64,000 nucleotides of DNA, taken from Hyphomicrobiales bacterium. GTDB taxonomy: Bacteria > Pseudomonadota > Alphaproteobacteria > Rhizobiales > JAKPQE01. Under the pieces are notes generated by a model. That model worked only from the letters and a program-made list of their open reading frames with translations. It made no database searches and had not been told where the DNA came from. Position 1 is the first letter of the stretch, and every line of letters begins with the position of its first letter. Where the stretch lies: NCBI GenBank assembly GCA_041397845.1, contig JAWKVW010000009.1, forward strand, positions 26,906 through 90,905, given 5' to 3'. This document shows positions 1-64,000 of this stretch, one piece after another. A program made the position numbers and the translations under genes.

Positions 1-1160
1 AAGGCTATGAGGAGACCTACAATCAGGCCTCCTATGGCGACCGCTACGAATACGATTCCGATGCCATTGCGGCAGCGGCGGACGAGGCCGATCCGACGGT
101 CTATCGCGAAGGCGTGCTGCCGCCGCATTCGATCGACGAGGAGCGTGCGGTGCCGACCGAGCCGTCGTCGCGCAAGGGCATGCTGGTGGCTGCAACCGTT
201 CTCGGCCTCGTCGTTCTCGGCGGTGGCGGCGCGCTTGCCTACAAGATGATTTTCGGCGGCGCCACCGACGGACCGCCGCCGGTCATCCGGGCCGACAACG
301 AGCCGACCAAGGTCGCGCCGCAGGATCCGGGCGGCACTGAAATTCCGCACCAGAACAAGCTCATCTATGATCGCGTCGGCGGCAACGCGGCCGACCCGGC
401 CGAGGAGCGGATCGTGCCGCGCGAGGAGCCGGTCGTTGCCATGGACAGCAACGGCAACAGCCCGCGCGTGGTGCTGCCGCCGTCGAATGCGACGGGCGGG
501 GCCGCAACGACCGGGCCGCGCCGGGTGCGCACCGTCATCGTCAAGCCGGATGGCACGATCATCGGCGGCGACGAGCAGGCCGCAGCCGATACGGCACCCG
601 CCGTCGCGGCGCCGGTCCCGACGCTTCCGGCCGTTGCCGAGGCGCCGACGCCGGCCGCGCCGGCCGCCAGCGACCTTGGCGAACCCGGGCAGGGCGGCTC
701 GATGCCGCTGCCGCGTCCGGCCGGCATGGCCGCCGAGGCTCCGGCAATGGCGGCGCCGGCAACACCCTCGCCGCAGGTCGCGACCCTGCCGAAGCCGACA
801 GCCCGTCCGGCTGCGCCGGCGGCTGCGGCTCCGGCCGCACCGATGCCGACGACGCCCGCACCGGCGGCGCCTGCCGCCACAGCGCCAGCGCCGAAGACGC
901 CGGCGGTTACCGGTGGCTATGTGGTGCAGGTCAGCTCGCAGCGCAGCGAGGATCAGGCGCGGGCCGCCTATGCCGGACTGCAGCGCAAGTTCCCCTCGGT
1001 GCTCGGCGGCGAGGCGCCGGACATCCAGAAGGCCGACCTTGGCGAGCGCGGCGTGTTCTATCGCGTCCGCGTCGGGCCGATGGCCAGCCGCGACGAAGCC
1101 AATGCCTTCTGCGGCAAGCTGAAGGCGGCCGGCGGCGACTGCATCGTGCAGCGCAACTGA
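1..1160 (+). CDS. SPOR domain-containing protein (5' end outside window)
   Basis: Frame 3 is open from base 3 (listed ORF 114..1160). It has one TM-like segment (MLVAATVLGLVVLGGGGALAY) and a long Pro/Ala-rich linker. The C-terminus is SPOR-like (GGYVVQVSSQRSEDQARAAY...YRVRVGPMASRDEANAFCGKLKAAGGDCIV). Confidence 0.75.
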   Translation, partial: GYEETYNQASYGDRYEYDSDAIAAAADEADPTVYREGVLPPHSIDEERAVPTEPSSRKGMLVAATVLGLVVLGGGGALAYKMIFGGATDGPPPVIRADNEPTKVAPQDPGGTEIPHQNKLIYDRVGGNAADPAEERIVPREEPVVAMDSNGNSPRVVLPPSNATGGAATTGPRRVRTVIVKPDGTIIGGDEQAAADTAPAVAAPVPTLPAVAEAPTPAAPAASDLGEPGQGGSMPLPRPAGMAAEAPAMAAPATPSPQVATLPKPTARPAAPAAAAPAAPMPTTPAPAAPAATAPAPKTPAVTGGYVVQVSSQRSEDQARAAYAGLQRKFPSVLGGEAPDIQKADLGERGVFYRVRVGPMASRDEANAFCGKLKAAGGDCIVQRN

Positions 1161-1174
1161 GCCATCATCCTTCC

Positions 1175-1204
1175 GCCTCCCGGCTCCCGGCCGGGAGGCT
1201 TTTC
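1175..1204 (+). terminator. putative Rho-independent terminator after the SPOR gene
   Basis: GC-rich inverted repeat gcctcccgg...ccgggaggc followed by a tttt run, 15 nt after the stop codon. Confidence 0.4.
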
Positions 1205-1242
1205 CATTCTTCAGTGACCGTTATCCGGTCGGGGACAGCGGC

Positions 1243-2262
1243 ATGACCGTTCGGGCGTATATCTCGGGGTGCGCGGGCACCGAACTCGATGCCGGCGAAA
1301 AGGCGCTGTTTGCCTCGGCGCCGCCCTGGGGCCTCATTCTCTTTCAGCGCAACTGCCAGAGCGCCGAGCAGATTTCGGCGCTTGTCGCGTCTTTCCGCGA
1401 CGTCGTCGGCCGGCCGGATGCACCGGTGCTGATCGACCAGGAGGGCGGCCGGGTGCAGCGGCTGCGGCCGCCGCTGGCGCCGAACTATCCGCCGGCGGCG
1501 CGCTTTGCCGAATTGCACGCGATCGAATCCGGCGCCGGGCTCCGGGCGGCAAGGCTCGGGGCGCGGCTCATCGCCGAGGACCTCATCCGTCTCGGCATCA
1601 ACGTCGATTGCCTGCCGGTGCTCGACGTCGGCCTGCCGATCACGCATCAGGTGATCGGCGATCGCGCCTATGGCGGCGAGCTTGCGACCATCATCGCGCT
1701 CGGGCGGGCGGTCTGCGAGGGCCTCCTCGAGGCGGGCGTTTTGCCAGTCATCAAGCACATTCCCGGCCACGGGCGGGCGATGGCCGACAGCCATCTGGAA
1801 CTGCCGGTCGTCGACACGCCGGCCGCGGAGCTGGCGGCGACGGATTTCGTGCCGTTCGCGGCGCTTGCCGACATGCCGCTGGCGATGACCGCGCATGTCG
1901 TCTACTCGGCGCTCGACGCGGATCGTCCGGCGACGACCTCGCCGACGGTGATATCGGAGATCATCCGCGGGCATATCGGCTTCGACGGCTTGCTGATGTC
2001 GGACGACGTCTCGATGAAGGCGTTGTCGGGCAGCATCGGCGAGCGGTCGGAGGCGGCGATTGCGGCCGGCTGCGATGTCGTGCTTCACTGCAATGGTGAG
2101 GCCGCCGAAATGGCGGAAGTCGCCGAGGCGGCGCCGGTGCTTGCCGGGGAGGCGGCGCGGCGCGCGGCGGCGGCGATGGCGCTGCTCGCGCGCGGGCGGG
2201 CTCCGTTCGACGAGATTGCGGCGCGCGGCGAGTTCGAGGGGCTGTTTTCCGCGCTCGCCTGA
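1243..2262 (+). CDS. nagZ: beta-N-acetylhexosaminidase (GH3, NagZ)
   Basis: 339 aa ORF with GH3/NagZ-like motifs (LIDQEGGRVQRL, KHIPGHGRA, LLMSDD). Confidence 0.85.
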   Translation: MTVRAYISGCAGTELDAGEKALFASAPPWGLILFQRNCQSAEQISALVASFRDVVGRPDAPVLIDQEGGRVQRLRPPLAPNYPPAARFAELHAIESGAGLRAARLGARLIAEDLIRLGINVDCLPVLDVGLPITHQVIGDRAYGGELATIIALGRAVCEGLLEAGVLPVIKHIPGHGRAMADSHLELPVVDTPAAELAATDFVPFAALADMPLAMTAHVVYSALDADRPATTSPTVISEIIRGHIGFDGLLMSDDVSMKALSGSIGERSEAAIAAGCDVVLHCNGEAAEMAEVAEAAPVLAGEAARRAAAAMALLARGRAPFDEIAARGEFEGLFSALA

Positions 2263-2291
2263 AACGGCAAGGGTGAGGGGCGGCAGATCGG

Positions 2292-3131
2292 ATGGCGGGT
2301 CCGCGAGGCGAGGACGAGGGCTGGAGCGAGGCGGCCGCCGAGCAGGAGCGGGCGAGCGCCGATCCGACATTCGTCATCGACGTCGCCGGCTTCGAAGGGC
2401 CGCTCGACCTGCTGTTGACGCTGGCGCGGAACCAGAAGGTCGACCTTGCCCGCATCTCGATCCTGGCGCTGGCCGAGCAGTATCTCGGTTTCATCGAAAA
2501 CCTGCGGCGACTGCGGCTCGAGGTGGCGGCCGACTATCTCGTCATGGCGGCGTGGCTCGCCTATCTGAAATCGCGCCTGCTGCTGCCCGAACCGCCGGGC
2601 GACGAGGAGCCGACGGGCGAGGAACTGGCGGCGATGCTCGCTTTCCGCCTGCAGCGGCTGGAAGCGGTCCGCTCGGCGGCGGGGCGCCTGTTCGCGCGCG
2701 ACCGGCTGGGACGCGACGTCTTTGCGCGCGGGGCGCCGGAGCCGCTCGAGGTGCGCCGGCAGGCCGTTTTCGCCGACACGCTCTATGATCTCCTCAAGGC
2801 TTATGGCTCGCTGCGGCAGCGCACGATCGTCTCCTCGGTGCATGTGCGGCGCCGGCCGGTGCTGTCGCTGCCGGACGCGCGCGACATGCTGATGCGGCTG
2901 ATGGGCGGCGCGGTCGACTGGGTGCCGATCGAGGGCTTTCTGGCGGACTATCTCGAGGATGCGCCGGAGGGCCGCACCAGCGTCATCGCCTCGTCGTTCA
3001 GCGCCAGCCTCGAACTGGTGCGCGAGGGGGTGATGGAATTGCGGCAGGCCGAGCCGTTCGGGCGGCTCTATGTGCGCCGGCGGCCGGATGGCGAGGGCGA
3101 CGGCCAGCGGGACGGGCGGGACGAGGCATGA
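2292..3131 (+). CDS. scpA: segregation and condensation protein A
   Basis: 279 aa. The ScpA-like N-terminus is FEGPLDLLLTLARNQKVDLARISILALAEQYL. The stop overlaps the scpB start. Confidence 0.85.
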   Translation: MAGPRGEDEGWSEAAAEQERASADPTFVIDVAGFEGPLDLLLTLARNQKVDLARISILALAEQYLGFIENLRRLRLEVAADYLVMAAWLAYLKSRLLLPEPPGDEEPTGEELAAMLAFRLQRLEAVRSAAGRLFARDRLGRDVFARGAPEPLEVRRQAVFADTLYDLLKAYGSLRQRTIVSSVHVRRRPVLSLPDARDMLMRLMGGAVDWVPIEGFLADYLEDAPEGRTSVIASSFSASLELVREGVMELRQAEPFGRLYVRRRPDGEGDGQRDGRDEA

Positions 3132-3904
3132 GCGGCGAGGATTTCCCGATGGACGAGGAAGAGGCGGTTGCGGCAGGGGCCGGCCCGGGATCGGACAATG
3201 AGCCCGACAATGAGCTCGGAACAGAGCTCGACAGGGAACGGCTTCGCGTCGTCGAGGCGCTGCTGTTTGCCTCGGCCGAGCCGCTGTCGGTCGCCGACAT
3301 CGCGGCGCGACTGCCGGCCGGCGCCGATGTCGCGGTGCTGATTTCGGCGCTCGTCGAGGACTATGCCGGACGCGGCGTCAACCTCGTGCCGGTTGCCGGC
3401 AAATGGATGTTCCGCACCGCCGCCGACCTCGGTCTCCTCGTGCGCGAAGGCCAGCCGGAGGAGCGGCGGCTGTCGCGGGCGGCGCTCGAGACACTGGCGA
3501 CCATCGCCTATCACCAGCCGGTGACACGGGCCGAGATCGAGGACATTCGCGGCGTGTCGATGTCGAAAGGCACGCTCGACGTGCTGATGGAAGTCGGCTT
3601 CATCCGCATGCGCGGACGGCGACGCACGCCGGGCCGGCCGATCACCTATGGCACGACGGAGGGGTTTCTCGTCCACTTCGGCCTCGAGGCGATCGGCGAC
3701 CTGCCGGGGCTCGACGAGCTGAAGGGTGCCGGGCTCTTTGATCAGGCGCTGCCGCCCTCGTTCAAGATGCCGGTGCCGCGCGATTCGATCCTTACGGAGG
3801 ATGAGGACCCGCTCGACGGCACCGAGGACGAGGGCGACGGGGAGGCGGCCGCCGAGGTGGCGGATTTCGCGGCGGATGGCGATCCACACCCCGAACTGTC
3901 CTGA
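3128..3904 (+). CDS. scpB: segregation and condensation protein B
   Basis: 258 aa with ScpB-like motifs (VVEALLFASAEPLSVADIA, LETLATIAYHQPVTRAEIEDIRGV). 4-nt overlap with scpA. Confidence 0.85.
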   Translation: MSGEDFPMDEEEAVAAGAGPGSDNEPDNELGTELDRERLRVVEALLFASAEPLSVADIAARLPAGADVAVLISALVEDYAGRGVNLVPVAGKWMFRTAADLGLLVREGQPEERRLSRAALETLATIAYHQPVTRAEIEDIRGVSMSKGTLDVLMEVGFIRMRGRRRTPGRPITYGTTEGFLVHFGLEAIGDLPGLDELKGAGLFDQALPPSFKMPVPRDSILTEDEDPLDGTEDEGDGEAAAEVADFAADGDPHPELS

Positions 3905-4034
3905 AAACGACATTATTTCAATGTTTTGATGTGCCCGCATGCGGATGGCGGGGGTTTGTTGCGGGAGCGGGGGCTTTCTGCGATAGTGCGCCCCCGAGCC
4001 GCCGACCCGGCAACGAGTTGAGGAGAGCGCGTAA

Positions 4035-4271
4035 ATGTCCGTGGGTTTCTGGCAGATCGTCATCATCGCCGTCGTCGTCGTCCTGTTGTTCGGGCGCGGC
4101 AAGATTTCCGAGCTGATGGGTGACGTCGCCAAGGGAATCAAGAGCTTCAAGAAGGGCCTCAACGAGGACGACACGCCTGTCGCCAGCGGCCCCTCGAAGA
4201 CCATCGATCATGATCCGGTCGAGCCGATGGCCCGGGCCGAGAAGTCGAACGATCCGCACCGGGCGGGCTGA
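4035..4271 (+). CDS. tatA: twin-arginine translocase subunit TatA
   Basis: 78 aa. The N-terminal TM plus amphipathic helix ([37 protein letters not shown]) is typical of TatA/E. Confidence 0.9.
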
Positions 4272-4359
4272 ACCGGCAGTTCGCGATCGGGGTAAGCCGG
4301 CCGCGGCCCGTCAGGGCTAGCGGCGTGGCGGGACGGTCGCGCGGAGGCGTCGCGCAACG

Positions 4360-4878
4360 ATGTTCGACATCGGCTGGACGGAAATTCTGGTCATTGCCGT
4401 GGTTGCGATCGTCGTGGTCGGACCGAAGGACCTGCCGCGCGTGCTGCGCACGCTGGCGCAGACCATCGGCCAGGTGCGCCGGATGGCCGGCGAATTCCAG
4501 AACACCTTCAACGAAGCCTTGAAGGAAGCCGAGCTCGCCGACCTCAAAAAGGACGTCGAGAGCATCAAGGATGCGGCGACCTTCAAGGACATCCGCTCCA
4601 GCCTCGATCCGATCCGGCATCTCGACGACCAGTTCCGCAGTGAAATGTCCGGCAGCGCGATCTCGCCGGCCAAGACGTCCGGCAATCCGGGCCCGGCCGC
4701 GGCGGGCTCGGCGCTCGAGGGCATGACGGAAGCGCCCGAGCCGCCGGCAGCGGCGGCGCAGCCGGCCAGCGCAACGTCACCGACGGGCGCGGCGGCACCG
4801 GCGGGCGGGGCGGCGCCGGCGGGCGAGGCGACCAAGACAGGTTCCGGCGCCGACAGTGCCGGCGGAGGCACGGCGTGA
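4360..4878 (+). CDS. tatB: twin-arginine translocase subunit TatB
   Basis: 172 aa. MFDIGWTEILVIAVVAIVVVGPKDLPRVLR is a TatB-type N-terminus. It lies between tatA and tatC. Confidence 0.85.
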   Translation: MFDIGWTEILVIAVVAIVVVGPKDLPRVLRTLAQTIGQVRRMAGEFQNTFNEALKEAELADLKKDVESIKDAATFKDIRSSLDPIRHLDDQFRSEMSGSAISPAKTSGNPGPAAAGSALEGMTEAPEPPAAAAQPASATSPTGAAAPAGGAAPAGEATKTGSGADSAGGGTA

Positions 4879-5666
4879 ACGACGAAGACATCGAAGCCTC
4901 GAAGGCGCCGCTCATCGAACACCTGATCGAGCTGCGCTCGCGCCTCGTCAAGGCGCTGATCGCAATTGCGATCGCGTTCGTCCTCTGCTTCATCGTTGCC
5001 GATCACATCTTCAACATCCTGCTCTACCCCTACGAGCGGGCGGCGGGCGACATCGGCAGCCTCGAGCTGATCTACACGGCACCGCAGGAATATTTCTTCA
5101 CGCAGATGAAGCTGGCGCTGTTCGGGGCGCTGTTCCTCGCCTTTCCGGTGATCGCGGTGCAGGTCTACATGTTCGTGGCGCCGGGGCTCTACAAGCACGA
5201 GCGGTCGGCGTTCCTGCCGTATCTGGTGGCGACGCCGATCCTGTTCATCGCCGGCTCGCTGCTGGTCTATTTCGGCGTGATGCCGCTGGCGATGCAGTTC
5301 TTCCTGTCGCTGGAGCAGCACGGGGAGGGCGTTGCGACGATCCGACTCGTTGCCCGGGTCAGCGAATATCTCGGCCTCATCATGACGCTGATTTTTGCGT
5401 TCGGCCTCGTGTTCCAGTTGCCGGTGGTGCTGACGCTTCTGGCGCGGGCCGGGCTCGTCACGGCGCAGACGCTGAAGGAAAAGCGGAAATACGCGGTCCT
5501 GCTCGCCTTCGTCGCGGCAGCGATCCTGACGCCGCCCGATCCTGTGTCCCAGATCGGGCTTGCGGTGCCGACCCTCCTCCTCTACGAACTGTCCATCTAT
5601 TCGGTGCGGCTGATCGAGCGTCGCCGGGCCGAAGCGGAAGCCAAGCGGGAAGTGGCGAACCTTTGA
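4875..5666 (+). CDS. tatC: twin-arginine translocase subunit TatC
   Basis: 263 aa polytopic membrane protein. The GTG start overlaps the tatB stop. The N-terminus is PLIEHLIELRSRL and the hydrophobic pattern is TatC-like. Confidence 0.9.
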   Translation: MNDEDIEASKAPLIEHLIELRSRLVKALIAIAIAFVLCFIVADHIFNILLYPYERAAGDIGSLELIYTAPQEYFFTQMKLALFGALFLAFPVIAVQVYMFVAPGLYKHERSAFLPYLVATPILFIAGSLLVYFGVMPLAMQFFLSLEQHGEGVATIRLVARVSEYLGLIMTLIFAFGLVFQLPVVLTLLARAGLVTAQTLKEKRKYAVLLAFVAAAILTPPDPVSQIGLAVPTLLLYELSIYSVRLIERRRAEAEAKREVANL

Positions 5667-5726
5667 GGTTCGGCTGAAACCGTTTTCCCCGGGCGGCCGC
5701 GCGGCTCCTCATCCCGGGGGAATTCC

Positions 5727-7007
5727 ATGTTCGACATCAAGTGGATACGTGACAATCCGGAAGCGCTGGACAAGGCGCTGGCGAGCCGTGGCATGGCGCC
5801 GGCGTCGCCGCGACTCCTTGAGATGGACGAGGCGCGGCGGGCGCATGTGGCGCGGCTGCAGGAAGCCCAGGAGCGGCGCAACGCCGCCTCCAAGGAAATC
5901 GGCCAGGCCAAGGGCTCGGGCGACGAGGCGCGGGCGGCGGCTCTCATCGATGAAATCGCCAGCCTGAAGAGCTTCATCCAGAACGGCGAGGAAGAAGAGC
6001 GGCGGCTGACGGCGCTGCTCGACGACGATCTGGCGACGATCCCGAATGTGCCGCTCGACGAGGTTCCGTTCGGCGAGAGCGAGCACGACAATCCGGTGCA
6101 TCACGTCCACGGCGAGAAGCCGGTGTTCGATTTCGAGCCGAAGCAGCATTTCGAGATCGGCGAGGGTCTCGGGCTGATGGATTTCGAGGCGGCGGCCAAG
6201 CTGTCCGGCGCGCGATTCGTGGTGCTGAAGGGCCATCTTGCCCGGCTCGAGCGGGCGCTCGCCCAGTTCATGCTCGACCTGCACACGACCGAGCATGGCT
6301 ATACCGAAGTGGCGCCGCCTCTGATGGTGCGCGACGAGGTGATGTTCGGCACGGCGCAGCTTCCGAAATTCGCCGAGGACCAGTTCCGCACCATGGACGG
6401 GCGCTGGCTGATTCCGACGGCGGAAGTGCCGCTTACCAATCTCGTGCGCGAGAAGATCCTCGGCGAGGCCGAGCTGCCGATCCGGGTGACCGCCGGCACG
6501 CCGTGCTTCCGCCTCGAGGCGGGCTCGGCCGGGCGCGACACGCGCGGCATGCTGCGCCAGCACCAGTTCATGAAGGTCGAGATGGTGTCGATCACGACGC
6601 CGGACGGCTCACGGGCCGAGCTCGACCGGATGCGCGACTGCGCCGAGGAGGTGCTGAAGCGCCTCGGCATCCATTATCGGGTGGTGACGCTGTGCACCGG
6701 CGACATGGGCTTTGCCTCGCAGATGACCTACGACATCGAGGCATGGCTGCCGGGACAGAACACCTATCGCGAGATTTCGAGCTGCTCGGTCTGCGGCGAT
6801 TTCCAGGCCCGGCGCATGGGCACGCGCTTCCGCCCCGCCGAGGGCAAGGGCGTGCGCTACGTGCACACGCTGAACGGTTCGGGCATCGCGGTCGGCCGGG
6901 CGCTGATCGCGGTGATGGAGAACTACCAGAATGCCGACGGCTCGCTGACGGTGCCGGAGGCACTCAGGCCCTATCTCGGCGGCATCGAGCGGATCGGCGC
7001 GGCCTGA
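5727..7007 (+). CDS. serS: serine--tRNA ligase
   Basis: 426 aa. It has an N-terminal coiled-coil ([18 protein letters not shown]) and class II aaRS core motifs ([42 protein letters not shown]). Confidence 0.95.
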
Positions 7008-7034
7008 CGGCCGAGAGAGAACCTTGCGAGGGAC

Positions 7035-7808
7035 ATGGCGGGCGAGATGCGCATCCTCATCACCAATGACGACGGCATTCATGCGCCGGGGCTTGCGGTT
7101 CTCGAGCGGATCGCCCGGCAGCTTTCCGACGACGTCTGGGTGGTCGCGCCGGAGACCGACCAGAGCGGGGCGTCGCATTCGCTGACGCTCAACGATCCGC
7201 TGCGGCTCAGGAAGATCGGCGACAAGACCTTCGCGGTGCGCGGCACGCCGACCGACTGCGTCATCATGGGCGTGCGCCATGTGCTGCCGTCGGCGCCGGA
7301 CCTCGTGCTCTCCGGCGTCAATCGCGGCCAGAACCTTGCCGACGACGTCACCTATTCGGGCACCATCGCCGGGGCGATCGAGGGCACGCTGCTCGGCGTG
7401 CGCTCGATGGCGCTCAGCCAGGCCTATGGCTGGGCGAACCGGGCGCGGGTTCCCTGGGAGACCGGCGAGGCACTGGCACCGGCGCTGATCGACCGGCTGA
7501 CGGGTGTCGAGCTGCCGCACAACACGCTGCTCAACATCAACTTTCCCGATTGTCCGGCAGCCGAGGTCGGGGGTATCGAGATCACCCATCAGGGCAAGCG
7601 GAACCAGGATCTCCTCTATATCGACCCGCGCGAGGACGGCCGCGGCAATCCCTATTTCTGGATCGCCTTCAAGCGCGGACCGGAAGAGCCGGAAGAAGGC
7701 AGCGACCTGCGGGCCGTGCGCGACGGACGGATTTCGGTGACGCCGCTGCAGCTCGACCTGACGGCGCAGGAGACGCGGCGCCGGCTGGCGGAGGCGTTCG
7801 GGCAGTAG
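7035..7808 (+). CDS. surE: 5'/3'-nucleotidase SurE
   Basis: 257 aa with the SurE signature [15 protein letters not shown] and [21 protein letters not shown]. Confidence 0.9.
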
Positions 7809-7877
7809 CGGTATTCCGGCCGGCAAGGGCCGGACGCGCAGGGCTCGACGGGGCAAGGCTCTACGGGGCAGGGGCGG

Positions 7878-8567
7878 ATGCAGGGCGACGACGACTGGAT
7901 TGGCCCCTGGGAGGGCGGAGCGGCCGGACCCGGACAGGTGACCAAGGCCGAATTCGTGCTGATGCTGCGCAAGCGCGGCATTCGCGACCGCCGGGTGCTC
8001 GCCGCGATGGAACGGGTGCCGCGCGAGCTTTTCGTCGGCTCGGCCGGGCGGCGCACCGCCTATGCCGACCGGGCGCTGCCGATCGATTGCGGCCAGACGA
8101 TCAGCCAGCCCTACATCGTTGCCTTCATGACCGAGCAACTCGCGGTCGAGGCCGAGAACATCGTCCTCGAAGTCGGCACGGGCTCCGGCTACCAGACGGC
8201 AGTGCTCGCCAATCTCGCCCTGCACGTCTTCTCGCTCGACCGCTACCGCACCCTCGTCGAGGCGGCCGACGCGCGGCTGAAATCGCTGAAGCTCGACAAT
8301 GTCACGCTGGCGGCCGGCGACGGGTTCCTCGGCTGGCCGGAGGAGGCGCCGTTCGACCGGATCATGGTGACGGCGGCCTACCCGGAAGTGCCGGAAACGC
8401 TCCTCCGGCAGCTTGCCATCGGCGGCCGGCTGATCATGCCGGTCGGGCCGGACGGCGGCGTGCAGACGCTGACGCTTGTCGAGCGGACGACGGAGGGCCT
8501 TTTCGAGACTGCTCTTCTCGAGGTTCGGTTCGTGCCGCTCGTTCCCGGCATGGCGCGGGCGCTGTAG
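7878..8567 (+). CDS. pcm: protein-L-isoaspartate O-methyltransferase
   Basis: 229 aa with the motifs QTISQPYIVAFM and VLEVGTGSGYQTAVLA (SAM-binding). It lies directly after surE, the usual synteny. Confidence 0.9.
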   Translation: MQGDDDWIGPWEGGAAGPGQVTKAEFVLMLRKRGIRDRRVLAAMERVPRELFVGSAGRRTAYADRALPIDCGQTISQPYIVAFMTEQLAVEAENIVLEVGTGSGYQTAVLANLALHVFSLDRYRTLVEAADARLKSLKLDNVTLAAGDGFLGWPEEAPFDRIMVTAAYPEVPETLLRQLAIGGRLIMPVGPDGGVQTLTLVERTTEGLFETALLEVRFVPLVPGMARAL

Positions 8568-8576
8568 GCCAGTTCC

Positions 8577-9713
8577 TCAGTCGAGTGTCCGTCTGAACCG
8601 CAGCAGCGCAAGGGCGGCGGCGACGAAGACGAAAATCGTCAGGATGCCGATCTCGCCGGCGACGGCCGGCCAGTCCGATCCCTTCAGCATGACGGCGCGG
8701 ATGACCCGCAGGAAATGGGTCAGCGGCAGCACTTCGCCGATGATCTGGGCCCATTCCGGCATGCCGCGGAAGGGGAACATGAAGCCGGACAGGAGGATCG
8801 AGGGCAGGAAGAAGAAGAAGGTGAGCTGCATCGCCTGCATCTGGTTGCGGGCGAGCGTCGAGAAGGTGTAGCCGAGCAGCACCAGACTGACGATGAAGAT
8901 CAGGATGGCGAGCACCATCAGCCAGAACGAGCCGACATAGGGCACCGCGAACAGGTATTTGGCGGCGCCGAGAATGACGATGACCTGGACGGCGCCGACG
9001 CCGACATAGGGCGCGATCTTGCCGACCATGATCTCGAACGGATTGGCCGGCATGGCGAGCAGGTTTTCCATCGTGCCGCGCTCGATTTCGCGGGTCAGGG
9101 CCATCGCCGTCATCATCATCATGGTCATCTGCAGGATGACGCCGAGGAGGCCGGGCACGACGTTGTACTGCGTGATGCCTTCCGGGTTGTAGCGCTTGTG
9201 GGTGATGATCTCGATCGGCGGGGCCGTGGCGGCGGCCGCGTTGCCGGCGAACTCGCGGGCAAGGGCGCGCTGGGAGACCTCGCCGAGGGTGCCGACGGCG
9301 CCGCTCGAGGCGGCCGGGTCGGACGCATCGGCCTCGACCAGAACCGAGGGACGCTCGCCACGGGCGACCTTCGTGCCGAAATCGCTCGGGATGGTGACGA
9401 CGAAGGAGACGGTGCCCGAGGCGATCAGCGCCTCGGCCTCGGCGTGGCTCCCGGGCTGGTATTCGAAGCGGTAGTAGCCGGTGTTTTCCATCGCCGCCGA
9501 GACGGCGCGGGCATAGCGGCCATGATCGAGAGCGAGGAGGGCGGCGGGCAGACCTTTCGGATCTGTGTTGATGGCGTAGCCGAACATGACGAGCTGCATC
9601 AGCGGGATGCCGAGCATCATGGCGAAGGTGACGCGGTCGCGCCGCATCTGGATGAATTCCTTGACGAGAACCGCCGTCAGCCGGGCGAAGGAGAAATAGT
9701 CGCCGGTCATCAC
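8577..9713 (-). CDS. ABC-2 type transporter permease
   Basis: 378 aa. It has an N-terminal TM, a large loop and then about 5 C-terminal TMs (YbhR/YhhJ-like architecture). 4-nt overlap with the upstream ATPase gene. Confidence 0.8.
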   Translation of the reverse strand: MMTGDYFSFARLTAVLVKEFIQMRRDRVTFAMMLGIPLMQLVMFGYAINTDPKGLPAALLALDHGRYARAVSAAMENTGYYRFEYQPGSHAEAEALIASGTVSFVVTIPSDFGTKVARGERPSVLVEADASDPAASSGAVGTLGEVSQRALAREFAGNAAAATAPPIEIITHKRYNPEGITQYNVVPGLLGVILQMTMMMMTAMALTREIERGTMENLLAMPANPFEIMVGKIAPYVGVGAVQVIVILGAAKYLFAVPYVGSFWLMVLAILIFIVSLVLLGYTFSTLARNQMQAMQLTFFFFLPSILLSGFMFPFRGMPEWAQIIGEVLPLTHFLRVIRAVMLKGSDWPAVAGEIGILTIFVFVAAALALLRFRRTLD

Positions 9714-10648
9714 GCGTTGTCCCCGCCACGGCCCATGAACTTGATGAAGACGTCCTCGAGGCTGGTCTCGCCGCGCGTCACTGTGGCGCCGGTCTCCCGT
9801 GCGAAGCGGTCGAGCGAGGCGTGCAGCAGGTCGGCGTCGGAGCCGACGACATGCAGCGTCTGGCCGAAGGGCGCGACCTGCTCGACGCCATCGAGACCGG
9901 AGATCGTCCTTGCGATGCCGGACAGGTTGCGGCCGCGCACGAAGAAGGTGGCAAGGCCGGAGCTTGCGACGACTTCCTCGACGGTGCCGCGGGCGATGAG
10001 ATGGCCATAGGAAATGTAGGCGATGCGGTGGCAGCGCTCGGCCTCGTCCATGTAGTGGGTCGAGACGAGAACGGTGAGGCCGTCGGCGGCAAGCAGGTGA
10101 ATTTCGTCCCAGAAGTCGCGGCGGGCCTTGGGGTCGACGCCGGCGGTCGGCTCGTCGAGCAGCAGGAGCTTCGGCTTGTGCATGATGCAGGCGGCAAGCG
10201 CCAGGCGCTGCTTCCAGCCGCCCGAGAGCGTGCCGGCAAGCTGGTTGCGGCGGGTGTAGAGGCCGAGGTCGTCGAGGGTCCTGCGGACATGCTCGGCGCG
10301 CGGCTTCAGCCGGTAGAGGCGGGCGACGAAATCGAGGTTCTCGGCGATCGTCAGGTCTTCATAGAGCGAGAAGCGCTGGGTCATGTAACCGACCTCGCGC
10401 TTGATCAGCAGGCTGTCGGTGAGAACGTCAAGGCCGAGCACCGTGCCCGAGCCGGCATCGGGGGTGAGCAGGCCGCAGATCATGCGGATCGTCGTCGTCT
10501 TGCCGGAGCCGTTCGGGCCGAGGAAACCGACGATCTCGCCGCGGGCGACGTCAAGCGAGACGTCGTTGACGACGGTGCGTTCGCCGAAGCGCTTGGTCAG
10601 GCCGACGACGTCGATGACGTTCGGCTCATTCGGCGAGGGGGCGGACAT
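9710..10648 (-). CDS. ABC transporter ATP-binding protein
   Basis: 312 aa with Walker A (GPNGSGKTT), signature (LSGGWKQRL) and Walker B (LLLLDEP). Confidence 0.9.
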   Translation of the reverse strand: MSAPSPNEPNVIDVVGLTKRFGERTVVNDVSLDVARGEIVGFLGPNGSGKTTTIRMICGLLTPDAGSGTVLGLDVLTDSLLIKREVGYMTQRFSLYEDLTIAENLDFVARLYRLKPRAEHVRRTLDDLGLYTRRNQLAGTLSGGWKQRLALAACIMHKPKLLLLDEPTAGVDPKARRDFWDEIHLLAADGLTVLVSTHYMDEAERCHRIAYISYGHLIARGTVEEVVASSGLATFFVRGRNLSGIARTISGLDGVEQVAPFGQTLHVVGSDADLLHASLDRFARETGATVTRGETSLEDVFIKFMGRGGDNA

Positions 10649-11576
10649 CGACGATCTGGCCGGGACGGAGGGACAGGGACTTGTCGTCGGGCCGTGCCTC
10701 GACGAGATAGACGAGTTTCTGGCGCCGCTCGACCGAGTAGATCACCGGCGGGGTGAATTCGGGGTCGGGCGAGACGTAGCTGATGCTGGCGGAAAGGCCC
10801 TCGGCGCAGCCGTCGCAGGCGACGGCGACGCGGCGGCCCGGGCGCATTTCGGCGATCGCCTCCTCGGGCACGTAGAAGCGCAGCTTCACCGCGCCATCGG
10901 GCAGGAAGGAAATCACCGGGGCGGTCGGCCCGGCGGTGTCGCCGGCATGGCGCAGCACGTCCTCGACGAGGCCGGCGGCCGGAGCCTGGAGCCGGCGCTG
11001 GTCGAGCTGCCAGCGGGCGGTGGCCAGGGCGGCTTCGGCCTGGGCCAGACGCTGGCCGGCGGCGGCGAGCTCCTCGTCGCGGGCCGGCAGGCGGGCGACG
11101 GCGAGGTTCGCCTCGATCTCCTTGACCCTGGCGAGGGCGACGTCGCGGGCGGATTCGGCCTGGTCGAGCTCGGCCTGCGAGGCGACGCCGCGGGCGCGCA
11201 ATTGCTGGCGGCGCTCGAGCGTCTGGGCGGCTTCCCTCGATTGCGACTCGGCGGAACGGAGCGAGGCCTCGATGGCGGCGATCTCCTCCGGCCGCTTGCC
11301 GGAATTCAGGTTGGCGACGACGGCGCGGGCCTCGGCGGCAACGGCCTCGGCCTGGCGCACGGCGAGTTCGGCATCCTCGGTCTCGACACGGGCGAGCAGG
11401 GCGCCGGCGGCGACATGCTCGCCGCGGCGCACGCCGATCTCGGTGACGCGGGCAACGGACAACGGCGCGATCGCGGTGTAGTCGCCCTCGACATAGCCGC
11501 CGAAGGCCGCGCCATCGAGGCCGGAACAGAAGGGCAAGGCGCTCAGGAAGGCCAGCGAGCAGATCGTTTCCAGCAT
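10626..11576 (-). CDS. HlyD-family membrane fusion protein
   Basis: 316 aa. It has an N-terminal anchor, a long coiled-coil (AELAVRQAEAVAAEARAVVANL...) and a C-terminal beta-domain. It is the first structural gene of the efflux operon. Confidence 0.8.
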   Translation of the reverse strand: MLETICSLAFLSALPFCSGLDGAAFGGYVEGDYTAIAPLSVARVTEIGVRRGEHVAAGALLARVETEDAELAVRQAEAVAAEARAVVANLNSGKRPEEIAAIEASLRSAESQSREAAQTLERRQQLRARGVASQAELDQAESARDVALARVKEIEANLAVARLPARDEELAAAGQRLAQAEAALATARWQLDQRRLQAPAAGLVEDVLRHAGDTAGPTAPVISFLPDGAVKLRFYVPEEAIAEMRPGRRVAVACDGCAEGLSASISYVSPDPEFTPPVIYSVERRQKLVYLVEARPDDKSLSLRPGQIVDVRPLAE

Positions 11577-11579
11577 CGG

Positions 11580-12314
11580 TCAGTCCTCGTTCGGCAACGG
11601 CTCTGCAAGCTGCAGCATCCGGCCGTTCGCGGCCGCCTCGGCGGCCAGCACATGGCGGGTATTGGCAATGACGACGGCCTCGATCTCGGCGACCTCGCGC
11701 TCGCCGACCCCGGTCCAGCCGGTGCGGCCGAGAACGGTTGCCCGGCCGATGCGAAAGACGATGACCTGGCCGACAATGGCAAAGAGGCGCAGTTGCGTCT
11801 CGCGGGTCTCGACCCCGGTGCCGGTCGCCAGCGCCCAGAGTGCGCAGAACCGGGTGTGCAGCGGCCGCATGATGCCTTCGTAGAGGATTTCGAAGACGGG
11901 CGTCGGGTCCATCTGCTCGCGCACGACAAAGCGGGCGATCCGGTCCATCGGCGCTTCGCCGAGCAGCGTCCGGATGATGCCTTTCAGCATCAGGATGACG
12001 GCGTCGGCGGCCTCCTGCGGATCGGACGCGGCGGTCTCGCCAATGCGGGCAAGGCGCGGGGCGAGGCGTTCGTTGATCCTGACGACGATATCTTCGGCGC
12101 AGGCCCGGTAGAGCCCTTCCTTGCCGCCGAAATGATAGGAAACGCCGGCGATATTGACGTCGGCGGCACTGGCGATCGCGCGGATCGAGGCGGCCTCAAA
12201 GCCGGCCGAGCCGAAAGCGTCGATGCCGGCGGCAATCAGCCGGGCGCGGGCGTCCGGGCGGCTGGTGGCGTCGCCGGGCTGGATGGTGCCGGAAGGGGCG
12301 GGTGTTGGTGTCAT
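11580..12314 (-). CDS. TetR/AcrR family transcriptional regulator
   Basis: The listed ORF (11580..12437) was trimmed to the ATG at 12314. HTH region: ARLIAAGIDAFGSAGFEAASIRAIASAADVNIAGVSYHFGGKEGLY. The stop lies 3 nt before the HlyD start. Confidence 0.8.
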   Translation of the reverse strand: MTPTPAPSGTIQPGDATSRPDARARLIAAGIDAFGSAGFEAASIRAIASAADVNIAGVSYHFGGKEGLYRACAEDIVVRINERLAPRLARIGETAASDPQEAADAVILMLKGIIRTLLGEAPMDRIARFVVREQMDPTPVFEILYEGIMRPLHTRFCALWALATGTGVETRETQLRLFAIVGQVIVFRIGRATVLGRTGWTGVGEREVAEIEAVVIANTRHVLAAEAAANGRMLQLAEPLPNED

Positions 12315-12325
12315 CAGGCTTTCAA

Positions 12326-12341
12326 TCAAACGATTGTTTGA
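12326..12341. promoter_or_regulatory. 16-bp perfect palindrome TCAAACGATTGTTTGA, candidate TetR operator
   Basis: 6-bp arms with a 4-bp spacer, 12 nt upstream of the TetR start codon. Confidence 0.35.
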
Positions 12342-12406
12342 AATATAGGGGCGCGGCGCTCTTCGGTCAAGGGTGTGTCGGGCTGGCGCGCCTTCGGGGA
12401 GGGGCG

Positions 12407-12458
12407 GCCAGTCATTGCGGCCAGTCACTGCTGCCAATCAGGGCGGCCAATCAGGGCG
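12407..12458. repeat. four tandem degenerate 13-nt repeats
   Basis: The four units are gccagtcattgcg, gccagtcactgct, gccaatcagggcg and gccaatcagggcg. They are read directly from the intergenic region between the TetR gene and the DUF2147 gene. Confidence 0.6.
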
Positions 12459-12671
12459 GTCACGGCGGGTGCTGCGACGCGGCATTCGGCAACCAATGCG
12501 GGATGGTTCCGTCATGATCGCCCGATATCAGAAAACGATAGGAAGGATTAGACTATTGTTTTATTCTAATTAGCATCCTGCCGGGACCGGCGACCGCAAG
12601 GGGACGGCGCCGCGGCCCAGAGCAGGCGGGAAGAGGCCGCAAAGGCCGGAAAAGTAGTCTCGGGAGGAAGT

Positions 12672-13031
12672 ATGTCGAAGGTTCTCATCGGTGCAGTCGC
12701 GGCTTTTGGTCTGTCGCTCACCATCGGTTCGGCGGCGCTGGCCAGCGACGCTGCCGGCAACTGGAAGCGGCCGAACGGCGACGTCGCCGCGGTTTCTGAT
12801 TGCGGCGGCAAGCTCTGCGCCAAGATCTCGTCCGGCAAGAAGCCGGGCTTCGTGATGTTCAACGGCATCGCGCCGTCCGGCAAGGACGCATGGAAGGGCG
12901 ACATGAAGCATCCGGACATGCCGGGCTTCATGACCTTCAACGGCACAGTCACGCTCAAGGGCGACAAGCTCGTGGTCAAGGGCTGCGCCGTTGGCCAGTC
13001 GATGTGCGACGCCGAGACCTGGTCCCGATAA
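12672..13031 (+). CDS. DUF2147-like secreted protein
   Basis: 119 aa with a signal peptide (MSKVLIGAVAAFGLSLTIGSAALA). The motifs GNWKRPNG...CGGKLCAKI and the C-terminal Cys pair resemble DUF2147. Confidence 0.6.
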   Translation: MSKVLIGAVAAFGLSLTIGSAALASDAAGNWKRPNGDVAAVSDCGGKLCAKISSGKKPGFVMFNGIAPSGKDAWKGDMKHPDMPGFMTFNGTVTLKGDKLVVKGCAVGQSMCDAETWSR

Positions 13032-13129
13032 GGGGCCGCAAAGCCAGCTCGAACTCTTGCCCACGGCCTGCCGGCAGGCGCGCCGTGGGTTTTTTGACAT
13101 GGTTTTTTTCATCCGGCGGAGGTGGTTCC

Positions 13130-13717
13130 ATGCGCGCGACAGTCATTGCCCTTGCCCTGTTGCTGCCGGCGGCAGCGTTTGCCGCCGAGCCGGCAGAGCA
13201 CATGCACGAACCCGGCATGGACCATGCCGCGCACATGGCGATGATGGCGGACGGCGCCGCGCCGGCCGCGATGCCGAGCGAGCCGGGGCAGAGTGCCTTT
13301 GCGGCGGTCGCCGAGATCGTTGCGCTGCTTGAGGCCGATCCGAAAACCGACTGGTCGGCGGTCAATATCGATGCGCTCCGGGCCCATCTCGCCGACATGG
13401 ACAATGTCACGCTGCATGCGGTCGCGACCGCTCGTGATATCGAGGGCGGCGCTCGGTTCGAGGTGACCGGCACGGAGGCCGTTGCCGAGTCGATCCGGCG
13501 GATGGTGCCGGCGCATGCGGCGACGATGGACGGCAGCGATGGCTGGCACTTCTCGGCCGAGGAGATTGCCGGCGGCGCGGCGATGACGGTCACCGGTGCC
13601 TCGCCCGAGGACGCGGTGAAGATCCGCGCCCTCGGCTTTTTCGGCGTCATCACGCGAGGCATGCACCATCAGGCGCATCACCTGATGATCGCGAGCGGCG
13701 GCAACCCGCACCACTGA
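13130..13717 (+). CDS. hypothetical periplasmic protein, His/Met-rich termini
   Basis: The listed ORF 12800..13717 was trimmed to the ATG at 13130, which begins a signal peptide (MRATVIALALLLPAAAFA). The His/Met-rich stretches are HMHEPGMDHAAHMAMM and HHQAHHLM...NPHH. Confidence 0.5.
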   Translation: MRATVIALALLLPAAAFAAEPAEHMHEPGMDHAAHMAMMADGAAPAAMPSEPGQSAFAAVAEIVALLEADPKTDWSAVNIDALRAHLADMDNVTLHAVATARDIEGGARFEVTGTEAVAESIRRMVPAHAATMDGSDGWHFSAEEIAGGAAMTVTGASPEDAVKIRALGFFGVITRGMHHQAHHLMIASGGNPHH

Positions 13718-13739
13718 CGGGCTGACATCGGCGAACGCA

Positions 13740-14276
13740 TCAGGCGGCGCCGATGACCTCGCCGCGGGCGGGATAGTCGTTCTTGATGACGAAATCGATC
13801 GCCTGCACCATCTCGGCGAAATGCGGACGGCTGAACGGCATGGACTGGACGGAGAGCCAGTAGATCGTGCGGTCGGGCCGGATGAGGAAGACGCCGGGCT
13901 CGGAGAAGAGCGCCGGTTCCTCGATGCCGATCGACGTCATGCCGCGCGATGCCGAAACATAGAGGCCCCACTCGCGGGCCCTGGCGAGATCAAGGCCGTA
14001 GCCGAAACGAAGGCTCGAGGCGCCGATCTTCTGCGCCATCAGGCGCGCCCGTTCCTCGCCGTCGGAACTGATGGCGATGGTCGTGACGCCGCGCTTTTTA
14101 AATTCCGGCGTCAGGCGTTCCAGCTCCTTCAGATAGGTGGCGCAGACCGGGCAGTGCAGGCCACGATAAAAGCAGACGAGAATGAAGGTTTCGGCGACCT
14201 CGCCGGCGAGGTCGAAGCGGCCGTTGTCGAGGGTCTCGACGGCGAGCGCGGGGGCAGGCTGGCGGGGTACGAGCAT
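13740..14276 (-). CDS. peroxiredoxin-like (AhpC/TSA / redoxin family) protein
   Basis: The ORF was trimmed to the ATG at 14276. It has a thioredoxin-fold CxxC motif (FYRGLHCPVCATYLKEL). Confidence 0.75.
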   Translation of the reverse strand: MLVPRQPAPALAVETLDNGRFDLAGEVAETFILVCFYRGLHCPVCATYLKELERLTPEFKKRGVTTIAISSDGEERARLMAQKIGASSLRFGYGLDLARAREWGLYVSASRGMTSIGIEEPALFSEPGVFLIRPDRTIYWLSVQSMPFSRPHFAEMVQAIDFVIKNDYPARGEVIGAA

Positions 14277-14314
14277 CGGGCGATCCCTGGTGTTGCGGCA
14301 ACCTTGGTGCCGGG

Positions 14315-15145
14315 TTGATTGGATGCCCGAGTTCTGCCATACGATTTGGCATGAATTTTCCGAAAAACATGACTGATAGTCCGGAAACGGCGAAGCGGGA
14401 TCGTCTGGCGGCGTTCTTTGCAACGTTCGAGCTGGAGGTTTCCGTCGTCCGGACGGATGAGATCGACAGGGTCGCGAACCTTGCCGTCGTCGGCGATGAC
14501 GGCCGGGCGGCGTCCGTCGTATTCGCGGCGCGGGGCGACGCGGCCTGCGGGCTCCCAGATGAAGTTCTTGCCGCGGCGCGGGTCGAGTTCGGCGGGCTCA
14601 CCAATCCGCTCGTCGGCGCGCTGCCGGAGCGGTTCGAGGTCTTGCTCGACGGGCAGCCGCTGCTGCGGCCGGTGGTCGAGGCGTTTGTTGCCGAGGCCGG
14701 CGGGACGCGGTGCGGCCGTCAGGTGGCGCTCGACCGGCTGTGCGAGGTGATTGTGCTTTTCGTGCTCCGGCAGGCAATCGATGGCGGGGCGACCGGTCCG
14801 GGCCTGCTTGCCGGGCTGTCGCATCCGATGCTGCACCGGGCGATCGTTGCCATGCATGACGAACCGGGCCGGCCGTGGCTGGTCGAGGACCTCGCGCGGA
14901 TTGCCGGCATGTCGCGGAGCCGGTTCATCGACCAGTTCCGCCTGCTGGTCGGCACGACGCCGGGCGCCTATCTCGAGCACTGGCGGCTGACGCTGGCGCG
15001 CCGCGAACTGCTGCGCGGCGGGCGCGTCAAGTCGGTGGCGCGGCTCGTCGGCTTCGGCAGCGCGGCGGCGTTCTCGCGGGCCTATTCGCGGGTCTTCGGC
15101 CATCCGCCGGCGCTGGCACGCGAACAGGAGGCAACGGCCGGCTGA
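14315..15145 (+). CDS. AraC family transcriptional regulator
   Basis: 276 aa with a C-terminal AraC-type HTH (VEDLARIAGMSRSRFIDQFRLLVGTTPGAYLEHWRL...VGFGSAAAFSRAYSRVFG). It is divergent from the peroxiredoxin gene. Confidence 0.8.
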   Translation: MIGCPSSAIRFGMNFPKNMTDSPETAKRDRLAAFFATFELEVSVVRTDEIDRVANLAVVGDDGRAASVVFAARGDAACGLPDEVLAAARVEFGGLTNPLVGALPERFEVLLDGQPLLRPVVEAFVAEAGGTRCGRQVALDRLCEVIVLFVLRQAIDGGATGPGLLAGLSHPMLHRAIVAMHDEPGRPWLVEDLARIAGMSRSRFIDQFRLLVGTTPGAYLEHWRLTLARRELLRGGRVKSVARLVGFGSAAAFSRAYSRVFGHPPALAREQEATAG

Positions 15146-15172
15146 GGCGGCATCGGTCCGGCGGCGCGGTTC

Positions 15173-18160
15173 CTAATGGGCCTCGTCCCAGTTGTCGGCG
15201 GCGCGGGCGTCGACCTTGAGGGCGACTGCGAGCTGCAGGGCCGGCTCCGGGGCCTCCTCCATGACCCTGACGACGAGCGGCAGGGTCTTGTCGACTTCCG
15301 ATTCCGGCGCCTCGAAGATCAGTTCGTCGTGCACCTGCAGCAGCATGCGCGCGGCAAGGCCGGCCTTTTCGAGGGCGGCTTCCATGCGGATCATGGCGCG
15401 GCGGATGATATCGGCGGCCGAGCCCTGGATCGGGGCGTTGATGGCGGCGCGCTCGAGGAAGGCGCGCATGTTCGGGTTCTTTGTGTTGATTTCCGGATAG
15501 TGGACGCGCCGGCCGTAGATGGTCTCGACATAGCCGTTGGCGCGGGCCTTGCGCTTGGTGTCTTCCATGTAGTCGCGGATGCCGGGGAAGCGCTCGAAGT
15601 ACTTCTCGATATAGGCGCGCGCTTCCTCGCGCGAGATGGAGAGCTGGGCGGCAAGGCCGAAGGCGGAAATGCCGTAGATGATGCCGAAATTGATCGCCTT
15701 GGCGCGGCGGCGGACCATCGGGTCCATGCCCTCGATCGGCGTGTTGAACATTTCCGAGGCGGTCATGGCGTGAATGTCGAGGCCGTCGGCGAAGGCCTCG
15801 CGAAGCTGCGGAATGTCGGCGATATGGGCAAGGACGCGCAGCTCGATCTGGCTGTAGTCGGCCGAGATCAGCTTCATGCCGGGCTCGGCGACAAAGGCCG
15901 TGCGGATCTTGCGGCCGGCCTCGGTTCGCACCGGAATGTTCTGCAGGTTCGGCTCCGACGAGGAAAGCCGGCCGGTGGTGGTCGAGGCGAGGGAATAGGA
16001 GGTGTGGACGCGACGGGTCTCGGCGTTCACATAGCCGGGAATGGCGTCGGTATAGGTCGATTTCAGCTTCGACATCTGGCGCCAGTCGAGGACGCGGGCC
16101 GGCAGGTCGTGACCCTCGGCAGCGAGCGTCTCGAGAACGTCGGCGCCGGTGCCCCAGGCGCCGGTCTTGGTCTTCTTGCCGCCGGGCAGGCTGAACTTGT
16201 CGAAGAGGATTTCGCCGAGCTGCTTGGGCGAGGCGATGTTGAAGGTCTCGCCGGCAAGCTCGTGGATCTCGGCCTCGAGCGCGGCCATGCCTTGTGCGAA
16301 TTCGCCGGACAGGCGCGACAGGATCTGGCGGTCGACCTGGATGCCGCGCCGCTCCATGCGGGCGAGCACCGGCACCAGCGGGCGCTCCAGCGTTTCATAG
16401 ACGGTATCGAGCCGTTCGGCGACGAGGCGCGGCTTCAGGGCGCGCCAGAGGCGCAGCGTGACGTCGGCGTCCTCGGCGGCGTATTCGGTCGCCTTGTCGA
16501 GGGGGACGCGGTCGAAGGTGACCTGCGCCTTGCCGGTGCCGGCGACCTCCTTGAAGGAGATCGGCTTGTGGCCGAGCCAGCGCTCGGAGAGCTCGTCCAT
16601 GCCGTTGCCGCCGCGGCCGGCGTCGAGCACATAGGAAATCAGCATGGTGTCGTCGAACGGGGCGATCTCGATGCCGTAGCGCGACAACAGCAGCCAGTCG
16701 TATTTGAGGTTCTGGCCGACCTTCAGCACGGCGCGGTTTTCAAGCAGCGGCTTCAGCGCGGCAATGGCTTCGGCAAGACCGATCTGGCCGGCGACGGGAC
16801 CGCCGCCGAGAAGGTCGTCGGCGCCTTCGCGATGGCCGAGCGGCACGTAGCAGGCCCGGCCCGGCGCGGTCGCGAGGCTGAAGCCGACGAGGTCGGCGCT
16901 CATGGCGTCAAGCGAGGTCGTCTCGGTGTCGACGGCGACGACGCCAATCCGGGTGGCTTCGACAATCCACTCGTCAAGCCGGGCAAGGCTCGTGACCGTT
17001 TCGTAGCGGCTCGTGTCGATGCTGCCGGCGGTCGCCTCGTCCTTGCGGCGCTCGACCAGCATCGCCGGGGCGAGGGCGCCCTCCGGCACGGGCGCGCCGG
17101 CAGTGCTCGCGGCGACGGGCCTGCCCGCCGCTGCCTGCTCCGTTGTGGCCTTTTCCGGCGCGGCGGGGGCCGGGTCGGCGGCCGGGCCGCCATAGCCGTC
17201 GACGCGGATATCGGCAGGCGCGATCGCCGCCGGGTCGAGATTGCTTGCCTCGGCGATACGGCGGGTGAGCGTGTTGAATTCGAGCGCCTTCAGGAAGGCG
17301 ACGAGGGTTTCGCCATTGACCGGACAGATGCCGAAATCTTCCGGATCGACCTCGACCGGGGCGTCCGTGTCGAGCTCGACGAGGCGGCGGGAGATGCGCG
17401 CCTGATCGGCGAATTCGATGAGGTTCTGGCGGCGCCTGGGCTGCTTGATCTCGCCGGCGCGGGCGAGCAGGCTTTCAAGGTCGCCATATTCGCCGATGAG
17501 CTGGGCGGCGGTCTTGACACCGATGCCGGGAACGCCGGGGACATTGTCGACCGGATCGCCGGCAAGCGCCTGCACGTCGATGACCTTCTCGGGCGGCACG
17601 CCGAACTTCTCGACAACCTCGTCCGGGCCGATACGGCGGTCCTTCATGGTGTCGAAAAGCGAGACCGTCGGGCCGACGAGCTGCATCAGGTCCTTGTCCG
17701 ACGAGATCACGGTGACCTCGGCGCCGGCCGCCGTGGCGATGCGGGTATAGGTGGCGATGAGATCGTCGGCCTCGTAGCCGACAAGCTCGACCGAGGGCAG
17801 GCCGAAGGCAACGACCGCCTTGCGGATGAGCGCGAACTGGGGCACCAGGTCTTCCGGCGGGGCGGGCCGGTTGGCCTTGTAATCCTTGTAGATTTCGTTG
17901 CGGAACGTGTCGCCCTTGGCATCGAAGATGACGGCGAAATGGGTCGGCTCGTCGCCCTCCGCCGGGGTCAGGCCCTCGCGCAGGAGCTTCCAGAGCATGT
18001 TGCAGAAGCCGGCGACGGCGCCGACGGGCAGGCCGTCGGACTTGCGCGTCAGCGGCGGCAGGGCGTGATAGGCGCGGAAGATGTACCCCGAGCCGTCGAC
18101 CAGGAAGAGGTGGTCGCCGGCCTTCAGGGGGCGCTTTTCGGGGGCGGGGGCGTTTGTCAT
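15173..18160 (-). CDS. polA: DNA polymerase I
   Basis: The listed 1131-aa ORF was trimmed to the ATG at 18160 (MTNAPAPEKRPLKAGDHLFLVDGSGYIFRAYHAL). It has 5'-nuclease, 3'-5' exonuclease and polymerase domains (SADYSQIELRVLAH, QVHDELIFE). Confidence 0.95.
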   Translation of the reverse strand: MTNAPAPEKRPLKAGDHLFLVDGSGYIFRAYHALPPLTRKSDGLPVGAVAGFCNMLWKLLREGLTPAEGDEPTHFAVIFDAKGDTFRNEIYKDYKANRPAPPEDLVPQFALIRKAVVAFGLPSVELVGYEADDLIATYTRIATAAGAEVTVISSDKDLMQLVGPTVSLFDTMKDRRIGPDEVVEKFGVPPEKVIDVQALAGDPVDNVPGVPGIGVKTAAQLIGEYGDLESLLARAGEIKQPRRRQNLIEFADQARISRRLVELDTDAPVEVDPEDFGICPVNGETLVAFLKALEFNTLTRRIAEASNLDPAAIAPADIRVDGYGGPAADPAPAAPEKATTEQAAAGRPVAASTAGAPVPEGALAPAMLVERRKDEATAGSIDTSRYETVTSLARLDEWIVEATRIGVVAVDTETTSLDAMSADLVGFSLATAPGRACYVPLGHREGADDLLGGGPVAGQIGLAEAIAALKPLLENRAVLKVGQNLKYDWLLLSRYGIEIAPFDDTMLISYVLDAGRGGNGMDELSERWLGHKPISFKEVAGTGKAQVTFDRVPLDKATEYAAEDADVTLRLWRALKPRLVAERLDTVYETLERPLVPVLARMERRGIQVDRQILSRLSGEFAQGMAALEAEIHELAGETFNIASPKQLGEILFDKFSLPGGKKTKTGAWGTGADVLETLAAEGHDLPARVLDWRQMSKLKSTYTDAIPGYVNAETRRVHTSYSLASTTTGRLSSSEPNLQNIPVRTEAGRKIRTAFVAEPGMKLISADYSQIELRVLAHIADIPQLREAFADGLDIHAMTASEMFNTPIEGMDPMVRRRAKAINFGIIYGISAFGLAAQLSISREEARAYIEKYFERFPGIRDYMEDTKRKARANGYVETIYGRRVHYPEINTKNPNMRAFLERAAINAPIQGSAADIIRRAMIRMEAALEKAGLAARMLLQVHDELIFEAPESEVDKTLPLVVRVMEEAPEPALQLAVALKVDARAADNWDEAH

Positions 18161-18275
18161 CGGCGGACTATGGCACGGACGGGCGGCGGCGGCGACCCGG
18201 CAGGCGGCCGGCCGGCGGGCTGCCCACAACATGATATGGTCGCGGCACGGGAGAGGCGAATCGCTGGACGGAGCC

Positions 18276-19564
18276 ATGCGGGAACCAATCGACTTGCTAC
18301 CTGCGCGACCGGGCCTTGCGGCGGCTTTCGCTGCTCTCGCCCCGATGCTGGTGATGCTGCTGGCAGCACTCATGGCACAGCCGGCGCTGGCCCTCGACAA
18401 GGCGGGCGTCGAGCGGCAGTTCCACGCCTGGATCGAGAGCGACGTCTGGCCGGCGGCGAAGAAGGCCGGCATTTCGCGCGCCACCTTCGCGGTCATGGAC
18501 GGAACGCAACTCGACTGGTCGCTGCCCGATCTCGTGCCGCCGGGGACAAAGCAGCCGGCGAGCGACATGCGGCAGTCGGAATTCGGCAGTCCGGGGCGCT
18601 ATTTCGACGAGAAAAAGCTGGCGCCGCTGATCAGCCTCGGGCGCGAGCGCCTTGCCAAATACAAGGACACGCTGGCGGCGGTGGAGAAGCGGTTCGGCGT
18701 GCCGGGGCCGATCGTCGTTGCCATCTGGGGCCGGGAATCAGGCTTTGGCCGGGTCAAGCTGCCGAACGAGGCGATCCGGTCGCTGGCGACGCTTGCCTTC
18801 ATGGGGGCGCGGCGCGAGGATTTCTTCGCCGAGCTGATCGCGGCGCTGAAAATCCTCGAGGCTGACCACATCACCGCCGACCGGCTGCATTCCTCCTGGG
18901 CCGGGGCGCTTGGCCAGCCGCAGTTCCTGCCCTCGAAATTCCTTGCCCATGCCATCGACTTCGACGGCGACGGGCGGCGTGACATCTGGGATTCGGTTCC
19001 CGATACGCTCGGCTCGATCGGCAACTACCCGGGTGGCAAAAGCACGGCTGGCAGGCGGGCCGCGACTGGGGTTTCGAGGCGGATGTGCCGGCGGCGGTTT
19101 CCTGCGCGCTCGAGGGGCCGGACAAGGGCCAGCCGATCGCGACCTGGGAAAAGGCCGGCGTTGCCCGCGTCGGCGGGCGGGAGTTTCCGGCAAGCGAGCG
19201 CGGACGGCAGGGGTTCCTCCTGATGCCGGCCGGCCGGTTTGGTCCGGCGTTCATCGCGACGGAGAATTTCTACGTGCTGAAGGCCTATAACGAGAGCGAT
19301 CTCTACGCGCTCTTCATCGGCCACCTTGCCGACCGGATGCGCGGCGGCAAGCCGTTCGCCGGGACCTGGGGCGAGGTCGACAAGCTCAACCGGCTGGCGG
19401 TGCGCCAGATGCAGGAACGGCTGGAAAAGCGCGGCGTCGACGTCGGCGGCGCCGACGGGCTCGTCGGTTTTCGCACCCGCGTCGCGGTCGGCGTCTGGCA
19501 GGCCGACAACGGCCTTTCGCCGACCTGCTATCCAGATTCAAGGCTGGTCGGCAAGGTGCGGTAA
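18276..19564 (+). pseudogene. lytic murein transglycosylase (MltB/SLT_2-like) with a C-terminal peptidoglycan-binding domain; reading frame broken near 19029-19034
   Basis: Signal peptide from the ATG at 18276. The catalytic region (AIWGRESGFG, WAGALGQPQFLPS) runs to ...SIGNY in one frame. The homologous continuation (GWQKHGWQAGRDWGFEADVPAAVSC... then ADGLVGFRTRVAVGVWQ) is in the -1 frame (ORF 19085..19564). The break is at a cccggg run. Confidence 0.75.
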
Positions 19565-19668
19565 TCACGCGACTTTTTTCCCGGCGCCACGATTGCTATG
19601 AAGGACCGAGGGCGGGGCCGGCAAAGGCTGGCGGGAGAACCGGCATTCGGCTGCCTTCGCCGTGGAAC

Positions 19669-20523
19669 ATGGCAGTGGACGGGATCAGGCAGATGGCGGA
19701 ACGGGAGGTCATGCGGGCGATTTTCGATCGCTCCTTCCTCGGGTCATTGGTCAGCCGGCGCGAGTTGCTGGCGCGCCTGACACGCCGGGACATCGAGAGC
19801 CGGTTCCGCGGCTCGCGGCTCGGCATGTACTGGGCGCTGGTGTCGCCGGTCGTCATCCTGTCGATCTACACGGTGGCGTTCAGCGCCATCATCCAGCCGC
19901 GCTGGCAGGCTTCGGTCGATCACAAGACCGACGTCGCACTGATCTATTTTTCCGGCCTCGTGCTGTTCGACTTCTTCATCGAGTGCCTGAACCGCTCGTC
20001 GAACCTGATGCATGACCACCGCTTCTACATCAAGCGCATGGTCTTTCCGGTCGATATCCTCGCCTATGTGGTGGTGTTCGGGGCGGCCTTCCGGCTGGTC
20101 ATCGGCGTTTTCCTGCTGCTCCTGCTCTACGTCGCGACGCATGGGTCGCTGCCGCTCGAATTCCTGCTCCTGCCGATCCCGCTGGCGTTCCTGGCGCTCT
20201 TTGCCCTCGGCATCATCTGGTTCGTGTCGGCAATCGGCGCCTATGCCAAGGATGTCGGTCTTCTCATCGGCGCGCTGGCGCCGGTGCTGATGTTCATCAG
20301 CCCGGTGTTTTTTCCCTCGACGATGATCCCGGCGACCTGGCGGGCGGTGCTCTACATCAATCCGCTGACCGTACCGATCGAGTGGGTGCGGGCGGTGCTG
20401 TTCCATTTCGAGCGGCCGTCGGTGCTGGCGCTCGTCGTCTACGCGCTTCTTTCGGTGCTTGTCGCCCATCTCGGCTTCCGGGTTTTCCAGCGGCTGCGGG
20501 GCGAGTTCGCCGACCTGCTCTGA
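19669..20523 (+). CDS. ABC-2 type polysaccharide/glycolipid export permease (Wzm/KpsM/TagG-like)
   Basis: 284 aa. The N-terminus is RRELLARLTRRDIESRFRGSRLGMYWALVSPVV, followed by 6 TM segments. Confidence 0.8.
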   Translation: MAVDGIRQMAEREVMRAIFDRSFLGSLVSRRELLARLTRRDIESRFRGSRLGMYWALVSPVVILSIYTVAFSAIIQPRWQASVDHKTDVALIYFSGLVLFDFFIECLNRSSNLMHDHRFYIKRMVFPVDILAYVVVFGAAFRLVIGVFLLLLLYVATHGSLPLEFLLLPIPLAFLALFALGIIWFVSAIGAYAKDVGLLIGALAPVLMFISPVFFPSTMIPATWRAVLYINPLTVPIEWVRAVLFHFERPSVLALVVYALLSVLVAHLGFRVFQRLRGEFADLL

Positions 20524-20535
20524 CCGGGGGCGCGT

Positions 20536-21663
20536 GTGGCTGCCATCGAAGTCCTCGCCGCGATCATCCTTGTCGTCGCCCTTGCGGTGCGGATCGGTTC
20601 GCTCGTCATCGCCGCGGCGCAGCCGGCTTTGGCGCGGCGGCGGGCGCGGCGCGACGGCCGGCCGGGCGTTTCGGTGCTCGTGCCGGTGAAGATCGTCGAT
20701 GCGGCGTTCGAGCAGGCGCTCGTCTCGCTTGTCGGGCAGGATTATCCGGATTTCGAAATCGTCATCTGCGGCGATGCGGCCTCGGAAGCGGCGTTCGCGG
20801 CGGCGCGGGCGATCGTTGGCGCCACGCCGCCAGTGCCGGTTTCCTTCGCGCTCGCGACCCGCAGCGTTGGCCCCAATCCGAAGATCACCAACCTTGCCGC
20901 CGGCGTCGCGGTCGCCAGCCGGGAGCTGCTGCTCATCAAGGATTCCAACATCGTGATGGAGCCGGACGGGCTGTCGCGGCTGGTTGAAGCACTGGCCGAG
21001 GGCGTCGGCCTTGTCTGCGCGATCCCGGTGGCGGAAGCAGCAGACGGTTTTGCCTCGCAGATCGAGCAGTCGGTGATGAACGGCCATGCCGCGCCGCTGG
21101 TCCTTGCCGGTTCGGCGCTCGGGCTCGACATCGGCTATGGCAAGGTGATGCTGGTGCGGCGCCCGGACTTCGATGCGATCGATGGCATCCGGGTGATGGC
21201 GCCGCATTTCGGCGACGACCATGCGCTCGCCATGGCGCTGAGGTCCCGCGGTCTGCGGACCGCGTTCACCGGCGCGCCGGTGTGGCAACCGCTCGGGCGA
21301 CGGCGGATCGCCGATGTCGCGGACCGGCAGTTGCGCTGGATGGTCATTCGGCGCGACCAGGCCTTTGCCGCCTTCCTCACCGAGCCGCTTTCAACGGCAA
21401 GCTTCGCGGTGCTTGCGGCAGTGCTCGCGGTGCCGGTCATCGGGATTGGCGGGCCAGCGCTCGCCGGGCTCGTGGCGCTGGTCTGGATCGTCACCGAGAT
21501 GCTGTTCCTCGCCGCGCGCGGCTGGGGCGTGCCGACTGCGACGCCGGCGGCGATCGTTGCCCGCGAGGCGCTGGTGCTCGCCCTCTGGGTCCGGGCCTGG
21601 TTTGCCCGCAAGGTCACATGGCGCGGGGCGTCGTTCGAAGTCGGCGGCGGCGAGGGCGCCTAA
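20536..21663 (+). CDS. GT-A fold glycosyltransferase, GT2/GT21 (ceramide-glucosyltransferase-like)
   Basis: 375 aa with a GTG start and an N-terminal TM. It has GVSVLVPV...QDYPDFEIVICGDA and a (Q/R)xxRW motif (DRQLRWMVIRR), followed by C-terminal TM segments. Confidence 0.7.
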   Translation: MAAIEVLAAIILVVALAVRIGSLVIAAAQPALARRRARRDGRPGVSVLVPVKIVDAAFEQALVSLVGQDYPDFEIVICGDAASEAAFAAARAIVGATPPVPVSFALATRSVGPNPKITNLAAGVAVASRELLLIKDSNIVMEPDGLSRLVEALAEGVGLVCAIPVAEAADGFASQIEQSVMNGHAAPLVLAGSALGLDIGYGKVMLVRRPDFDAIDGIRVMAPHFGDDHALAMALRSRGLRTAFTGAPVWQPLGRRRIADVADRQLRWMVIRRDQAFAAFLTEPLSTASFAVLAAVLAVPVIGIGGPALAGLVALVWIVTEMLFLAARGWGVPTATPAAIVAREALVLALWVRAWFARKVTWRGASFEVGGGEGA

Positions 21664-21665
21664 TC

Positions 21666-22499
21666 TCAGGCCTTGCCGCCGGGGCGGCCGATCCATTCGA
21701 CGACCCGGTCGGTCGTTTCGGTGATCTCGACCTCGATGCCGGCCATGACGCGGTCGACGATGCGGCGCGGCAGATAGCGCAGGAGCGCCGTCGCAAAGAC
21801 GATGATGCGCGGGAAGGCGACGACGGCGCGGCCCCGGTCAAGGCCGCGACGGATGATCCGGGCGGCGCGCTCCGGCGGCATGGCGAAGGGCTTGGGGCAT
21901 TCGAGATCGGCATTGAGCGGCGTCGTGACAAAGCCCGGGACGATCAGCGTCACGCCGACGCCGAAGCGGGCAAGGCTGCCGCGCATCGAATCGGCCCAGG
22001 CGTGCACGGCCGATTTCGCCGCGCAATAGGCCGGCGAATAGAGCATGCCCTTCAGGCCCGAGATCGAGCCGACGACGGCAATGCGGCCGGCCCGGCGGCG
22101 GGACATCGGCTCGAGCAAAGGCTCGACGGTGTTGAGGACGCCGACGAGATTGACGGCGAGGAGGGCGCGGACCGCCTCGGGCGTCTCGAACGGACGATCG
22201 CGGCCGATGCCGCCGGTGACGCCGGCATTGGCGATGGCGAGGTCGATCGGGGTCTCGCGATCGATGGCGGTGATGAAACCGGCAAGTGCGAGGCGGTCGC
22301 GCACGTCGATGGCGCCGATCGTTACCGTCGCGCCTTTCTGCCGGGCGGCGGTGGCGACCTCTTCAAGGCGATCGGCGTTGCGGCCGATGAGGACAAGGTG
22401 GCGACCGGGTGCGGCGTATTCGAGGGCCAATGCCCGGCCGATGCCGCTCGAGGCGCCGGTGATGAGAACCGAGGCGGGACGTGGCGGGGTTCTGGACAT
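21666..22499 (-). CDS. classical short-chain dehydrogenase/reductase (SDR)
   Basis: 277 aa with TGxxxGxG (ITGASSGIGRA), NAG and YxxxK (YCAAK). It is the only minus-strand gene between wzm and wzt. Confidence 0.85.
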   Translation of the reverse strand: MSRTPPRPASVLITGASSGIGRALALEYAAPGRHLVLIGRNADRLEEVATAARQKGATVTIGAIDVRDRLALAGFITAIDRETPIDLAIANAGVTGGIGRDRPFETPEAVRALLAVNLVGVLNTVEPLLEPMSRRRAGRIAVVGSISGLKGMLYSPAYCAAKSAVHAWADSMRGSLARFGVGVTLIVPGFVTTPLNADLECPKPFAMPPERAARIIRRGLDRGRAVVAFPRIIVFATALLRYLPRRIVDRVMAGIEVEITETTDRVVEWIGRPGGKA

Positions 22500-22703
22500 G
22501 GGCTTTCAGCGGCTCCGGGTTCGGCAAACGGCAGGCGAAATCGCGCAGACGCTTTCCAACGCACCATCGGAACGCCGGCGCGGCGCGGGTGCGGCGGGAC
22601 GTCCGGCGTCAACGATCATTGCCATTGGTTTATAGACGGAACCGGGACGAGTGGCTAAACCTCTGTGCGAACGGGAAAACAAAACGCCGGCGCCTGTCAT
22701 CGC

Positions 22704-23441
22704 ATGAGCGAAGAATACGTCATCGAGGCCGAAAACCTCTCCAAGAGGTTCGACACGCGGTGGAATCGCGGCGGGGCGCGGCTGCTCGGCCATATCACCG
22801 GGCGCGAGCCGCCGGACGAGCATGTCTTCACCGTCTTTTCCGGCGTCAGCTTCAAGGTGCGCAAGGGCGAGTCTGTCGGCATTCTCGGCGTCAACGGCGC
22901 CGGCAAGTCGACGCTGCTGCAGGTCGTTGCCGGGGTGATGGTGCCGACCAGCGGGCGGGTTTCGGTCAAGGGGCGCGTCTCGGCCCTGCTCGAGCTCGGC
23001 GCCGGCTTCAATCCGGAATTCAGCGGCCGGGAAAACATCTTCCTCAATGCCTCCATTCTCGGCTTTTCCAATGCCGAGATCGAGCGGCTGCTGCCGTCGA
23101 TCCTCGCCTTCGCGGCGGTCGAGGACCAGTTCATCGACCGGCCGGTGAAGACCTATTCGAGCGGCATGTATGTGCGTCTCGCCTTCTCGGTGGCGATCCA
23201 TGTCAGTCCGGACGTGCTCATCGTCGACGAGGCGCTGGCCGTCGGCGACCAGTTCTTCCAGAAGAAGTGCTACGCCTTCCTGCAGAACCAGATGGCGGGC
23301 GTGACCAAGCTGTTCGTCACCCACGACGCGGGGGCATTGCGCCTTCTGGCCGACCGGGCGCTCGTCATCGACCGGCATGGCCTCATCTTCGACGGTGACA
23401 TCGAAGAGGCGATAGAAATCTACCGCAACGAGCATCCCTGA
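22704..23441 (+). CDS. polysaccharide/glycolipid ABC exporter ATP-binding protein (Wzt/KpsT/TagH-like)
   Basis: The ORF was trimmed to the ATG at 22704. It has Walker A (GVNGAGKST), signature (YSSGMYVRL) and Walker B (VLIVDEA). Confidence 0.85.
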   Translation: MSEEYVIEAENLSKRFDTRWNRGGARLLGHITGREPPDEHVFTVFSGVSFKVRKGESVGILGVNGAGKSTLLQVVAGVMVPTSGRVSVKGRVSALLELGAGFNPEFSGRENIFLNASILGFSNAEIERLLPSILAFAAVEDQFIDRPVKTYSSGMYVRLAFSVAIHVSPDVLIVDEALAVGDQFFQKKCYAFLQNQMAGVTKLFVTHDAGALRLLADRALVIDRHGLIFDGDIEEAIEIYRNEHP

Positions 23442-23537
23442 GGCTGGCTACGGCAACAAACGACCGGTGTTTGACAATTTTCCCGCCGCGGCTACTGATT
23501 GGGGACGCCCGCCGGCAAATTGCGTGTGAGTATTCGA

Positions 23538-24772
23538 ATGGCCGAAGACCTTCATTCCCTTGATGCCTATGCGGCACGGTTGTTCCGGCTCGGCGGCGGA
23601 GCAGCGGTGGCCGGCGGCAGAACCCGTATTTTCTCGCCCTCGACGAGGCGCGGCTGGCGGCCGAGGCGGAAGGGCGGCGGTTCGTCTCCTTTGCCAATTA
23701 CGACTATCTCGGCCTGTCGCGCCATCCCGAGGTGGAGCGGGCGGCGGCGGGGGCGCTGGAGCGGTTCGGCACCGGGGCGCTCGCCTCGCGCATCGTCGGC
23801 GGCGAGCGGTCGATCCATCGCGAATTCGAGCGGGCGCTCGCCGGCTTCTGCGGCAGCGAGGACGCGCTGACGCTGGTCAGCGGCTTTCTCACCAACGCGT
23901 CGCTGATCAGCCACATCATGGGGCCGAACGACTGCATCGTCATCGACGAGCTGTCGCATGCCTCGATCGTCAACGGCACGAAATGCGGCCGGGCGACGAC
24001 CTACAAGTTCCGGCACAACGATCTCGATCATCTCGACCACGTACTGGCGGCGCAGCGCGGCGGCCATGGCCACTGCCTGATCGTCGTCGAGGGCCTTTAC
24101 AGCATGGATGGCGACGTGCCGGACCTGACACGGCTCCTTGAAATCAAGGACCGTCACAAGGCCTGGCTGCTCATCGACGAGGCGCATTCGCATGGCGTGC
24201 TCGGCGCCGGCGGGCGCGGCATCGCCGAGCATTTCGGCGAAGATCCGGCGCGGATCGACCTTGTCGTCGGCACGCTGTCGAAGACCTTCGTTTCATGCGG
24301 CGGCTTCATCGGCGCGGCGAAGTCGGTCATCGACCTCTTGCGGTTCTCGTTGCCCGGCTTCGTCTTCAGCGTCGGCATGCCGCCGATGGTGACGGCATCG
24401 GCCATGAAGGCGCTCGAGCTGGTCTCGAGGGAGAGCTGGCGGGTCGGCAAGCTTGCCGAGAACACGGCCTATTTCATGGAGCTGGCGCATGCCGCCGGGC
24501 TCGACACCGGGCCGGCGATCGGCCGGGCGGTGGTGCCGATCTTCTTTGCCAGGGCGGCAGAGACGATGATCGCCTCGGAACGGCTTCTCGAGGAAGGCTT
24601 CTATGCGCCGCCGATCGTGCAGATTGGCGTGCCGAAAGACATGCCGCGCATCCGTTTCTTCTTCTCGGCAGCGCACGAAAAGGCGGATATCGCCCGCGCG
24701 GTCGACATTCTCGCGGGCGTTGCGACCGAGCTTGGCGCGGTGCGGCCGCGCACGACCGAGCCGGCCGATTAA
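23538..24772 (+). pseudogene. PLP-dependent alpha-oxoamine synthase (serine palmitoyltransferase / 8-amino-7-oxononanoate synthase family); apparent frameshift near 23612-23621
   Basis: The ATG at 23538 gives MAEDLHSLDAYAARLFRLGGGAAVAGG. The conserved continuation NPYFLALDEARLAAEAEGRRFVSFANYDYLGLSRHPEV... is in the -1 frame. That frame has no start codon before the GTG at 23732 and has an upstream stop at 23561. The PLP-lysine motif is GTLSKTF. Confidence 0.75.
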
Positions 24773-24850
24773 GGCGGCGGGCCGGGAGGCGGCCCTGCCG
24801 AGAGTTGCGTAGAGCCCGCCCGGCATCGGGGCGGGCGGAGGACAGGACGG

Positions 24851-25891
24851 ATGGGCCGCATCCTTTATGGCGTCATGGGCGATCGCGGCGGCCACCTGTC
24901 CCGGGCGATCGCCGTCGCCCACGAACTGCCCGGCCACGAGATCCTGTTCGTCGGCGGCGGGCGGATCGGCGAGGTCGAGCGGCACGGCTTCAGTTTCCAG
25001 CGCACGCCGATGATCGGCACCGAGATGACGGGCGGGCGGATCGACCTTGCCGCGACGATCACCGGGGCCATTCGCGAACTCTGGCGCTACCGCCAGACAA
25101 TCGAGCACCTCAAGGGGCTCATTGACGAATACGATCCGGACCTCATCGTCACTGACTTCGAGTTTTTCCTGCCGCGGGCGGCGCGGGCGCTCGGCCGGCC
25201 AGCGATAAGTCTCGACCGGCACCACGCGATCACCCATTGCCAGTACGACCGGCCGCCCGGGCATTTCGGCACGCGGGCGCTGTCGCTCGGCATTCTCCAC
25301 TCGATGCAGATGGCCGCCGACCGCTACATGGTCGTGTCGTTCGCGCCGATGGAGCCACGCGACCCGATCGCCGCGGAGGTCTATCCGCCGGTCATCCGCC
25401 GCGATCTGAGCGGCTTCTCGCCGGCCGAAGACGAGCACGCCGTCGTCTATCTCTACGGGGTGACGATCGAACGTATCCGCGAGGTTTTCGGCGGCCGCGA
25501 GCGGCGCTTCGTCGTCTATGGCCAGGGCAGGGAAGGCGAAGAGGGCAATCTCGTCTTCCGGCGCCATTCGACGGACGGGTTCCTCGCCGATCTCGCCAGC
25601 GCCGCCTATGTCGTCAGTCATGGCGGCCACAACCTGATTTCCGAGGCGTTGCACTTCCGCAAGCCGCTGCTCGCCTTTCCGCTCGGCTTTGAATACGAGC
25701 AGTATTTCAATGCCTGGCAGCTTCAGCAGACCGGCTATGGCGCTCTCGGCGAGGCACGGCAGGCGCGGGCAGCACTCGACCGCTTCGAAGTTGATCTCGA
25801 GGGGTTAAGGCAGCGGCTCGCCGGCTACCGGCCATGGTCGGAGCGCACGGTCGCCGACCGGTTCGACGAACTCGTCCGGGTCGGGCTCTAA
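24851..25891 (+). CDS. glycosyltransferase (MurG/GT28-like C-terminal domain, MJ1255-type)
   Basis: 346 aa. The N-terminus is MGRILYGVMGDRGGHLSRAI and the C-terminal motif is SHGGHNLISEALHFRKPLLAFPL...EQYFNA. Confidence 0.7.
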   Translation: MGRILYGVMGDRGGHLSRAIAVAHELPGHEILFVGGGRIGEVERHGFSFQRTPMIGTEMTGGRIDLAATITGAIRELWRYRQTIEHLKGLIDEYDPDLIVTDFEFFLPRAARALGRPAISLDRHHAITHCQYDRPPGHFGTRALSLGILHSMQMAADRYMVVSFAPMEPRDPIAAEVYPPVIRRDLSGFSPAEDEHAVVYLYGVTIERIREVFGGRERRFVVYGQGREGEEGNLVFRRHSTDGFLADLASAAYVVSHGGHNLISEALHFRKPLLAFPLGFEYEQYFNAWQLQQTGYGALGEARQARAALDRFEVDLEGLRQRLAGYRPWSERTVADRFDELVRVGL

Positions 25892-26886
25892 GCTTTTTCC
25901 CCTGTCCGCATTTCTTCGGCGCGATGCCAGTCCCAGGCGGTGCGGACAATCGTCTCGATGCCGGAATGCACCGGATCGAAGCCGAGGGTGGCGCGGGCAA
26001 GGGCGGGATCGGCGACGAGAGCGGCCGGATCGCCCGGCCGGCGCGGGCCGGAAATCGCCGGCAGCGCCATGCCCGAGACCTTCTCGATCGCCGCCAGAAC
26101 CTCGCGCACCGAATTGCCGGTGCCGGAACCAAGATTGAAGATGCCGCCGTCATGGCCGGAATTCAGCAATCCGAGCGCGGCGACGTGTGCGGCGGCAAGG
26201 TCGGTGACGTGGACATAGTCGCGGATCGCGGTGCCGTCCGGGGTCGGGAAATCGCTGCCGAAGACGGCGAAGTCGGCGATGCGGCCGAGGAGGGCGAGGA
26301 TCGCCCGGGGAATGAGGTGGCTTTCCGGGTCGTGGCGCTCGCCGATCTCGCCGTCGGGATCGGCACCGGCGGCATTGAAATAGCGCAGGGTGACCGAGCG
26401 CGTGCCATAGGCGGCACCGAAATCGGCCAGCGCCTGCTCGATCATCCGCTTCGTGCGGGCGTAAGGATTGATCGGGGCGATCGGGGTCGTTTCGGCGATC
26501 GGCACCCTGTCGACATTGCCGTAAACCGAACAGGTGCCGGAAAAGACGATGCGGCCGCAGCCGGCGGCGCGCATGGCGGCAAGCAGCGACAGGGCGCCGG
26601 CGACGTTGTTGTCATAATATTTCTGCGGGTCGAGGACGGACTCGCCAACCTCGGCGCAGGCGGCGAAGTGCAGGACCGCCTCGGCCCTTGTGTCCCGAAG
26701 GACACGCTCGAGGGCGGCAGTGTCGCGGATATCCCCTTCGACCAATGGCCCCCAGCGCACGAAATCGGCATGGCCGGTCGACAGATTGTCGAAGACTATC
26801 GGCGAAAAACCATTTCTCGACAGTGCTTTGCAGGTGTGCGAGCCGATATAGCCGGCGCCGCCGACAACAAGGACTGGTCGTGTCAT
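25888..26886 (-). CDS. galE: UDP-glucose 4-epimerase
   Basis: The listed 761-aa ORF was trimmed to the ATG at 26886. Motifs: VLVVGGAGYIGSH, YARTK (YxxxK), RYFNAAGADPDGEIGE and RDYVHVTDLA. Confidence 0.9.
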   Translation of the reverse strand: MTRPVLVVGGAGYIGSHTCKALSRNGFSPIVFDNLSTGHADFVRWGPLVEGDIRDTAALERVLRDTRAEAVLHFAACAEVGESVLDPQKYYDNNVAGALSLLAAMRAAGCGRIVFSGTCSVYGNVDRVPIAETTPIAPINPYARTKRMIEQALADFGAAYGTRSVTLRYFNAAGADPDGEIGERHDPESHLIPRAILALLGRIADFAVFGSDFPTPDGTAIRDYVHVTDLAAAHVAALGLLNSGHDGGIFNLGSGTGNSVREVLAAIEKVSGMALPAISGPRRPGDPAALVADPALARATLGFDPVHSGIETIVRTAWDWHRAEEMRTGEKA

Positions 26887-27105
26887 CCGGTTCCTGCTCC
26901 GGCCGCGCGCAGCCGGTTCCCCTTGGCATGAATGTCGCGAGGTGGTACCCCGCCCGAAACGATCCGTAACATATTCCGCCGGTCCGATGGCAACGAGCGA
27001 AGCCGGGGAGCGGATACGGACAAAACGTCGCCCCGGCTTTGCATAACGGGGGCAGGAGGGCATTTGCGGCCGAACACGGCGGCAGTGCCGGGAGTCGGTC
27101 AGTCC

Positions 27106-28314
27106 ATGTCCATGCTCGCGTATCAGGCAGCCGGTATCGTCAAGCTCGCGCCCACCATGCTGGAGCGTCCGCGCTTTGCGCTGGAGACGGGAAAGCTGCT
27201 CGTCAGCCGCCTCCTTCTCGACAGACGCGTGCCGCGCGACGGCGTCGGCGCCGGTATCCGCCAGGTCAGCATCCGCATCACCGACCGCTGCAATCTGCGC
27301 TGCCATACCTGCGGCCAGTGGGGCGACAACGGCTATCTGCTCGACAAGTCGCTTGCCGATCTCGTGCGCAACGAGGTGTCGGCCGAGCGCTACATCGAGC
27401 TCGTCAAGGATCTCGCCGCCAACGGCCATCGGCCGGGGCTTTATCTCTGGGGCGGCGAGCCGATGCTCTATCGCGGCGCCATCGATCTCATCCGCGAGGC
27501 GGCCGATCTCGGCATGCCGACCAGCATCGCGACGAACGGCTCGCGCATCGCCGAGAACGCCGAGGCGCTTGTCGCCGCGCCGCTCTATCTGGCGCAGATG
27601 TCGATCGACGGCCATTCGGCAGAAGTGCACAACGCCTGCCGGCCGGGCGCCGGTCCCTCGACCGACAATTTCCGCACGGTGATGGGGGCGCTCGACGCGC
27701 TGAAGGCGGAGCGCGAGCGCAAGGGCACGCGCCTGCCGATCCTTGCCGGGCTTTGCACCATCAACCAGCGTAACGCCGACCATCTCGTCGACGTCTACGA
27801 AGCCTTTGCCGACAAGCTCGACGTGCTCGTCTTCTACCTCTCCTGGTGGATCGACGAAGACGCGGCGGCAAAGCACACCGACGACTTCAGCCGCCGTTTC
27901 GGCTTTGCCCCGGATCGCCATCTCGGCTGGATCGGCGGCTGGCGGCCGGAGAACTACACCGCGCTTTCCCAGCAGCTCACCGAGCTTGCGCGCCGCTCGC
28001 TGTCGCCGAAAGGGCCGGCGGTGTTCATCCTGCCGCATCTGACGAGCGCGGCCGATCTCGAGCGCTACTACACGGATCACGGCGCGACGTTCGGCCATGA
28101 CCGGTGCTCGTCGATCTATCGGGCGGTCGAGATCAACGCCAATGGCGACATGTCGCCCTGCCGTGACTACCACGACTACGTCGTCGGCAACGTCAAGGAC
28201 GATACGATCACCGGCATCTGGAACAACGACAAATATCGCGATTTCCGGCGCAGCCTTGCCAAGGATGGGTTGATGCCGGTTTGCACGCGCTGTTGCGGCC
28301 TGATGGGCAACTGA
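27106..28314 (+). CDS. radical SAM protein with C-terminal SPASM/twitch domain
   Basis: The ORF was trimmed to the ATG at 27106. It has a CxxxCxxC motif (DRCNLRCHTCGQWG) and a Cys-rich C-terminus (CSSIY...CRDYHDYVVGNV...CTRCCGLMGN). Confidence 0.8.
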   Translation: MSMLAYQAAGIVKLAPTMLERPRFALETGKLLVSRLLLDRRVPRDGVGAGIRQVSIRITDRCNLRCHTCGQWGDNGYLLDKSLADLVRNEVSAERYIELVKDLAANGHRPGLYLWGGEPMLYRGAIDLIREAADLGMPTSIATNGSRIAENAEALVAAPLYLAQMSIDGHSAEVHNACRPGAGPSTDNFRTVMGALDALKAERERKGTRLPILAGLCTINQRNADHLVDVYEAFADKLDVLVFYLSWWIDEDAAAKHTDDFSRRFGFAPDRHLGWIGGWRPENYTALSQQLTELARRSLSPKGPAVFILPHLTSAADLERYYTDHGATFGHDRCSSIYRAVEINANGDMSPCRDYHDYVVGNVKDDTITGIWNNDKYRDFRRSLAKDGLMPVCTRCCGLMGN

Positions 28315-28371
28315 CAGCGGGCCAACCTTCCTTACGGCCTCAATTCGCGGGCCGGCAACTCAGCAAGCGTC

Positions 28372-29589
28372 ATGCGTACCGCCTATATCCTGCTCTGGTT
28401 TCCGAAACCGACCGAGACCTTCATTTTCCGCGAGGTGCGCAACCTCGAAAGGTTCGGGCTGCCGCTGAAGATGTTCTCGCTCTATGGCCCGTGGACGCGG
28501 GACCTTTCGGCCGAGATGGCCTCGGTCGCCGACCGGACCGAGCGGCTCGGCATCAGGGGCCTGCCGAAGATCGTCTCCGGGATTGCCTACTGGCTGGCGC
28601 GGGAGCCGGGAAAGGTCGGCGCGCTCGTTCGCACGGCCTTGCTGCGGCGCTGGTCCGGCGTCGAGAAGACGGCCGAAAACCTCTGGGCCTTCCTTGCCGG
28701 CTTCCACCTTGCCCGGCGTTTTCGGGAAGAGGGAATCGAGCACATTCATGCGCCCTGGGCGAGCGGGCCGGCGACGGCGGCCTGGGTCGCGGCGCGACTG
28801 ACCGGCAAGCCCTTCACCTTCACGGCGCGGGCCTGGGACATCTATCCGCCGGATGCGCTGATCGGTGAGAAGATCGCCGAGGCGGCGTTCGTGCGCTGCG
28901 AGACGGGCGCCAACGTCAAGCACCTGATGGCGATTTCCGGCCAGCCGGAGACGAAATTCGAGCTGACCTACAACGGCGTGCCGCTCGTCGCCGAAGGGGC
29001 GGCGGAGGTGCCGATGCAGCAGCCGGTGCGGATGCTGGCGATGGGCCGGTTCGTTGCCAAGAAGGGGTTCGACCAGCTCATCCGCGCGGCGCGGCTGATG
29101 GCCGATCGCGGCGTCGATTTCCGCCTCACTTTTGCCGGCGACGGGCCGCTGCGCGGCCAGCTCGAGGCACTTGGCGCCGAACTCGGCATCGCCGATCGGG
29201 TGATTTTTCCTGGCTATGTCTCCTACGATCAGGTCGGGGCCTATTTCATGGCGACCGACATGGTGGTGATGCCCTGCGTCGTCGCAGCATCGGACGACCG
29301 CGACGGCATTCCGACGGTGATCATCGAGGCGCTGCTGCATCGCCTGCCGGTGGTCTCGACGGCGGTCTCGGGCATTCCCGAGCTCGTCGAGAACGAGGTG
29401 ACGGGGATGCTGGTCGAGCAGCGCGATCCGGAAGCGCTGGCCGGGGCAATCCTCAAGCTTGCCGGCGACCGGGACTTCGCGCTGCGGCTTGCCGAGGCCG
29501 GGCGGGCGCGGGTGCACGAGCGCTTCGATCCGGAGAAGAACCACCGGCGTGTCCTTGCCCTTTACGAAGGGATCGGGTCACGGCAATGA
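28372..29589 (+). CDS. glycosyltransferase family 4 (WcaL-like)
   Basis: 405 aa. The N-terminus is AYILLWFPKPTETFIFREV and the GT-B C-terminal motif is DGIPTVIIEALLHRLPVVSTAVSGIPELVENEVTGMLV. Confidence 0.8.
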   Translation: MRTAYILLWFPKPTETFIFREVRNLERFGLPLKMFSLYGPWTRDLSAEMASVADRTERLGIRGLPKIVSGIAYWLAREPGKVGALVRTALLRRWSGVEKTAENLWAFLAGFHLARRFREEGIEHIHAPWASGPATAAWVAARLTGKPFTFTARAWDIYPPDALIGEKIAEAAFVRCETGANVKHLMAISGQPETKFELTYNGVPLVAEGAAEVPMQQPVRMLAMGRFVAKKGFDQLIRAARLMADRGVDFRLTFAGDGPLRGQLEALGAELGIADRVIFPGYVSYDQVGAYFMATDMVVMPCVVAASDDRDGIPTVIIEALLHRLPVVSTAVSGIPELVENEVTGMLVEQRDPEALAGAILKLAGDRDFALRLAEAGRARVHERFDPEKNHRRVLALYEGIGSRQ

Positions 29590-30659
29590 CGGCGGCGCGG
29601 CAACCGATCCGGCTCGTGGTGCTCCTCGAGGATCTCGATTTCGGCGGCACGCAGCGCTTTGCCACCTATCTCCTGCGCGATCTTGACCGCGACCGCTTCC
29701 GGCCGGTGCTCTGGACGCTGCGCGGCGGCGACGATTTCCGCCCGGTGGTCGAGGCGGCCGGCGTGCCGGTCGTCGATCTCGGCCGGACCGCGAAAGTCGG
29801 TCCGCTGGCGATTTTGAGGCTTGCCCTGCGCCTTTTCGGCGACCGGCCCGACGTCCTCTACACGCTGACGGTGCTGCCCAATATCTGGGGGCGGGCGTTT
29901 GCCGGGCTGCTCGGCATTCCTGTCGTTTCGGGCTATCGCAACTATCTGCCGCGCCAGCACGAATGGCTGCTGTCCCGGTTCTCGCGCCGGATCGTCGCCA
30001 ATGCCGAGCGGCTGCGCGGCGTTCTCGTCGAGCGGTTCGGCGTGCCGGCGGCAAAGGTCGCGGTCGTGCCGAACGGCGTCGATACGGCGTTTTTCCGGCC
30101 GCGCGAGGATGACGGTGCGCAGATGCCGCTTGTTCTCTGCGTCGCACGCCGGGTCGGGCGCAAGGATCTGCCGACGCTGCTTGCGGCATTCGCGGGCGTG
30201 CGGGCAAGGATGCCCGAGGCGCGGTTGCGGATCGTCGGCAACGGGCCGCTCGATGTGCCGGCGGCGCCGGGCGTCGAGGTTCTGGCAGCACCGGGCGACA
30301 TCCGGCCGCATCTTGCCGCCGCGTCGGTTTTCGCGCTTTCCTCGGTAGACGAGGGAGCGCCGAACGTCATCATCGAGGCAATGGCCAGCGGCCTGCCGGT
30401 GGTGACGACGGAAGCCGGCGGGGCCGGCGAGCTTGTGGTGCCGGGTGTGACCGGGCTGACGGTGGCGCCGGGCGATGCGGCGGGGCTTGCCGATGCACTG
30501 CTGGCGCTGCTTGGCGATGCGGCGCTGGCCGGGGAAATGGGGCGCGCCGGGCGCGAGCGGGTCGAGCGGGAATTCTCGCTTGCCCGGATGATTGCCGCGC
30601 ATGAGCGCATTCTCGCCGAAGCGGCGGGTGAGGACGGGGGTGAGGGCGATGCATCTTGA
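29586..30659 (+). CDS. glycosyltransferase family 4
   Basis: 357 aa with an EX7E-type motif ([29 protein letters not shown]). 4-nt overlap with the preceding gene. Confidence 0.8.
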
Positions 30660-31644
30660 ATCGCGCATTCTGATCACGGGCGGGGCCGGTTTTCTTGGCT
30701 CGCACCTTGCCGACAGGCTGGTCGCAGGGGGCGCCGACGTCATCTGTGCCGACAATTTCTTCACCGGATCACGCCGCAACATCCGGCACCTGCTCGACAA
30801 TTCGCATTTCGAGCTGCTGCGGCACGACATCACCTTTCCGCTCTATGTCGAAGTCGACGAGATCTACAATCTCGCCTGTCCGGCGTCGCCTGTGCACTAC
30901 CAGTACGACCCGGTGCAGACGACCAAGACCAGCGTGCACGGCGCGATCAACATGCTCGGCCTTGCCAAGCGGCTGCGGGCGCGAATCCTCCAGGCCTCGA
31001 CCTCGGAGGTCTACGGCGATCCGGAAGTGCATCCGCAGACCGAGGAATACTGGGGCAACGTCAATCCGATCGGCCCGCGCTCATGCTATGACGAGGGCAA
31101 GCGCTGCGCCGAGACGCTGTTTTTCGACTACCGGCGCCAGCACCGGCTCGGCATCAAGGTGGCGCGGATCTTCAACACCTACGGGCCGCGCATGCAGCCG
31201 AACGACGGCCGCGTCGTCTCGAATTTCATCATCCAGGCGTTGCTTGGCCGCGATCTCCACCTTTATGGCGACGGCGAGCAGACGCGCTCGTTCTGCTATG
31301 TCGACGACCTCATCGAGGCGATGGTGCGACTGATGGCGACGCCGGACGAGGTGACCGGGCCGATCAATCTCGGCAATCCGGCGGAAATGACCATTCGCGA
31401 GCTTGCCGAGAAGATCGTCGACCTCACCGGCTCGAAGTCGAAGCTGGTATTGCGGCCGCGGCCGGCGGACGATCCGTATCGGCGCAAGCCGGACATCAGC
31501 CGCGCCCGCGAGGCGCTCGACTGGGAGCCGAAAGTCGGGCTCGAAGAGGGACTGAAGCCGACGATCGCCTATTTCGAGGACCTGCTTGCCGCGATCCCGG
31601 CCGGCGATGTCGACCGCCTGCTCGGTGTCGCGGCACCGATCTGA
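30649..31644 (+). CDS. UDP-glucuronate decarboxylase (UDP-xylose synthase)
   Basis: The ORF was trimmed to the ATG at 30649. Motifs: [46 protein letters not shown] and [10 protein letters not shown]. Confidence 0.9.
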
Positions 31645-31667
31645 GGACACTTGCCGGAACGCGCCAG

Positions 31668-32624
31668 ATGGATGTCCTGTTCGCCGCCGACGACAGCTAT
31701 GCCCGCCATCTCGGCGTGACGATGCTGTCGCTGCTGCGGTCGCAGCCGGCGGACATGCGCCTCGACTTCCATCTGCTGCATCAGGGCATGAGCGCCGGCA
31801 ACCTTGCGAAACTCGCCAGCCTCGGCGCCGGGCGCGCCTTCCGTCTTCATGACTACCGCGTCGACCCGGCCGAATTTTCCGGGTTTTCCCGGGCAATGAG
31901 CTTCAGCCGGCAGATGAGCTACATCACGCTCGAGACGTTCTTCCGGCTGAAGGCGCACCGCATTCTGCCGGATCTGGCGCGGGTGCTCTATCTCGACACG
32001 GATATCATTTGCCGGGCCGATCTCTCGCCACTCTGGTCGCTCGATCTTGATGGAAAGCTTGTCGCGGCGGTCGCCAACCAGGATGTCGAGGCGCCGGAAA
32101 TCCTGCGCCGGCAAGGTCTTCTCGGCGACGGCGAGCCCTATTTCAATGCCGGCGTCCTGCTTCTCAATCTGGCGGAAATGCGGACCGAGGGGATCGACGC
32201 CCGCCTTGCCGAGCTTGCCGAACGGCATGGCCGGTTCATGCAGTTCGCCGATCAGGACCTCCTCAACGTCGCCTGTCGCGGGCGCATCGCCTGGGCGCCG
32301 CTGCGCTTCAACGTGCAGTCCGGCTATTTCTACAAGACCAGTCTTGCCAACGACCTCGAGCGTTTCTGGCCGGGCGTGCGACGGGAATTCGAGGCCGCGC
32401 TCGCCGATCCGGCGATCCTGCATTTCACCGGGCGGGAAAAACCCTGGCATATCACCTCGCGCCATCCGATGCGGGAGAGCTATCGCGAGATCGAGAGGGC
32501 CTCGCCATGGCGCGACGAGCCGCTGCTCGTCGATCACCTGCGCTACCGGCCGCATCCGGCAAGGGCCTTTCTCGACAAGGTCCGGAGCTGGTTCGGCCCG
32601 ATGACGCCGGGCGGCGGAGGCTGA
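31668..32624 (+). CDS. glycosyltransferase family 8
   Basis: 318 aa with the motifs FAADDSYARHLGVTMLSLL, YLDTDIICRADL (DxD) and YFNAGVLLLNL. Confidence 0.8.
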   Translation: MDVLFAADDSYARHLGVTMLSLLRSQPADMRLDFHLLHQGMSAGNLAKLASLGAGRAFRLHDYRVDPAEFSGFSRAMSFSRQMSYITLETFFRLKAHRILPDLARVLYLDTDIICRADLSPLWSLDLDGKLVAAVANQDVEAPEILRRQGLLGDGEPYFNAGVLLLNLAEMRTEGIDARLAELAERHGRFMQFADQDLLNVACRGRIAWAPLRFNVQSGYFYKTSLANDLERFWPGVRREFEAALADPAILHFTGREKPWHITSRHPMRESYREIERASPWRDEPLLVDHLRYRPHPARAFLDKVRSWFGPMTPGGGG

Positions 32625-32627
32625 GCG

Positions 32628-33467
32628 ATGCCGAAGATCACGCTCGTCGTCTGTCTCCACCGCGAGGGCGATCTTCTCGCCCGGCTCCTGATGCAGGCCG
32701 AGGGGTGCCATGACGATCTCGTCGTCGTCCATGACGGTCCCGACGAGGATAATTGCCGGGCTATAGTCGAGGCTCATGGCGGCCGGTTTTTCGAGCGGCC
32801 GCGCGCCTTTCAGCAGGAGCCGCACTGGCCGTTCGCCTGGGGGCAGGCGGCGCACGACTGGATCCTGCGGCTCGATGCGGACGAGTTCCCGTCCGAGACG
32901 CTTGCCGACTGGCTGCGGCGCTTTCGCGAGGCGGCCGAGCCGGCAGGCGAAATATCGGGCTATACGGCAATCTGGCCGCTCTGGGACGGGCGGCGCGAGC
33001 GGACCCGGCGCTGGCCGCGCCGCGTCATGCTCTTCAACCGGGCACGGGTCCGTTATTTCGGCATGGCGGACCAGGGGCCGATCGCCGACGGCAGGTTCGA
33101 GCCGCTCGACCTCGTGCTCCGCCATCAGCCGGACCGGCCGTCCTACGGCATCCGCTACACGCTGATGCGGCCGACGTCGCGGCGCTGGCACACCGAGATC
33201 GCCCGCGCGCTCCTTGGCAAACCGACGGACCTTGCCTGCTGGCGCTGGGACGACGCGGCCTGGCCGGCAAAGTGGGAGGCGATCCGCCGGGCGCCGCTGC
33301 GCACCGGGCTGAGACGGTTCTTTCTGTCGCCGTTCCGGAACGGGCGCGACATGGTGCGCGCCGGCGAATTTCCGAACCCGGCTTTCCTCACCTTTTTTCC
33401 GCTGCAGCACTGGATGACCTGCTGGCGTTTCCATCAACTGCGGAAGGCGGAGAAAAAGGGACGATGA
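32628..33467 (+). CDS. glycosyltransferase family 2-like
   Basis: 279 aa with ITLVVCLHREGDLL...VVVHDGPDED and LRLDADEF (DxD). Confidence 0.7.
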   Translation: MPKITLVVCLHREGDLLARLLMQAEGCHDDLVVVHDGPDEDNCRAIVEAHGGRFFERPRAFQQEPHWPFAWGQAAHDWILRLDADEFPSETLADWLRRFREAAEPAGEISGYTAIWPLWDGRRERTRRWPRRVMLFNRARVRYFGMADQGPIADGRFEPLDLVLRHQPDRPSYGIRYTLMRPTSRRWHTEIARALLGKPTDLACWRWDDAAWPAKWEAIRRAPLRTGLRRFFLSPFRNGRDMVRAGEFPNPAFLTFFPLQHWMTCWRFHQLRKAEKKGR

Positions 33468-34486
33468 GCGCGGCGCGGTTCTTCTATCTCGTCACGGCCG
33501 ACAGCCGTTTCCGGATGGCTGACGAGACGCCGCTCGCCTTCCTGCAGCGGCGAATGTTCAGGCGAGGGACGCGGGTGCCGACCGGCGGCGTCAAGGTCAT
33601 CTACCAGCATTGCGATGCGCTCGTGGCAGCCGGCATCGAGGCCCATCCGGTGCATCTCGGCGACTTCCGGGTGGACTGGATGGAGCATCATTGCCGGCCG
33701 CTCGGGCTTGCCGAAGCGCTGGAACTGGCAACGCCTGACGACGTGCTCGTCGTGCCGGAGCGGGTGCCGGAGGCCGGCGCGGGGTTTTCCTGCCGGCGGC
33801 GGGTGGCGTTCGTGCAGAATGGCGGGCTCGTCGACAAGGCGCTCGGCGGCCGCGACTACGGCGATTTCGGCTTCACCGATGTGCTCTGCTGCAGTCGCTG
33901 GCTTGGCGCGTTCATGGCGTCGCGGACGCGGCTGCCAGTGCATGTCGCGGTGAACGGCATCGACCTGTCGAAATTCCGGCCGGCGCCGAAAAAAAGGCGC
34001 GTCGGGCGGGTGCTCTATCTGAAGCGCAAGGCGACCTGGGAATATGGCCGCGCGGCGCTGGCAAAGCTTGATCCGGCGGTGCGGGCGGGCATCGAGGTCG
34101 TCGAGCTGCCGAACCGGATGAGCGAGGCCGAGATGATCGCCGCCTACCAGTCGGCGGACATCTTCCTCGCCCTCGGATTTCCGGAGGGCTTTGCGTTGCC
34201 GCCGCTCGAGGCGATGGCCTGCGGGGCGGCGGTGGTCGGCTTTGCCGGCGGCGGCGGGCTCGAGCACATGGTCGATGGCGAGAGCGCGCTCGTCGTTGCC
34301 GATGGCGACGCGGACGGCCTTGCCGCGGCGCTCGCGCGGGTCGTTGCCGACCGTGATCTCCACGAACGGCTGCGGGCCGGCGGGCTTGCCATGGCGAGCC
34401 GGTTCGGCCTGCCGCGCATGGCCGGGGAGGTCGTTGCCATGGCGCGTCTGCCCGGCGGTGGAAAAAACGCCGGAGGAGGGGGCTGA
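33464..34486 (+). CDS. glycosyltransferase family 4/1 (GT-B)
   Basis: The ORF was trimmed to the ATG at 33464, which forms an ATGA overlap with the previous stop. Motif: PEGFALPPLEAMACGAAVVGFAGGGGLEHMVDGESALVV. Confidence 0.75.
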   Translation: MSAARFFYLVTADSRFRMADETPLAFLQRRMFRRGTRVPTGGVKVIYQHCDALVAAGIEAHPVHLGDFRVDWMEHHCRPLGLAEALELATPDDVLVVPERVPEAGAGFSCRRRVAFVQNGGLVDKALGGRDYGDFGFTDVLCCSRWLGAFMASRTRLPVHVAVNGIDLSKFRPAPKKRRVGRVLYLKRKATWEYGRAALAKLDPAVRAGIEVVELPNRMSEAEMIAAYQSADIFLALGFPEGFALPPLEAMACGAAVVGFAGGGGLEHMVDGESALVVADGDADGLAAALARVVADRDLHERLRAGGLAMASRFGLPRMAGEVVAMARLPGGGKNAGGGG

Positions 34487-34600
34487 ACACAGCCTGTGCC
34501 ACGCTTTGCGGTGGCCTTGGCGTTGTTTTTCCTGATATTTCTTGAAACGGGGAACGGGGGCGCGTTACGGGCAGATGAGCATTGTCCGGCCGGATGTGAA

Positions 34601-35803
34601 ATGAAGACCGTCGACAGATACATGACGCGGCGTCTGGCGCTGGCGGCGTTGCTCGCGACGGTCGGGCTGTCCGGGCCGATCATCCTCATTTCGCTGATGA
34701 CCCATGTGCCGCTGATCTCTGTGTCGGCGTCGCTGCTCTGGCCGGCGCTTTACGGCATCTCCTGCATGATCCTCTTTCACACGATGCCGATCCTCGTTGC
34801 CGGCACGATCATCTGGGTCTACGGGCAGTTTCTGGCCGAGGGCGTGCTCGTCACGCTTTACATGGCCGGGCGCTCGACGCTGGCGGTCAAACTGCCGGCC
34901 ATTCTCATCGGCCTGATGGCGGTTGCGGCGGGCTATGTGCTGTCGCTGCATTTTGCCCCGGACAGCGCCAAATATGTTCATGACGTGCTGTTCGCGCTGC
35001 GCCGGGACATGAACCCGGACTTGCTGCAGGCGGGCAAGTTCAACCAGTTCGGCCGCGACGGCCAGGTGATCTTCTTTCAGGAAAAGGTCGGGCACGACCA
35101 GATCACCAAGGTCTTCATCCGCCAGGTCGAGACCGACGGCGAGCCGGAGCCCCTGCAGGAGAAGGTCTACACGGCCGACCACGCGATTTTCGGCGGTGGC
35201 CACGGCGATCGCTGGGTGGCGCTGCTCGACGGTTCGGTGGTGATCGCCCGGCGCGGTGCCAAGCAAATCCGCAAGGTCGATTTCAACCAGCTCAAATGGC
35301 GGCCGGTGGCGGCGCTGGAGCAGATGGGGCGCGGCTACAATTTCTATGACGAGCTGGCGACGCCGGAATTCCTGTCGGCGCGGGCGGCGGCTTTCGAAAC
35401 CGGCAAGGGCGCGCGCGAATGGGCCAAGGAGGCGGTGAAACGCTTTGCCCTGCCGCTGCTGGCAATCGCCCACACGCTGCTCGGCCTCGAGCTCCTGACG
35501 CTGTTCGGTCTGATGACGGACCGGCACGGCTATTTCGCGGCGTTTCTCTGCGGCGCGGTGCTGACCATTCACCTCGCGATCGTTCTCGTCACGGAAGTCA
35601 TCGGCAAGGTCGATGCGAACTTCGCCTTCGTCGCGCTGGCGCTCATCGGGGCCGAGATCGGCCTTGCGGCGACGCTGATGCTCGGCGGCGGACGGCGGTT
35701 CGTGCAGGATCTCGCCTGGCGCCTGTCGCCGCCCTATTCCTTCGCGCGCGGCTTCCTCGGTCTTTTCCTGCCGGGTGCCGTCGCCGGCTCGAAAAATGGC
35801 TAG
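34601..35803 (+). CDS. LptF/LptG (YjgP/YjgQ) family permease
   Basis: The ORF was trimmed to the ATG at 34601 (MKTVDRYMTRRLALAALLATVGLSG). It has three N-terminal TMs, a periplasmic beta-jellyroll-like region (QAGKFNQFGRDGQVIFFQE...) and three C-terminal TMs. Confidence 0.7.
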   Translation: MKTVDRYMTRRLALAALLATVGLSGPIILISLMTHVPLISVSASLLWPALYGISCMILFHTMPILVAGTIIWVYGQFLAEGVLVTLYMAGRSTLAVKLPAILIGLMAVAAGYVLSLHFAPDSAKYVHDVLFALRRDMNPDLLQAGKFNQFGRDGQVIFFQEKVGHDQITKVFIRQVETDGEPEPLQEKVYTADHAIFGGGHGDRWVALLDGSVVIARRGAKQIRKVDFNQLKWRPVAALEQMGRGYNFYDELATPEFLSARAAAFETGKGAREWAKEAVKRFALPLLAIAHTLLGLELLTLFGLMTDRHGYFAAFLCGAVLTIHLAIVLVTEVIGKVDANFAFVALALIGAEIGLAATLMLGGGRRFVQDLAWRLSPPYSFARGFLGLFLPGAVAGSKNG

Positions 35804-37195
35804 GGCGATGGCGGACGGCAAACAGCAGGGCGGCCTTCTGTCGTCGGCGAACCTCGTCGTCAATGGCGGGTTCTCGCGCGCGGCCGGGGAGAGCGCCGCG
35901 CACTGGGCGGTTCCGGCCGGCGTTCGGCGCATTTCCTGCCGGGGTTCGATCGCTACGGCCTGCCGCATGCGAGTCATGGTGTCGAACTGCCGGCGGGTAC
36001 GGTTTCCAGCATTCGCCAGGATGTCGACGGCGTCGACGGCATCGATGGCGGGCGCTTCGCCGTGCGGGTCACCGCGCGGGGCGCGGCGCGGCGCGGGGTG
36101 CTGCGGCTCATTGTTTCCGAGAGCGGGCGCGAGGTGGCGCGCGGGCTTTTCGATGTCGGCACCGACTGGCAGCGCTGCCGCCTCGAGTTTCGTCTCGCCG
36201 GGGCGCCGGCCGGGCCGCTGTCCCTGGCCATCGAGGGGCCGGGGCCGGAGAGCGATGGCGACCTCACAATCACGGATGTGCGTCTCGTCCAGATCTTCGA
36301 TGTTGCTGCCCCGCTCAGCCTGCGCTTCCTGACGCGCGGCAGCTTCCTGTTGCCAAGCTCGCGGCTCCGGGCGTTTCTCATTGCCGACTATCTTGACCTT
36401 GTCGGCTGGCCGGTGGCGGTCAACCGGCCCTTGAGGGCGGACCTCGTCGTTTGCCAGAAGGTGCGACGCTGGGATGCGCTCGCCCTTGCCCGGCTTTCCG
36501 GCGGGACGATTGTCTACGATCTCGACGACAACGAACTCGTCCAGACGCGGCGGCGGCGTCTCGATATCGGCGCTTTCAGCCGGATGGTCGACGGCGTCTC
36601 GGTCGGCTCGCATTTCCTCGACGACTTGCTCGGTGACTTCAATAAACGTCGATATCTCCTTGATAACATGGTTGATATACTCGATATCGATATCGTCCAT
36701 GAGGCCCGGCCGTGGGGCGGCCGGCTGGTGTGGTTCGGCATGCCGGAGAATGCCTGGATGCTGGAGCGGGTTGCGGCCGGGCTGCAGGTGACGCGGATCA
36801 CGCGCGGCGGCGACATCGATTTCGATGCCAAGGGCATTGACCGGAGTCTGATGGATTTCGACCTTGCGCTGCTGCCGGTCGAGCTCAACGCGGCGACCAG
36901 GGCCAAGAATGCCAACCGGCTGGTGAAGTGCGCCGGGCTCGGCCTGCCGTTCCTTGCCAGCGACACGCCTGAGAACCGGCGCGCCGTTGCGGCAATCGGT
37001 CTCGACGAGGAGGTGCTGGTGGCCGGGGAGGCGGACTGGCCGGCGCGGATTGCCGAGACCGGCCGGAATTATGCTGCGTTCCACGAGCGGGTCGCCTCGG
37101 CGCGGGAGCGGGCATTCGCGGTCTATGGCCGGGAACGGATCGTTGCCGACTGGATCGGCTGGTGCCGGGAACTCATCGCGGAGCATGCGCGATGA
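35796..37195 (+). pseudogene. hypothetical protein (CBM-like N-terminus, glycosyltransferase-like C-terminus); apparent frameshift near 35915-35927
   Basis: The ATG at 35796 gives MARAMADGKQQGGLLSSANLVVNGGFSRAAGESAAHWAVPAG. Good coding sequence then continues in the -1 frame (AHFLPGFDRYGLPHASHGVELPAGTVSSIRQDV...) into listed ORF 36062..37195. The C-terminal motif is KNANRLVKCAGLGLPFLASDTPENRR. Confidence 0.5.
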
Positions 37196-37857
37196 GCATG
37201 GACCGGAGGAACAAGCGGGGCGAGGGCGCGATGCGGGCGACGCGGCGCGGTGTGCTCGGCCTGCTCGGCGGTGCGCTCGTCGTGCCGGCCACGGCGAAAA
37301 GGGCGCTTGGCGACGACATGCGGCTGCCGAGCTACGAGATCACCGACTCGAAAATCACGGTGTCGAAGGCGATGCCGGTGCGTCGGCCGGACACGCCGGT
37401 GCCGAGCGACGCGGGACTGCTGTTTTACATCCAGCATTCGCAGAACCCGAACACAATCGTCTATACGACGCGGCAGGGGGCCGGCGGCGGGCTCGACCGC
37501 AGCGATCCCGTCGATGTTTTCTGGCGGCGGTTCTCGCGCCAGAACGAGCGCGACGAGCTGACCTTCTTCGAGCGGTTTTTCGTCTTCGGCGCCCGCACCT
37601 CGCGGGCAAAGGGCGCGGCCGAGCGGTACGCCATCCGGCTTGCGGCCTATGCCGGGGCAAGCGGCGTGCTCGAGATCGGCCCGGACGGCAAGGCGCGTAT
37701 TGTCGGCAAGCTCGGCGATCGGGATGTCCGGGTCGTCTATGCCTATGCAGAACTTGGCGACCGCGCCTTCATCCCGAAAATCGAGTTCATCGACGTGATC
37801 GGCGAGGACCTTGCAACCGGTGAGTTCGTGACGCGCCGGGTGAAGGTCGGATTCTAG
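37192..37857 (+). CDS. Tat-signal protein, DUF4833-like
   Basis: The ATG at 37192 forms an ATGA overlap with the upstream stop. It has a twin-arginine signal (MRATRRGVLGLLGGALVVPATA). The motif LLFYIQHSQNPNTIVYT resembles my recollection of DUF4833. Confidence 0.5.
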   Translation: MSMDRRNKRGEGAMRATRRGVLGLLGGALVVPATAKRALGDDMRLPSYEITDSKITVSKAMPVRRPDTPVPSDAGLLFYIQHSQNPNTIVYTTRQGAGGGLDRSDPVDVFWRRFSRQNERDELTFFERFFVFGARTSRAKGAAERYAIRLAAYAGASGVLEIGPDGKARIVGKLGDRDVRVVYAYAELGDRAFIPKIEFIDVIGEDLATGEFVTRRVKVGF

Positions 37858-38008
37858 TCATGAGAGGTGGTTGCGTGGCAAAAGGCCCCGGTTTTTTCAA
37901 GGGCTTGGCACTGGACGGAGGCTGTCGTCCTCTGGAAACATATGGAAATAAAGATAAGTCCGGCGCCGCTGTCGCGCGACTGGACGATCGGCTGTATCGA
38001 GTAAGCGC

Positions 38009-39169
38009 ATGGCAACCGGGCTGAAACCGGAAATCCGCACTGTCGAGACAAGAAGAGACCTGAAGCTCTTCCTGCGGCTGCCGCGCCTCATCTATGCCGG
38101 CATGGCCGGCTTCTCGCCGCGCCTCGACTTCGAGCAGGCCGAAATCCTCGATCCGAAGCGCGGGCCGTTCTTCCGCCACGGCCGGGCGCGTTACTTCCTT
38201 GCCGTGCGGGACGGGGTCGCGGTCGGCCGCATCTCGGCGCAGATCGACGACCTCGGCCGGCCGGGCGAGGGACTTTTCGGCTGCCTCGATGCCATCGATG
38301 ACTTCGCCGTCGTCGAGGCGCTGCTGACGGCTGCGGAAGGCTGGCTCGCCGGCGAGGGTGCGAGACTGGCGCGCGGTCCGTTCATGCTCTCGATCAATGG
38401 CGAGAGCGGCCTCCTGCTGGAAGGGCAGATGACGCCGGCGATGGTGATGATGGGCTGGTCGCCGGCCTATCTTGCCGACCATCTGGAGCGCGCCGGATAT
38501 CAGCTTGGCAAGCGCCTTCTGACCTACCGCATGGCGCTCGAGGCCGACACCGACAATGCCCATGCGGCGTCGCTGCGCGGGCGGCTCGTCACTGGCCGAA
38601 ACCGGGTGCGCGGCCTCGACATGGCGAACCTTGCGCGGGAGGCGGAGATTTTCGCGACGCTCTTCAATGATGCCTGGGCCGGCAATTGGGGTTTTGCGCC
38701 GATCACGCAGGCGGAGATCGCCAAGATGCTGACGTCGATGCGGCTGATGCTGCATCGCGATTTCGGCGTCGTTTTCGAGACGGACGGAAAGCCGATCGGT
38801 TTTGCGCTGGCGTTGCCGAACCTTGCCGAAATCGTCCATGAGTTCAATGGAAGGCTGTTGCCGTTCAACTGGCTGAAGCTTGGCAGGTGGGCGCTTGGGC
38901 GCAAGTGCCGGTCGGTGCGGATCATCCTGATGGGCGTTGCCGGCGCCGTCCGCTCAAGCGTTCTCGGTGCGGCGGTTCCGATCGTTCTCATCGACGAACT
39001 CATCCAGCGCAGCAAGGGCGATGGCTGGCAGGTCGACGAGATCGAGATGGGTTGGGTGCTGGAGGATAACTTGCAAGTCCGCGCACTGATCGAAAAGGTC
39101 GGTGGCAATGTGGACAAGACCTACGGCATCTTCGACAAGGAGTTGGCCGCCCCGACGGGCGGTCGTTGA
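38009..39169 (+). CDS. GNAT-fold N-acyltransferase-like protein (uncharacterised ~390-aa family)
   Basis: 386 aa. The N-terminus (IRTVETRRDLKLFLRLPRLIYAGMAGFSPRLDFEQAEILDPKRGPFFRHGRARYFLAVRDGVAVGRISAQID) matches a widespread family usually annotated as GNAT N-acetyltransferase. Confidence 0.6.
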   Translation: MATGLKPEIRTVETRRDLKLFLRLPRLIYAGMAGFSPRLDFEQAEILDPKRGPFFRHGRARYFLAVRDGVAVGRISAQIDDLGRPGEGLFGCLDAIDDFAVVEALLTAAEGWLAGEGARLARGPFMLSINGESGLLLEGQMTPAMVMMGWSPAYLADHLERAGYQLGKRLLTYRMALEADTDNAHAASLRGRLVTGRNRVRGLDMANLAREAEIFATLFNDAWAGNWGFAPITQAEIAKMLTSMRLMLHRDFGVVFETDGKPIGFALALPNLAEIVHEFNGRLLPFNWLKLGRWALGRKCRSVRIILMGVAGAVRSSVLGAAVPIVLIDELIQRSKGDGWQVDEIEMGWVLEDNLQVRALIEKVGGNVDKTYGIFDKELAAPTGGR

Positions 39170-39187
39170 AAGCGGGGGTATGACCAG

Positions 39188-39478
39188 ATGACCGAAACGG
39201 CTGGCAAGGAAGGCACTGATACGCTGGAAGAGCGTATCGTCGCGATCGTCGTCCGCGAGGGCATGATCGATCGCGAAAAGCTCGTGCCGGAGGCGACGCT
39301 CGAGGATCTCGGGGTCGATTCGGTCGAAGTCGTCATGATCCTGAACGGGATCGAGGAAGAGTTCGGCATCTATGTGCCGATCGACGAGACAATGTCCGAA
39401 GTGCGCACGGTCGGCGATCTGCTCGGCGTCATCAAGGGCATCGTCGAAAAGAAGGCGGCAGAGCCGCAGGCGGAATGA
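39188..39478 (+). CDS. acyl carrier protein
   Basis: 96 aa with the phosphopantetheine-attachment motif LGVDSVEVVMIL. 4-nt overlap with the downstream KAS gene. Confidence 0.85.
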   Translation: MTETAGKEGTDTLEERIVAIVVREGMIDREKLVPEATLEDLGVDSVEVVMILNGIEEEFGIYVPIDETMSEVRTVGDLLGVIKGIVEKKAAEPQAE

Positions 39479-40686
39479 ACAAGGTTTTCATTACGGGACT
39501 TGGCGCCGTCACCGCCCACGGCATCGGCAGCGATGTTCTCTGGCGCGCGGCGCGGGACGGGCGTTCGGGGTCGGTGCCAATCGAGTTCGAGCGCGGCATC
39601 GGCGCCGTGCAGCATGCGGCCCGCTTCAGTGACTTCGACGCGGAGGCCTATTTCGGCAGCGAGGATATCTCGCGCCTCGACCGGTTCTCGCAATTCGCGG
39701 TCATCGCGGCGAACGAGGCCTTCGCCGAGGCAGGGCTCGATGCCGGGTCGCTGGCCGGGCCGTCGACGGCGGTCATTGTCGGCACAGGCATCGGCGGCTC
39801 GACGACCTTCGAGGAAGGCTGCCACGACTTCTTTGCGCTCGGCAAGCGGCGGACCAATCCGCTGACGGTGCCGAAGGTCATGGCGAATGCCGCGGCCTGC
39901 CAGATCGGCATGCGGATCGGGGCGAATGGCCCGACCTTCGCAGTCTCCTCGGCCTGCTCCTCGGCCAATCAGGCGATGGGCATAGCCGCGGCGCTGGTGC
40001 GGGCCGGGGTTGTCGACCGCGCCGTGACGGGCGGCTCGGAGACGATGATCACCTCGGCGGTGATGCGGGCCTGGGAATCGATGCGCGTCCTGACGCCCGA
40101 CGCCAACCGGCCGTTCTCCAGGGGGCGCAACGGCATGCTGCTCGGCGAGGGCGCGGGCATCGTCGTGCTTGAAAGCGAGCAGTCGATGCTGGCGCGGGGC
40201 GGGCGTCCGCTGGCGGAATTCGCCGGCTACGGCACGACCTCGGATGCGGCCGACCTTCTGCGTCCTGACGCGGCGAGCGCGGCGCGGGCGATGCGGCTGG
40301 CGCTCGAGGAAGCAGGGATCGCGGCGGAGGACGTCGACTATGTCAGCGCCCATGGCACCGGCACCATCCTCAACGACGTGACCGAGACGGAAGCGATCCG
40401 GATTGCGCTTGGCGAGCGGGCGAACGCCGTGCCGGTCTCGTCGACGAAGCCGATCCACGGCCATTGCCTTGGCGCATCCGGCGCGCTCGAGCTCATCGTT
40501 ACGGTGCGGGCGATGACGGAGGGCTTCCTGCCGCCGACGATCAACTGGCTCGAGGCCGACCCGAAATGCACGCTCGATGTCGTGCCGAATGTCGGCCGGC
40601 CGGCCGAGATCCGCACGGCGCTCAGCAATTCTTTCGCTTTCGGCGGCATCAACGCGGTGATTGCGCTGCGCCGCGCCGCGGCCTGA
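39475..40686 (+). CDS. beta-ketoacyl-ACP synthase (KAS I/II family, FabF/NodE-like)
   Basis: 403 aa with active-site Cys (VSSACSSANQA), two His motifs (SAHGTGT, KPIHGHCLGASG) and a C-terminal NSFAFGGINAV. Confidence 0.9.
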   Translation: MNKVFITGLGAVTAHGIGSDVLWRAARDGRSGSVPIEFERGIGAVQHAARFSDFDAEAYFGSEDISRLDRFSQFAVIAANEAFAEAGLDAGSLAGPSTAVIVGTGIGGSTTFEEGCHDFFALGKRRTNPLTVPKVMANAAACQIGMRIGANGPTFAVSSACSSANQAMGIAAALVRAGVVDRAVTGGSETMITSAVMRAWESMRVLTPDANRPFSRGRNGMLLGEGAGIVVLESEQSMLARGGRPLAEFAGYGTTSDAADLLRPDAASAARAMRLALEEAGIAAEDVDYVSAHGTGTILNDVTETEAIRIALGERANAVPVSSTKPIHGHCLGASGALELIVTVRAMTEGFLPPTINWLEADPKCTLDVVPNVGRPAEIRTALSNSFAFGGINAVIALRRAAA

Positions 40687-40699
40687 GACGGGGGCGCCG

Positions 40700-41098
40700 A
40701 TGGGCGAGAGCGCTGGAAAATCGGGAACGATCGCGTTCGAGGCGGTCGTCGAGCCGGCGCGCGCCGCCCGGTTCGCGGAAAGCCTCGGATTGCCGGGCGA
40801 TACCGTGCCGCTCGTCTTCCCGGCGTTCTGGCTGTTCGAGCCGGAAACGCAGGCGCTGCTCGGCGGTCTCGTCGGCAAGGACCATGTGCCGATCCATGTC
40901 GGGCAGGTGTTCCGCTATGCCGCGCCCTTGCGGCAGGGCGGGCGCTATCACGTCACGGTCGCCGGCGAGCGGACCGAGGTTCGCGGCAAGGAAAACCTTC
41001 TTGTCGACATCACCGTGCGCGACGCGGACGGCAACGAGGTCGTAGAGGCGCGCTCGACGGTGCTCCTGCTGCCGGTGGCAGCGGGAGAGGGACAATGA
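40700..41098 (+). CDS. hot-dog fold protein (MaoC-dehydratase N-terminal-like)
   Basis: 132 aa, trimmed to the ATG at 40700. Its size and pairing with the next MaoC gene suggest a two-subunit dehydratase. 4-nt overlap with the next gene. Confidence 0.6.
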   Translation: MGESAGKSGTIAFEAVVEPARAARFAESLGLPGDTVPLVFPAFWLFEPETQALLGGLVGKDHVPIHVGQVFRYAAPLRQGGRYHVTVAGERTEVRGKENLLVDITVRDADGNEVVEARSTVLLLPVAAGEGQ

Positions 41099-41487
41099 CG
41101 GTGGCCGGGGAGATGGCGCCGGTCGCGCTCGGCAGCATCAGCCGGGACGCGCTTTCGGGCTATCTGGCAATCTCCGGCGACGGCAATCCGGTGCATTTTG
41201 ACCCTGCCGTCGCGGCGATCGCCGGCCTTGCGGATACGCCGGTGCCCGGGCTTCTTGCCATGGCGCTGATGGAGCGGGCGGTGCGGCATTGGTTTGCCGG
41301 CCGGGAGGTTGGCGAGTTCCAGCTCTCGTTCGCGGCGCCGATCCTGCCCGATGCGGCGCTCGTTGCCGATGCGCGCCCGGCGGGCACTTCCGGGGGAAAC
41401 GATCTGGTGCGCGTGCGGCTGCTGTGCGACGGTAAGATCGCGGCGATCGGGGTGCTCTCGATCGCGACGGGGACGGAACGGGCTTAG
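41095..41487 (+). CDS. MaoC-like (R)-specific dehydratase/hydratase
   Basis: 130 aa with a hydratase motif region (YLAISGDGNPVHFDPAVAAIAGLADTPVPGLL). Confidence 0.75.
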   Translation: MTVAGEMAPVALGSISRDALSGYLAISGDGNPVHFDPAVAAIAGLADTPVPGLLAMALMERAVRHWFAGREVGEFQLSFAAPILPDAALVADARPAGTSGGNDLVRVRLLCDGKIAAIGVLSIATGTERA

Positions 41488-41489
41488 TC

Positions 41490-43046
41490 ATGACCACTGG
41501 AGGGGAGCGGTCGGGAGCCTTGGCCGGCGCCCTTGCCGGCAAGCGGCTGCTGATCGTCACGCCGGAAATCCTCGGGCCGATCCGCAATGGCGGCATCGCA
41601 ACGGCGTTCAACGCGCTCGCCCGGCTCTGGCAGGAGGCCGGCGCCCGCGCGACCATTGCCTATGTCGAGGAAGCGCTGCGCCAGCCCTACGACCGGGCGC
41701 ACTGGACGGCGCACTACGGGCAGCTCGGCATCGAATTCATTCCGATCGCGACGGATACCCTGCCGGACCTGCCGCAGCTTGCGGTGTCGGACCTGCGAGC
41801 GACGGCATGGCAGGTTCACCACTGGCTGGAACCGCGGGCGGGAGACTACGATCTCGTTGTCTTTCCCGACTGGACCGGCGTCGGCTTCTACGCGCTCCTG
41901 GCGCGCGATCAGGGCATCGCCTATCGCGACCTGCCGATGGCGGTCAACACGCACGGCCCCTCGACCTGGACGCAGGACGCCAATCTCGTCCTTGCCGAGA
42001 CGGCGGACGACGTCGACCGCGACTACATGGAGCGGCAATCGGTGCGGCGTGCCGATTTCGTCGTCAGCCCGAGCGCCTTTCTTCTCGACTGGATGCGGGA
42101 CTATGGCTGGGAGGTGGCGCCGCGCCTGGAGGTCATCCAGAACCTGCTCAATCCGGAGGAACTCGAAACGGTGCCGGGCACCGAGCGGCGGCCGGTGCGC
42201 GATGTCGTGTTTTTCGGCCGGCTGGAGAAGCGCAAGGGCCTGAAGCTCTTCTGCGATGCCATCGACAGGCTTTCGGCGGAAGAGCGGGGCGGGATCGAAA
42301 CCGTGCATTTCTTCGGCCGGGCCGTGCCGGCGCCGGGTTTCGATCCGGAGCGGTTCATTGCCGAGCGCTCGGCAGCCTGGGGCGCCAAGGTCGAGGTGCG
42401 CACCGATCTCGACCGCGAGGCGGCGCTCGGCCGGCTTTGCCGCGCCGGGACGCTGGCGGTGATGCCGTCAAAGAGCGAGAACTCGCCCTATACGGTGCTT
42501 GAATGCCTGCATCATGGCATCGGCTTTCTGGCGACACGGGCCGGCGGTACGGCCGAGCTCATTGATGCGCGCGACCGCGACGAGGTGCTCTTTCCGGCAA
42601 CGCCGGAGGGGCTTGCCGGCCAGCTTCGGCGGGCGCTCCGGGACGGCGTCCGGCCGGCGCGGCGGGCGGTTGCGGCAGGGGAGGTGCGGGCGCGCTGGAT
42701 TGACTGGACGCTGGCGGCGACGGATGCTGCTTGGCGCGCCGGCAATGGGCAAGGCCGACGGCGAGACGCCGCTCGTCACGGTCTGCATCACGACCTTCGA
42801 GCGGCCGGCGCTGCTTGCCGAGGCGATTGCCTCCATCGAGGCGCAGACCTATCCGGCAATCGAGATCGTCGTTGTCGACGATGGCAGCCGCAAGCCGGAG
42901 ACGCTTGCCGCGCTCGACCGGCTGGCCGCAGCGTTCGCGCCGCGCGGCTGGCAGGTGCTGCGGCAGGAGAACGCCTATGTCGGGGCGGCGCGCAACACCG
43001 GTACGGCGGCGGCGCGGGGCGAATACATCCTTTTCATGGACGATGA
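41490..43046 (+). CDS. glycosyltransferase (GT-B, family 4-like); 3' end uncertain
   Basis: The N-terminus is LLIVTPEILGPIRNGGIATAF and the C-terminal GT-B motif is SENSPYTVLECLHHGIGFLATRAGGTAELI. After about residue 412 the ORF becomes Arg/Gly-rich. There it overlaps the next GT2 gene in another frame for about 300 nt. Confidence 0.65.
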   Translation: MTTGGERSGALAGALAGKRLLIVTPEILGPIRNGGIATAFNALARLWQEAGARATIAYVEEALRQPYDRAHWTAHYGQLGIEFIPIATDTLPDLPQLAVSDLRATAWQVHHWLEPRAGDYDLVVFPDWTGVGFYALLARDQGIAYRDLPMAVNTHGPSTWTQDANLVLAETADDVDRDYMERQSVRRADFVVSPSAFLLDWMRDYGWEVAPRLEVIQNLLNPEELETVPGTERRPVRDVVFFGRLEKRKGLKLFCDAIDRLSAEERGGIETVHFFGRAVPAPGFDPERFIAERSAAWGAKVEVRTDLDREAALGRLCRAGTLAVMPSKSENSPYTVLECLHHGIGFLATRAGGTAELIDARDRDEVLFPATPEGLAGQLRRALRDGVRPARRAVAAGEVRARWIDWTLAATDAAWRAGNGQGRRRDAARHGLHHDLRAAGAACRGDCLHRGADLSGNRDRRCRRWQPQAGDACRARPAGRSVRAARLAGAAAGERLCRGGAQHRYGGGAGRIHPFHGR

Positions 43047-43626
43047 CGACGTTGCCGTGCCCGAGGAGGTGGCAACGTTCGTTGCCGTTGCCCGGCGGAC
43101 CGGGGCGGACATCCTGACCTGCGCGTCGAGCCTCTTTGAGGGGGCAGAGCCGCCGGCGCGGCCGGAGCGGCTCTGGGTGGCGCTCGGCGGGGCGCTTGGC
43201 GCGGGCATCTTCCAGAACGCCTTCGGCAGCGTCAATGCGTTCTGGCGGCGGCAGGTCTATCTCGATCTCGGCGGCCACACGACCGACTACGGCATCGGCT
43301 ATGAGGACTGGGAAATGTTCGCGCAGGCGATGATCGCCGGCTACCGGCTTGATCTCGTGCCGCGCGCGCTCTTTCACTATCGCGTCTCGACGACGGGGAT
43401 GCTGCGCACCACCGACGTCGACACCAACCTTGCGCGCAGCGCCCGTGCCTTCGTCAAACATGCGCCGCTCGGCCTCGGAGTGGCGATCGGCCATGCCGTT
43501 CACCTCGAGCGCCAGCACGAACTCGCCCGGCGCAAGCGACCGACCTACGGCGAGTTGATCCGGCGGGACATCGGCTGGACGCGGCGCTGGCTCCGGCGGC
43601 GGCTCCGGCGCTGGTTCGGAATCTGA
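42724..43626 (+). CDS. glycosyltransferase family 2
   Basis: ATG at 42724 (alternative start 42745). Motifs: PLVTVCITTFERPALLAEAIASIEAQTYPAIEIVVVDDGS and FMDDDD. Confidence 0.75.
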   Translation: MLLGAPAMGKADGETPLVTVCITTFERPALLAEAIASIEAQTYPAIEIVVVDDGSRKPETLAALDRLAAAFAPRGWQVLRQENAYVGAARNTGTAAARGEYILFMDDDDVAVPEEVATFVAVARRTGADILTCASSLFEGAEPPARPERLWVALGGALGAGIFQNAFGSVNAFWRRQVYLDLGGHTTDYGIGYEDWEMFAQAMIAGYRLDLVPRALFHYRVSTTGMLRTTDVDTNLARSARAFVKHAPLGLGVAIGHAVHLERQHELARRKRPTYGELIRRDIGWTRRWLRRRLRRWFGI

Positions 43627-43643
43627 AAAGGACGGCTGCCGCC

Positions 43644-44990
43644 TTGTCGATGTCGATGCATGACGACCCTGAAACGGCCCGGCCGGAGATTGCCGATCTC
43701 CTGCTGGCATTGATCATTGCCGTCATCGTTGCCCTGCCGTCGCTGCCGGGGCGGATGAGTGCCGATTCTCTCAACATGTACGAGCAGGCGGTGTTCGACA
43801 GCTACACCGACCAGCACGTGGTGCTGATCCCGTGGATCTGGCACCGGCTTGGCGTTTCGCCGGGGCTGATCGCAGCCGAAACCGTCATTGTCGTTGTGGC
43901 GTTCGTCTGGGCCTTCCTGATGATCTTCCGCGCTGCCGGCCTGTCGCGGGGCCGGGCGGGCGTCGCGGCGGCGGCGCTGGCGCTCTTTCCCCCGGTGCAT
44001 GGCTATCTGACCGGCGTTTCCAAGGATAGCTGGACCGCGGCAGTTCTCGTGCTGCTGTTCGGGCTGGCGGTCGTCGGCGGCGGACGGGGCGCGTTCGTCG
44101 TCCGGGCGCTCCTTGCCGGCCTTGCGGTCGTCATCCGGCCGGAGACGGTGCTGCTGCTGCCGCTGCTCGCATTTGGCGACGCCTTCATCCGGCGCGCCGG
44201 TGTTGCGGCGATGGCGGCGTTCCTTGCCATCGGGCTCGTTGTGCCGGCGCTCAACGGCGTTTTCGTCGATCGTGTCGCGCGGGCCGAGAAGACCGGCCCC
44301 GATTCGATCATCTACCTTTTCGATCTTGTCGGCCTGTCGCTGAAGCGGCAGGAAATGCTGCTGCCGCCGGCGGCGTTCCCGGCGCAGGATCTTCAGGTGC
44401 TCGAACGGCATTTCCATCCCTCGAGCGTCAACACGCTGGTCTGGGGCGTGCCGAAGGAGGAGATGGCGGTCTTCGTCACCGGCGAGGATCTCGCCGATCT
44501 GCGGCGGCGCTGGATCGCGGCAATTCTTGCCAACCCGCTCGATTATCTCGAAGTGCGCTGGCCGGTCATCAAGGCCTATCTCAGGGGCGAGTGGCGGTAC
44601 CATCCGGGGATCGACCCGCATCCGGACATCAGGTCGTACTTTCCGGCCGGGGTCGAGGCGATGAACGCCGTCATGGATGCGTCGCCGCGGCTGCTTGCCA
44701 GCCATATCGTGCCGATGACCGGCGCCTTCGTTCTGCTCATTGCCCTGCATTTCGGGGCGCGCGACCGGCTCGACCGGGCGCTGGCGGTCTTCCTCGGCGT
44801 CGGGCTTTGCTATCAGGGACTGTTCCTCATCCTCATCCCGGCGCCCGACTACCGGTTCGGCTATGCCGGCGTCGTCATCTTCTATCTGGCGCTGGCGGCG
44901 GCGGTTTTCCGCTATCTCCGGGCCTTGTCGGCACGGGCACGCCGCGCGCCGCGTGGCAAGGACGACCGGGACCGGCACCGGATCCCCTGA
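43644..44990 (+). CDS. polytopic membrane protein, function unknown (possibly polymerase/ligase/GT-C-like)
   Basis: 448 aa with many hydrophobic segments and no motif I can name. It is the last gene of the co-directional cluster. Confidence 0.45.
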   Translation: MSMSMHDDPETARPEIADLLLALIIAVIVALPSLPGRMSADSLNMYEQAVFDSYTDQHVVLIPWIWHRLGVSPGLIAAETVIVVVAFVWAFLMIFRAAGLSRGRAGVAAAALALFPPVHGYLTGVSKDSWTAAVLVLLFGLAVVGGGRGAFVVRALLAGLAVVIRPETVLLLPLLAFGDAFIRRAGVAAMAAFLAIGLVVPALNGVFVDRVARAEKTGPDSIIYLFDLVGLSLKRQEMLLPPAAFPAQDLQVLERHFHPSSVNTLVWGVPKEEMAVFVTGEDLADLRRRWIAAILANPLDYLEVRWPVIKAYLRGEWRYHPGIDPHPDIRSYFPAGVEAMNAVMDASPRLLASHIVPMTGAFVLLIALHFGARDRLDRALAVFLGVGLCYQGLFLILIPAPDYRFGYAGVVIFYLALAAAVFRYLRALSARARRAPRGKDDRDRHRIP

Positions 44991-44999
44991 TCCTTGCGG

Positions 45000-45260
45000 T
45001 CACTGATCGCGGCGCTCAATCTGGTCCGGATCGGCGGTGATGGCCCGATAGATCTCGACGCGATCGCCTTCCTCGAGGGTGGCGTCGAGCTTCATGATGC
45101 GGCCGAAGACGCCGACCTTCTGGCGCTCCAGGTCGATATCGGGGAACTGCACCAGAATGCCGGAGCGCTCGATGGCCTCGTGCACCGTGCAGCCGTCCGG
45201 CATTTCCATTCGCAGCCACACCTTGTGCACCGGGGTGACGTAGGCGACGCCGATGTTCAT
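45000..45260 (-). CDS. rnfH: RnfH family protein
   Basis: 86 aa. The ubiquitin-like RnfH/UPF0125 pattern ends in EEGDRVEIYRAITADP. It is the last gene of the rnf operon. Confidence 0.85.
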   Translation of the reverse strand: MNIGVAYVTPVHKVWLRMEMPDGCTVHEAIERSGILVQFPDIDLERQKVGVFGRIMKLDATLEEGDRVEIYRAITADPDQIERRDQ

Positions 45261-45299
45261 GCGGGTGGTCTCCTGTGGCGGGATTTTCCCGGAAATGTC

Positions 45300-45995
45300 C
45301 TAGATCGTGATTTCCTTGCCGCCGCTCTCCACGGCTGCCGCGCCGCGGTTTTGCGTTGCGCGACGCCGCAGCTCATAGGCACGGCGGGCGGCGAGCAGCA
45401 GCGACAGCACGATGAAGCCGCCGGGCGGCAGGATCAGCAGCAAGACGCCCTTGTAGGACGGAATGACGGTCGTCTCGAGAACGCGGAAATGCTCGCCGAG
45501 CAGCAGCGAGGCGTTGGCAAAGAGCGTACCCGACCCGAGAATCTCGCGGATCGCACCGACGACGACGAGGGCGAAGGTGAAGCCAAGGCCCATCATCAGG
45601 CCGTCGAACATTGCCGGCAGCACGGGCGATTTCGAGGCAAAGCTCTCGGCCCGGCCGAGGATGACGCAGTTCGTGACGATGAGCGGGATGAAAAGGCCGA
45701 GCACCTTGTAGAGGTCATGCAGCCAGGCATTGATGGCGAGATCGACGATGGTCACGAGGATGGCGATGATCAGGACGAAGGCGGGGATGCGGATTTCCGG
45801 CTCGATCACCCGCCGCATGACGGCGATGAGGAAGCCGGAGGCGATGAGGACGGCCGTTGTCGCCAGCCCCATGCCGAGGCCGTTCGTTGCCGTTCCGGTC
45901 AGCGCGAGCAGCGGGCAAAGCGCGAGCATCTGCGAAAAGACGACATTGTTTGCCCAGAGGCCGTCGCGGGCAATCTGCCGATAACCGGTGCTCAT
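45300..45995 (-). CDS. rnfE: electron transport complex subunit RnfE
   Basis: Trimmed to the ATG at 45995 ([31 protein letters not shown]). Confidence 0.9.
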
Positions 45996-46690
45996 TTCTT
46001 TTCTCCCCCTGGCCGTGCGGTGAGTGTCGGGCGTTCGGCGTCGAAAAATTCGAGCCCCTCCCGCACGGCGGCAACGACGGCGCGCGGCGTGATGGTTGCT
46101 CCGGAAAACTGGTCGAAATGACCGCCGTCCTTCTTCACGCCCCACTTGTCCTTCGGCGGATTGCCGAAGGAAAGACCGGCAAAGCCGAGGATCCAGGGCC
46201 CTTTCGCTTCCTCGATCTTGTCGCCAAGGCCCGGCGTCTCGGCATGCTGCAACACCCGCACGCCGAGCAGGCTGCCGTCAGCGGCAACGCCCATCAGGAT
46301 GCGGATGGCGCCGCCATAGCCCTGGCCGGTGACCTCGTAGGCGACCGCCCTGACCTCGCCGCCGGAGAGGGCCGGGTAGATGGTGCGGCCGGTGCCGTCA
46401 GTCATGGCGATTGTGTACTGGTCGCGGACGGGGTCGTTGTCATGAACCGATGCCGGTACGACGAGGGCGAGCGATCCGAGCAGGTCTTCCTTCATCCGCT
46501 CGGCGATGGCGCCTTGCGTGGCATTGTGGCTTGAGGCGAGCAGGCCGGCGCCGCCGAGGGCGAAGGCGCCGAGCAGGGCCGCCAGATAGAGCGGCGAGCG
46601 CCCGCCCGCCCGGGACGTGCCGCCACCGGCCAGGCCGAGCCGGGCTTTCAGGCGGTCGAGAAACGAGGTGTCGCTGGCTGGCTTGTCCAT
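45992..46690 (-). CDS. rnfG: electron transport complex subunit RnfG
   Basis: 232 aa with an N-terminal anchor and an FMN-attachment region ([14 protein letters not shown]). 4-nt overlap with rnfE. Confidence 0.85.
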
Positions 46691-46699
46691 CGTCCGACC

Positions 46700-47773
46700 T
46701 CATTTCTCGTCATAGCGGATCGGCTCGCCCGAGCGCTTGCGCCCGTAGATGCGTGGCCGGATCGTGTGGTCGATGATGGGCACGGTCGCGTTCATCAGCA
46801 GCACGGCAAAGCCGATGCCTTCCGGATAGGCGGCGAAGGTGCGGATGACGAAGGTGAGGAGGGCGACACCGGCGCCGAAAAGGAGCTTGCCGGTGCCCGT
46901 TGCCGGCGCGGTGACGTAGTCCGTGACGATGAAGAAGGCGGCAAACAGGAACGTTCCGGAGAGGAGATGGGCTGCCGGGTCGAGGAAGCGCTGCGGGTCG
47001 ATGAGGTGAAACGTGCCCGAGAGCGCTGCCATCGTGGCGATCATGGCGACCGGGGCGTGCCAGGTGATGACCCGTGTCGCAAGCAGCAGGATGCCGCCGG
47101 CAACGAGCAGAACGGCCGATGTCTCGCCAAGCGATCCCGGCACCATGCCGACCGCGAGCGACAGGGTGTCGTGGCCGCCCTTGAGGATGTCGGAAAGGGC
47201 CAGCCCCTGACCGAGCTGGGTTTTCACCGAGCCGAGAACCGACGCGCTGGAAACCGCGTCGAAGTCTGGATGGCCGCTGAGAAAGATCGAAAAGCCTTCC
47301 GCAATGCCGGGTGAGCCGGCCGAGAACAACGGCCGCGGTTCGAGGAACTGGGTCATCTCGACCGGGAACGAGATCAGCAGGAAGATGCGGGCGATCATGG
47401 CCGGGTTGAAGACGTTCTGGCCGAGGCCGCCGAATGCCTGCTTGCCAAGGACGATGGCGACGAAAGCGCCAAGGACGCCGATCCACCATGGCGCCCAGGG
47501 CGGCAGGGTCATGGCGACGATCCAGCCGGTGAGGAGCGCCGAGCCGTCGAGCAGGAACGGCCGGACGGGCTTGCCGGCAACGCGCAGCGAGGCGGCCTCG
47601 AAGGCAATCGCGGCGGCGATCGTTGCCAGGAACAGAAACAGCGCCGGCCAGCCGAATGCATAGATGCCGAAGGCTGTCGCCGGCAGCAGCGCGACGACGA
47701 CGAGGCCCATGGTGCGGCCGATGCTGGCGCCGGAATGGGCGTGCGGCCCGCCGACAGGTCCTTTGGCGATCAT
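46700..47773 (-). CDS. rnfD: electron transport complex subunit RnfD
   Basis: Trimmed to the ATG at 47773 (MIAKGPVGGPHAHSGASIGRTMGLVVVALLPA). Polytopic. 4-nt overlap with the rnfC stop. Confidence 0.9.
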   Translation of the reverse strand: MIAKGPVGGPHAHSGASIGRTMGLVVVALLPATAFGIYAFGWPALFLFLATIAAAIAFEAASLRVAGKPVRPFLLDGSALLTGWIVAMTLPPWAPWWIGVLGAFVAIVLGKQAFGGLGQNVFNPAMIARIFLLISFPVEMTQFLEPRPLFSAGSPGIAEGFSIFLSGHPDFDAVSSASVLGSVKTQLGQGLALSDILKGGHDTLSLAVGMVPGSLGETSAVLLVAGGILLLATRVITWHAPVAMIATMAALSGTFHLIDPQRFLDPAAHLLSGTFLFAAFFIVTDYVTAPATGTGKLLFGAGVALLTFVIRTFAAYPEGIGFAVLLMNATVPIIDHTIRPRIYGRKRSGEPIRYDEK

Positions 47774-49257
47774 GCGTCCACCTGTGCCCTGGCGGCCGCG
47801 TCGGCCTGCCGTTTCTTGGCGTCGCGCTCGGCCTTCATGCGCGCCATGGCCTCTTCCTTGGCCTTGCGCTGCTGCTCCATCCTGTCGGTGCGAAGGCGGG
47901 CGAGGCGTTTGGTTTCTTCCTGCTTGTGCCTGGCGCGCTGCTGCGCGGTCAGCTTGCCCTTGGCGTAGTTGAAGTACTGGACGAGCGGGATGTTGGCCGG
48001 ACAGACCCAGGCGCAGGAGCCGCAGGCAATGCAGTCGAGAAGACCGATCTTCACCGCCCCGTCGAGTTCCTCCTTGCGGATGCGCGCCGCCATTTCGAGC
48101 GGGGTCAGCCCGCAGGGACAGGCACTGACGCAGGAGCCGCAGCGGATGCACGGCATTGCCGCCTCGCGCGGTGCCTCGTCGGCGCCGAGCGCGAGGATGC
48201 CGTTGATGCCCTTCACGATCGAGGCGCGGGTGCTCGACAGCGGCTGGCCCATCATCGGGCCACCGAGCAAGAGGCGCTTCGGTTCGCCGACGAAGCCGCC
48301 GCAATGCTCGATGAGGTGGGAGACCGGCGTGCCGATCGGCACCTCGAAATTGCCGGTGCGGGCCATCGCCCCGCCACTCACCGTGACGATGCGTGAAATC
48401 AGCGGCCGGCCGTGCCGCACGGCCTCATGCACGGCATAGGCGGTCGCGACATTGTGGACGACGATGCCGATATCGGCGGTCAGGGCGCGCGCCGGCGTCT
48501 CCTTGCCGGTCAGCGCCTGCACGAGGTGCTTTTCCGAGCCCATCGGATAGCGCGTCGGCACCTCGACGACGGCGACGTCGGCAAAGCCGCCGGCTGCAAC
48601 GGCGAGCCGCAGCGCGGCGAGGGCCTGCGGCTTGTTGGCCTCGACGGCGATGATCGCCCTTGCGACGCCGAGGCCATGGCGCATGATGCGGATGCCGTCG
48701 ACGACGTCGCCGGTGCGCTCGCGCATCAGCCGGTCGTCGCAGGTCAGATAGGGCTCGCACTCAGCCGCGTTGATGACCAGCGTCTCGAGCGTGTGGCGGT
48801 TGCGCAGGTTGAGCTTGACGGCTGACGGGAAGGTTGCCCCGCCCATGCCGACGATGCCGCTCGCGGCGACGCGCTCGGCAATTGCGGCGGGATCTACGGC
48901 GAAAGGATCGAGCGGGGCGGGGAGCTCGCCCCACTCGTCCCTTCCGTCCGGGCGCATGGTGATCGTCTGGCCGGGAAGACCCGACGCATGCGGCGCGATG
49001 AAACGCCCGATCGAGACGATGCGGCCGGACGTCGGGGCATGAACCGGCGCCGAGACCATGCCACGGCCGGTGGCAAGCAACTGGCCCTTCCTGACGACGT
49101 CGCCGCGATCGACGACGGCCACGGCCGGCGCGCCGATGTGCTGCTGCAGGGGAATGCGCAGGACGCTGGCCAGCGCCAGGCGCTCGATCGGCTTTTCGGC
49201 CGACAGCTCCTTGCGCTCGCTCGGGTGGATGCCGCCGCTGATGCGGAATAGCTTCAT
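47770..49257 (-). CDS. rnfC: electron transport complex subunit RnfC
   Basis: 495 aa with SGGIHPSERK, an NADH-binding region (GIVGMGGATFP) and two 4Fe-4S motifs (CIRCGSCVSACP, CIACGSCAWVCP). It has a Lys/Ala/Glu-rich tail. Confidence 0.9.
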   Translation of the reverse strand: MKLFRISGGIHPSERKELSAEKPIERLALASVLRIPLQQHIGAPAVAVVDRGDVVRKGQLLATGRGMVSAPVHAPTSGRIVSIGRFIAPHASGLPGQTITMRPDGRDEWGELPAPLDPFAVDPAAIAERVAASGIVGMGGATFPSAVKLNLRNRHTLETLVINAAECEPYLTCDDRLMRERTGDVVDGIRIMRHGLGVARAIIAVEANKPQALAALRLAVAAGGFADVAVVEVPTRYPMGSEKHLVQALTGKETPARALTADIGIVVHNVATAYAVHEAVRHGRPLISRIVTVSGGAMARTGNFEVPIGTPVSHLIEHCGGFVGEPKRLLLGGPMMGQPLSSTRASIVKGINGILALGADEAPREAAMPCIRCGSCVSACPCGLTPLEMAARIRKEELDGAVKIGLLDCIACGSCAWVCPANIPLVQYFNYAKGKLTAQQRARHKQEETKRLARLRTDRMEQQRKAKEEAMARMKAERDAKKRQADAAARAQVDA

Positions 49258-49275
49258 CGCTTCGTCCCTTCGCCG

Positions 49276-49812
49276 TCAGGCGGCAAGCCGGTTGGCCGGC
49301 TTCGGCCAATGCCAGGTCGTCAGGGTGTCGGTTTCCGGGCGCATCACGATCGCCCCGGTCGGGCAAACCTCGGCGCATTGCTCGCATCCGGTGCAGGCGT
49401 CGTCGACGACGCCGTGGATCTGCCGCGACGCGCCGACGATGGCGTCCGTCGGGCAGCGCTTCAGGCACTTGGTGCAGCCGATGCACAGGTCCTCGAAAAC
49501 GAAGGCGATGACAACGCCGCGGTCCTCCATGTCCGAGAGGTCGGAGGCGATGCCGAGCTTGTCGGCGAGGGCCGTCGCCAGCGCCTTGCCGCCGGGCGGG
49601 CAGAGCGATACCGGGGCCGCGCCTTCGGCGAGCGCCTCGGCCGCCGCCGAACAGCCCGGAAAGCCGCATTGGCCGCAATTGGTGCCGGGCATCATCTGCT
49701 CGATTTCAGCCGCGACCGGATTGCCCTCGACCCGCAGCAGCCGCGCCGCCAGGCCGAGGCCGCCGCCGAGGGCGACGCCCAGTCCCATCAGAATGCCCAT
49801 GGCCTCGATCAT
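49276..49812 (-). CDS. rnfB: electron transport complex subunit RnfB
   Basis: 178 aa with an N-terminal anchor, CGQCGFPGC, and ferredoxin motifs CIGCTKCLKRCP and CTGCEQCAEVCP. Confidence 0.9.
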   Translation of the reverse strand: MIEAMGILMGLGVALGGGLGLAARLLRVEGNPVAAEIEQMMPGTNCGQCGFPGCSAAAEALAEGAAPVSLCPPGGKALATALADKLGIASDLSDMEDRGVVIAFVFEDLCIGCTKCLKRCPTDAIVGASRQIHGVVDDACTGCEQCAEVCPTGAIVMRPETDTLTTWHWPKPANRLAA

Positions 49813-49833
49813 TGGCGTTCTCCCTGAAACCGG

Positions 49834-50415
49834 CTACTGGGCAACGAGCCCGGCAAAGCCCATGAAGGCGAGCGACAGGAACCCGGCCGTGAGGAAAGCG
49901 ATCGGCGCACCCGAGAAGGCCGCCGGTACGTCGGCGAGCCGCAGCCGTTCGCGCAGGCCGGCGAAAAGAACCATGACGAGAGTGAAGCCGGCGGCCGAAC
50001 CGAAGCCGTAGAGCATGCTCTCGGCGAGGTTGTGGTCTTCCTGCACGTTCAGGAGCGCGACGCCGAGCACGGCACAATTGGTGGTGATGAGCGGCAGATA
50101 GATGCCCAGCACCTGATGCAGCACCGGCGAGATCTTCTTGATCGCCAGCTCGGTGAACTGCACCACGGCGGCAATGACGAGAATGAAGGTCAGTATCCGC
50201 AGGTAGCCGAGCCCGAACGGCGCCAGCACCAGATGCTCGAGGATCCAGCCGGCCGTTGCCGCAACGGTCAGCACAAACGTCGTCGCAAAGCCCATTCCGA
50301 CGGCGGCTGACAGTTTCTTGGACACGCCCATGAACGGGCAAAGGCCAAGGAACTTGACCAGCACCACGTTGTTCACCAGCGCCGTCCCGAGCAGGATGAT
50401 GAGATAATGTTCCAT
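49834..50415 (-). CDS. rnfA: electron transport complex subunit RnfA
   Basis: Trimmed to the ATG at 50415 ([34 protein letters not shown]). Confidence 0.9.
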
Positions 50416-50461
50416 ACGCCCGACCGCTCCGTCGCCATCGATTGCGTCCGGTGAGCGAGCA

Positions 50462-50476
50462 GCATTAACCGTGCCA
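50462..50476 (-). promoter_or_regulatory. candidate sigma-54 (-24/-12) promoter of the rnf operon
   Basis: The reverse complement reads TGGCAC-GGTTA-ATGC (GG-N10-GC). It lies about 47 nt upstream of the rnfA ATG. Confidence 0.55.
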
Positions 50477-50546
50477 GCGGCGCGCCGGACATGCTGCGAT
50501 GCGGAAAAGTCCGTGCTTTCCGCGAGTTGCCGGCCGATCCGGAATT

Positions 50547-50562
50547 TGTCCGCGATCCGACA
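50547..50562. promoter_or_regulatory. NifA-type upstream activator sequence TGT-N10-ACA
   Basis: The sequence is tgtccgcgatccgaca, in the rnfA-nifL intergenic region. Confidence 0.5.
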
Positions 50563-50587
50563 ACGACGACCGCTCCGACACCGGGTT

Positions 50588-50603
50588 TGTCGGGAAGCCG
50601 ACA
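50588..50603. promoter_or_regulatory. NifA-type upstream activator sequence TGT-N10-ACA
   Basis: The sequence is tgtcgggaagccgaca, in the rnfA-nifL intergenic region. Confidence 0.5.
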
Positions 50604-50659
50604 AGGAAAGACTGTCGTCGTGCAGTAAATCCGGCGCTTCTCCCGGCAATTCACCCCGA

Positions 50660-50674
50660 AGGCATGGTTTTTGC
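50660..50674 (+). promoter_or_regulatory. candidate sigma-54 (-24/-12) promoter of nifLA
   Basis: aGGCAT-ggttt-TTGC with correct GG-N10-GC spacing, about 40 nt upstream of the nifL ATG. Confidence 0.4.
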
Positions 50675-50714
50675 GATGCGATTGTCGGGTTCGTGACTTT
50701 GGCGGAGGCGCGCC

Positions 50715-52361
50715 ATGACAGAGCGGAACGCAGGCGACGACAGGCGAAGCGCGACCGAAGCGCTTGCTGCGGTGCTCACGTCCTTGCCGGAAGACCTGCC
50801 GCCGGAGATCCGCAGCATCTTCGGCGCGGCGCTGACGCCGCACGATCATCACCTGCCGCCGCGGCTCTACCAGGAAGCGGTGGAGGCAATGTCGGTCGCG
50901 GTCTCGATCACCGATCGCGACGCCAAGATCCTCTATGTCAATCCGGCCTTCGAGCGGCTGACGGGATATGCCTCCGAGGACATCGTCGGCCAGAACGAAA
51001 GCGTTCTTTCGAACAAGCGGACGCCGCGCTCCGTCTATCTGGAGCTCTGGGAAACGATCAGGGGCGGCAATGTCTGGCAGGGCCGCCTCATCAACCGCAA
51101 GCGCGGCGGCGAACTCTACCTCGCCGAGCTGTCGATCGTCCCGGTGAAGAACCGCGCCGGCGCCATCGGCTATTTTCTCGGCATGCACCGCGACATCACC
51201 GAGATGCACCACCTGCAGCGCAAGGTGGAGAACCAGAAGAACCTCATCCTGAGCATCCTCGACGGTGCGCCGGTGGCGATCGTCCTCATCGACCTGAAGG
51301 GCGTCGTGCTCGTCGCCAATCGCGCCTACCGACGCCTTGCCGCGGACATGAAGGACGTCGAGCCGGCGAGCTATTTCGTCGAGATGCTGCGCCCGCAGCT
51401 CGGCGACGATCTCGTCGATGCCAGCGCCGAGGAGAGGACGCTTGCCGGCGCCGAGGTGCGCTGGCCGCAGGGCGGCGGCTCCGGCGGGCGGTGGTTCTCC
51501 TGTTCGACGCAGTGGGTGCGCGAGTTCGAGCTGTCGGCGGACACCTATTTCGAGACCCGGGTGCAGGACGCGATGCTGCTGGTCATCAGCGAAATCACCG
51601 GCCTGAAGCGGCAGTACGAGCAGACGCGGTTCCTTGCCGTTCGGGCGCAGATGGCCGATCTGGAAATGCGCCTGACGACCCGCGAGATGATCGACGGCGC
51701 GCTCTACCAGCTTCAGGGGCCGCTCAACATCATCCAGGCTATGGCCGGCATGCTGCAGCGGCGCGAGGGCGAGGACGCCCGTTTCGGCCATGCCGTCGAC
51801 GAGGCGCTGTCGTCCGGCAATCGCGCCGTCGAGCGCCTGCGCGTCTCGCTGCCGCCGTTTTCGCGCGAGGTCATGTCGCCGGTAAATCTCAATCAGGTGA
51901 TCCGCGACGTGCTGGTGCTGACCGCCGACCGCCTCTCGGCCAACGGCATCGTTGTCGACTGGCAGCCGGATCGCGAGCTGCCGTCGGTGTTCGGCCAGGA
52001 AAACCTGCTGCGGATTCTTCTGAAGGTGCTTGTCGACAACGCGATTACCGCGGTCGGCGAGCCGGGATCGCGGAGCCGCGAAGTGCGGGTGGCGACCCGC
52101 GCCGACGACGAGGTCATCGAGCTCTGGGTGCGTGACGGCGGCCCGGGCATCGAACGGTCGATCCGCTCCAAGGTTTTCGAGCCGTTCTTTTCGGCCTGGT
52201 CGCGCAGTCCGCGCTCGGCCGGCATGGGCCTTGCGATTGCCCAGCAGATCCTGACCGAGCTCGGCGGCGACATTCACATCGACACGGCGCCGTCGGAGGG
52301 CGGCGGGATGTGCGTCTGGCTGCCCGCTTGCCGGCCGCACAAGGGGGAGCCGCAGGCATGA
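50715..52361 (+). CDS. nifL: nitrogen fixation regulatory flavoprotein NifL (PAS-PAS-H-GHKL)
   Basis: 548 aa. PAS1 reads [49 protein letters not shown]...[41 protein letters not shown]. This closely parallels the Azotobacter vinelandii NifL sequence as I remember it. The C-terminus is GHKL-type (VRDGGPGI...GMGLAIAQ). The stop overlaps the nifA start (ATGA). Confidence 0.85.
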
Positions 52362-53989
52362 ACGATATCCCCGAGAATTTCGGCGGCAGCCGCATCTGTC
52401 CGAGACCGGTTTTCTGCGCCTTCTACAAGCAGGAGCTGGAGACGCTTTATCAGGTCAGCCGCGTGCTTGGCCGCTCGCTCGACCTGCAGCAGACGACGCA
52501 TGACGTGCTGGAGCTGCTGCACGAGGAGGGGCTGCTGCACCACGGCATGATCTGCCTGCTCGACAACGAGACCGGCGAGCTGAATGCGATCGATGTCCAT
52601 GGCGGGGCCGGAACGCCGGGCACGCATTACCGGTCCGGGGAGGGCATTGTTGGCGCTGTTCTGGCCGCCCGCGACCGCATCATCGTGCCGCGCATCGCCG
52701 ACGAGCCGCGCTTTCTCGGCCGCCTCGGGGTCTATGATCCGGAGCTGCCGTTCATCGGCGTGCCGATTTTCTATGGCGCCGACGAGACGCTCGGCGTTCT
52801 GGCCGCCCAGCCGGCCGCCGGCGATCGCTTCCTTGAGGATCATGCCAAGCTGATGGAGATGATCGCCTCGCTCATCGCCCAGACGCTGCATCTGTCAAAG
52901 TCGATCGAGCAGGAGCAATCGCAGCTTCGCTCGGAACGGGACCGCCTTCGCCGGCACGTCAAGCAGCAGCACGGCTTCGACCGCATCGTCGGCGATACGC
53001 CCGCCATGCGGATGGTCTTCGATCAGGTCCGTGTCGTTGCCAAGTGGAACACGACGGTGCTCATTCGCGGCGAGTCCGGCACGGGCAAGGAACTCATCGC
53101 CAATGCGATCCACTACAATTCGCCGCGCTCGAGCGCCCCGTTCCTGAAGCTCAACTGTGCCGCCCTGCCGGACAACCTGCTCGAATCGGAGCTTTTCGGT
53201 CACGAGAAGGGGGCATTCACCGGCGCTGCCAGCATGCGCAAGGGCCGCTTCGAGCAGGCCGACGGCGGCACGCTCTTCCTCGACGAGATCGGCGAAATTT
53301 CCCCGGCGTTCCAGTCGAAGCTGCTGCGCGTGCTGCAGGAAGGCGAGTTCGAGCGCGTCGGCGGCAACCGGACGCTGAAGGTCGACGTGCGCATCATCGC
53401 GGCGACCAACAAGGATCTGGAGGCGGCGGTCGAGACCGGCACCTTCCGCGAGGACCTCTACTACCGGCTCAACGTCATGGCGATCAACATGCCGGCGCTG
53501 CGCGAGCGCATCGACGATATTCCGGAGCTGGCGCGCTTCCTCGTTGGCCAGGTGGCGGCAAAGCAGGGGCGCGACCTCATCCTGACCGACAGCGCCGTGC
53601 GCCTGCTGATGCGGCACACCTGGCCGGGCAATGTGCGGGAGCTCGCCAACTGCGTCGAGCGCGCCGCGATCATGAGCCTGGACGGGACGATCGACCGCGA
53701 TGCCGTCGTTGCCTCGGGTATCCAGGACAAGGCTGCGGGAACGGCGCCGCCGCGGCCGTTCGCCCAACCTGCGCCAAAGCCCGTGCCGCCGGCCGAGGCG
53801 GTGCAGCCAAGGCCCGCCGTGCCGGCGCGCACTGTGCCGGAATCAGAGGCCGACGAGCGCGAGCGGATCATCGCCGCGCTCGAGGAGGCCGGCTGGGTGC
53901 AGGCGAAGGCCGCCCGGCTGCTCGACATGACGCCGCGACAGATCGCCTACCGGGTCAAGATCCTCGACATCAAGATGCGCCGCATCTGA
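52358..53989 (+). CDS. nifA: nif-specific sigma-54-dependent transcriptional activator NifA
   Basis: ATG at 52358. It has a GAF domain and an AAA+ domain ([31 protein letters not shown]). The C-terminal HTH is [26 protein letters not shown]. Confidence 0.95.
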
Positions 53990-54070
53990 GGTCGCCAAGC
54001 CCGCATCGCGACGGCCGGTCCGCATTATGCCGGGCCGGCCATTTCGCATTTCCGCAGGCCGGGCAGGGAT

Positions 54071-54086
54071 TGTCACGAACAGCACA
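54071..54086. promoter_or_regulatory. NifA UAS TGT-N10-ACA upstream of nifB
   Basis: The sequence is tgtcacgaacagcaca. Confidence 0.55.
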
Positions 54087-54104
54087 ATGCCGCGCTGCCG
54101 CAAT

Positions 54105-54120
54105 TGTCGGGTTTGCCACA
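54105..54120. promoter_or_regulatory. NifA UAS TGT-N10-ACA upstream of nifB
   Basis: The sequence is tgtcgggtttgccaca. An AT-rich tract (aatactattcaaaaacaatcatatat) separates it from the -24/-12 element. Confidence 0.6.
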
Positions 54121-54185
54121 GCGAAGTGCCGATGGCGGTCCGGAAATACTATTCAAAAACAATCATATATCCCTTCCGGCCGGCT

Positions 54186-54200
54186 TGGCATGGCGGTTGC
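54186..54200 (+). promoter_or_regulatory. sigma-54 promoter of nifB
   Basis: TGGCAT-ggcgg-TTGC, about 68 nt upstream of the nifB ATG. Confidence 0.7.
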
Positions 54201-54267
54201 TGATGAAGGCTCGGGATCCGTGATCGGGCCTGCTTTGCAGGACCCAGCGCACGAATGGAGCCATGGC

Positions 54268-55740
54268 ATGGAACTGAAGGTTCTTGGACCGGCCAAGCCG
54301 TCCGCCGGCGGGTGTTCGAAGAGTGCATGCGGCTCGACCGCCGACCAGATGAGCCATCTGCCGGAAGCGATCCGCGAGCGGGTGAAGAACCATCCCTGCT
54401 ATTCCGAAGAGGCGCACCACCATTATGCCCGCATGCATGTCGCCGTCGCGCCGGCCTGCAACATCCAGTGCAACTACTGCAATCGCAAATACGACTGCGC
54501 CAACGAGAGCCGGCCGGGCGTCGTCTCCGAACTGCTGACGCCGGATCAGGCGGTCCGCAAGACGCTGGCGGTTGCCGCCGCCATCCCGCAGATGTCGGTG
54601 CTCGGCATTGCCGGCCCCGGCGATCCGCTGGCAAATCCGTCCCGCACCTTCGAGACCTTCCGCCAGCTTTCCGACAAGGCGCCGGACATCAAGCTCTGCG
54701 TGTCGACCAACGGCCTTTCCCTGCCCGAACATGTCGACGAACTCGTTCGCCACAACATCGACCACGTCACGATCACCATCAACTGCGTCGACCCCGAGGT
54801 CGGCGCCCGCATCTATCCGTGGATCTTCTGGAAAAACCGGCGCATCCGCGGCCGCAAGGCAGCCGAGATCCTGATCGAGCAGCAGCAGCGCGGCCTGGAA
54901 ATGCTGGTCGCGCGCGGCGTGCTGGTGAAGGTCAATTCGGTCCTCATTCCGGGCGTCAACGACGACCACCTCGTCGAGGTGAGCCGTGTCGTCAAGGCCA
55001 AGGGCGCGTTCCTGCACAACGTCATGCCGCTCATCGCCGAGGCCGAACACGGAACGTACTACGGCGTCATGGGCCAGCGCGGACCGACCCAGGCCGAACT
55101 GACGGCGCTGCAGGATTCCTGCGGCGACATGAACATGATGCGCCACTGCCGGCAGTGCCGGGCCGACGCCGTCGGTCTTCTCGGCGAGGATCGCGGCCAG
55201 GAATTCACCATGGACAAGATCGACGTCATGGAGATCGACTACGCCGCCGCGATGGAAAGGCGGGCGACGATCCATGCCGCCATCGAGGCGGCGAGGGACG
55301 AGGAGCGCACTGCTGCCGCGCCGGCGCCGGTCGCCGCGCTGCCGGCGGACGCGCGTCTGGTGCTGATGGCGGTCGCCAGTGCCGGGCAGGGTGTCGTCAA
55401 CCAGCATTTCGGTCATGCCCGGGAGTTCCTCATCTACGAGGCCGGGCCGTCGGGCGTGCGCTTCGTCGGCCATCGCAAGACAGACCAGTACTGCGTCGGC
55501 AGTTCGACCTGCGGCGACACCGAGACGGCGCTCGAGCGGACGATCCGCGCCCTTGCCGGCTGCGAGGTCGTGCTCTGTTCCAAGATCGGCATCGAACCGT
55601 GGGGGGCGCTGGAAGCCGCCGGCATCCAGCCGAACGGCGAGCACGCGATGGAACCGATCGAGGCGGCCGTTGCCGCAGTCTATCGCGAGATGGCCGAGGC
55701 CGGCGCGCTCGTCACCGACAGCCTTGCGCAAAGCGCCTGA
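54268..55740 (+). CDS. nifB: nitrogenase FeMo-cofactor biosynthesis radical SAM protein NifB (with NifX-like C-terminal domain)
   Basis: The listed 898-aa ORF was trimmed to the ATG at 54268. Motifs: HPCYSEEAHHHYARMHVAVAPACNIQCNYCNRKYDCANESRPG. The C-terminal domain is NifX/NafY-like (LMAVASAGQGVVNQHFGHAREFLIYE). Confidence 0.95.
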   Translation: MELKVLGPAKPSAGGCSKSACGSTADQMSHLPEAIRERVKNHPCYSEEAHHHYARMHVAVAPACNIQCNYCNRKYDCANESRPGVVSELLTPDQAVRKTLAVAAAIPQMSVLGIAGPGDPLANPSRTFETFRQLSDKAPDIKLCVSTNGLSLPEHVDELVRHNIDHVTITINCVDPEVGARIYPWIFWKNRRIRGRKAAEILIEQQQRGLEMLVARGVLVKVNSVLIPGVNDDHLVEVSRVVKAKGAFLHNVMPLIAEAEHGTYYGVMGQRGPTQAELTALQDSCGDMNMMRHCRQCRADAVGLLGEDRGQEFTMDKIDVMEIDYAAAMERRATIHAAIEAARDEERTAAAPAPVAALPADARLVLMAVASAGQGVVNQHFGHAREFLIYEAGPSGVRFVGHRKTDQYCVGSSTCGDTETALERTIRALAGCEVVLCSKIGIEPWGALEAAGIQPNGEHAMEPIEAAVAAVYREMAEAGALVTDSLAQSA

Positions 55741-55750
55741 GGACAAGGTC

Positions 55751-56026
55751 ATGGCCTATTCGATCACAGCGCTCTGCGTGAACTGCTTTGCCTGCCTTGA
55801 TGTCTGCCCGAGCCGGGCGATCGCCGAGGCAAAGCCGCATTTCACCATCGATGCCCGGAAATGCAGTCATTGCGAGGGCGAACATGCCGACCCGCAATGC
55901 GCCAGCATCTGCCCGGTCGAAGGCGCCATTCTCGATGCCGAGGGCCTTGCCGCCAATCCGCCGGGGTCGCTGACAGGCATTCCGCCCGAAAGGCTGCAGC
56001 AGCTCGCCGCCGCCGGCGTCCTCTGA
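55751..56026 (+). CDS. fdxN: 4Fe-4S ferredoxin (FdxN-like)
   Basis: 91 aa with Cys clusters CVNCFACLDVCP and CSHCEG...CASICP. It lies immediately after nifB. Confidence 0.75.
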   Translation: MAYSITALCVNCFACLDVCPSRAIAEAKPHFTIDARKCSHCEGEHADPQCASICPVEGAILDAEGLAANPPGSLTGIPPERLQQLAAAGVL

Positions 56027-56036
56027 GGGTGAAGCG

Positions 56037-57647
<1,611 letters not shown>

Positions 57648-57696
57648 CGGCCGCGCGCCGATCACCTCCCAAGCACTGGAAAACGGAACGAGGCAC

Positions 57697-58059
57697 ATGC
57701 CCAAGATCATTTTTCAACATCCCGAATATGACGAGATCGAGGTCTACGCTCCGGCCGGCAGCCACCGCAAGACGGTGCTGTCGCTGGCCAAGGAGTTCAA
57801 GGTTCCGATCAACTTCGACTGCGGCGACGGCGAGTGCGGCACCTGCGTCATCCGCGTCACCGACCTTGCCGGCGGGCCGACCCACATGGGCACGCACATG
57901 ACCGACAAGGAAAAGACGGTCCTGCGCGAAATCGGCAAGCTCAGCAAGGACGAGCTGGAAAAGGTCGTCGTCAACGACCTGCCGAGCGAGTGGCGTCTGG
58001 CCTGCCAGATGATCGTTCGCGACGAGGACATCCGCATCACATACGAGAAGCGGTTGTGA
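57697..58059 (+). CDS. 2Fe-2S ferredoxin
   Basis: 120 aa with the Cys ligand pattern CGDGECGTC...LACQ. Confidence 0.75.
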   Translation: MPKIIFQHPEYDEIEVYAPAGSHRKTVLSLAKEFKVPINFDCGDGECGTCVIRVTDLAGGPTHMGTHMTDKEKTVLREIGKLSKDELEKVVVNDLPSEWRLACQMIVRDEDIRITYEKRL

Positions 58060-58649
58060 CCGGACCGGGCGCCGGCCTTGCCGCTGGCGGCCTCACCCTC
58101 CATCAGGCGCTCCAGCAGCGCCTGATGCGGATGGGGCGCGGCGGGCTCAACGAGGTGTTCGTCGCCCAGATGCTGGCAAGCTGGATGGCGGGGCGCGGTG
58201 TCCTGCCATCGGCCATGGGGCTTGACCCGAGCCTATTCCGGCAGATGCTCGACTGGCACTTTCCGGGCATCGGCCCATTCGACGACCGGCGGGCGGGCGT
58301 TGCGGCGCTGCCCCGTCCCGATGAACTCGACGACGTGCGCATGCTGCTCGACAGCCACCGCGCCGGCCGGTCGATTTCGGAACTCTGGATGACGGAAATC
58401 GTCGCCCTCGGCTGCATGGGCGGCGATCACCTCTGGTCGGATCTCGGGCTGTTCTCGCGCGATCAGTTGAGTGCCCTGATGATGCTGAATTTCCCGACGC
58501 TTGCCGCCGCCAACAGCCGCAACATGAAATGGAAGCGGTTCCTCTACAAGCAGCTCTGCGAGGCCGAAGGGGTTCATGCCTGCCGGGCGCCGAGCTGCGA
58601 GGCCTGCGCCGACTATGGCAACTGCTTCGTGCCGGCCGAGGCCGAATAG
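58056..58649 (+). CDS. nifQ: nitrogen fixation protein NifQ
   Basis: C-terminal Cx4Cx2Cx5C motif (CRAPSCEACADYGNC) and LWSDLGL...NMKWKRFLY. The GTG at 58056 overlaps the upstream stop (alternative ATG at 58125). Confidence 0.85.
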   Translation: MTGPGAGLAAGGLTLHQALQQRLMRMGRGGLNEVFVAQMLASWMAGRGVLPSAMGLDPSLFRQMLDWHFPGIGPFDDRRAGVAALPRPDELDDVRMLLDSHRAGRSISELWMTEIVALGCMGGDHLWSDLGLFSRDQLSALMMLNFPTLAAANSRNMKWKRFLYKQLCEAEGVHACRAPSCEACADYGNCFVPAEAE

Positions 58650-59713
58650 GCGGCTGGCGGCACCGTTGCCGCACCGGCGACGACCATCCTGTGGTCCTTG
58701 CCGTCCTCGATGCGCAGCCGCGACTTCATCGTGGCCGTGAGATAGAGGGTACCGGCTCCATCGACGAGCACCACATCGGTGACGCCCATGCGGGCGGCGA
58801 CGGCCGGCCACTCGCCGGGGCCTGCCACCGACAGCGCCGTTGCCGCGCCATCGGCCAATGCGCCATCCCGATGAATGACGCTCGCCGAGACGATGTCACG
58901 GACCGGCCAGCCGGTGCGCGGGTCGAGGATGTGCGAATAGACGATGCCGTCGTGCTCGAGAAACCGATTGTAGTTGCCCGACGTGTGCAGCGCTTCGCCG
59001 GGGGCAAGCTCGACCGAGGCGATGACGCCCCAGCCGCGCGGATCGCGGATCGCGACCCGCCAGGGCCGCGCGCCATGCCGGCCGATCACCTTGACGCCGC
59101 CGCCGGCATTGATGACGGCGTCGACTATGCCGGCCGACGCCAGCTCACCGGCGGCCCAGTCGAGCGCCGCGCCCTTGGCGAACCCGCCGAAATCAAGCTG
59201 AACGGCGGGATTGCGCGATGATGCCACCGCGCCCTCGACCCGGACGTCGGCCATCGACGGGGCGCCGGCAACGAGCGCGGCGATTTTGCCGGCGTCCGGC
59301 GGCGGGCCCTGCGGCAGGTCGTCGGCATGAAAGCCCCAAAGGCCGATGAGGCTGCCGATGGCGGGATTGAACAGTCCGCCGCTCGTCTCCTCGAGGTGTC
59401 TTGCCGTTTCGATCGCGTCGGCAAGGAGCGGCGAGACCGCCATCGACCGGCCTTCGGCGAAGGCCGCGTTGAGGTCGGTCATCTCGCCGGGCTTCCAGGC
59501 GTTCCAGTCGCGCTGCATGCGGCCGAAGCCTTCGGCGATGCCGGCGAGGGCCGGCGCGGCTCGCTCGCGGTCCTTTTCGGCAATGACGATCTCGGTCAGC
59601 GTGCCGAAGACGTAAAGCGTGGTGCGATATTCCCCGGCATCCGGCTCGCAGGCGGCAAACAGAACCGCGCTCGCCAGCAGAAGAATGGAGCGGACGCCGG
59701 CCCGCATGGTCAT
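58613..59713 (-). CDS. apbE: ApbE-family FAD:protein FMN transferase (RnfF-like lipoprotein)
   Basis: Trimmed to the ATG at 59713. It has a lipobox (LLLASAVLFAAC) and the motifs GLFNPAIGSL, DFGGFAKGAALD, LHTSGNY and HILDPRTGWP. Confidence 0.85.
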   Translation of the reverse strand: MTMRAGVRSILLLASAVLFAACEPDAGEYRTTLYVFGTLTEIVIAEKDRERAAPALAGIAEGFGRMQRDWNAWKPGEMTDLNAAFAEGRSMAVSPLLADAIETARHLEETSGGLFNPAIGSLIGLWGFHADDLPQGPPPDAGKIAALVAGAPSMADVRVEGAVASSRNPAVQLDFGGFAKGAALDWAAGELASAGIVDAVINAGGGVKVIGRHGARPWRVAIRDPRGWGVIASVELAPGEALHTSGNYNRFLEHDGIVYSHILDPRTGWPVRDIVSASVIHRDGALADGAATALSVAGPGEWPAVAARMGVTDVVLVDGAGTLYLTATMKSRLRIEDGKDHRMVVAGAATVPPAAYSASAGTKQLP

Positions 59714-60189
59714 TCGACGTCGCAGCCGGATGCGGGGGCCGGGCCAATGAGAACCGGCGCAAGGCCCCGGGCGAGGCCGGACGAGCGGACGACGAGGTAG
59801 CCGCCGCAAAGGCCGGCGACAGCGGCAAGGCCGACGCCGACCTCGGCGGTGCCAAGGCCGGCCGCGATCGCGGCCATGACGACCATGGCCGCTGCCGGAA
59901 TGAGGTAGGCAATTGCCGCGCCGGCGACGATCGAACTCTCGCGAATGCCGAGAACCACCCTCGTGCCGACCGGAAAGTCGCGGTCGGTCGCGACCCGCAG
60001 CGTTGCCGGCGCGCTGGAGACGAGCCGCGACAAGGTCGCCGTGCCGCAGCTCGAAGCGATGCCGCAAGTGGCGCAGCCGGCGGTCCGGTGCGGCAAGAGA
60101 AGAAGGAACCGGCCGTCGCGCGCGAGCACGGTCGCTTCCGCCTCGACGAGGTCGGCGAGGTCAGGCGCGAGGGGAGATTCGACGGTCAT
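59710..60189 (-). CDS. RseC/MucC-family protein
   Basis: 159 aa with an N-terminal Cys-containing beta domain (HRTAGCATCGIASSCG) and two C-terminal TM helices. It has 4-nt overlaps on both sides. Confidence 0.7.
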   Translation of the reverse strand: MTVESPLAPDLADLVEAEATVLARDGRFLLLLPHRTAGCATCGIASSCGTATLSRLVSSAPATLRVATDRDFPVGTRVVLGIRESSIVAGAAIAYLIPAAAMVVMAAIAAGLGTAEVGVGLAAVAGLCGGYLVVRSSGLARGLAPVLIGPAPASGCDVE

Positions 60190-60587
60190 GACGTGGCCCC
60201 TTTCGCTTTCAGGTGCGCGGCGAGCGCGCTGTCCATGGTCGCTGCGTGGAGATCGAACCAGCGCGGCAGTTCGCGCACATATTCGCGCCCAAAGGCGAGG
60301 AAGCCGCGCTCGACCCGGTTGCCGATCTGGCGCATCTGGCCGAGCACGCGATCATGCTCGCTGCGATGCTCGCCAAGCGCGGGAAAGCCGCTTTCGACCA
60401 TCAGCTCGTCCTCGAAGGCAAAATGCGCGACGGTATGGGCGCCGAGTTCGGCAAAGAGCGCCCGGAACGCGGCGCTGTCGGGCGCTGCGTCGAGCCGGTT
60501 CACGAGGTCGGCGAATTCGCGATGCATCTCATCCATCGCCGCGACATCGAGCCGGTGCCGATCGTCGTTCCAGACGAGCAGGGTCAT
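60186..60587 (-). CDS. hemerythrin-like metal-binding protein
   Basis: 133 aa with the H...HxxxE...HxxxH...HxxxxD ligand pattern (HREF, HFAFEDE, HRSEHDRV, LHAATMD). Confidence 0.8.
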   Translation of the reverse strand: MTLLVWNDDRHRLDVAAMDEMHREFADLVNRLDAAPDSAAFRALFAELGAHTVAHFAFEDELMVESGFPALGEHRSEHDRVLGQMRQIGNRVERGFLAFGREYVRELPRWFDLHAATMDSALAAHLKAKGATS

Positions 60588-60826
60588 CGGGCAAGGTCCG
60601 GCGTCAGCGTCTGGATGCGGGCGCGGCGGCCGCGGCGGACGGCAGCGAGGTCGACGATTTTCGCCGTCGGCGAGGCCGACCAGCCCGCCGCGTTGCCGGG
60701 CGGCAGCGCGTTTTCGCGCCGTTTGCCGCCGTGCAGCCAGGGCGGCGTCGCAAGGTTCCGCGATGCCGGGGCAGGGCAGGTGGTCGATCGGATTTTCCGT
60801 TCCGTCTCGGTCGGGTGTTGCGGCAT
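60584..60826 (-). CDS. small hypothetical protein (80 aa)
   Basis: The ATG at 60826 is preceded by aggaga at the right spacing. The stop forms an ATGA overlap with the hemerythrin start. Third codon positions are overwhelmingly G/C. No family recognised. Confidence 0.4.
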   Translation of the reverse strand: MPQHPTETERKIRSTTCPAPASRNLATPPWLHGGKRRENALPPGNAAGWSASPTAKIVDLAAVRRGRRARIQTLTPDLAR

Positions 60827-60857
60827 GGGGAGCCTCTCCTGCAACAGGACGTTTCGG

Positions 60858-61706
60858 TCAGGCGGCAACGGGCGCGTTTGCGACAGCCTCGAGGAAGCCG
60901 GCAACATCCATCCGGATGACCTCGATCCGCTTTTTCTTCAGGAACCGCATTTCCTTCTCGGTCGGCTCGGGGATCAGCGCCCAGCCGGCCGGCTCGCCGG
61001 CATCGTGGATGATGTCGGACATGACCATGCGCTCGGTGTCGCGGTTGAACCGCATGCCGAGGAAGAGATAGCGCTTGCCGACGCGGCCGGACTTGAGGAA
61101 CGAGGGCATGCCGAAGCCGCCCATCAGCTCGGTGATGTAGTCGACGTAGTCCGCGTCCGAGGCGATGAACAGCGGCTCGGGAACGGGGGAGCCGGCCGGC
61201 TTGAAGAGGACGGGCAGGTTCGTGTCGGCCTGCTCGAGGCTGACGCCGCGATAGGCCGTGCCGTCATGCTGTGAAAGAACGAAGCGATAGTCAGTGCCGC
61301 CGATGCGGGCGACACCGCGCACCAGGAGGTGCGGCACCGTCGCATAGCTCTCCTGAAGCTGCGTGTCGCGATTGACGTCGATGACATAGGCCGGGCGCAC
61401 GGTTGCCAGCCAGTCGTGCAGCGGCGCCCGTGTCCACTTCGTCTCGCCATAGGTCTTGGTCAGGAACTGGTCGATGAAGCGGCGGCCGCGCTTCGGGTTC
61501 ATGGCGGCGCGCGGGAACTCGAACATCAGCTTGGGCGCCATCGGCCGACCGCCGTTCATGGCCAGGATGAGGCTGTCGCTGTCCGCCGGTATCGGCGCGC
61601 CCGTCGCCTTGTCGTGTGCGCCGGCGAGCGCTCCCGGCCCGAGATAGGGAACGACGTTGCCGGCGCGTAGGCCGGCGACGATATCGGCGGAGTCGATTGG
61701 CTGCAT
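60858..61706 (-). CDS. SIR2-like domain protein (SIR2_2-type)
   Basis: 282 aa. VVPYLGPGAL resembles the GAGxS motif and HDWLATVRPAYVIDVNRDTQLQESY resembles the TTNYDxLxE motif. A later block reads LFIASDADYVDYITEL...RYLFLGMRFNRD. The assignment is from memory of PF13289 and has not been searched. Confidence 0.6.
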   Translation of the reverse strand: MQPIDSADIVAGLRAGNVVPYLGPGALAGAHDKATGAPIPADSDSLILAMNGGRPMAPKLMFEFPRAAMNPKRGRRFIDQFLTKTYGETKWTRAPLHDWLATVRPAYVIDVNRDTQLQESYATVPHLLVRGVARIGGTDYRFVLSQHDGTAYRGVSLEQADTNLPVLFKPAGSPVPEPLFIASDADYVDYITELMGGFGMPSFLKSGRVGKRYLFLGMRFNRDTERMVMSDIIHDAGEPAGWALIPEPTEKEMRFLKKKRIEVIRMDVAGFLEAVANAPVAA

Positions 61707-61750
61707 CTTTCCACGCTCGCTTCATCCGTTGTGTTCTGGATTACCGGCTA

Positions 61751-61765
61751 GCAAGAAGCGAACCA
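61751..61765 (-). promoter_or_regulatory. candidate sigma-54 promoter for the SIR2-like operon
   Basis: The reverse complement reads TGGTTC-gcttc-TTGC (GG-N10-GC). It lies about 45 nt upstream of the ATG at 61706. Confidence 0.35.
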
Positions 61766-61896
61766 GCCGCGACACGCCGCCAACCCATTGAAATCGTTGA
61801 AGCAGGGGTGCGGGCCTGTCGCAATGCCGCGATTTTGTCGGGTTTGCTGCAAGGGCCGGCAGCGTGGCAGGCGCCTGCCGACGGTGTCCGTCGGGC

Positions 61897-61912
61897 TGTC
61901 GGCAAACCGACA
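61897..61912. promoter_or_regulatory. NifA UAS TGT-N10-ACA between the SIR2-like operon and nifH
   Basis: The sequence is tgtcggcaaaccgaca. A near-copy of the nifB UAS, tgtcgggtttgctgca (TGT-N10-GCA), is at 61836..61851. Confidence 0.6.
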
Positions 61913-61991
61913 ATGCACCCCTGGAATTGTTGGCGACGCCACCAGAGATGCGCAAGTCCGACAACCGGAAGAGGTCAAACAAATCGTGTAA

Positions 61992-62999
<1,008 letters not shown>

Positions 63000-63074
63000 T
63001 CACTTGGACGAGGAGAATGGGGCGAGCCCTCGAAGGGCCCTTGCCCCGGCCTCGGGCGAAATGGGGATTTGCCT

Positions 63075-64000
63075 ATGTCGACCATGACGAAACAGGAAAC
63101 CGAGGCCCTCATCCAGGAGGTGCTCGAGGTTTATCCGGAAAAGGCCCGCAAGGATCGCGTCAAGCACCTGACGGCCAACGACCAGTCGCTCGAGAAGTCG
63201 AGCAAGTGCATCACTTCGAACCGCAAGTCGTTGCCCGGCGTGATGACCATTCGCGGCTGTGCCTATGCCGGCTCGCGCGGCGTGGTGTGGGGTCCGGTCA
63301 AGGACATGATCCACATTTCGCACGGACCGGTCGGCTGCGGCCAGTATTCGCGGGCGGGGCGGCGGAACTACTACGTCGGCACCACCGGCGTGAACACCTT
63401 CACCACGATGAACTTCACCTCGGACTTCCAGGAGAAGGACATCGTTTTTGGTGGCGACAAGAAGCTCGACAAGATCATCGACGAAATCGAGATGCTGTTT
63501 CCGCTGAACAAGGGCATCACGGTTCAGTCGGAATGCCCGATCGGTCTCATCGGTGACGACATCGAAGCCGTCTCGAAGAAGAAGTCCAAGGACCTCGACA
63601 AGACCATCGTTCCGGTTCGCTGCGAAGGTTTCCGCGGCGTTTCGCAGTCGCTTGGCCACCATATCGCCAATGACGCGATCCGCGACTGGGTGTTCTCGCG
63701 GGCCGAGGGCAAGGAGTTCGAGTCGACCCCCTACGATGTCACCGTCATCGGCGACTACAACATCGGCGGCGATGCCTGGTCGTCGCGCATCCTGCTCGAG
63801 GAAATGGGCCTCAGGGTCATTGCCCAGTGGTCCGGCGACGGCACGCTCGCCGAGATGGAGAATACGCCGAAGGCCAAGCTCAACCTTCTCCATTGCTACC
63901 GCTCGATGAACTACATCTCGCGGCACATGGAAGAAAAGTACGGTATTCCCTGGCTCGAATACAACTTCTTCGGCCCGACGAAGATCGAGGAGTCGCTGCG
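63075..64000 (+). CDS. nifD: nitrogenase molybdenum-iron protein alpha chain NifD (3' end outside window)
   Basis: I translated from the ATG at 63075, and the frame stays open to the window end. It reads [32 protein letters not shown]...[44 protein letters not shown]...[20 protein letters not shown]...[21 protein letters not shown]. No frame break was seen. Confidence 0.95.

Follow-up and report, generated by a model that had tools for sequence, protein, structure and literature searches.

A candidate locus for the synthesis and export of a ceramide-anchored glycolipid in a Hyphomicrobiales bacterium

What would a bacterium build with a cluster that places many glycosyltransferases beside lipid-building genes and two different envelope transport devices? 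This question is raised by positions 19669-44990 of the window, by which we mean the whole 64,000-nucleotide stretch of DNA that was analysed. Genes were called by third-position GC and families were assigned by Pfam and NCBIfam scans, which gave about 24-26 genes in the families that an earlier note on this DNA had named. The count of 26 in that note depends on the treatment of three genes that are split by frameshifts, whose fragments can be counted either way. From 27106 to 44990 every gene lies on the + strand, and these 18-19 genes form the co-directional array of 19 described before, with a spacing of -11 to +57 nt and a single exception of 151 nt upstream of 38009. The block is flanked by polA/mltB at one end and by rnf-nifLA-nifH at the other. 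The reported lack of WecA/WbaP, Wzx, Wzy, Wzz, and Wza families was also reproduced among the cluster ORFs and the scanned flank ORFs. From these sequence comparisons, we think that the block is probably a synthesis and export locus for a ceramide-anchored glycolipid (a complex glycosphingolipid) and that it represents a variant form of the pathway by which bacteria make sphingolipids.

The lipid genes, which the earlier note called rare in O-antigen or exopolysaccharide loci, are no odd mix: as a set, they make up the ceramide pathway of bacteria in a variant form. G19 (38009..39169, +) encodes a tandem-GNAT N-acyltransferase with 894 homologues that is placed in the bacterial ceramide synthase (bCerS) family by the gene context of homologues and by an AF2 model (pLDDT 90) whose Foldseek matches are tandem GNATs; its Pfam-level GNAT match is weak. 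We examined 85 loci bearing a G19 homologue, and 30 of them carry canonical ACS and/or CerR genes, mostly together with Spt. A bCerS-family gene is paired with an SDR gene in another 18, none of which has ACS or CerR, so that the two sets have zero overlap. The SDR of the window, G3 (21666..22499, -; Pfam adh_short, 138 bits), is a classical SDR without a signal peptide whose N-terminus opens directly with the TGxxxGIG motif, making it a candidate 3-keto reductase that could stand in for CerR. In L005 and L015, the genes for an alpha-oxoamine synthase (AOS), SDR, and bCerS stand as a module of three, and they occur with an acyl carrier protein (ACP), a beta-ketoacyl-ACP synthase (KAS), and a dehydratase in Beijerinckiaceae, Methylocella, and Methylovirgula. 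The window has such genes after G19, namely a dedicated ACP, G20 (39188..39478, +; Pfam PP-binding, 40 bits; GVDSVE motif), and a FabF-like KAS, G21 (39475..40686, +; Pfam ketoacyl-synt N+C), which reaches 396 bits with NCBIfam fabF, under the cut-off of 494. These are followed by a hot-dog fold protein, G22 (40661..41098, +), with weak, sub-cut-off PS-DH / DUF4442 matches, and by a MaoC/HadB-like (3R)-hydroxyacyl-ACP dehydratase subunit, G23 (41095..41487, +; Pfam MaoC_dehydratas, 47.6 bits; NCBIfam HadB, 38 bits, sub-cut-off), of which G22 is a probable non-catalytic, HadA-like partner. The KAS is placed after bCerS-ACP in L002, L007, L014, and L078, and the position of G22 is kept in L001, L007, L014, L042, and L167, while one 279-aa MaoC-domain protein takes the slot of G23 in L002.

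Genes for sugar-nucleotide enzymes and glycosyltransferases make up much of the block. G7 (25888..26886, -) encodes the UDP-glucose 4-epimerase GalE (NCBIfam TIGR01179, 407 bits, above the 262 cut-off), and G11 (30649..31644, +) encodes a UDP-glucuronate decarboxylase, or UDP-xylose synthase (UXS), matching human UXS1 in the PDB (2b69/4gll, 412 bits, E 1e-122). There are four GT4, one GT8, and two GT2-type glycosyltransferases, plus a GT21 and a GT1/GT28-like enzyme. G6 (24851..25891, +) is a GT-B enzyme (Glyco_trans_1_3 / GT28-like, MJ1255/VC2487 family; Pfam 192 bits) that adjoins the AOS in L167, L250, and L251. The GT4 enzymes include G9 (28372..29589, +; Pfam Glycos_transf_1, 117 bits), with orthologues that are 87% (L001), 74% (L251), and 62% (L167) identical, G10 (29586..30659, +; Pfam Glyco_trans_1_4 / Glyco_transf_4), with orthologues in the same three loci, and G14 (33464..34486, +; Pfam Glycos_transf_1, 61 bits), the L167 orthologue of which lies between the SDR and the AOS. 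G12 (31668..32624, +; Pfam Glyco_transf_8, 149 bits) is the GT8 enzyme, and G13 (32628..33467, +; Pfam Glycos_transf_2, 28.7 bits) is a soluble GT2-like enzyme with orthologues 80% (L001), 70% (L167), and 64% (L251) identical. The frameshift-split G24/25 (41490..43626, +) is a two-domain enzyme with GT4 and GT2 halves in Pfam, and its counterpart in L001 is one 728-aa ORF. Lastly, G26 (43644..44990, +) is a 448-aa polytopic membrane protein of the GT-C superfamily with about 9-10 TM segments and a 140-aa loop; it has a weak GT87 match, 12 of 50 relatives match DUF2142 and others match PMT_2, and a 44% identical orthologue adjoins Wzm in Bradyrhizobium (L002). We consider it a candidate periplasmic glycosyltransferase.

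The first transport device consists of G1 (19669..20523, +), an ABC-2 (Wzm-like) permease with about 6 TM segments by its TM profile (Pfam ABC2_membrane, 73 bits), and G4 (22665..23441, +), a Wzt/TagH-like ABC ATPase (Pfam ABC_tran) that scores 146-172 bits with the NCBIfam TagH and galactan Wzt models, all sub-cut-off. Their orthologues in the sister-MAG locus L250 are 72% and 78% identical, respectively. The second is G15 (34496..35803, +), a lone LptF/G-family permease (Pfam LptF_LptG, 77.7 bits; PDB LptF chains, E 6e-5) with TM1-3 and TM4-6 on either side of a soluble loop some 170 aa long. Counting against the proposed export, it is the only LptF/G gene in the block, where no LptC-like gene was recognised. 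An LptF/G-type gene shares one operon with Spt and radical SAM genes in L002. Earlier work has linked LptF/G paralogues encoded within sphingolipid loci to the transport of sphingolipids (bioRxiv 10.64898/2026.04.12.717747; PMC11324152), and a 2026 preprint reports that LptF2/G2/C2 of the Caulobacter sphingolipid locus bind LptB and that cells making anionic sphingolipids need them to stay viable (bioRxiv 10.64898/2026.04.12.717747). G15 is a candidate glycosphingolipid extractor.

The earlier note had proposed comparing the gene neighbourhood of the whole block across genomes. Five further lineages (a sister MAG, a Rhodobiaceae MAG, a Beijerinckiaceae MAG, Bradyrhizobium, and Labrys) share large parts of the block in syntenic order, so chance does not account for the array. 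In L001, 19 window genes are collinear, while 15-16 recur in L167 (Beijerinckiaceae) and 10 in L251. The lipid genes, the GT21 gene, and both transport devices co-occur in all five lineages, often as one operon, which supports the view that they belong together. Because of this co-occurrence, and because the window has no initiating enzyme for undecaprenyl phosphate, an acylated, lipid-anchored glycoconjugate is the best reading, as had been suggested before, and we sharpen it to a glycosphingolipid. A glycan built on undecaprenyl phosphate had been set aside in the earlier note, and we regard such a product as unlikely.

In that alternative, the block would hold two neighbouring systems, one locus for plain ceramide or a simple glycosylceramide and one ordinary ABC-transporter-dependent O-antigen or exopolysaccharide (EPS) locus, and the glycan would be started by a WecA-type enzyme encoded elsewhere, exported by Wzm/Wzt, and then ligated to lipid A-core or released. 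Wzm/Wzt, arrays of GT4, GT2, and GT8 enzymes, GalE, and UXS are the usual content of O-antigen and EPS loci, and the usual cargo of Wzm/Wzt is polyprenyl-linked glycans. The gene for WecA often lies apart from O-antigen clusters, and an initiating phosphotransferase could be encoded outside the window. The distal end also varies among close relatives, as in O-antigen loci, with another GT2 in the place of G26 in L001. The Wzt proteins of L002 and L167 bear the Wzt_C domain (and that of L002 a methyltransferase domain too), which is typical of O-polysaccharide chain-end recognition in O-antigen export; G4 is a short form without it. Against two separate systems, the lipid and glycan genes are interleaved, with the order Wzm-GT21-SDR-Wzt-AOS-GT, LptF/G among the glycosyltransferases, and bCerS-ACP-KAS between glycosyltransferase groups. 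G6, G9, G10, G13, and G14 accompany the AOS and radical SAM genes in L167, where Wzm/Wzt lies inside the block, and the same set minus G14 does so in L251. Wzm/Wzt adjoins ceramide genes or GT21 in the window, L250/L171, L002, L007, and L170, the last being a soil contig in which Wzm-Wzt-GT21 and an LptF/G gene lie next to another lipid-building enzyme, a PKS. Moreover, the window has neither a ligase (Wzy_C) nor an initiating transferase family.

For a ceramide anchor, the AOS and the GT21 need closer scrutiny. The AOS gene, G5 (23538..24772, +; Pfam Aminotran_1_2, 140 bits), is Spt-like and frameshift-split in the window but unbroken in L250 and L251. It passes none of the three NCBIfam Spt equivalogs, nor BioF, which is its top NCBIfam match, and window-type AOS share only 31-38% identity with the canonical Spt found in ACS-CerR loci. 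As it fails every curated Spt model, serine is only its putative substrate. Its product could instead be an N-acylated amino-ketone or amino-alcohol lipid made from glycine, alanine, or another amino acid, or the GT21 and radical SAM enzymes could modify another lipid such as a hopanoid or diacylglycerol, but we find both improbable. The closest solved relative of the intact AOS orthologue is an SPT, that of Sphingobacterium (3a2b, 220 bits), L002 fills the AOS slot with a near-Spt enzyme (489 bits against a 500-bit cut-off), and the partner N-acyltransferase is a bCerS family member. The GT21 enzyme, G2 (20536..21663, +; Pfam Glyco_transf_21, 138 bits), is a candidate ceramide glycosyltransferase with full-length homology to the ceramide glucosyltransferase 26qs/26qf in the PDB (E 1e-32, residues 41-368), and GT21 follows the SDR in the bCerS operons of Bradyrhizobium (L002) and Labrys (L007). 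Counting against ceramide, the GT21 family also holds other enzymes, such as HpnI and an Agrobacterium diacylglycerol glycosyltransferase, the canonical CerR and acyl-ACP synthetase are missing, three genes including the AOS are frameshifted, and an SDR is lacking from the GT21-Wzt interval of the sister MAG. HpnI is the top NCBIfam match of G2, but its score (183 bits against a cut-off of 310) and that of HpnJ (30 against 578) are far under the cut-offs, and the block has no other hopanoid genes.

A B12-type radical SAM enzyme adjoins the module in L002 and L167, which would fit a lipid other than a true sphingolipid. In the window, G8 (27106..28314, +; Pfam Radical_SAM and SPASM) has the invariant C62/C66/C69 and keeps only five conserved C-terminal cysteines, so its auxiliary-cluster domain is Twitch-like rather than the full SPASM claimed before. 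Its PDB matches are SkfB, BlsE, and BtrN, its homologues are 55-87% identical, and the gene is part of the supercluster in L001, L002, L167, and L251. G16/17 (35808..37195, +), a frameshift-split protein of about 460 aa, has no match in Pfam, NCBIfam, or PDB; its orthologue is an intact 475-aa protein in L001 and partial in L167. G18 (37192..37857, +; Pfam DUF4833, 78 bits) has a twin-arginine-type signal and is probably periplasmic. These three genes are conserved accessories, to which we assign no role.

Judged against intact orthologues, three genes in the block carry 1-nt frameshifts, near 23624 in the AOS, near 35935 at a G-run in G16/17, and near 42730 in the GT4-GT2 fusion G24/25. It is very doubtful that these three, found in 25 kb and missing from the orthologues in L001, L250, and L251, mark pseudogenes in a decaying, non-functional locus, since all lie at short homopolymers (GGGG, AA, TT), third-position GC is still high in the shifted frames, and the housekeeping mltB just outside the block has a fourth frameshift; they are probably sequencing errors, arising as indels in the assembly.

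From the observed families and their co-occurrence, we infer the following chemistry for the ceramide-anchored glycolipid. G20, G21, and G22/G23 would make or elongate a dedicated acyl-ACP, replacing the canonical acyl-ACP synthetase, and G5 would join an amino acid, most likely serine, to the acyl chain, giving a 3-keto long-chain base. This base would be N-acylated by G19, and its 3-keto group reduced by the cytoplasmic SDR G3 in place of the periplasmic NDUFA9-like CerR. At the cytoplasmic face, GT21 would attach the first sugar, and G6, the GT4s, the GT8, and the GT2s would extend the glycan from UDP-Gal (GalE) and UDP-Xyl (UXS). In this reading, the glycan would be assembled wholly on the lipid, with all glycosyltransferases acting on ceramide. 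The glycolipid would then cross the inner membrane via Wzm/Wzt, a predicted role that offers a candidate for the still-unknown flippase of the bacterial sphingolipid pathway. In the periplasm, it may be modified by G26. Finally G15, with the housekeeping LptB as its probable power source, would extract it and hand it on towards the outer membrane.

The combination of genes had not been recognised as a described pathway. Its core is one, the sphingolipid pathway recently found in bacteria; for the variant itself, the searchable literature gives no description. The Caulobacter ceramide set has five genes (PMC11324152), and its equivalent is seen in L006, where a G19 homologue directly follows genes for an AMP-ligase, an epimerase-type reductase, an ACP, and an AOS. 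While the canonical pathway uses CerR and an acyl-ACP synthetase, the window has neither, and encodes an SDR and an ACP/KAS/HadAB-like dehydratase module instead. The SDR, the KAS/dehydratase module, the Twitch radical SAM enzyme, Wzm/Wzt, and ten or more glycosyltransferases set this variant apart from the pathway described so far.

Spurious frames dominate the raw lists of open reading frames (ORFs) in the window because its G+C content is about 67%. Genes were called by third-position GC, and the called genes were scanned against Pfam and NCBIfam. All of the families that an earlier note had placed within the block (19669-44990) were recovered where it had placed them. The left part of the block encodes, in order, a Wzm-like permease, a GT21 glycosyltransferase, a short-chain dehydrogenase (SDR, minus strand), a Wzt/TagH-like ATPase, an alpha-oxoamine synthase (AOS), a GT1/GT28-like glycosyltransferase, and GalE (minus strand). 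The first half of the co-directional array that follows (27106-44990) encodes a radical SAM enzyme, two GT4 enzymes, a UDP-xylose synthase, a GT8, a GT2-like enzyme, a further GT4, and an LptF/G-family permease, and the second half encodes a protein without an assigned family, a DUF4833 protein, a weak GNAT match, an acyl carrier protein (ACP), a FabF-like KAS, two hot-dog proteins, a GT4, a GT2, and a polytopic membrane protein. The array had been described as almost free of gaps, which agrees with intergenic distances of -11 to +57 nt and a single exception of 151 nt before 38009. Of the two sugar-nucleotide enzymes, GalE scores 407 bits, which exceeds the curated NCBIfam cut-off, and the UDP-xylose synthase scores 412 bits to human UXS1.

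The block is flanked by polA and mltB on the left and by rnfHEG, nifL, nifA, and nifH on the right. The rnfH, rnfE, and rnfG genes and further rnf-like ORFs lie directly next to it on the minus strand (45000-53989), followed by a nifL-like PAS/histidine-kinase gene and a nifA-like GAF/sigma-54 activator gene, with nifH further on (62067-62999). These rnf and nif genes indicate that the organism is a diazotroph, and a nifL-nifA pair is unusual in Alphaproteobacteria. The polA gene (15173-18865, 1131 aa, minus strand) is mirrored by an ORF of 1229 aa on the opposite strand, a typical high-GC artefact; long ORFs in this window are no evidence of genes. An Rfam scan of the whole window detected no RNA family, and its composition profile showed no GC anomaly of the kind seen in recent islands.

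A comparison of gene neighbourhoods, which the earlier note had called for, showed that large parts of the block recur in other genomes. SerS puts the window organism among the Hyphomicrobiales; this protein is 95% identical to that of the MAG JPNA_maxbin.170 (hereafter the sister MAG) and at most 72% identical to anything else. The sister MAG carries the block at the same chromosomal position: contig 121 contains SerS and, 18 kb on, the genes for Wzm, GT21, Wzt, AOS, and the GT1/GT28-like enzyme, and contig 139 is a collinear continuation from this last gene to a GT4-GT2 fusion. Between the two organisms the proteins of the cluster share 53-92% identity, much less than SerS does; identity well under the housekeeping level is usual for surface-glycan genes. 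A Rhodobiaceae MAG (L251) retains the order GT21, SDR, AOS, GT1/GT28-like, GalE, radical SAM, two GT4, GT8, and GT2-like. The minus-strand SDR of the window (20536-23441 interval) and of L251 is missing in the sister MAG, where GT21 is directly followed by Wzt (L250, 7751-9673). A Beijerinckiaceae MAG (L167) has 15-16 window genes, including the GT1/GT28-like gene, all three GT4 genes of the first half of the array, the GT2-like gene, and the gene without an assigned family, and a Bradyrhizobium locus (L002) has 12. This recurrence indicates that the block is a real unit.

To place the lipid genes, we examined the weak GNAT match (G19), whose 894 homologues are mostly unnamed or misnamed "dATP pyrophosphohydrolase". 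In a gammaproteobacterial MAG (L006), a G19 homologue lies directly after genes for an AMP-ligase, an epimerase-type reductase, an ACP, and an AOS, which together correspond to the five ceramide genes defined in Caulobacter, namely AasR, CerR, AcpR, Spt, and the N-acyltransferase CC_1154/bCerS (PMC11324152; PMC11087976). We scored neighbours in 85 loci, 80 of them fetched with a G19-family profile and five fetched earlier. Canonical ACS and/or CerR genes were present in 30 of the 85, mostly with Spt. Another 18 had a homologue of the window SDR instead, often alongside an ACP, a KAS, a MaoC dehydratase, and an AOS of the window type (55-60% identity). No locus combined the two contexts. An AlphaFold model built on 28 homologues is a tandem GNAT (pLDDT 90). 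Locus context and model together place G19 in the bCerS family, and we therefore assign it as a putative N-acyltransferase of this GNAT-type family, which is unrelated to eukaryotic CerS. Sequence searches of solved structures with G19, the polytopic membrane protein, and the protein without an assigned family gave no useful match. A link of G19 to the sphingolipid operon of E. coli UTI89 (2026 preprint) was also considered and rejected, as an "Enterobacteriaceae" MAG homologue had no blastn match in E. coli genomes.

The remaining ceramide functions appear to be filled by variant enzymes. At 140 bits the AOS matches its family, but its scores against the three NCBIfam Spt models (189-276 bits) are all under the cut-off, and BioF is its top match. 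An intact orthologue (L042; 210-292 bits) is likewise below all three Spt cut-offs, and its closest solved relative, by a small margin, is the bacterial SPT 3a2b. The Bradyrhizobium enzyme in the AOS slot comes close to Spt, at 489 bits where the cut-off is 500. The weakest link in these assignments is the AOS. The reductase slot is held by a classical adh_short SDR without a signal peptide in place of the periplasmic CerR; no homologue of CerR (NDUFA9-like, periplasmic) was found in the block, GalE and the UDP-xylose synthase being assigned to the sugar-nucleotide enzymes. The ACP gene is followed by the KAS and hot-dog dehydratase genes, and no AMP-binding enzyme of the dedicated acyl-ACP synthetase type (AasR) was found in the block. 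The ACP, KAS, and HadAB-like dehydratase are thus predicted to stand in the slot of the acyl-ACP synthetase. Aryl-polyene, NodEF, and AcpXL-type readings of these genes were considered and set aside, since a bCerS-family gene and an SDR consistently accompany the module, often with an AOS. The scattered lipid genes of the window would then form one module encoding a putative variant of ceramide synthesis, its chemistry deduced from sequence. The earlier note had not recognised the gene combination of the block as a described pathway; its core does correspond to a variant of the bacterial ceramide pathway, and the variant itself is described nowhere in the searchable literature.

Reduced forms of this gene set occur elsewhere. 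In Komagataeibacter, Gluconacetobacter, and uncultured Acetobacteraceae MAG loci (L004, L008, L009, L011, L013, and L017), the SDR adjoins the bCerS-family gene, in L004 as a divergent pair, and no AOS lies within 10 kb of the bCerS-family gene in these six. A minimal AOS-SDR-bCerS set was found in an Acetobacteraceae MAG (L015) and in another genome (L005), where it adjoins KpsC/KpsS-type capsule genes.

The GT21 provides a candidate connection between the lipid and the glycan. It has an N-terminal transmembrane (TM) segment, matches Glyco_transf_21 at 138 bits, and shows full-length homology to a solved ceramide glucosyltransferase (PDB 26qs/26qf; E 1e-32 over residues 41-368). In both Bradyrhizobium (L002) and Labrys (L007) it is the last gene of an operon bCerS-ACP-KAS-dehydratase-SDR-GT21, and from this linkage to bCerS and SDR we predict that its acceptor is ceramide, making it a candidate ceramide glycosyltransferase. 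A hopanoid reading, with the GT21 as HpnI and a radical SAM enzyme as HpnJ, was rejected: the GT21 scores 183 bits against the HpnI equivalog cut-off of 310, a B12 radical SAM of L002 scores 30 bits against the HpnJ cut-off of 578, and no other hpn families are present in the block. A metagenome scan with the GT21 returned mostly distant relatives (26-30% identity) without ceramide genes, and only a soil contig (L170) and a sister MAG contig (L171) were informative. The reported lack of a WecA/WbaP-type initiating phosphotransferase, Wzx, Wzy, Wzz, and Wza held for all scanned ORFs of the cluster and its flanks, and no WaaL-type ligase was found in the window. The polytopic membrane protein at the end of the array has 9-10 TM segments and a large loop, and its 652 relatives include DUF2142, PMT_2, and GT87 matches, which points to a GT-C-type enzyme; an orthologue that is 44% identical lies beside Wzm in Bradyrhizobium.

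Two transport systems accompany these genes. Wzm and Wzt match ABC2_membrane and ABC_tran, respectively, with TagH/Wzt models scoring best, under their equivalog cut-offs. At least six independent loci have them beside GT21 or ceramide genes, namely those of the window, the sister MAG (L250/L171), Labrys, Bradyrhizobium, L170, and the Beijerinckiaceae MAG. In L170 (Ga0209006_10005544, 270-11448), Wzm-Wzt-GT21 runs divergently from a type I PKS (KS-AT-DH...) and is followed by a second GT2/GT21, a gene of no assigned function, and an LptF/G-family permease, so that the trio of GT21, Wzm/Wzt, and LptF/G is seen again next to a lipid-building enzyme of another kind. The LptF/G-family permease of the block matches Pfam LptF_LptG at 77.7 bits as well as LptF chains in the PDB, and has the topology expected of the family, with about 170 residues of soluble loop between two sets of three TM segments. 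In Bradyrhizobium an LptF/G-family gene shares one operon with Spt and two radical SAM genes. Such genes are single-copy in the window, in a locus with collinear window genes (L001), and in the visible part of L002, with no heterodimer partner there. No block protein matched the LptC/OstA families, and no LptB-like gene was found in the window. A single-sequence structure model of the DUF4833 protein, aimed at an LptC/LolA-like fold, reached a pLDDT of 35, too low to be usable, and a literature search found no publication on DUF4833. The Lpt paralogues of the Caulobacter sphingolipid locus were earlier annotated as second copies (PMC11324152). More recently, LptF2/G2/C2 were reported to be deletable only without anionic sphingolipid synthesis, and F2 and G2 to bind each other and the housekeeping LptB (bioRxiv 10.64898/2026.04.12.717747). 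According to the same laboratory, no bacterial sphingolipid flippase is known (PMC11087976).

The enzyme at the start of the array (G8) had been described as a radical SAM/SPASM protein. It does carry the radical SAM CX3CX2C motif and matches Pfam SPASM at 56 bits, but only five C-terminal cysteines are kept across 21 homologues, in the pattern C-X17-C-X40-C-X2-C-C, and not the seven that bind two auxiliary clusters in SPASM enzymes. G8 is otherwise highly conserved (55-87% identity). Judged by these sequences, its C-terminal domain is Twitch-like and not a full SPASM. The cysteine pattern resembles the auxiliary-cluster ligand pattern of BtrN, a Twitch-type carbohydrate dehydrogenase with a single auxiliary cluster and the same CX3CX2C motif, although G8 is longer (about 400 aa against about 250 aa) and the sequence similarity is marginal (E about 1e-3). 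The closest homologues outside the cluster, of 55-57% identity, occur in Desulfomonilaceae and another lineage (L168 and L169, around 10001-12131), with Hpre_diP_synt_I, NusG_II, NrdR, and RibD as conserved neighbours and no sphingolipid genes, a setting that offers no hint of function, suggesting that the role of the G8 family is wider than sphingolipid loci. Two further kinds of radical SAM enzyme are absent from the window: a B12-binding one (DUF4070) in L002 (15561-17198) and L167 (1-1949), and a second SPASM-type enzyme beside the module in L167. These may represent lineage-specific lipid modifications, such as methylation.

From the family assignments and linkage observed here, we infer the chemistry of a probable pathway. 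A dedicated acyl-ACP would be made or elongated, the AOS would condense the acyl chain with an amino acid, probably serine, and the product would be N-acylated by the bCerS-family enzyme and reduced by the SDR in the cytoplasm. The GT21 would add the first sugar, and the GT-B and GT2 enzymes would extend the glycan from UDP-Gal and UDP-Xyl. Wzm/Wzt would carry the glycolipid across the inner membrane, the GT-C protein might decorate it in the periplasm, and the LptF/G-type permease would extract it with LptB for the outer membrane. We tentatively extend this to a broader reading, which taken as a whole is a possibility that we would not yet call probable. In some Hyphomicrobiales, ceramide and not lipid A may anchor an LPS-like molecule, with a multi-sugar glycan built on glycosylceramide in the cytoplasm. 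The Wzm/Wzt-type ABC-2 transporter would flip this glycolipid and be the missing bacterial sphingolipid flippase, and a single, possibly homodimeric LptF/G-type permease would pass it to the Lpt bridge. GT21, Wzm/Wzt, and LptF/G would constitute a general and portable glycolipid-export module that also serves PKS-derived lipids, as in L170, and the Twitch radical SAM would make a new modification of the lipid or the first sugar.

It is also conceivable, but we think unlikely, that two separate systems lie next to each other, a ceramide locus and a conventional O-antigen/EPS locus that builds on undecaprenyl. This arrangement would fit the Wzt_C domains seen in L002 and L167 as well as the variability of the block at its distal end, and an initiating enzyme or WaaL could be encoded elsewhere in the genome, but the lipid and glycan genes are interleaved, and the same transferases travel with the AOS and the radical SAM enzyme. 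Synthesis of a non-sphingolipid aminolipid, or glycosylation of a hopanoid or diacylglycerol, seems highly improbable; the atypical AOS would suit an aminolipid, while a hopanoid or diacylglycerol is disfavoured by the bCerS partner and by the negative Hpn tests. Three one-base frameshifts relative to intact orthologues were seen in the block, one splitting the AOS (near 23624), one in a G-run (near 35935) of the gene without an assigned family (35808-37195), and one in the GT4-GT2 fusion (near 42730). All three are at short homopolymers, and codon bias carries on in the shifted frame, so errors in the assembly are the reading we prefer. A fourth frameshift splits the lytic transglycosylase gene mltB (18081-19564), with MltB_2 positions 1-196 in one ORF (18081-19223) and the SLT_2 C-terminus and PG_binding_1 in another (19085-19564), and together the four suggest indel errors in the assembly. 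That the frameshifts are real and the locus is decaying in this organism is very unlikely, given their homopolymer sites and the presence of one in mltB, outside the block.

A ceramide-anchored surface glycolipid in these bacteria would have several implications. It was only in 2019-2022 that the synthesis of bacterial sphingolipids was elucidated, and the searchable literature holds no description of sphingolipids in Bradyrhizobium, Beijerinckiaceae, or related Hyphomicrobiales; one survey mentions spt in the canonical four-gene operon for "a few Rhizobiales". The block would represent a second ceramide-synthesis architecture, with an SDR for CerR and KAS plus dehydratase for acyl-ACP synthetase, which searches for the canonical four-gene operon would miss. 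Lpt-type sphingolipid extractors would not be confined to Caulobacter and Sphingomonas, and one permease gene may be enough for them; Wzm/Wzt becomes a concrete flippase candidate. We predict a complex glycosphingolipid on the surface of nitrogen-fixing Hyphomicrobiales, some Bradyrhizobium among them, which, if true, would matter for host recognition and for sensitivity to phages and polymyxin. The main value of the block lies in this testable flippase candidate and in a possible ceramide-anchored, LPS-like surface glycolipid.

Several known systems share parts of this design. As in O-antigen and teichoic acid export (Wzm/Wzt, TagGH), an ABC-2 permease and ATPase lie among GT4, GT2, and GT8 genes, and the glycan is presumably finished in the cytoplasm before export. 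Unlike in O-antigen export, the window has no polyprenyl-phosphate initiating enzyme or WaaL-type ligase, its Wzt has no C-terminal domain for carbohydrate binding, transporter and ceramide genes are interleaved, and the proposed carrier is ceramide. The rhizobial AcpXL/FabF-XL/FabZ-XL cluster makes very-long-chain lipid A acyl groups, and HadAB is a mycobacterial dehydratase. Like these, the block has an ACP and a FabF-type KAS of its own, with a hot-dog dehydratase that is either two-subunit or fused, but it differs from the AcpXL module in having no LpxXL-type acyltransferase or dedicated enoyl reductase and in being coupled to an AOS and a bCerS-family enzyme, not to lipid A. Among GT21 enzymes such as the eukaryotic UGCG and the bacterial HpnI, the window protein has full-length homology to solved ceramide glucosyltransferase, with identity only distant.

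Known bacterial glycosphingolipids carry one to four sugars. Here the number of glycosyltransferases (about ten), together with two sugar-nucleotide enzymes and an ABC-2 exporter, suggests that the glycan is larger and LPS-like. In Sphingomonadaceae (GSL-1 to GSL-4) and Caulobacter (GSL-2; Sgt1/Sgt2), ceramide is glycosylated by cytoplasmic glycosyltransferases and displayed in the outer membrane (PMC6445935). The block is predicted to share both features, with a GT21 as its first transferase; the comparison with Sgt1/Sgt2 is by role. Nearest to the block among known systems is the sphingolipid locus of Caulobacter and Sphingomonas with its Lpt paralogues, in Caulobacter crescentus ccna_01212-01226 / CC_1152-CC_1168 (Spt, AcpR, AasR, CerR, bCerS, and LptF2/G2/C2). 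Both loci combine an AOS, a dedicated ACP, a bCerS-family N-acyltransferase, and an LptF/G-family permease; both lack a dedicated LptB, and the product is destined, in the block by prediction, for the outer membrane. The block differs in having a cytoplasmic classical SDR for the periplasmic NDUFA9-like CerR, a KAS and HadAB-like dehydratase for the acyl-ACP synthetase, one LptF/G gene instead of two with no recognisable LptC2, and an AOS that the curated Spt families do not include. For the head group we predict a multi-sugar glycan and not phosphoglycerate, and the block adds Wzm/Wzt, the GT21, about ten glycosyltransferases, the Twitch radical SAM, DUF4833, and the GT-C protein.

Follow-up and report, generated by a model that had tools for sequence, protein, structure and literature searches.

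A gene cluster for a putative ceramide-anchored glycolipid in a wastewater alphaproteobacterium

Genes of the cluster

The window analyzed here, a 64,000-nucleotide stretch from a wastewater alphaproteobacterium, contains at positions 19669–44990 a cluster of about 25 kb and about 24 genes. These encode a GT21 glycosyltransferase, a classical SDR, a Wzm/Wzt pair, an alpha-oxoamine synthase (AOS), a bCerS homologue, an ACP/KS/dehydratase module, an LptF-like permease, GalE, a radical SAM/SPASM enzyme and about ten glycosyltransferases. The GT21, SDR, wzt and AOS genes fall within 20536–24772; the SDR gene is oppositely oriented, and except for it and galE all genes described below are on the forward strand. 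The original prediction placed here a module inserted between wzm and wzt. All of the features it named (GT, SDR, Wzm, Wzt, AOS, ACP and a 386-aa protein) are present according to Pfam matches and motifs, but the GT, SDR, AOS, ACP and GNAT genes that it joined into a module are part of a far larger unit of about 24 genes. Moreover, wzt itself lies within 20536–24772, so that 'inserted' between the two transporter genes is too simple a description of the module; ABC-2 pairs also adjoin the AOS clade in other, metagenomic loci.

The GT21 gene (20536–21663) encodes a membrane glycosyltransferase that is a candidate ceramide glycosyltransferase (PF13506, Glyco_transf_21, E = 2e-40). Its KDSN, FGDDHAL and DRQLRW motifs are invariant among 13 homologues, and its sole PDB matches are ceramide glucosyltransferase, namely the eukaryotic GT21 enzyme UGCG (26qf/26qs). 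This alignment is near full length (residues 41–368 versus 49–381, E = 1e-32) and superposes the catalytic motifs, including the conserved Asp positions and (Q/R)xxRW. Unlike UGCG, the present enzyme is bacterial, with about 30% identity and a predicted acceptor and sugar donor. The top NCBIfam model is HpnI, a bacteriohopanetetrol glucosamine glycosyltransferase which shares the membrane GT2/GT21 architecture, but the score is 183 bits against a cut-off of 310, and hpn context, HpnJ and HpnK are all missing from the cluster. GT21-like enzymes differ in their acceptors: HpnI acts on hopanoids, the acceptor of Agrobacterium Pgt is diacylglycerol, and work by Holzl et al. in 2005 is said to have found diacylglycerol used by such enzymes of both Agrobacterium and Mesorhizobium. 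For the enzyme described here, we infer that ceramide is the acceptor.

The SDR gene (21666–22499, reverse strand; PF00106, adh_short, E = 3e-40) encodes a classical SDR with TGASSGIG (TGxxxGxG) and YCAAK (YxxxK) motifs, a candidate reductase of a 3-keto-long-chain base or 3-keto-ceramide. Its PDB matches are generic, and no CerR homologue was found in the cluster.

The AOS gene (23538–24772; Aminotran_1_2, E = 1e-40) encodes 411 aa once its frame is corrected for a 1-nt deletion at 23618. This deletion splits the frame from its true start at 23538, and the open frame in the window begins only at 23732 (346 aa). Contigs from three metagenome DNA runs carry an extra A, giving an intact 411-aa AOS without the frameshift. 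The enzyme belongs to a clade of its own, monophyletic in 100/100 bootstraps and set apart from the BioF and KBL of E. coli, also in 100/100. It is likewise outside the Spt clade, with Spt models at 209–301 bits against cut-offs of 500–670, and scores below all NCBIfam cut-offs; the earlier label of an Spt-like synthase was thus not upheld. Nor is its GTLSKTF lysine motif of Spt type, as had been stated. Spts carry GTFSKS, ThAOS carries ATLSKAW and KBL carries GTLGKAL, and GTLSKTF is not diagnostic of Spt. Among solved structures, the promiscuous Thermus AOS comes closest to it.

Further downstream, X386 (38009–39169) is a 386-aa tandem-GNAT N-acyltransferase. It shows 42% identity along its whole length with a gene beside an ACS-CerR-ACP-Spt cluster, whose Spt passes the NCBIfam cut-off (664 versus 500 bits), and is equally similar to the gene that stands at the bCerS position in a Caulobacter-like locus. 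Moreover, its AF2 model has a tandem-GNAT fold (pLDDT 91). These data agree with the proposal that the GNAT-like protein is of bCerS type, and by homology it belongs to the bCerS family. It is followed by a dedicated acyl carrier protein (39188–39478; PF00550, below ACP equivalog cut-offs), a FabF/KasA-like beta-ketoacyl-ACP synthase (39475–40686; Pfam match, and TIGR03150 at 396 bits, cut-off 494) and two HadA/HadB-like hot-dog dehydratase subunits (40661–41098 and 41095–41487; PS-DH and MaoC matches, with a weak HadB match of 38 bits). The module encodes no reductase of its own.

Genes that may serve glycan synthesis lie on both sides of X386. Behind the AOS gene are an MJ1255/VC2487-family glycosyltransferase (Glyco_trans_1_3, 24851–25891; PF13528, E = 2e-56; TIGR00661 at 146 bits, below cut-off) and the UDP-glucose 4-epimerase GalE (25888–26886, reverse strand, start codon checked; TIGR01179 at 407 bits, above its cut-off of 262). 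A highly conserved radical SAM/SPASM enzyme and candidate glycan modifier (27106–28314; PF04055 and PF13186, no equivalog match) matches SkfB, BlsE and BtrN of the PDB weakly. Two GT4 genes (28372–29589 and 29586–30659) precede an extended-SDR nucleotide-sugar dehydratase/decarboxylase-like enzyme (30649–31644; PF16363 and PF01370, below all equivalog cut-offs), followed by GT8, GT2 and GT4 genes (31668–32624, 32628–33467 and 33464–34486). A further GT4 and GT2 occupy 41490–43626, where 1-nt deletions at 42730 and 42746 blur their boundary, and the co-directional string ends with a protein of 448 aa whose match to GT87 (GT-C-like) is faint (43644–44990).

Among the transport genes, the Wzm-like ABC-2 permease (19669–20523; PF01061, E = 3e-20) has weak Wzm/KpsM model matches, and the Wzt-like ATPase (22665–23441; PF00005, with TagH and Wzt models below cut-offs) has no Wzt_C domain. 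From their setting, the two look like parts of the lipid system rather than of an interrupted O-antigen exporter. The single LptF/LptG-family gene of the cluster (34496–35803; PF03739, E = 1e-21), a candidate extractor of lipid from the inner membrane, scores 72 bits on the LptF model, under its cut-off, and aligns with E. coli LptF at 95% hhalign probability. The next gene (35796–37195) encodes a soluble protein of about 466 aa, provided that an extra C after position 35934 is included, an indel seen in X2 and X8 contigs. Its product has no Pfam or NCBIfam match and was rejected as LptG (hhalign probability <1% to both LptF and LptG). A DUF4833 protein (37162–37857; PF16117, E = 1e-21) with a Tat-like signal (RRGVLGLLGG) is probably periplasmic; it has no similarity to LptC or LptA, and no LptC-like gene was found in the cluster.

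Recurrence of the gene families in other genomes

At least seven independent loci of two phyla combine the same gene families in differing orders, and therefore the association of these families is not due to chance. The GT21 clade is very rare, with 17 members in a set of 5.8 billion proteins and 8 loci across 185,579 species, and at every locus having enough flank it is found with bCerS, AOS or LptF-like genes. Its partners in shuffled order are bCerS/ACP/KS, SDR, AOS, radical SAM, Glyco_trans_1_3 and LptF-like genes (L001/L006, L002/L007, L004, L009, L010, L011, L013 and L098), and the hosts are Bradyrhizobium, other Hyphomicrobiales and Gemmatimonadota. The Wzm orthologue keeps its position in L001/L006 (72% identity), and Glyco_trans_1_3 adjoins the AOS gene in L001, L002 and L004 and is present in L009–L013. 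The ACP follows bCerS in L009, L011, L013 and L098, the last of which also has the HadA/HadB-like pair. LptF-like homologues are present in L008, L009, L011, L013 and L098, and in L008 and L098 the LptF-like gene is followed by homologues of the 35796–37195 product. Identities are 77–91% for the extended-SDR enzyme in related loci, and for the radical SAM/SPASM enzyme 77–87% in close loci and 53–67% in Bradyrhizobium and Longimicrobiales.

For the AOS clade, 49 metagenome loci were compared. An SDR of the same type lies within 5 kb in 23 of them, and bCerS within 5 kb in 12; GT21 is present in none (0/49), so GT21 glycosylation is a rare add-on outside the core. L016 has the arrangement AOS-SDR/bCerS, and the SDRs adjoining bCerS in L014 and L016 are 39–42% identical to ours. 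In Methylocella tundrae, AOS-bCerS is followed by a Lipid_DES desaturase resembling sphingolipid delta-4-desaturase. L030, L035, L052 and L062 have DUF4833 homologues close to the AOS/SDR pair. The Bradyrhizobium-type cluster has, in place of the AOS, an Spt-like enzyme that reaches 490 bits with the Spt-beta model (cut-off 500). This exchange speaks for a like function of the two; by context only, the AOS would have a role equivalent to Spt.

In environmental populations, the AOS gene is intact and the cluster is likely transcribed, with metatranscriptome contigs lying on many of its genes.

Proposed pathway and alternative readings

Family memberships and folds, co-occurrence across taxa, and intactness with likely transcription in environmental populations are what support a function for the locus. 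From homology and gene neighbourhood, we consider it reasonably probable that 19669–44990 serves to make a ceramide-anchored glycolipid (glycosphingolipid) and to carry it to the outer membrane. According to our model, the dedicated ACP, FabF/KasA-like synthase and HadAB-like pair would make or elongate a special acyl-ACP. The AOS would condense this acyl thioester with an amino acid, for which serine is the simplest assumption, to a 3-keto long-chain base. The bCerS homologue would N-acylate the base, and the SDR would reduce its 3-keto group either before that step or after it. GT21 would then use a UDP-sugar to attach the first hexose on the cytoplasmic side, by the chemistry of eukaryotic ceramide glucosyltransferase, with UDP-Gal or UDP-Glc supplied by the neighbouring GalE. 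Glyco_trans_1_3, GT4, GT8 and GT2 enzymes may lengthen the glycan, and the radical SAM/SPASM and sugar dehydratase-like enzymes may modify it. Wzm/Wzt would flip the glycolipid across the inner membrane, and the LptF-like permease, probably with housekeeping LptB, would pass it to the Lpt bridge, a step modelled on the proposal for Caulobacter LptF2/G2. The earlier assignment of candidates for condensation, keto-reduction, N-acylation and glycosylation thus stands at the pathway level, where comparative genomics backs it strongly, while the AOS itself fails the Spt tests. If the model is true, a bacterial sphingolipid is made by enzyme types so far undescribed for bacterial sphingolipids.

Several other readings should be weighed against this model. 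The SDR may instead supply the beta-ketoacyl-ACP reductase that the ACP/KS/HadAB-like module lacks, with the 3-keto base reduced by another enzyme or never. FabG models are among its NCBIfam matches, the module has no other reductase, and the Bradyrhizobium SDR is co-directional after bCerS-ACP-KS-(DH). We regard this as unlikely, though deserving of some weight: the 23 loci with such an SDR beside the AOS clade mostly have no ACP or close KS homologue, the same SDR type adjoins bCerS in L014 and L016, and no CerR homologue is at hand for 3-keto reduction. It is slightly less likely that two systems adjoin, one (AOS, SDR and bCerS) for a plain ceramide-like lipid and the other (GT21, the other glycosyltransferases and Wzm/Wzt) for an ordinary polysaccharide on undecaprenyl (O-antigen or capsule) or for a glycosyl-diacylglycerol, never joined to ceramide. 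Wzm/Wzt, GalE, GT4, GT2 and GT8 are typical of O-polysaccharide loci, the AOS/SDR/bCerS core is widespread without GT21, and HpnI and Pgt show that GT21-like enzymes can have non-ceramide acceptors. Nevertheless, the GT21 clade keeps its ceramide- and LptF-type partners at every long-flank locus, in varied order and in two phyla, the Bradyrhizobium GT21 comes directly after bCerS-ACP-KS-SDR, and no gene of the cluster could be recognised as coding for an initiating phosphoglycosyl transferase or a homologue of Wzy or WaaL.

The remaining readings concern the identity of the AOS substrate and of the enzymes themselves. Use of glycine, alanine or cysteate instead of serine, giving a 1-deoxy-sphingoid or capnine-like base for N-acylation by bCerS and reduction by the SDR, would accord with the position of the AOS outside the Spt clade and under all Spt cut-offs, and with its promiscuous Thermus relative. 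The capnine pathway likewise pairs an AOS with an SDR-type reductase. But the Spt-like enzyme in the AOS slot of Bradyrhizobium-type clusters, the desaturase-like gene behind Methylocella AOS-bCerS and the lack of a cysteate synthase in the cluster all make serine the better candidate, and GT21 would require a free hydroxyl such as the serine-derived C1-OH; we hold a non-serine substrate to be quite improbable. As for housekeeping or unrelated genes, with the AOS as BioF or KBL and GT21 as the hopanoid enzyme HpnI, bioF and HpnI are indeed the top NCBIfam models, but the scores are far below curated cut-offs (334 versus 426 bits for bioF, and the 183 bits given above for HpnI). The AOS clade stands apart from BioF and KBL, no bio, tdh or hpn genes lie near the AOS and GT21 genes, and neither the radical SAM enzyme of this cluster nor that of L098 is HpnJ. 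Such an origin is very hard to credit.

Relation to known sphingolipid systems

The sphingolipid locus of Caulobacter crescentus comprises ccna_01212–01226 (bCerS, LptG2, LptF2, Spt, AcpR, CerR, ACP synthetase and LptC2) together with Sgt1/Sgt2, and its lptF2/lptG2-bcerS architecture and role in sphingolipid export have been described (10.64898/2026.04.12.717747). The present cluster has in common with it a bCerS-family acyltransferase near an LptF/G-family permease, which in both lies just upstream of bCerS, a dedicated ACP and an AOS as committing enzyme. In our proposal, as in Caulobacter, dedicated glycosyltransferases act on ceramide and the product is bound for the outer membrane. Unlike Caulobacter, the AOS here is of another clade, and a classical SDR replaces the NDUFA9/epimerase-type CerR, KS and HadAB-like dehydratases replace the acyl-ACP synthetase, and GT21 replaces Sgt1. 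Moreover, there is one LptF-like gene instead of the F2/G2 pair, no LptC2, and an additional Wzm/Wzt pair with about ten glycosyltransferases.

In Sphingomonas, GSL-1 to GSL-4 replace LPS as ceramide-anchored oligosaccharides of the outer leaflet, similar to the product proposed here, and LptF/G homologues lie beside the spt operon; Sphingomonas differs in its canonical alpha-proteobacterial Spt and Sgt-like glycosyltransferases, with no GT21 reported. The ACP, KasA/FabF-like KS and two-subunit hot-dog dehydratase resemble mycobacterial FAS-II (AcpM, KasA/B and HadAB), although the similarity is weak, the module here has no reductases and its role is conjectural. In Bacteroides (Spt, BT_0972 and a GT4 alpha-GalCer synthase), the 3-ketosphinganine reductase BT_0972 is a classical SDR (PMC9278070), as proposed here, a likeness of SDR type. 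The Bacteroides genes are scattered, the Spt is of CFB type and the glycosyltransferase is GT4, not GT21. Finally, the original prediction knew of no such pathway in a diazotrophic Rhizobiales-like organism, but ceramide genes have precedents in Rhizobiales: canonical spt has been reported in 'a few Rhizobiales' (PMC10411912), and the AOS clade is common in Beijerinckiaceae.

Organisation of the locus and quality of its sequence

Genes of the window, a chromosomal stretch with a GC content of about 67%, were mapped by third-position GC and by scans with Pfam and NCBIfam models. A cluster of about 24 genes (19669-44990) is flanked by polA and a lytic transglycosylase gene at one end and by rnf and nif genes at the other. 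It begins with wzm (19669-20523), directly upstream of the GT21 glycosyltransferase gene (20536-21663; PF13506, E 2e-40). These are followed by a classical SDR gene on the strand opposite to GT21 (21666-22499), the Wzt ATPase gene (22665-23441), the alpha-oxoamine synthase (AOS) gene (true start 23538, end 24772; PF00155, E 1e-40), a gene for an MJ1255/VC2487-family glycosyltransferase (GT1_3) and galE. From the radical SAM/SPASM gene at 27106 to 44990, all genes run in one direction with short gaps or overlaps. In order, this string encodes the radical SAM/SPASM enzyme, two GT4 enzymes, a sugar dehydratase-like extended SDR, GT8, GT2 and GT4 enzymes, an LptF/G-family permease, a protein of about 466 aa without family match, a DUF4833 protein with a Tat signal, a 386-aa protein (X386, 38009-39169), an ACP, a FabF/KasA-like beta-ketoacyl-ACP synthase (KS), two hot-dog dehydratase subunits (HadB-like), GT4 and GT2 enzymes and a faintly GT-C-like membrane protein. 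All motifs quoted in the original prediction, which had placed a glycosphingolipid-like module of Spt-like synthase, SDR and GT21 between wzm and wzt, were found in the window proteins.

The open frame of AOS begins only at 23732 in the window, and its N-terminus (MAEDLHSLDAYAARL..., start 23538) lies in a different frame; one A added at 23618 fuses both frames. This extra A is present in Illumina-based contigs from 3/3 independent wastewater or sludge DNA runs. Hence the population carries an intact AOS of 411 aa, and its reading as a pseudogene was ruled out. Compared with short-read contigs from this population, the window shows more 1-nt deletions at 35934, 42730 and 42746. Together the deletions split AOS, cut off the 36062-37195 ORF from its N-terminus and blur the GT4/GT2 boundary. 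Evidently the window assembly has small indel errors, and these look like assembly error and not pseudogenisation. The SLT_2 lytic transglycosylase gene is also split, into 18081-19223 and 19085-19564 (about 19020-19050). Expression in situ is suggested by metatranscriptome contigs that lie on the genes for GT21, AOS, GT1_3, the radical SAM/SPASM enzyme, the bacterial ceramide synthase (bCerS) homologue, ACP, KS and both dehydratases, with DNA carry-over possible.

A separate clade of alpha-oxoamine synthases

The AOS segments DELSHASI, IDEAHSHG and GTLSKTF align with Spt, KBL and ThAOS at the PLP-binding lysine and the His/Asp/His active-site residues. Read through the frameshift, the enzyme stayed under all curated NCBIfam cut-offs, scoring highest on bioF (334 bits, cut-off 426), followed by Spt-CFB (301, cut-off 640), KBL (291, cut-off 460), Spt-beta (284, cut-off 500) and Spt-alpha (209, cut-off 670); the Spt equivalog models were NF047599 (Spt-beta), NF047600 (Spt-CFB) and NF047603 (Spt-alpha). 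Among solved relatives, the promiscuous Thermus AOS gave 241 bits, Sphingobacterium Spt 227, E. coli KBL 211, Sphingomonas wittichii Spt 188, E. coli BioF 177 and Sphingomonas paucimobilis Spt 176. A neighbour-joining distance tree was built from solved references and 80 metagenomic relatives, with few references and with ALAS and CqsA absent. In this tree the window-type clade was monophyletic in 100/100 bootstraps and stood apart from the Spt core (100), a broader Spt clade (96), KBL/ThAOS and BioF. Identity as BioF, KBL, ALAS or CqsA was ruled out by the NCBIfam cut-offs and this tree. Judged by sequence, the enzyme is neither Spt nor BioF/KBL. The clade is large, with 3,540 matches at E <= 1e-60 including cultured Beijerinckiaceae, and its members are annotated by their sources only as generic aminotransferase or BioF. 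It may fall inside the broad 'Spt-like clade B' defined in a Black Sea study (PMC11334938).

Genomic context of the clade was taken from the 80 best matches of one scan, of which 49 metagenome loci had usable flanks; these loci are related by phylogeny and are not independent. Within 5 kb of AOS, a window-like SDR was the commonest neighbour (23/49), and a bCerS homologue occurred in 12/49, wzt in 8, wzm in 6 and DUF4833 in 4, while CerR, acyl-ACP synthetase and GT21 were found in 0/49. In comparison locus L016, an AOS-SDR pair is divergent from bCerS. In Methylocella tundrae, AOS and bCerS precede a gene whose product carries the Pfam N-terminal domain of sphingolipid delta-4-desaturase; this string lies at 10001-13856 of L103 (CP139089.1), its third protein is Lipid_DES/FA_desaturase, and the host family is one of cultured methanotrophs. 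Moreover, in the Bradyrhizobium-type GT21 cluster the AOS slot is held by an enzyme that reaches 490 bits on Spt-beta (cut-off 500) and groups with Sphingomonas Spts. Such non-orthologous replacement by an Spt-like enzyme is good evidence that AOS is functionally equivalent to it. The Spt-like synthase of the original prediction was checked by phylogeny with a divided outcome: the enzyme did not place with Spt but in its own clade, its separation from BioF/KBL stood, and by context, through linkage to ceramide synthase, reductase and ACP genes, it is Spt-like in behaviour.

A sister subgroup of metagenome loci (L065-L096, AOS identity 46-50%) usually has a distant KS-like gene (26-30% to the window KS) before AOS and an SDR after it, and most of these loci have no bCerS within 10 kb. 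The subgroup may represent a different amino-lipid pathway. For Bradyrhizobium and Beijerinckiaceae, full-text searches turned up no account of sphingolipids. Canonical spt was noted in a few Rhizobiales in one survey (PMC10411912).

Ceramide synthase homologue, candidate reductase and proposed acyl supply

X386 gave no Pfam match above threshold. Its family has at least 894 members, which are mostly annotated as hypothetical or as dATP pyrophosphohydrolase; the latter label is apparently wrong. Over about 370 aa, X386 is 42% identical to its homologues in two comparison loci. In L015 the homologue comes directly after an AMP-ligase (ACS) - CerR-like - ACP - Spt operon, whose Spt scores 664 bits on NCBIfam Spt-beta (cut-off 500). 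In L017, a Caulobacter-like locus, the homologue takes the bCerS position; the other genes there encode Spt, a DAG-kinase-like protein, LptF, LptG, CDP-alcohol transferases, a fatty-acid hydroxylase and a cytidylyltransferase. The AlphaFold (AF2) model of X386 has a tandem-GNAT fold (pLDDT 91.4), and its best Foldseek matches are tandem GNATs (E 4e-14). Because of these homologues and this model we file X386 as a bCerS-family member, predicted to N-acylate a (keto-)long-chain base. For the GNAT-like protein proposed earlier as ceramide synthase, family membership is thus supported.

The window SDR is classical, with TGxxxGxG and YxxxK motifs. Its sequence alone is unspecific, and its PDB matches are generic SDRs. 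It is 39-42% identical to SDRs adjoining bCerS in Komagataeibacter (L014) and in L016, and 3-ketosphinganine reductase is a classical SDR in eukaryotes and Bacteroides (PMC9278070). No CerR homologue was found in the window locus; the CerR-like protein of L015 matches GalE only, weakly (33%/104 aa). Alternatively, the SDR could be the ketoreductase of the ACP/KS/dehydratase module. Another reading takes ACP, KS and dehydratases as an AcpXL-type very-long-chain lipid A cluster. Here the gene content mismatches: there is one KS, the dehydratases are HadAB-like, LpxXL is lacking and bCerS stands in its place, and this reading was rejected. A divergent pair of bCerS homologue and classical SDR was also observed in L014 (1191-3347, Komagataeibacter sp. 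FXV2) and L016 (7771-11203), the latter additionally with a window-type AOS. These pairs suggest a widespread AOS-SDR-bCerS pathway without CerR.

Glycosyltransferase, candidate export genes and the proposed glycolipid

The GT21 protein scores 138 bits against Pfam Glyco_transf_21 (gathering score 21.7). Its solved relatives are ceramide glucosyltransferases only (E 1e-32; residues 41-368 vs 49-381). D136, D227/D228 and R264-W268 are invariant across 13 homologues, and these Asp positions and the (Q/R)xxRW motif, here RxxRW, align with the solved ceramide glucosyltransferase. A hopanoid reading, with GT21 as HpnI and the radical SAM enzyme as HpnJ, was ruled out because GT21 scores 183 bits against the TIGR03472 cut-off of 310 and hpn genes are absent from the context; the radical SAM enzymes are not HpnJ. 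Homologues of GT21 are very rare, with 17 proteins in a collection of 5.8 billion and 8 loci among 185,579 species (one genome each), and an exact-match look-up of the window GT21 returned no record.

By tblastn comparison, the same gene families surround GT21 in every locus with sufficient flank. L001/L006 share the order polA-wzm-GT21-wzt-AOS-GT1_3-galE-rSAM-GT4-GT4 with the window, and L002/L007 (Rhodobiaceae) and L004/L005 have the same core. In L009, L013 and L011 (Bradyrhizobium sp. SZCCHNR1093 and SZCCHNS2002 and an uncultured alphaproteobacterium) the order is wzt ... X386-ACP-KS-...-SDR-GT21 ... rSAM, AOS, LptF-like, GT4, GT4, GT1_3. It is again rearranged in L010, a Longimicrobiales (Gemmatimonadota) MAG, and L098 has X386-ACP-KS-DH-DH-...-GT21-LptF-like. 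Co-occurrence in shuffled order in two phyla argues for functional coupling of these families. It is this gene neighbourhood that makes ceramide a candidate acceptor of GT21. Full-text searches found no report linking bacterial GT21 with sphingolipids. The radical SAM/SPASM enzyme (27106-28314) and the extended SDR (30649-31644) are among the best-conserved cluster proteins, at 87% and 91% identity to L001 and 55% and 82% to Bradyrhizobium, with GT21 at only 41-65% in these loci. A B12-type radical SAM enzyme takes the radical SAM/SPASM position in L098.

In Caulobacter, lptF2 and lptG2, which adjoin bcerS, and lptC2 are required for sphingolipid export and use LptB, and Sphingomonas wittichii has the same lptF2/lptG2-bcerS arrangement (2026 preprint 10.64898/2026.04.12.717747). 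The window has one LptF_LptG-domain gene. It lies three genes ahead of the bCerS homologue and is weakly similar to LptF2 of L017, and its homologues accompany GT21 in L008, L009, L011, L013 and L098. Neither the 36062-37195 product as LptG nor the DUF4833 protein as LptC was upheld (hhalign probability <1% for each), and no LptC-like protein was recognised in the window locus. The DUF4833 protein (37162-37857), with a twin-arginine-like signal peptide and with homologues adjoining AOS/SDR pairs in L030, L035, L052 and L062, is a candidate periplasmic partner. Since ABC-2 pairs of the Wzm/Wzt type are repeatedly found next to the AOS clade in other loci, wzm/wzt is read as a component of the system, e.g. 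a flippase, rather than as an interrupted O-antigen exporter. The minus-strand genes at 8577-12437, upstream of the locus, form an efflux-type operon of their own, with a TetR/CecR regulator, HlyD-like adaptor, ABC ATPase and ABC-2 permease.

The family assignments, fold, co-occurrence and intactness are results of the analysis, and each chemical step of the following model is inferred. Acyl-ACP would be supplied by the ACP, KS and HadAB-like enzymes and condensed by AOS, followed by N-acylation by the bCerS homologue and 3-keto reduction by the SDR. GT21 would then add the first sugar, using UDP-Glc or UDP-Gal from GalE, and the glycan would be extended and modified by the other GTs together with the radical SAM/SPASM and dehydratase-like enzymes. 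Wzm/Wzt would flip the glycolipid, and the LptF-like permease would extract it. Taken jointly, and held tentatively at somewhat under an even chance, a homologue of eukaryotic ceramide glucosyltransferase may start the glycan of a bacterial LPS-like glycosphingolipid. Its ceramide would come from a third, so far unrecognised enzyme set (new AOS clade, classical SDR and bCerS) that its own ACP/KS/dehydratase module feeds. Wzm/Wzt would flip the long glycan, modified by the radical SAM enzyme, and one LptF-like permease would export it. Such a system would occur in Hyphomicrobiales, Bradyrhizobium and Gemmatimonadota, with the AOS/SDR/bCerS core widespread among bacteria of soil and peat, cultured Beijerinckiaceae among them.

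Bacterial sphingolipids were long held to be rare, and their pathway was solved recently in Caulobacter, Bacteroides and Sphingomonas. A sphingolipid/glycosphingolipid locus with Lpt-type export is already a known kind of system in Caulobacter and Sphingomonas. The window locus differs in that its AOS belongs to a separate clade and its reductase is of the SDR type. A KS/dehydratase module replaces the acyl-ACP synthetase, and a GT21 homologue of the eukaryotic enzyme replaces Sgt1; Wzm/Wzt and an unusually large glycosylation set are further differences. If the proposed glycosphingolipid pathway is true, there is another committing-synthase clade, which surveys keyed on canonical Spt likely miss, an SDR-type reductase in Proteobacteria, a first bacterial GT21 tied to ceramide, and a connection between sphingolipids and export by ABC-2 and Lpt systems in nitrogen-fixing Hyphomicrobiales. 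Cultured carriers in Bradyrhizobium and Methylocella open the idea to direct testing. A positive outcome would have implications for the architecture of the outer membrane, for recognition between plants and microbes, and for how the glycosphingolipid enzymes of eukaryotes evolved.

The source organism is diazotrophic, and its nif/rnf region directly adjoins the lipid locus. Between 45300 and 63000 lie rnf genes and genes for a flavodiiron-like protein, ApbE and a SIR2_2-domain protein. A PAS histidine kinase and then a NifA-like sigma-54 activator are encoded at 50715-53989, and nifH lies at 62067-62999.

Follow-up and report, generated by a model that had tools for sequence, protein, structure and literature searches.

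NifL proteins have been described with a PAS1(FAD)-PAS2-DH-GHKL scheme (PMC10372690). In Azotobacter vinelandii, mutagenesis identified E298, R323 and E488 of NifL as contact residues, NifA contacts NifL through K230, P257, R258, E356, E360, E366 and N373, and the NifL fragment 269-519 alone is enough for NifA binding (PMC12998190). As for the alphaproteobacteria, only 'the majority' are said to lack NifL (PMC12727197); the NifL-NifA pair of Martelella endophytica has served as an alphaproteobacterial representative (PMC8219145) and is also noted in a further study (PMC11773926), and gamma-derived nif genes were published in 2024 for Rhodobiaceae, Rhizobiaceae, Cohaesibacteraceae and BM303 (PMC11208148). 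NCBI annotation, moreover, already names NifL in Kaistiaceae, Rhodobium and Martelella. The literature already records the gamma-type NifL-NifA module as well as its transfer to these alphaproteobacterial families, and a preliminary description of the present locus, which framed it as an exception to an established view of alphaproteobacteria without NifL, is out of date in this respect. The same description had allowed that its case would be refuted if NifL proved common in the lineage, which is largely what we found: every examined relative with this cluster type carries NifL or a PAS-less derivative of it.

The locus studied here lies in a 64,000-nucleotide stretch of DNA, hereafter the window. 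We estimate at roughly 85% the probability that it encodes a canonical Azotobacter-type NifL-NifA pair, embedded in a chromosomal rnf/nif block of gamma type, in an uncultured Hyphomicrobiales bacterium of wastewater and sludge. The nifL gene (50715-52361, plus strand) starts at an ATG, preceded at a distance of 7 nt by the Shine-Dalgarno sequence GGAGG, and encodes a 548-residue protein comprising an N-terminal extension, a FAD-type PAS1, a PAS2, a DH domain and a GHKL domain. This protein scores 533.4 bits against the NCBIfam equivalog TIGR02938 (cut-off 242.45), with a match to 1-490 of the 494 profile positions, and its residues 44-537 align end to end with full-length A. vinelandii NifL (9qq6_A, 374 bits). 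The flavin-PAS signature quoted in the preliminary description is indeed present: the motifs NESVLSN, TPRSVY, LW, YLAEL and LGMHRD all occur in PAS1 (residues 47-165, 50853-51209, plus strand), which aligns with the A. vinelandii PAS1 structure 2gj3 at 122 bits. E95 is the equivalent of A. vinelandii E70 and is kept by 34 of the 46 NifLs whose aligned part includes PAS1, and PAS1 is predicted to bind flavin. A Pfam scan recovered only PAS1 (PAS/PAS_9, residues 51-165) and HATPase_c, missing PAS2, which the end-to-end alignment with 9qq6 suggests is present. The GHKL domain (PF02518, residues 428-536, 51996-52322, plus strand) has intact N, G1, F and G2 boxes, with N442, D474, G476, G478, G503 and G505 conserved. 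Two of the three NifL contact positions are conserved (E324 and R349, corresponding to E298 and R323), and Q511 replaces E488 at the third. Compared with the closest metagenome-assembled genome (MAG), nifL is under purifying selection (dN/dS 0.21, against 0.10 for serS), with a value of 0.19 for residues 1-170, which include the complete PAS1. Responsiveness to oxygen and nitrogen, and interaction with a PII protein, would be expected of such a NifL by homology; no PII gene (glnB or glnK) was found in the window. Four relatives carry short NifLs of 268-292 residues consisting of HATPase_c only, in an unchanged gene order; these are Cohaesibacter marisflavi, Cohaesibacter sp. CAU 1516 and two metagenomic contigs.

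The adjoining nifA gene (52358-53989, plus strand) encodes 543 residues with GAF (41-178), AAA+ sigma54-activator (210-453) and HTH_8 (500-534) domains assigned by Pfam. The protein scores 682.8 bits against TIGR01817 (cut-off 528.85) and 612 bits in an end-to-end alignment with A. vinelandii NifA (9qq6_C), and its gene is likewise under purifying selection relative to the closest MAG (dN/dS 0.12; serS 0.10). All seven NifL-contact residues are kept (K229, P256, R257, E355, E359, E365 and N372), whereas rhizobial NifAs differ at the positions of K229, E359 and E365. Positions 52350-52365 read ccgcaggcATGAacgat, so that the nifL TGA (52359-52361) overlaps the nifA ATG (52358-52360) in an ATGA (52358-52361, plus strand), at exactly the coordinates given previously. 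Single-base details of the window call for caution, because the assembly has indel errors elsewhere; an independent metagenome contig (51546-52570 in window positions) crosses the nifL/nifA junction with 0 gaps. A GGGGGAG lies 8 nt upstream of the nifA ATG, and overlaps of the 4-nt or 1-nt class, typical of nifLA, occur in 42 of 85 such loci. A metatranscriptome contig matches nifA at 52790-53010 with one mismatch, which is weak evidence of expression because only contigs were available and DNA carry-over is possible.

NifA had also been presented as lacking a cysteine motif, a label that is right as regards the rhizobial motif. Of the rhizobial motif C-X11-C-X19-C-X4-C, complete in the aligned Rhizobium, Sinorhizobium and Paraburkholderia NifAs (4/4), a single cysteine is left here, C432 in NVRELANC (53651-53653, plus strand), and in this sense the linker does contain one Cys and no rhizobial motif. 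The label nevertheless needs a caveat, because a CX5C pair of another kind is conserved near the N-terminus of NifA in this clade, seen here as C14 and C20 in CPRPVFC (52397-52417, plus strand) by homologue comparison. The CPxPx[FY]C pair is present in 21/21 closest NifA homologues, amid variable flanking N-termini, and is absent from gamma- and betaproteobacterial NifAs.

A sigma54-type -24/-12 element, AGGCATGGTTTTTGC (50660-50674, plus strand), lies about 55 nt upstream of the nifL ATG. It occupies the same position in 5/6 alphaproteobacterial loci and lies further upstream in the sixth; it also occurs in several gamma- and betaproteobacterial relatives. No sigma70-like site was found upstream of nifL. 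Two NifA upstream activator sequences (UAS), TGTCCGCGATCCGACA (50547-50562) and TGTCGGGAAGCCGACA (50588-50603), separate this element from the sigma54 promoter of the divergent rnfA operon, TGGCACGGTTAATGC (50462-50476, minus strand, one mismatch). The latter is found in 5/6 alphaproteobacterial loci, none being seen in the uncultured Rhodobium locus L139. The UAS pair is spaced by 41 bp in four alphaproteobacterial loci and by 40 bp in Varunaivibrio, while Cohaesibacter has a single UAS; the full intergenic set of rnfA promoter, two UAS and nifL promoter is kept in 4/6 alphaproteobacterial loci. Across the window, TGTC-N8-GACA was observed 4 times against 0.53 expected, and TGT-N10-ACA sites accompany sigma54 promoters upstream of nifL, rnfA, nifB and nifH. 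We considered whether this control of nifL by a sigma54 promoter and NifA UAS represents an alphaproteobacteria-specific rewiring, and rejected the idea because the same layout exists in gamma- and betaproteobacterial relatives. The rnfABCDGEH operon itself (45000-50415, minus strand) was recognized by NCBIfam matches for RnfH, RnfE and RnfG and by the RnfA, RnfB and RnfC translations, and the relative loci L175 and L176 have the same rnf gene order by Pfam labels. Downstream, nifB (54268-55740, plus strand, 490 residues, recognized through its tblastn matches to annotated nifB genes) is preceded by a control region (54071-54200, plus strand) with UAS at 54071-54086 and 54105-54120 and the sigma54 promoter TGGCATGGCGGTTGC at 54186-54200. 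Both nifH and nifD were identified in the window, and the nifH control region (61897-62036, plus strand) contains the UAS TGTCGGCAAACCGACA (61897-61912) and a perfect sigma54 promoter, TGGCACAGCCTTTGC (62022-62036).

The whole block, rnfABCDGEH divergent from nifLAB-fdx and extending through nifQ to nifHD, is gamma-type. By tblastn, NifB is 91% identical to that of the closest MAG, 71-74% to those of Thiodiazotropha (74%) and Sedimenticolaceae and 52-58% to annotated rhizobial proteins; NifB, RnfC and NifA are all nearer to gammaproteobacterial than to rhizobial homologues. In a neighbor-joining tree, the window NifL falls in a Hyphomicrobiales clade (99% support) within an alpha-rich clade (93%) that is sister (94%) to Thiodiazotropha and Solemya-symbiont gammaproteobacteria. 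These data agree with the earlier proposal that the regulator was imported with the structural genes, the regulator having travelled with the gamma-type rnf/nif cluster. The genome had further been called Rhizobiales-like, and the host is indeed a member of the Hyphomicrobiales: SerS shares 65-72% identity with Hyphomicrobiales proteins and about 70% with those of other families. The nearest genome, a MAG, shares 95% identity with the window in SerS and 83% in NifL; the window organism, a species distinct from it, was detected in metagenomes from wastewater and sludge. When the window NifL and Martelella NifA were looked up by exact sequence, neither returned a record. A search of the window for signs of a recent island yielded 0 tRNA genes and no discontinuity in GC or GC3. 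The flavodiiron gene of the window contains indel errors of the assembly; a flavodiiron pseudogene was rejected, the apparent lesion being ascribed to these errors because independent contigs carry compensating bases.

Could the protein upstream of NifA instead be an active sensor kinase of the FixL/NtrB type, controlling nif genes by phosphotransfer? Its DH and HATPase_c architecture is kinase-like, the ATP-binding boxes are intact and it weakly matches many kinase models. Yet the FixL model, with a cut-off of 850 bits, gives 73, when the NifL model reaches 533 against 242, and the tree puts the protein among NifLs. The phospho-acceptor position, moreover, is held by a tyrosine, Y331 (codon 51705-51707, plus strand), where ALYQLQGP aligns with AIHRLQGP of A. 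vinelandii and its H305; a histidine occupies this position in only 8/48 NifLs. NifA carries GAF rather than a receiver domain, and no receiver-domain protein is adjacent. We regard a kinase as extremely improbable, and the previous assignment of the protein as a NifL-type anti-activator is upheld; with Y331 in place of histidine and GAF in place of a receiver, this NifL probably acts through protein-protein binding rather than phosphotransfer. Scarcely more credible is the proposal that an assembly or binning error joined nifLA to alphaproteobacterial housekeeping genes, the true host being a gammaproteobacterium. The window is indeed a metagenome-type assembly with indel errors, and nifL and serS lie on separate contigs in the closest MAG. 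Here, by contrast, serS, polA and nifLA share one 64-kb stretch of uniform composition (GC 0.60-0.71, GC3 about 0.8-0.9 throughout), and nif genes and serS show similar dS relative to the closest MAG. The same block is also found in the Hyphomicrobiales isolates Martelella endophytica, Rhodobium orientis, R. gokarnense and Cohaesibacter marisflavi, a pattern already published (PMC11208148).

A third alternative accepts the pair and its host and concerns the division of labor between the two proteins: oxygen or redox control might reside partly or wholly in the NifA cysteine pair, with NifL acting mainly as a nitrogen or energy sensor. The invariance of the pair within the clade and its absence from gamma- and betaproteobacterial NifAs speak for this, as do the four relatives with HATPase_c-only NifL, whose loss of PAS it would make permissible, and the sufficiency of A. 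vinelandii NifL 269-519 for NifA binding. Against it, the window NifL retains a complete PAS1 under purifying selection, including the E70 equivalent, and two cysteines by themselves define no metal or redox site. We consider this alternative unlikely, and hold equally low the related idea that NifA of the Hyphomicrobiales clade acquired its own redox or metal input, CPxPx[FY]C before GAF, independent of the NifL flavin. If such a NifA sensor were real, Cohaesibacter and its allies could drop both NifL PAS domains while keeping the NifA-binding DH-GHKL core, and the window would represent an intermediate state with both sensors present. The clade-specific pair and the natural PAS-less NifLs of sister lineages might reveal how, after transfer, the module changes its set of sensors.

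Returning to the canonical NifL-NifA reading, we propose the following working model. By homology, nifL and nifA would be co-transcribed from the sigma54-type promoter, and the two UAS, shared with the divergent rnf promoter, would provide positive autoregulation. The ATGA overlap would couple translation and yield near-stoichiometric amounts of NifL and NifA, the latter (GAF-AAA+-HTH) being predicted to activate the sigma54 promoters of nifH, nifB and rnfA. Once the PAS1 FAD is oxidized, or a PII protein signals fixed nitrogen, NifL carrying ADP in its GHKL domain would bind the NifA AAA+ domain via its DH and GHKL domains and block NifA hexamer formation, with no role as a kinase. This leaves the picture of nif regulation unchanged; it adds one uncultured wastewater/sludge Hyphomicrobiales bacterium to the known alphaproteobacterial carriers of the gamma-type nif/rnf block with NifL-NifA. 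Its practical value is that comparative and engineering work in progress gains another natural NifL-NifA pair, this one of alphaproteobacterial background.

Among known systems, A. vinelandii NifL-NifA (9qq6, 2gj3) shares with the window the domain architecture of both proteins, the gene order, with rnfABCDGEH (rnf1 in A. vinelandii) divergent from nifL-nifA-nifB-fdx (nifB-fdxN there), a NifA without the Cys motif and intact GHKL nucleotide boxes; the NifA contacts are all kept and those of NifL in two of three cases. The two NifLs are only about 40% identical, however, and that of the window has Tyr for the non-essential H305, Gln for R306 and Gln for E488, together with an extra N-terminal extension of about 25 residues bearing a SLPEDLPPE motif. 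Its nifL is preceded by a sigma54-type promoter and NifA UAS, unlike in A. vinelandii, where nifLA is described as constitutively expressed, and its NifA has the additional N-terminal CX5C pair. The nearest systems are those of Martelella endophytica YC6887, Rhodobium orientis and 'Kaistiaceae'/Hyphomicrobiales MAGs, which fall with the window in the Hyphomicrobiales NifL clade (99% support), with 62-83% identity in NifL and 73-88% in NifA, and whose NifAs all have the N-terminal Cys pair. NCBI annotation already gives their products the names NifL and NifA. Within this group, the comparison of the intergenic promoter and UAS layout covered the closest MAG and Rhodobium orientis, and all four elements of the window match in both. 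The window organism occurs in wastewater and sludge, unlike the marine or plant-associated isolates.

The Klebsiella type, represented by the plasmid-borne nifLA of Serratia proteamaculans (L171), resembles the window in having nifL upstream of nifA with an ATGA overlap, a NifA without the Cys motif and the same anti-activator logic. Its NifL, by contrast, is only 29% identical, its GHKL domain is degenerate (H, V and E at the N, G1 and G2 positions) and no rnf operon is adjacent. Finally, the oxygen-sensitive NifAs of Rhizobium and Sinorhizobium, and also of Paraburkholderia, belong to the same GAF-AAA+-HTH family of sigma54 activators, and Rhizobium and Sinorhizobium fall in the same bacterial order as the window host. 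Yet these NifAs are only 40-44% identical to that of the window, which lacks three of the four motif cysteines and the interdomain-linker insertion, and rhizobial nifA has no nifL upstream and lies in a fixABCX-nifA-nifB context.

The nifL (50715-52361, plus strand, 548 aa) and nifA (plus strand, from the ATG at 52358 to 53989) open reading frames overlap at the junction ccgcaggcATGAacgat, where the nifL TGA and the nifA ATG have three bases in common. Purine-rich, Shine-Dalgarno-like stretches lie 7-8 nt upstream of both starts, and an independent short-read contig from a different sample covers 51546-52570 without gaps. Against the NCBIfam equivalog models, NifL reached 533 bits (TIGR02938, NifL; cut-off 242) and NifA 683 bits (TIGR01817, NifA; cut-off 529). 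Pfam assigned PAS and HATPase_c domains to NifL, and GAF, Sigma54_activat, AAA_lid_14 and HTH_8 to NifA. These data confirm the gene pair, and the stop-start overlap, proposed in a preliminary description.

The 548-aa protein had also been described there as a NifL-type PAS-GHKL protein, a reading further supported by structural alignments and by its placement in the NifL tree. Residues 44-537 match the NifL chain of the Azotobacter vinelandii NifL-NifA structure (9qq6 chain A, 374 bits), and residues 47-165 match the A. vinelandii NifL PAS1 structure (2gj3, 122 bits). PAS1 is under purifying selection (dN/dS 0.19). [quoted passage not shown] When these positions were carried over through the alignments, the first two corresponded to E324 and R349 of the window NifL, and the E488 position to Q511. 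The alternative, that the gene encodes an active FixL/NtrB-type kinase, was rejected: the GHKL domain has intact N, G1 and G2 boxes, but Y331 occupies the H-box site of A. vinelandii H305, a position held by His in just 8 of 48 aligned NifLs, and the FixL model, whose cut-off is 850, gave 73 bits. On these sequence features, we assign the protein to NifL rather than to the active kinases. Its N-terminus (50715-50852, residues 1-46) is about 25 residues longer than that of A. vinelandii NifL, and the added stretch carries a conserved L(T/K)SLPEDLPPE motif in which P25 and P29 are invariant; a SLPEDLPPE-type motif is also found in Beggiatoa alba NifL and in two further homologues outside the clade (P0014 and P0016).

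The partner protein agrees with this assignment. NifA residues 22-543 match 9qq6 chain C ("Nif-specific regulatory protein", 612 bits), and all seven NifA contact residues defined by mutagenesis (K230, P257, R258, E356, E360, E366 and N373; PMC12998190) are kept, as K229, P256, R257, E355, E359, E365 and N372. By contrast, the NifAs of Rhizobium, Sinorhizobium and Paraburkholderia had other residues at the K229, E359 and E365 positions in one alignment. Annotated rhizobial NifAs from symbiosis plasmids, aligned with the window NifA, have C-X11-C where the AAA+ domain ends and C-X4-C within an extended linker, whereas the window NifA retains C432 only (NVRELANC) and has a short linker, as in Serratia/Klebsiella-type and Chromatiaceae NifAs. 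The rhizobial Cys motif is thus missing, as initially noted. Directly before the GAF domain, an invariant C-P-x-P-x-[FY]-C pair (52397-52417, residues 14-20) is present in the window NifA and its 20 closest homologues, that is, in 21 of 21 Hyphomicrobiales-clade NifAs (65-100% identity). It was seen in none of the gamma- and betaproteobacterial NifAs examined, and Varunaivibrio NifA has the second Cys only. We consider it improbable that this clade-specific pair gives NifA a redox input of its own.

In some relatives, the gene in the rnfA-nifA gap encodes only 268-292 aa with HATPase_c as sole domain. Such short nifL genes (DH plus GHKL only) were found in Cohaesibacter marisflavi (locus L175, 8145-8975), Cohaesibacter sp. 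CAU 1516 and two metagenomic contigs (loci L179, 2099-2977; L180, 2186-2992; L181, 2144-2974). Gene order is otherwise unchanged and the intergenic region has a normal length of about 300 nt; short nifL and nifA do not overlap. The short NifL aligns with residues 298-539 of the window protein, essentially the smallest NifA-binding fragment known from experiment, and retains the counterparts of E298 and R323. The window NifL is the full-length form, as opposed to this PAS-less form.

The block runs rnfHEGDCBA (minus strand), nifL-nifA-nifB-fdx-flavodiiron-fer2-fer2-nifQ, four minus-strand genes (58613-61706) and nifH-nifD. The four encode ApbE-like flavin transferase and RseC/MucC-like small membrane proteins, both assigned by eye from translations, a hemerythrin (60186-60587) and a SIR2_2-domain protein (60858-61706). 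C. marisflavi and Varunaivibrio sulfuroxidans share the core order rnf, nifL, nifA, nifB, fdx, nifQ, SIR2-like, nifH, nifD but differ from each other in flavodiiron, hemerythrin and draT/draG genes. Because it occupies the same place in both, the SIR2-like gene is a conserved nif-associated gene. In V. sulfuroxidans (Rhodospirillales; locus L176, 13650-16932), draG and draT adjoin nifH within the nifLA block, so this organism would combine NifL-NifA control with ADP-ribosylation control; neither was seen in the corresponding part of the window.

Sigma54-type -24/-12 elements preceded by TGT-N10-ACA upstream activator sequences (UAS) were found at nifH (TGGCACAGCCTTTGC, 62022-62036; UAS at 61897-61912), nifB (54186-54200; UAS at 54071-54086 and 54105-54120), rnfA (50462-50476, minus strand) and nifL (AGGCATGGTTTTTGC, 50660-50674). 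The divergent rnfA and nifL promoters share a UAS pair 41 bp apart (50547-50562 and 50588-50603), and no sigma70-like site was found upstream of nifL. These sites suggest that NifA autoregulates nifLA. TGTC-N8-GACA occurs four times in the window (0.53 expected); the fourth (TGTCCTGAAAACGACA, 3897-3912) lies well away from the nif genes, where the 3128-3904 ORF ends, and may be due to chance. A sigma54-like GGCATGGGCCTTGC at 52221-52234, within the nifL 3' end and about 125 nt upstream of nifA, coincides with the stretch that encodes the conserved GMGLA motif (G2 box) and may be a by-product of coding. Six alphaproteobacterial intergenic regions were compared, and the complete set of four elements, with a UAS spacing of 40-41 bp, is present in those of the window, the closest MAG, Rhodobium orientis and Varunaivibrio (Rhodospirillales). 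The uncultured Rhodobium locus showed no rnfA promoter within the stretch searched, and Cohaesibacter has one UAS only, retained in C. marisflavi (the one short-nifL locus examined) with both sigma54 promoters. Since comparable elements precede nifL in several gamma- and betaproteobacterial relatives, this layout was brought in with the module.

The flavodiiron gene (Lactamase_B plus flavodoxin, 56037-57295), 3' of nifB-fdx, contains three frame changes. In contigs from two other samples, additional bases (CT at 56094, A at 56130, G at 56245) restore a frame of about 420 aa; the changes are therefore probably assembly indel errors rather than signs of a pseudogene. Several studies of wastewater, sludge and bioreactors have yielded metagenomes with near-identical nifLA sequence (50715-53989). 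In a metatranscriptome from one of these studies, one contig corresponds to nifA 52790-53010 with a single mismatch, a faint hint of nifA expression, and another to nifL 51683-51875 with 8 mismatches.

Window proteins are closer to Thiodiazotropha/Sedimenticolaceae homologues (NifB 71-74%, RnfC 64%, NifA 59-61% identity) than to rhizobial ones (NifB 52-58%, NifA about 40-42%). In a bootstrapped, midpoint-rooted NJ tree of 46 NifLs, which fixes neither direction nor number of transfers, the window NifL groups with the "Kaistiaceae" MAG, Rhodobium and Martelella (99% support), within a 93% clade also holding Filomicrobium/Hyphomicrobiaceae and Varunaivibrio, whose sister (94%) comprises Thiodiazotropha and Solemya-symbiont gammaproteobacteria. 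SerS (5727-7007; polA lies at 15173-18568) is 95% identical to its counterpart in MAG JPNA_maxbin.170, the source of the closest NifL as well (83%), and 59-72%, mostly 63-72%, identical to the other listed proteins, nearly all from Hyphomicrobiales. GC and GC3 are uniform along the window, and dS values relative to this MAG are similar (nifL 0.51, nifA 0.57, serS 0.35); the nif/rnf block thus did not arrive recently.

Contrary to the first assumption, NifL is not exceptional in this lineage: in two pattern-limited scans, at least six Hyphomicrobiales genomes among the GTDB species representatives had it, and protein and contig look-ups added those of Martelella and Varunaivibrio. An older statement has NifL absent from the class Alphaproteobacteria (PMC4999443), and a further one has it missing in "the majority" of them (PMC12727197). 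Martelella endophytica NifL-NifA served as the alphaproteobacterial representative in one study (PMC8219145), and the species was singled out as the one alphaproteobacterium with NifL in another (PMC11773926). Martelella and Cohaesibacter nitrogenases fall in the gammaproteobacterial cluster (PMC8399215), and Nif proteins of Rhodobiaceae, Rhizobiaceae, Cohaesibacteraceae and BM303-family Rhizobiales group with gammaproteobacteria via horizontal transfer (PMC11208148). NCBI already names homologues at 83%, 62% and 62% identity NifL. In conclusion, the earlier interpretation, a gamma-type NifL-NifA imported into an alphaproteobacterium, is right in substance, but its novelty as an exception to the established view was overstated; given the prior reports (PMC8219145, PMC11208148) and the NCBI names, the window adds one more case to a pattern already on record.
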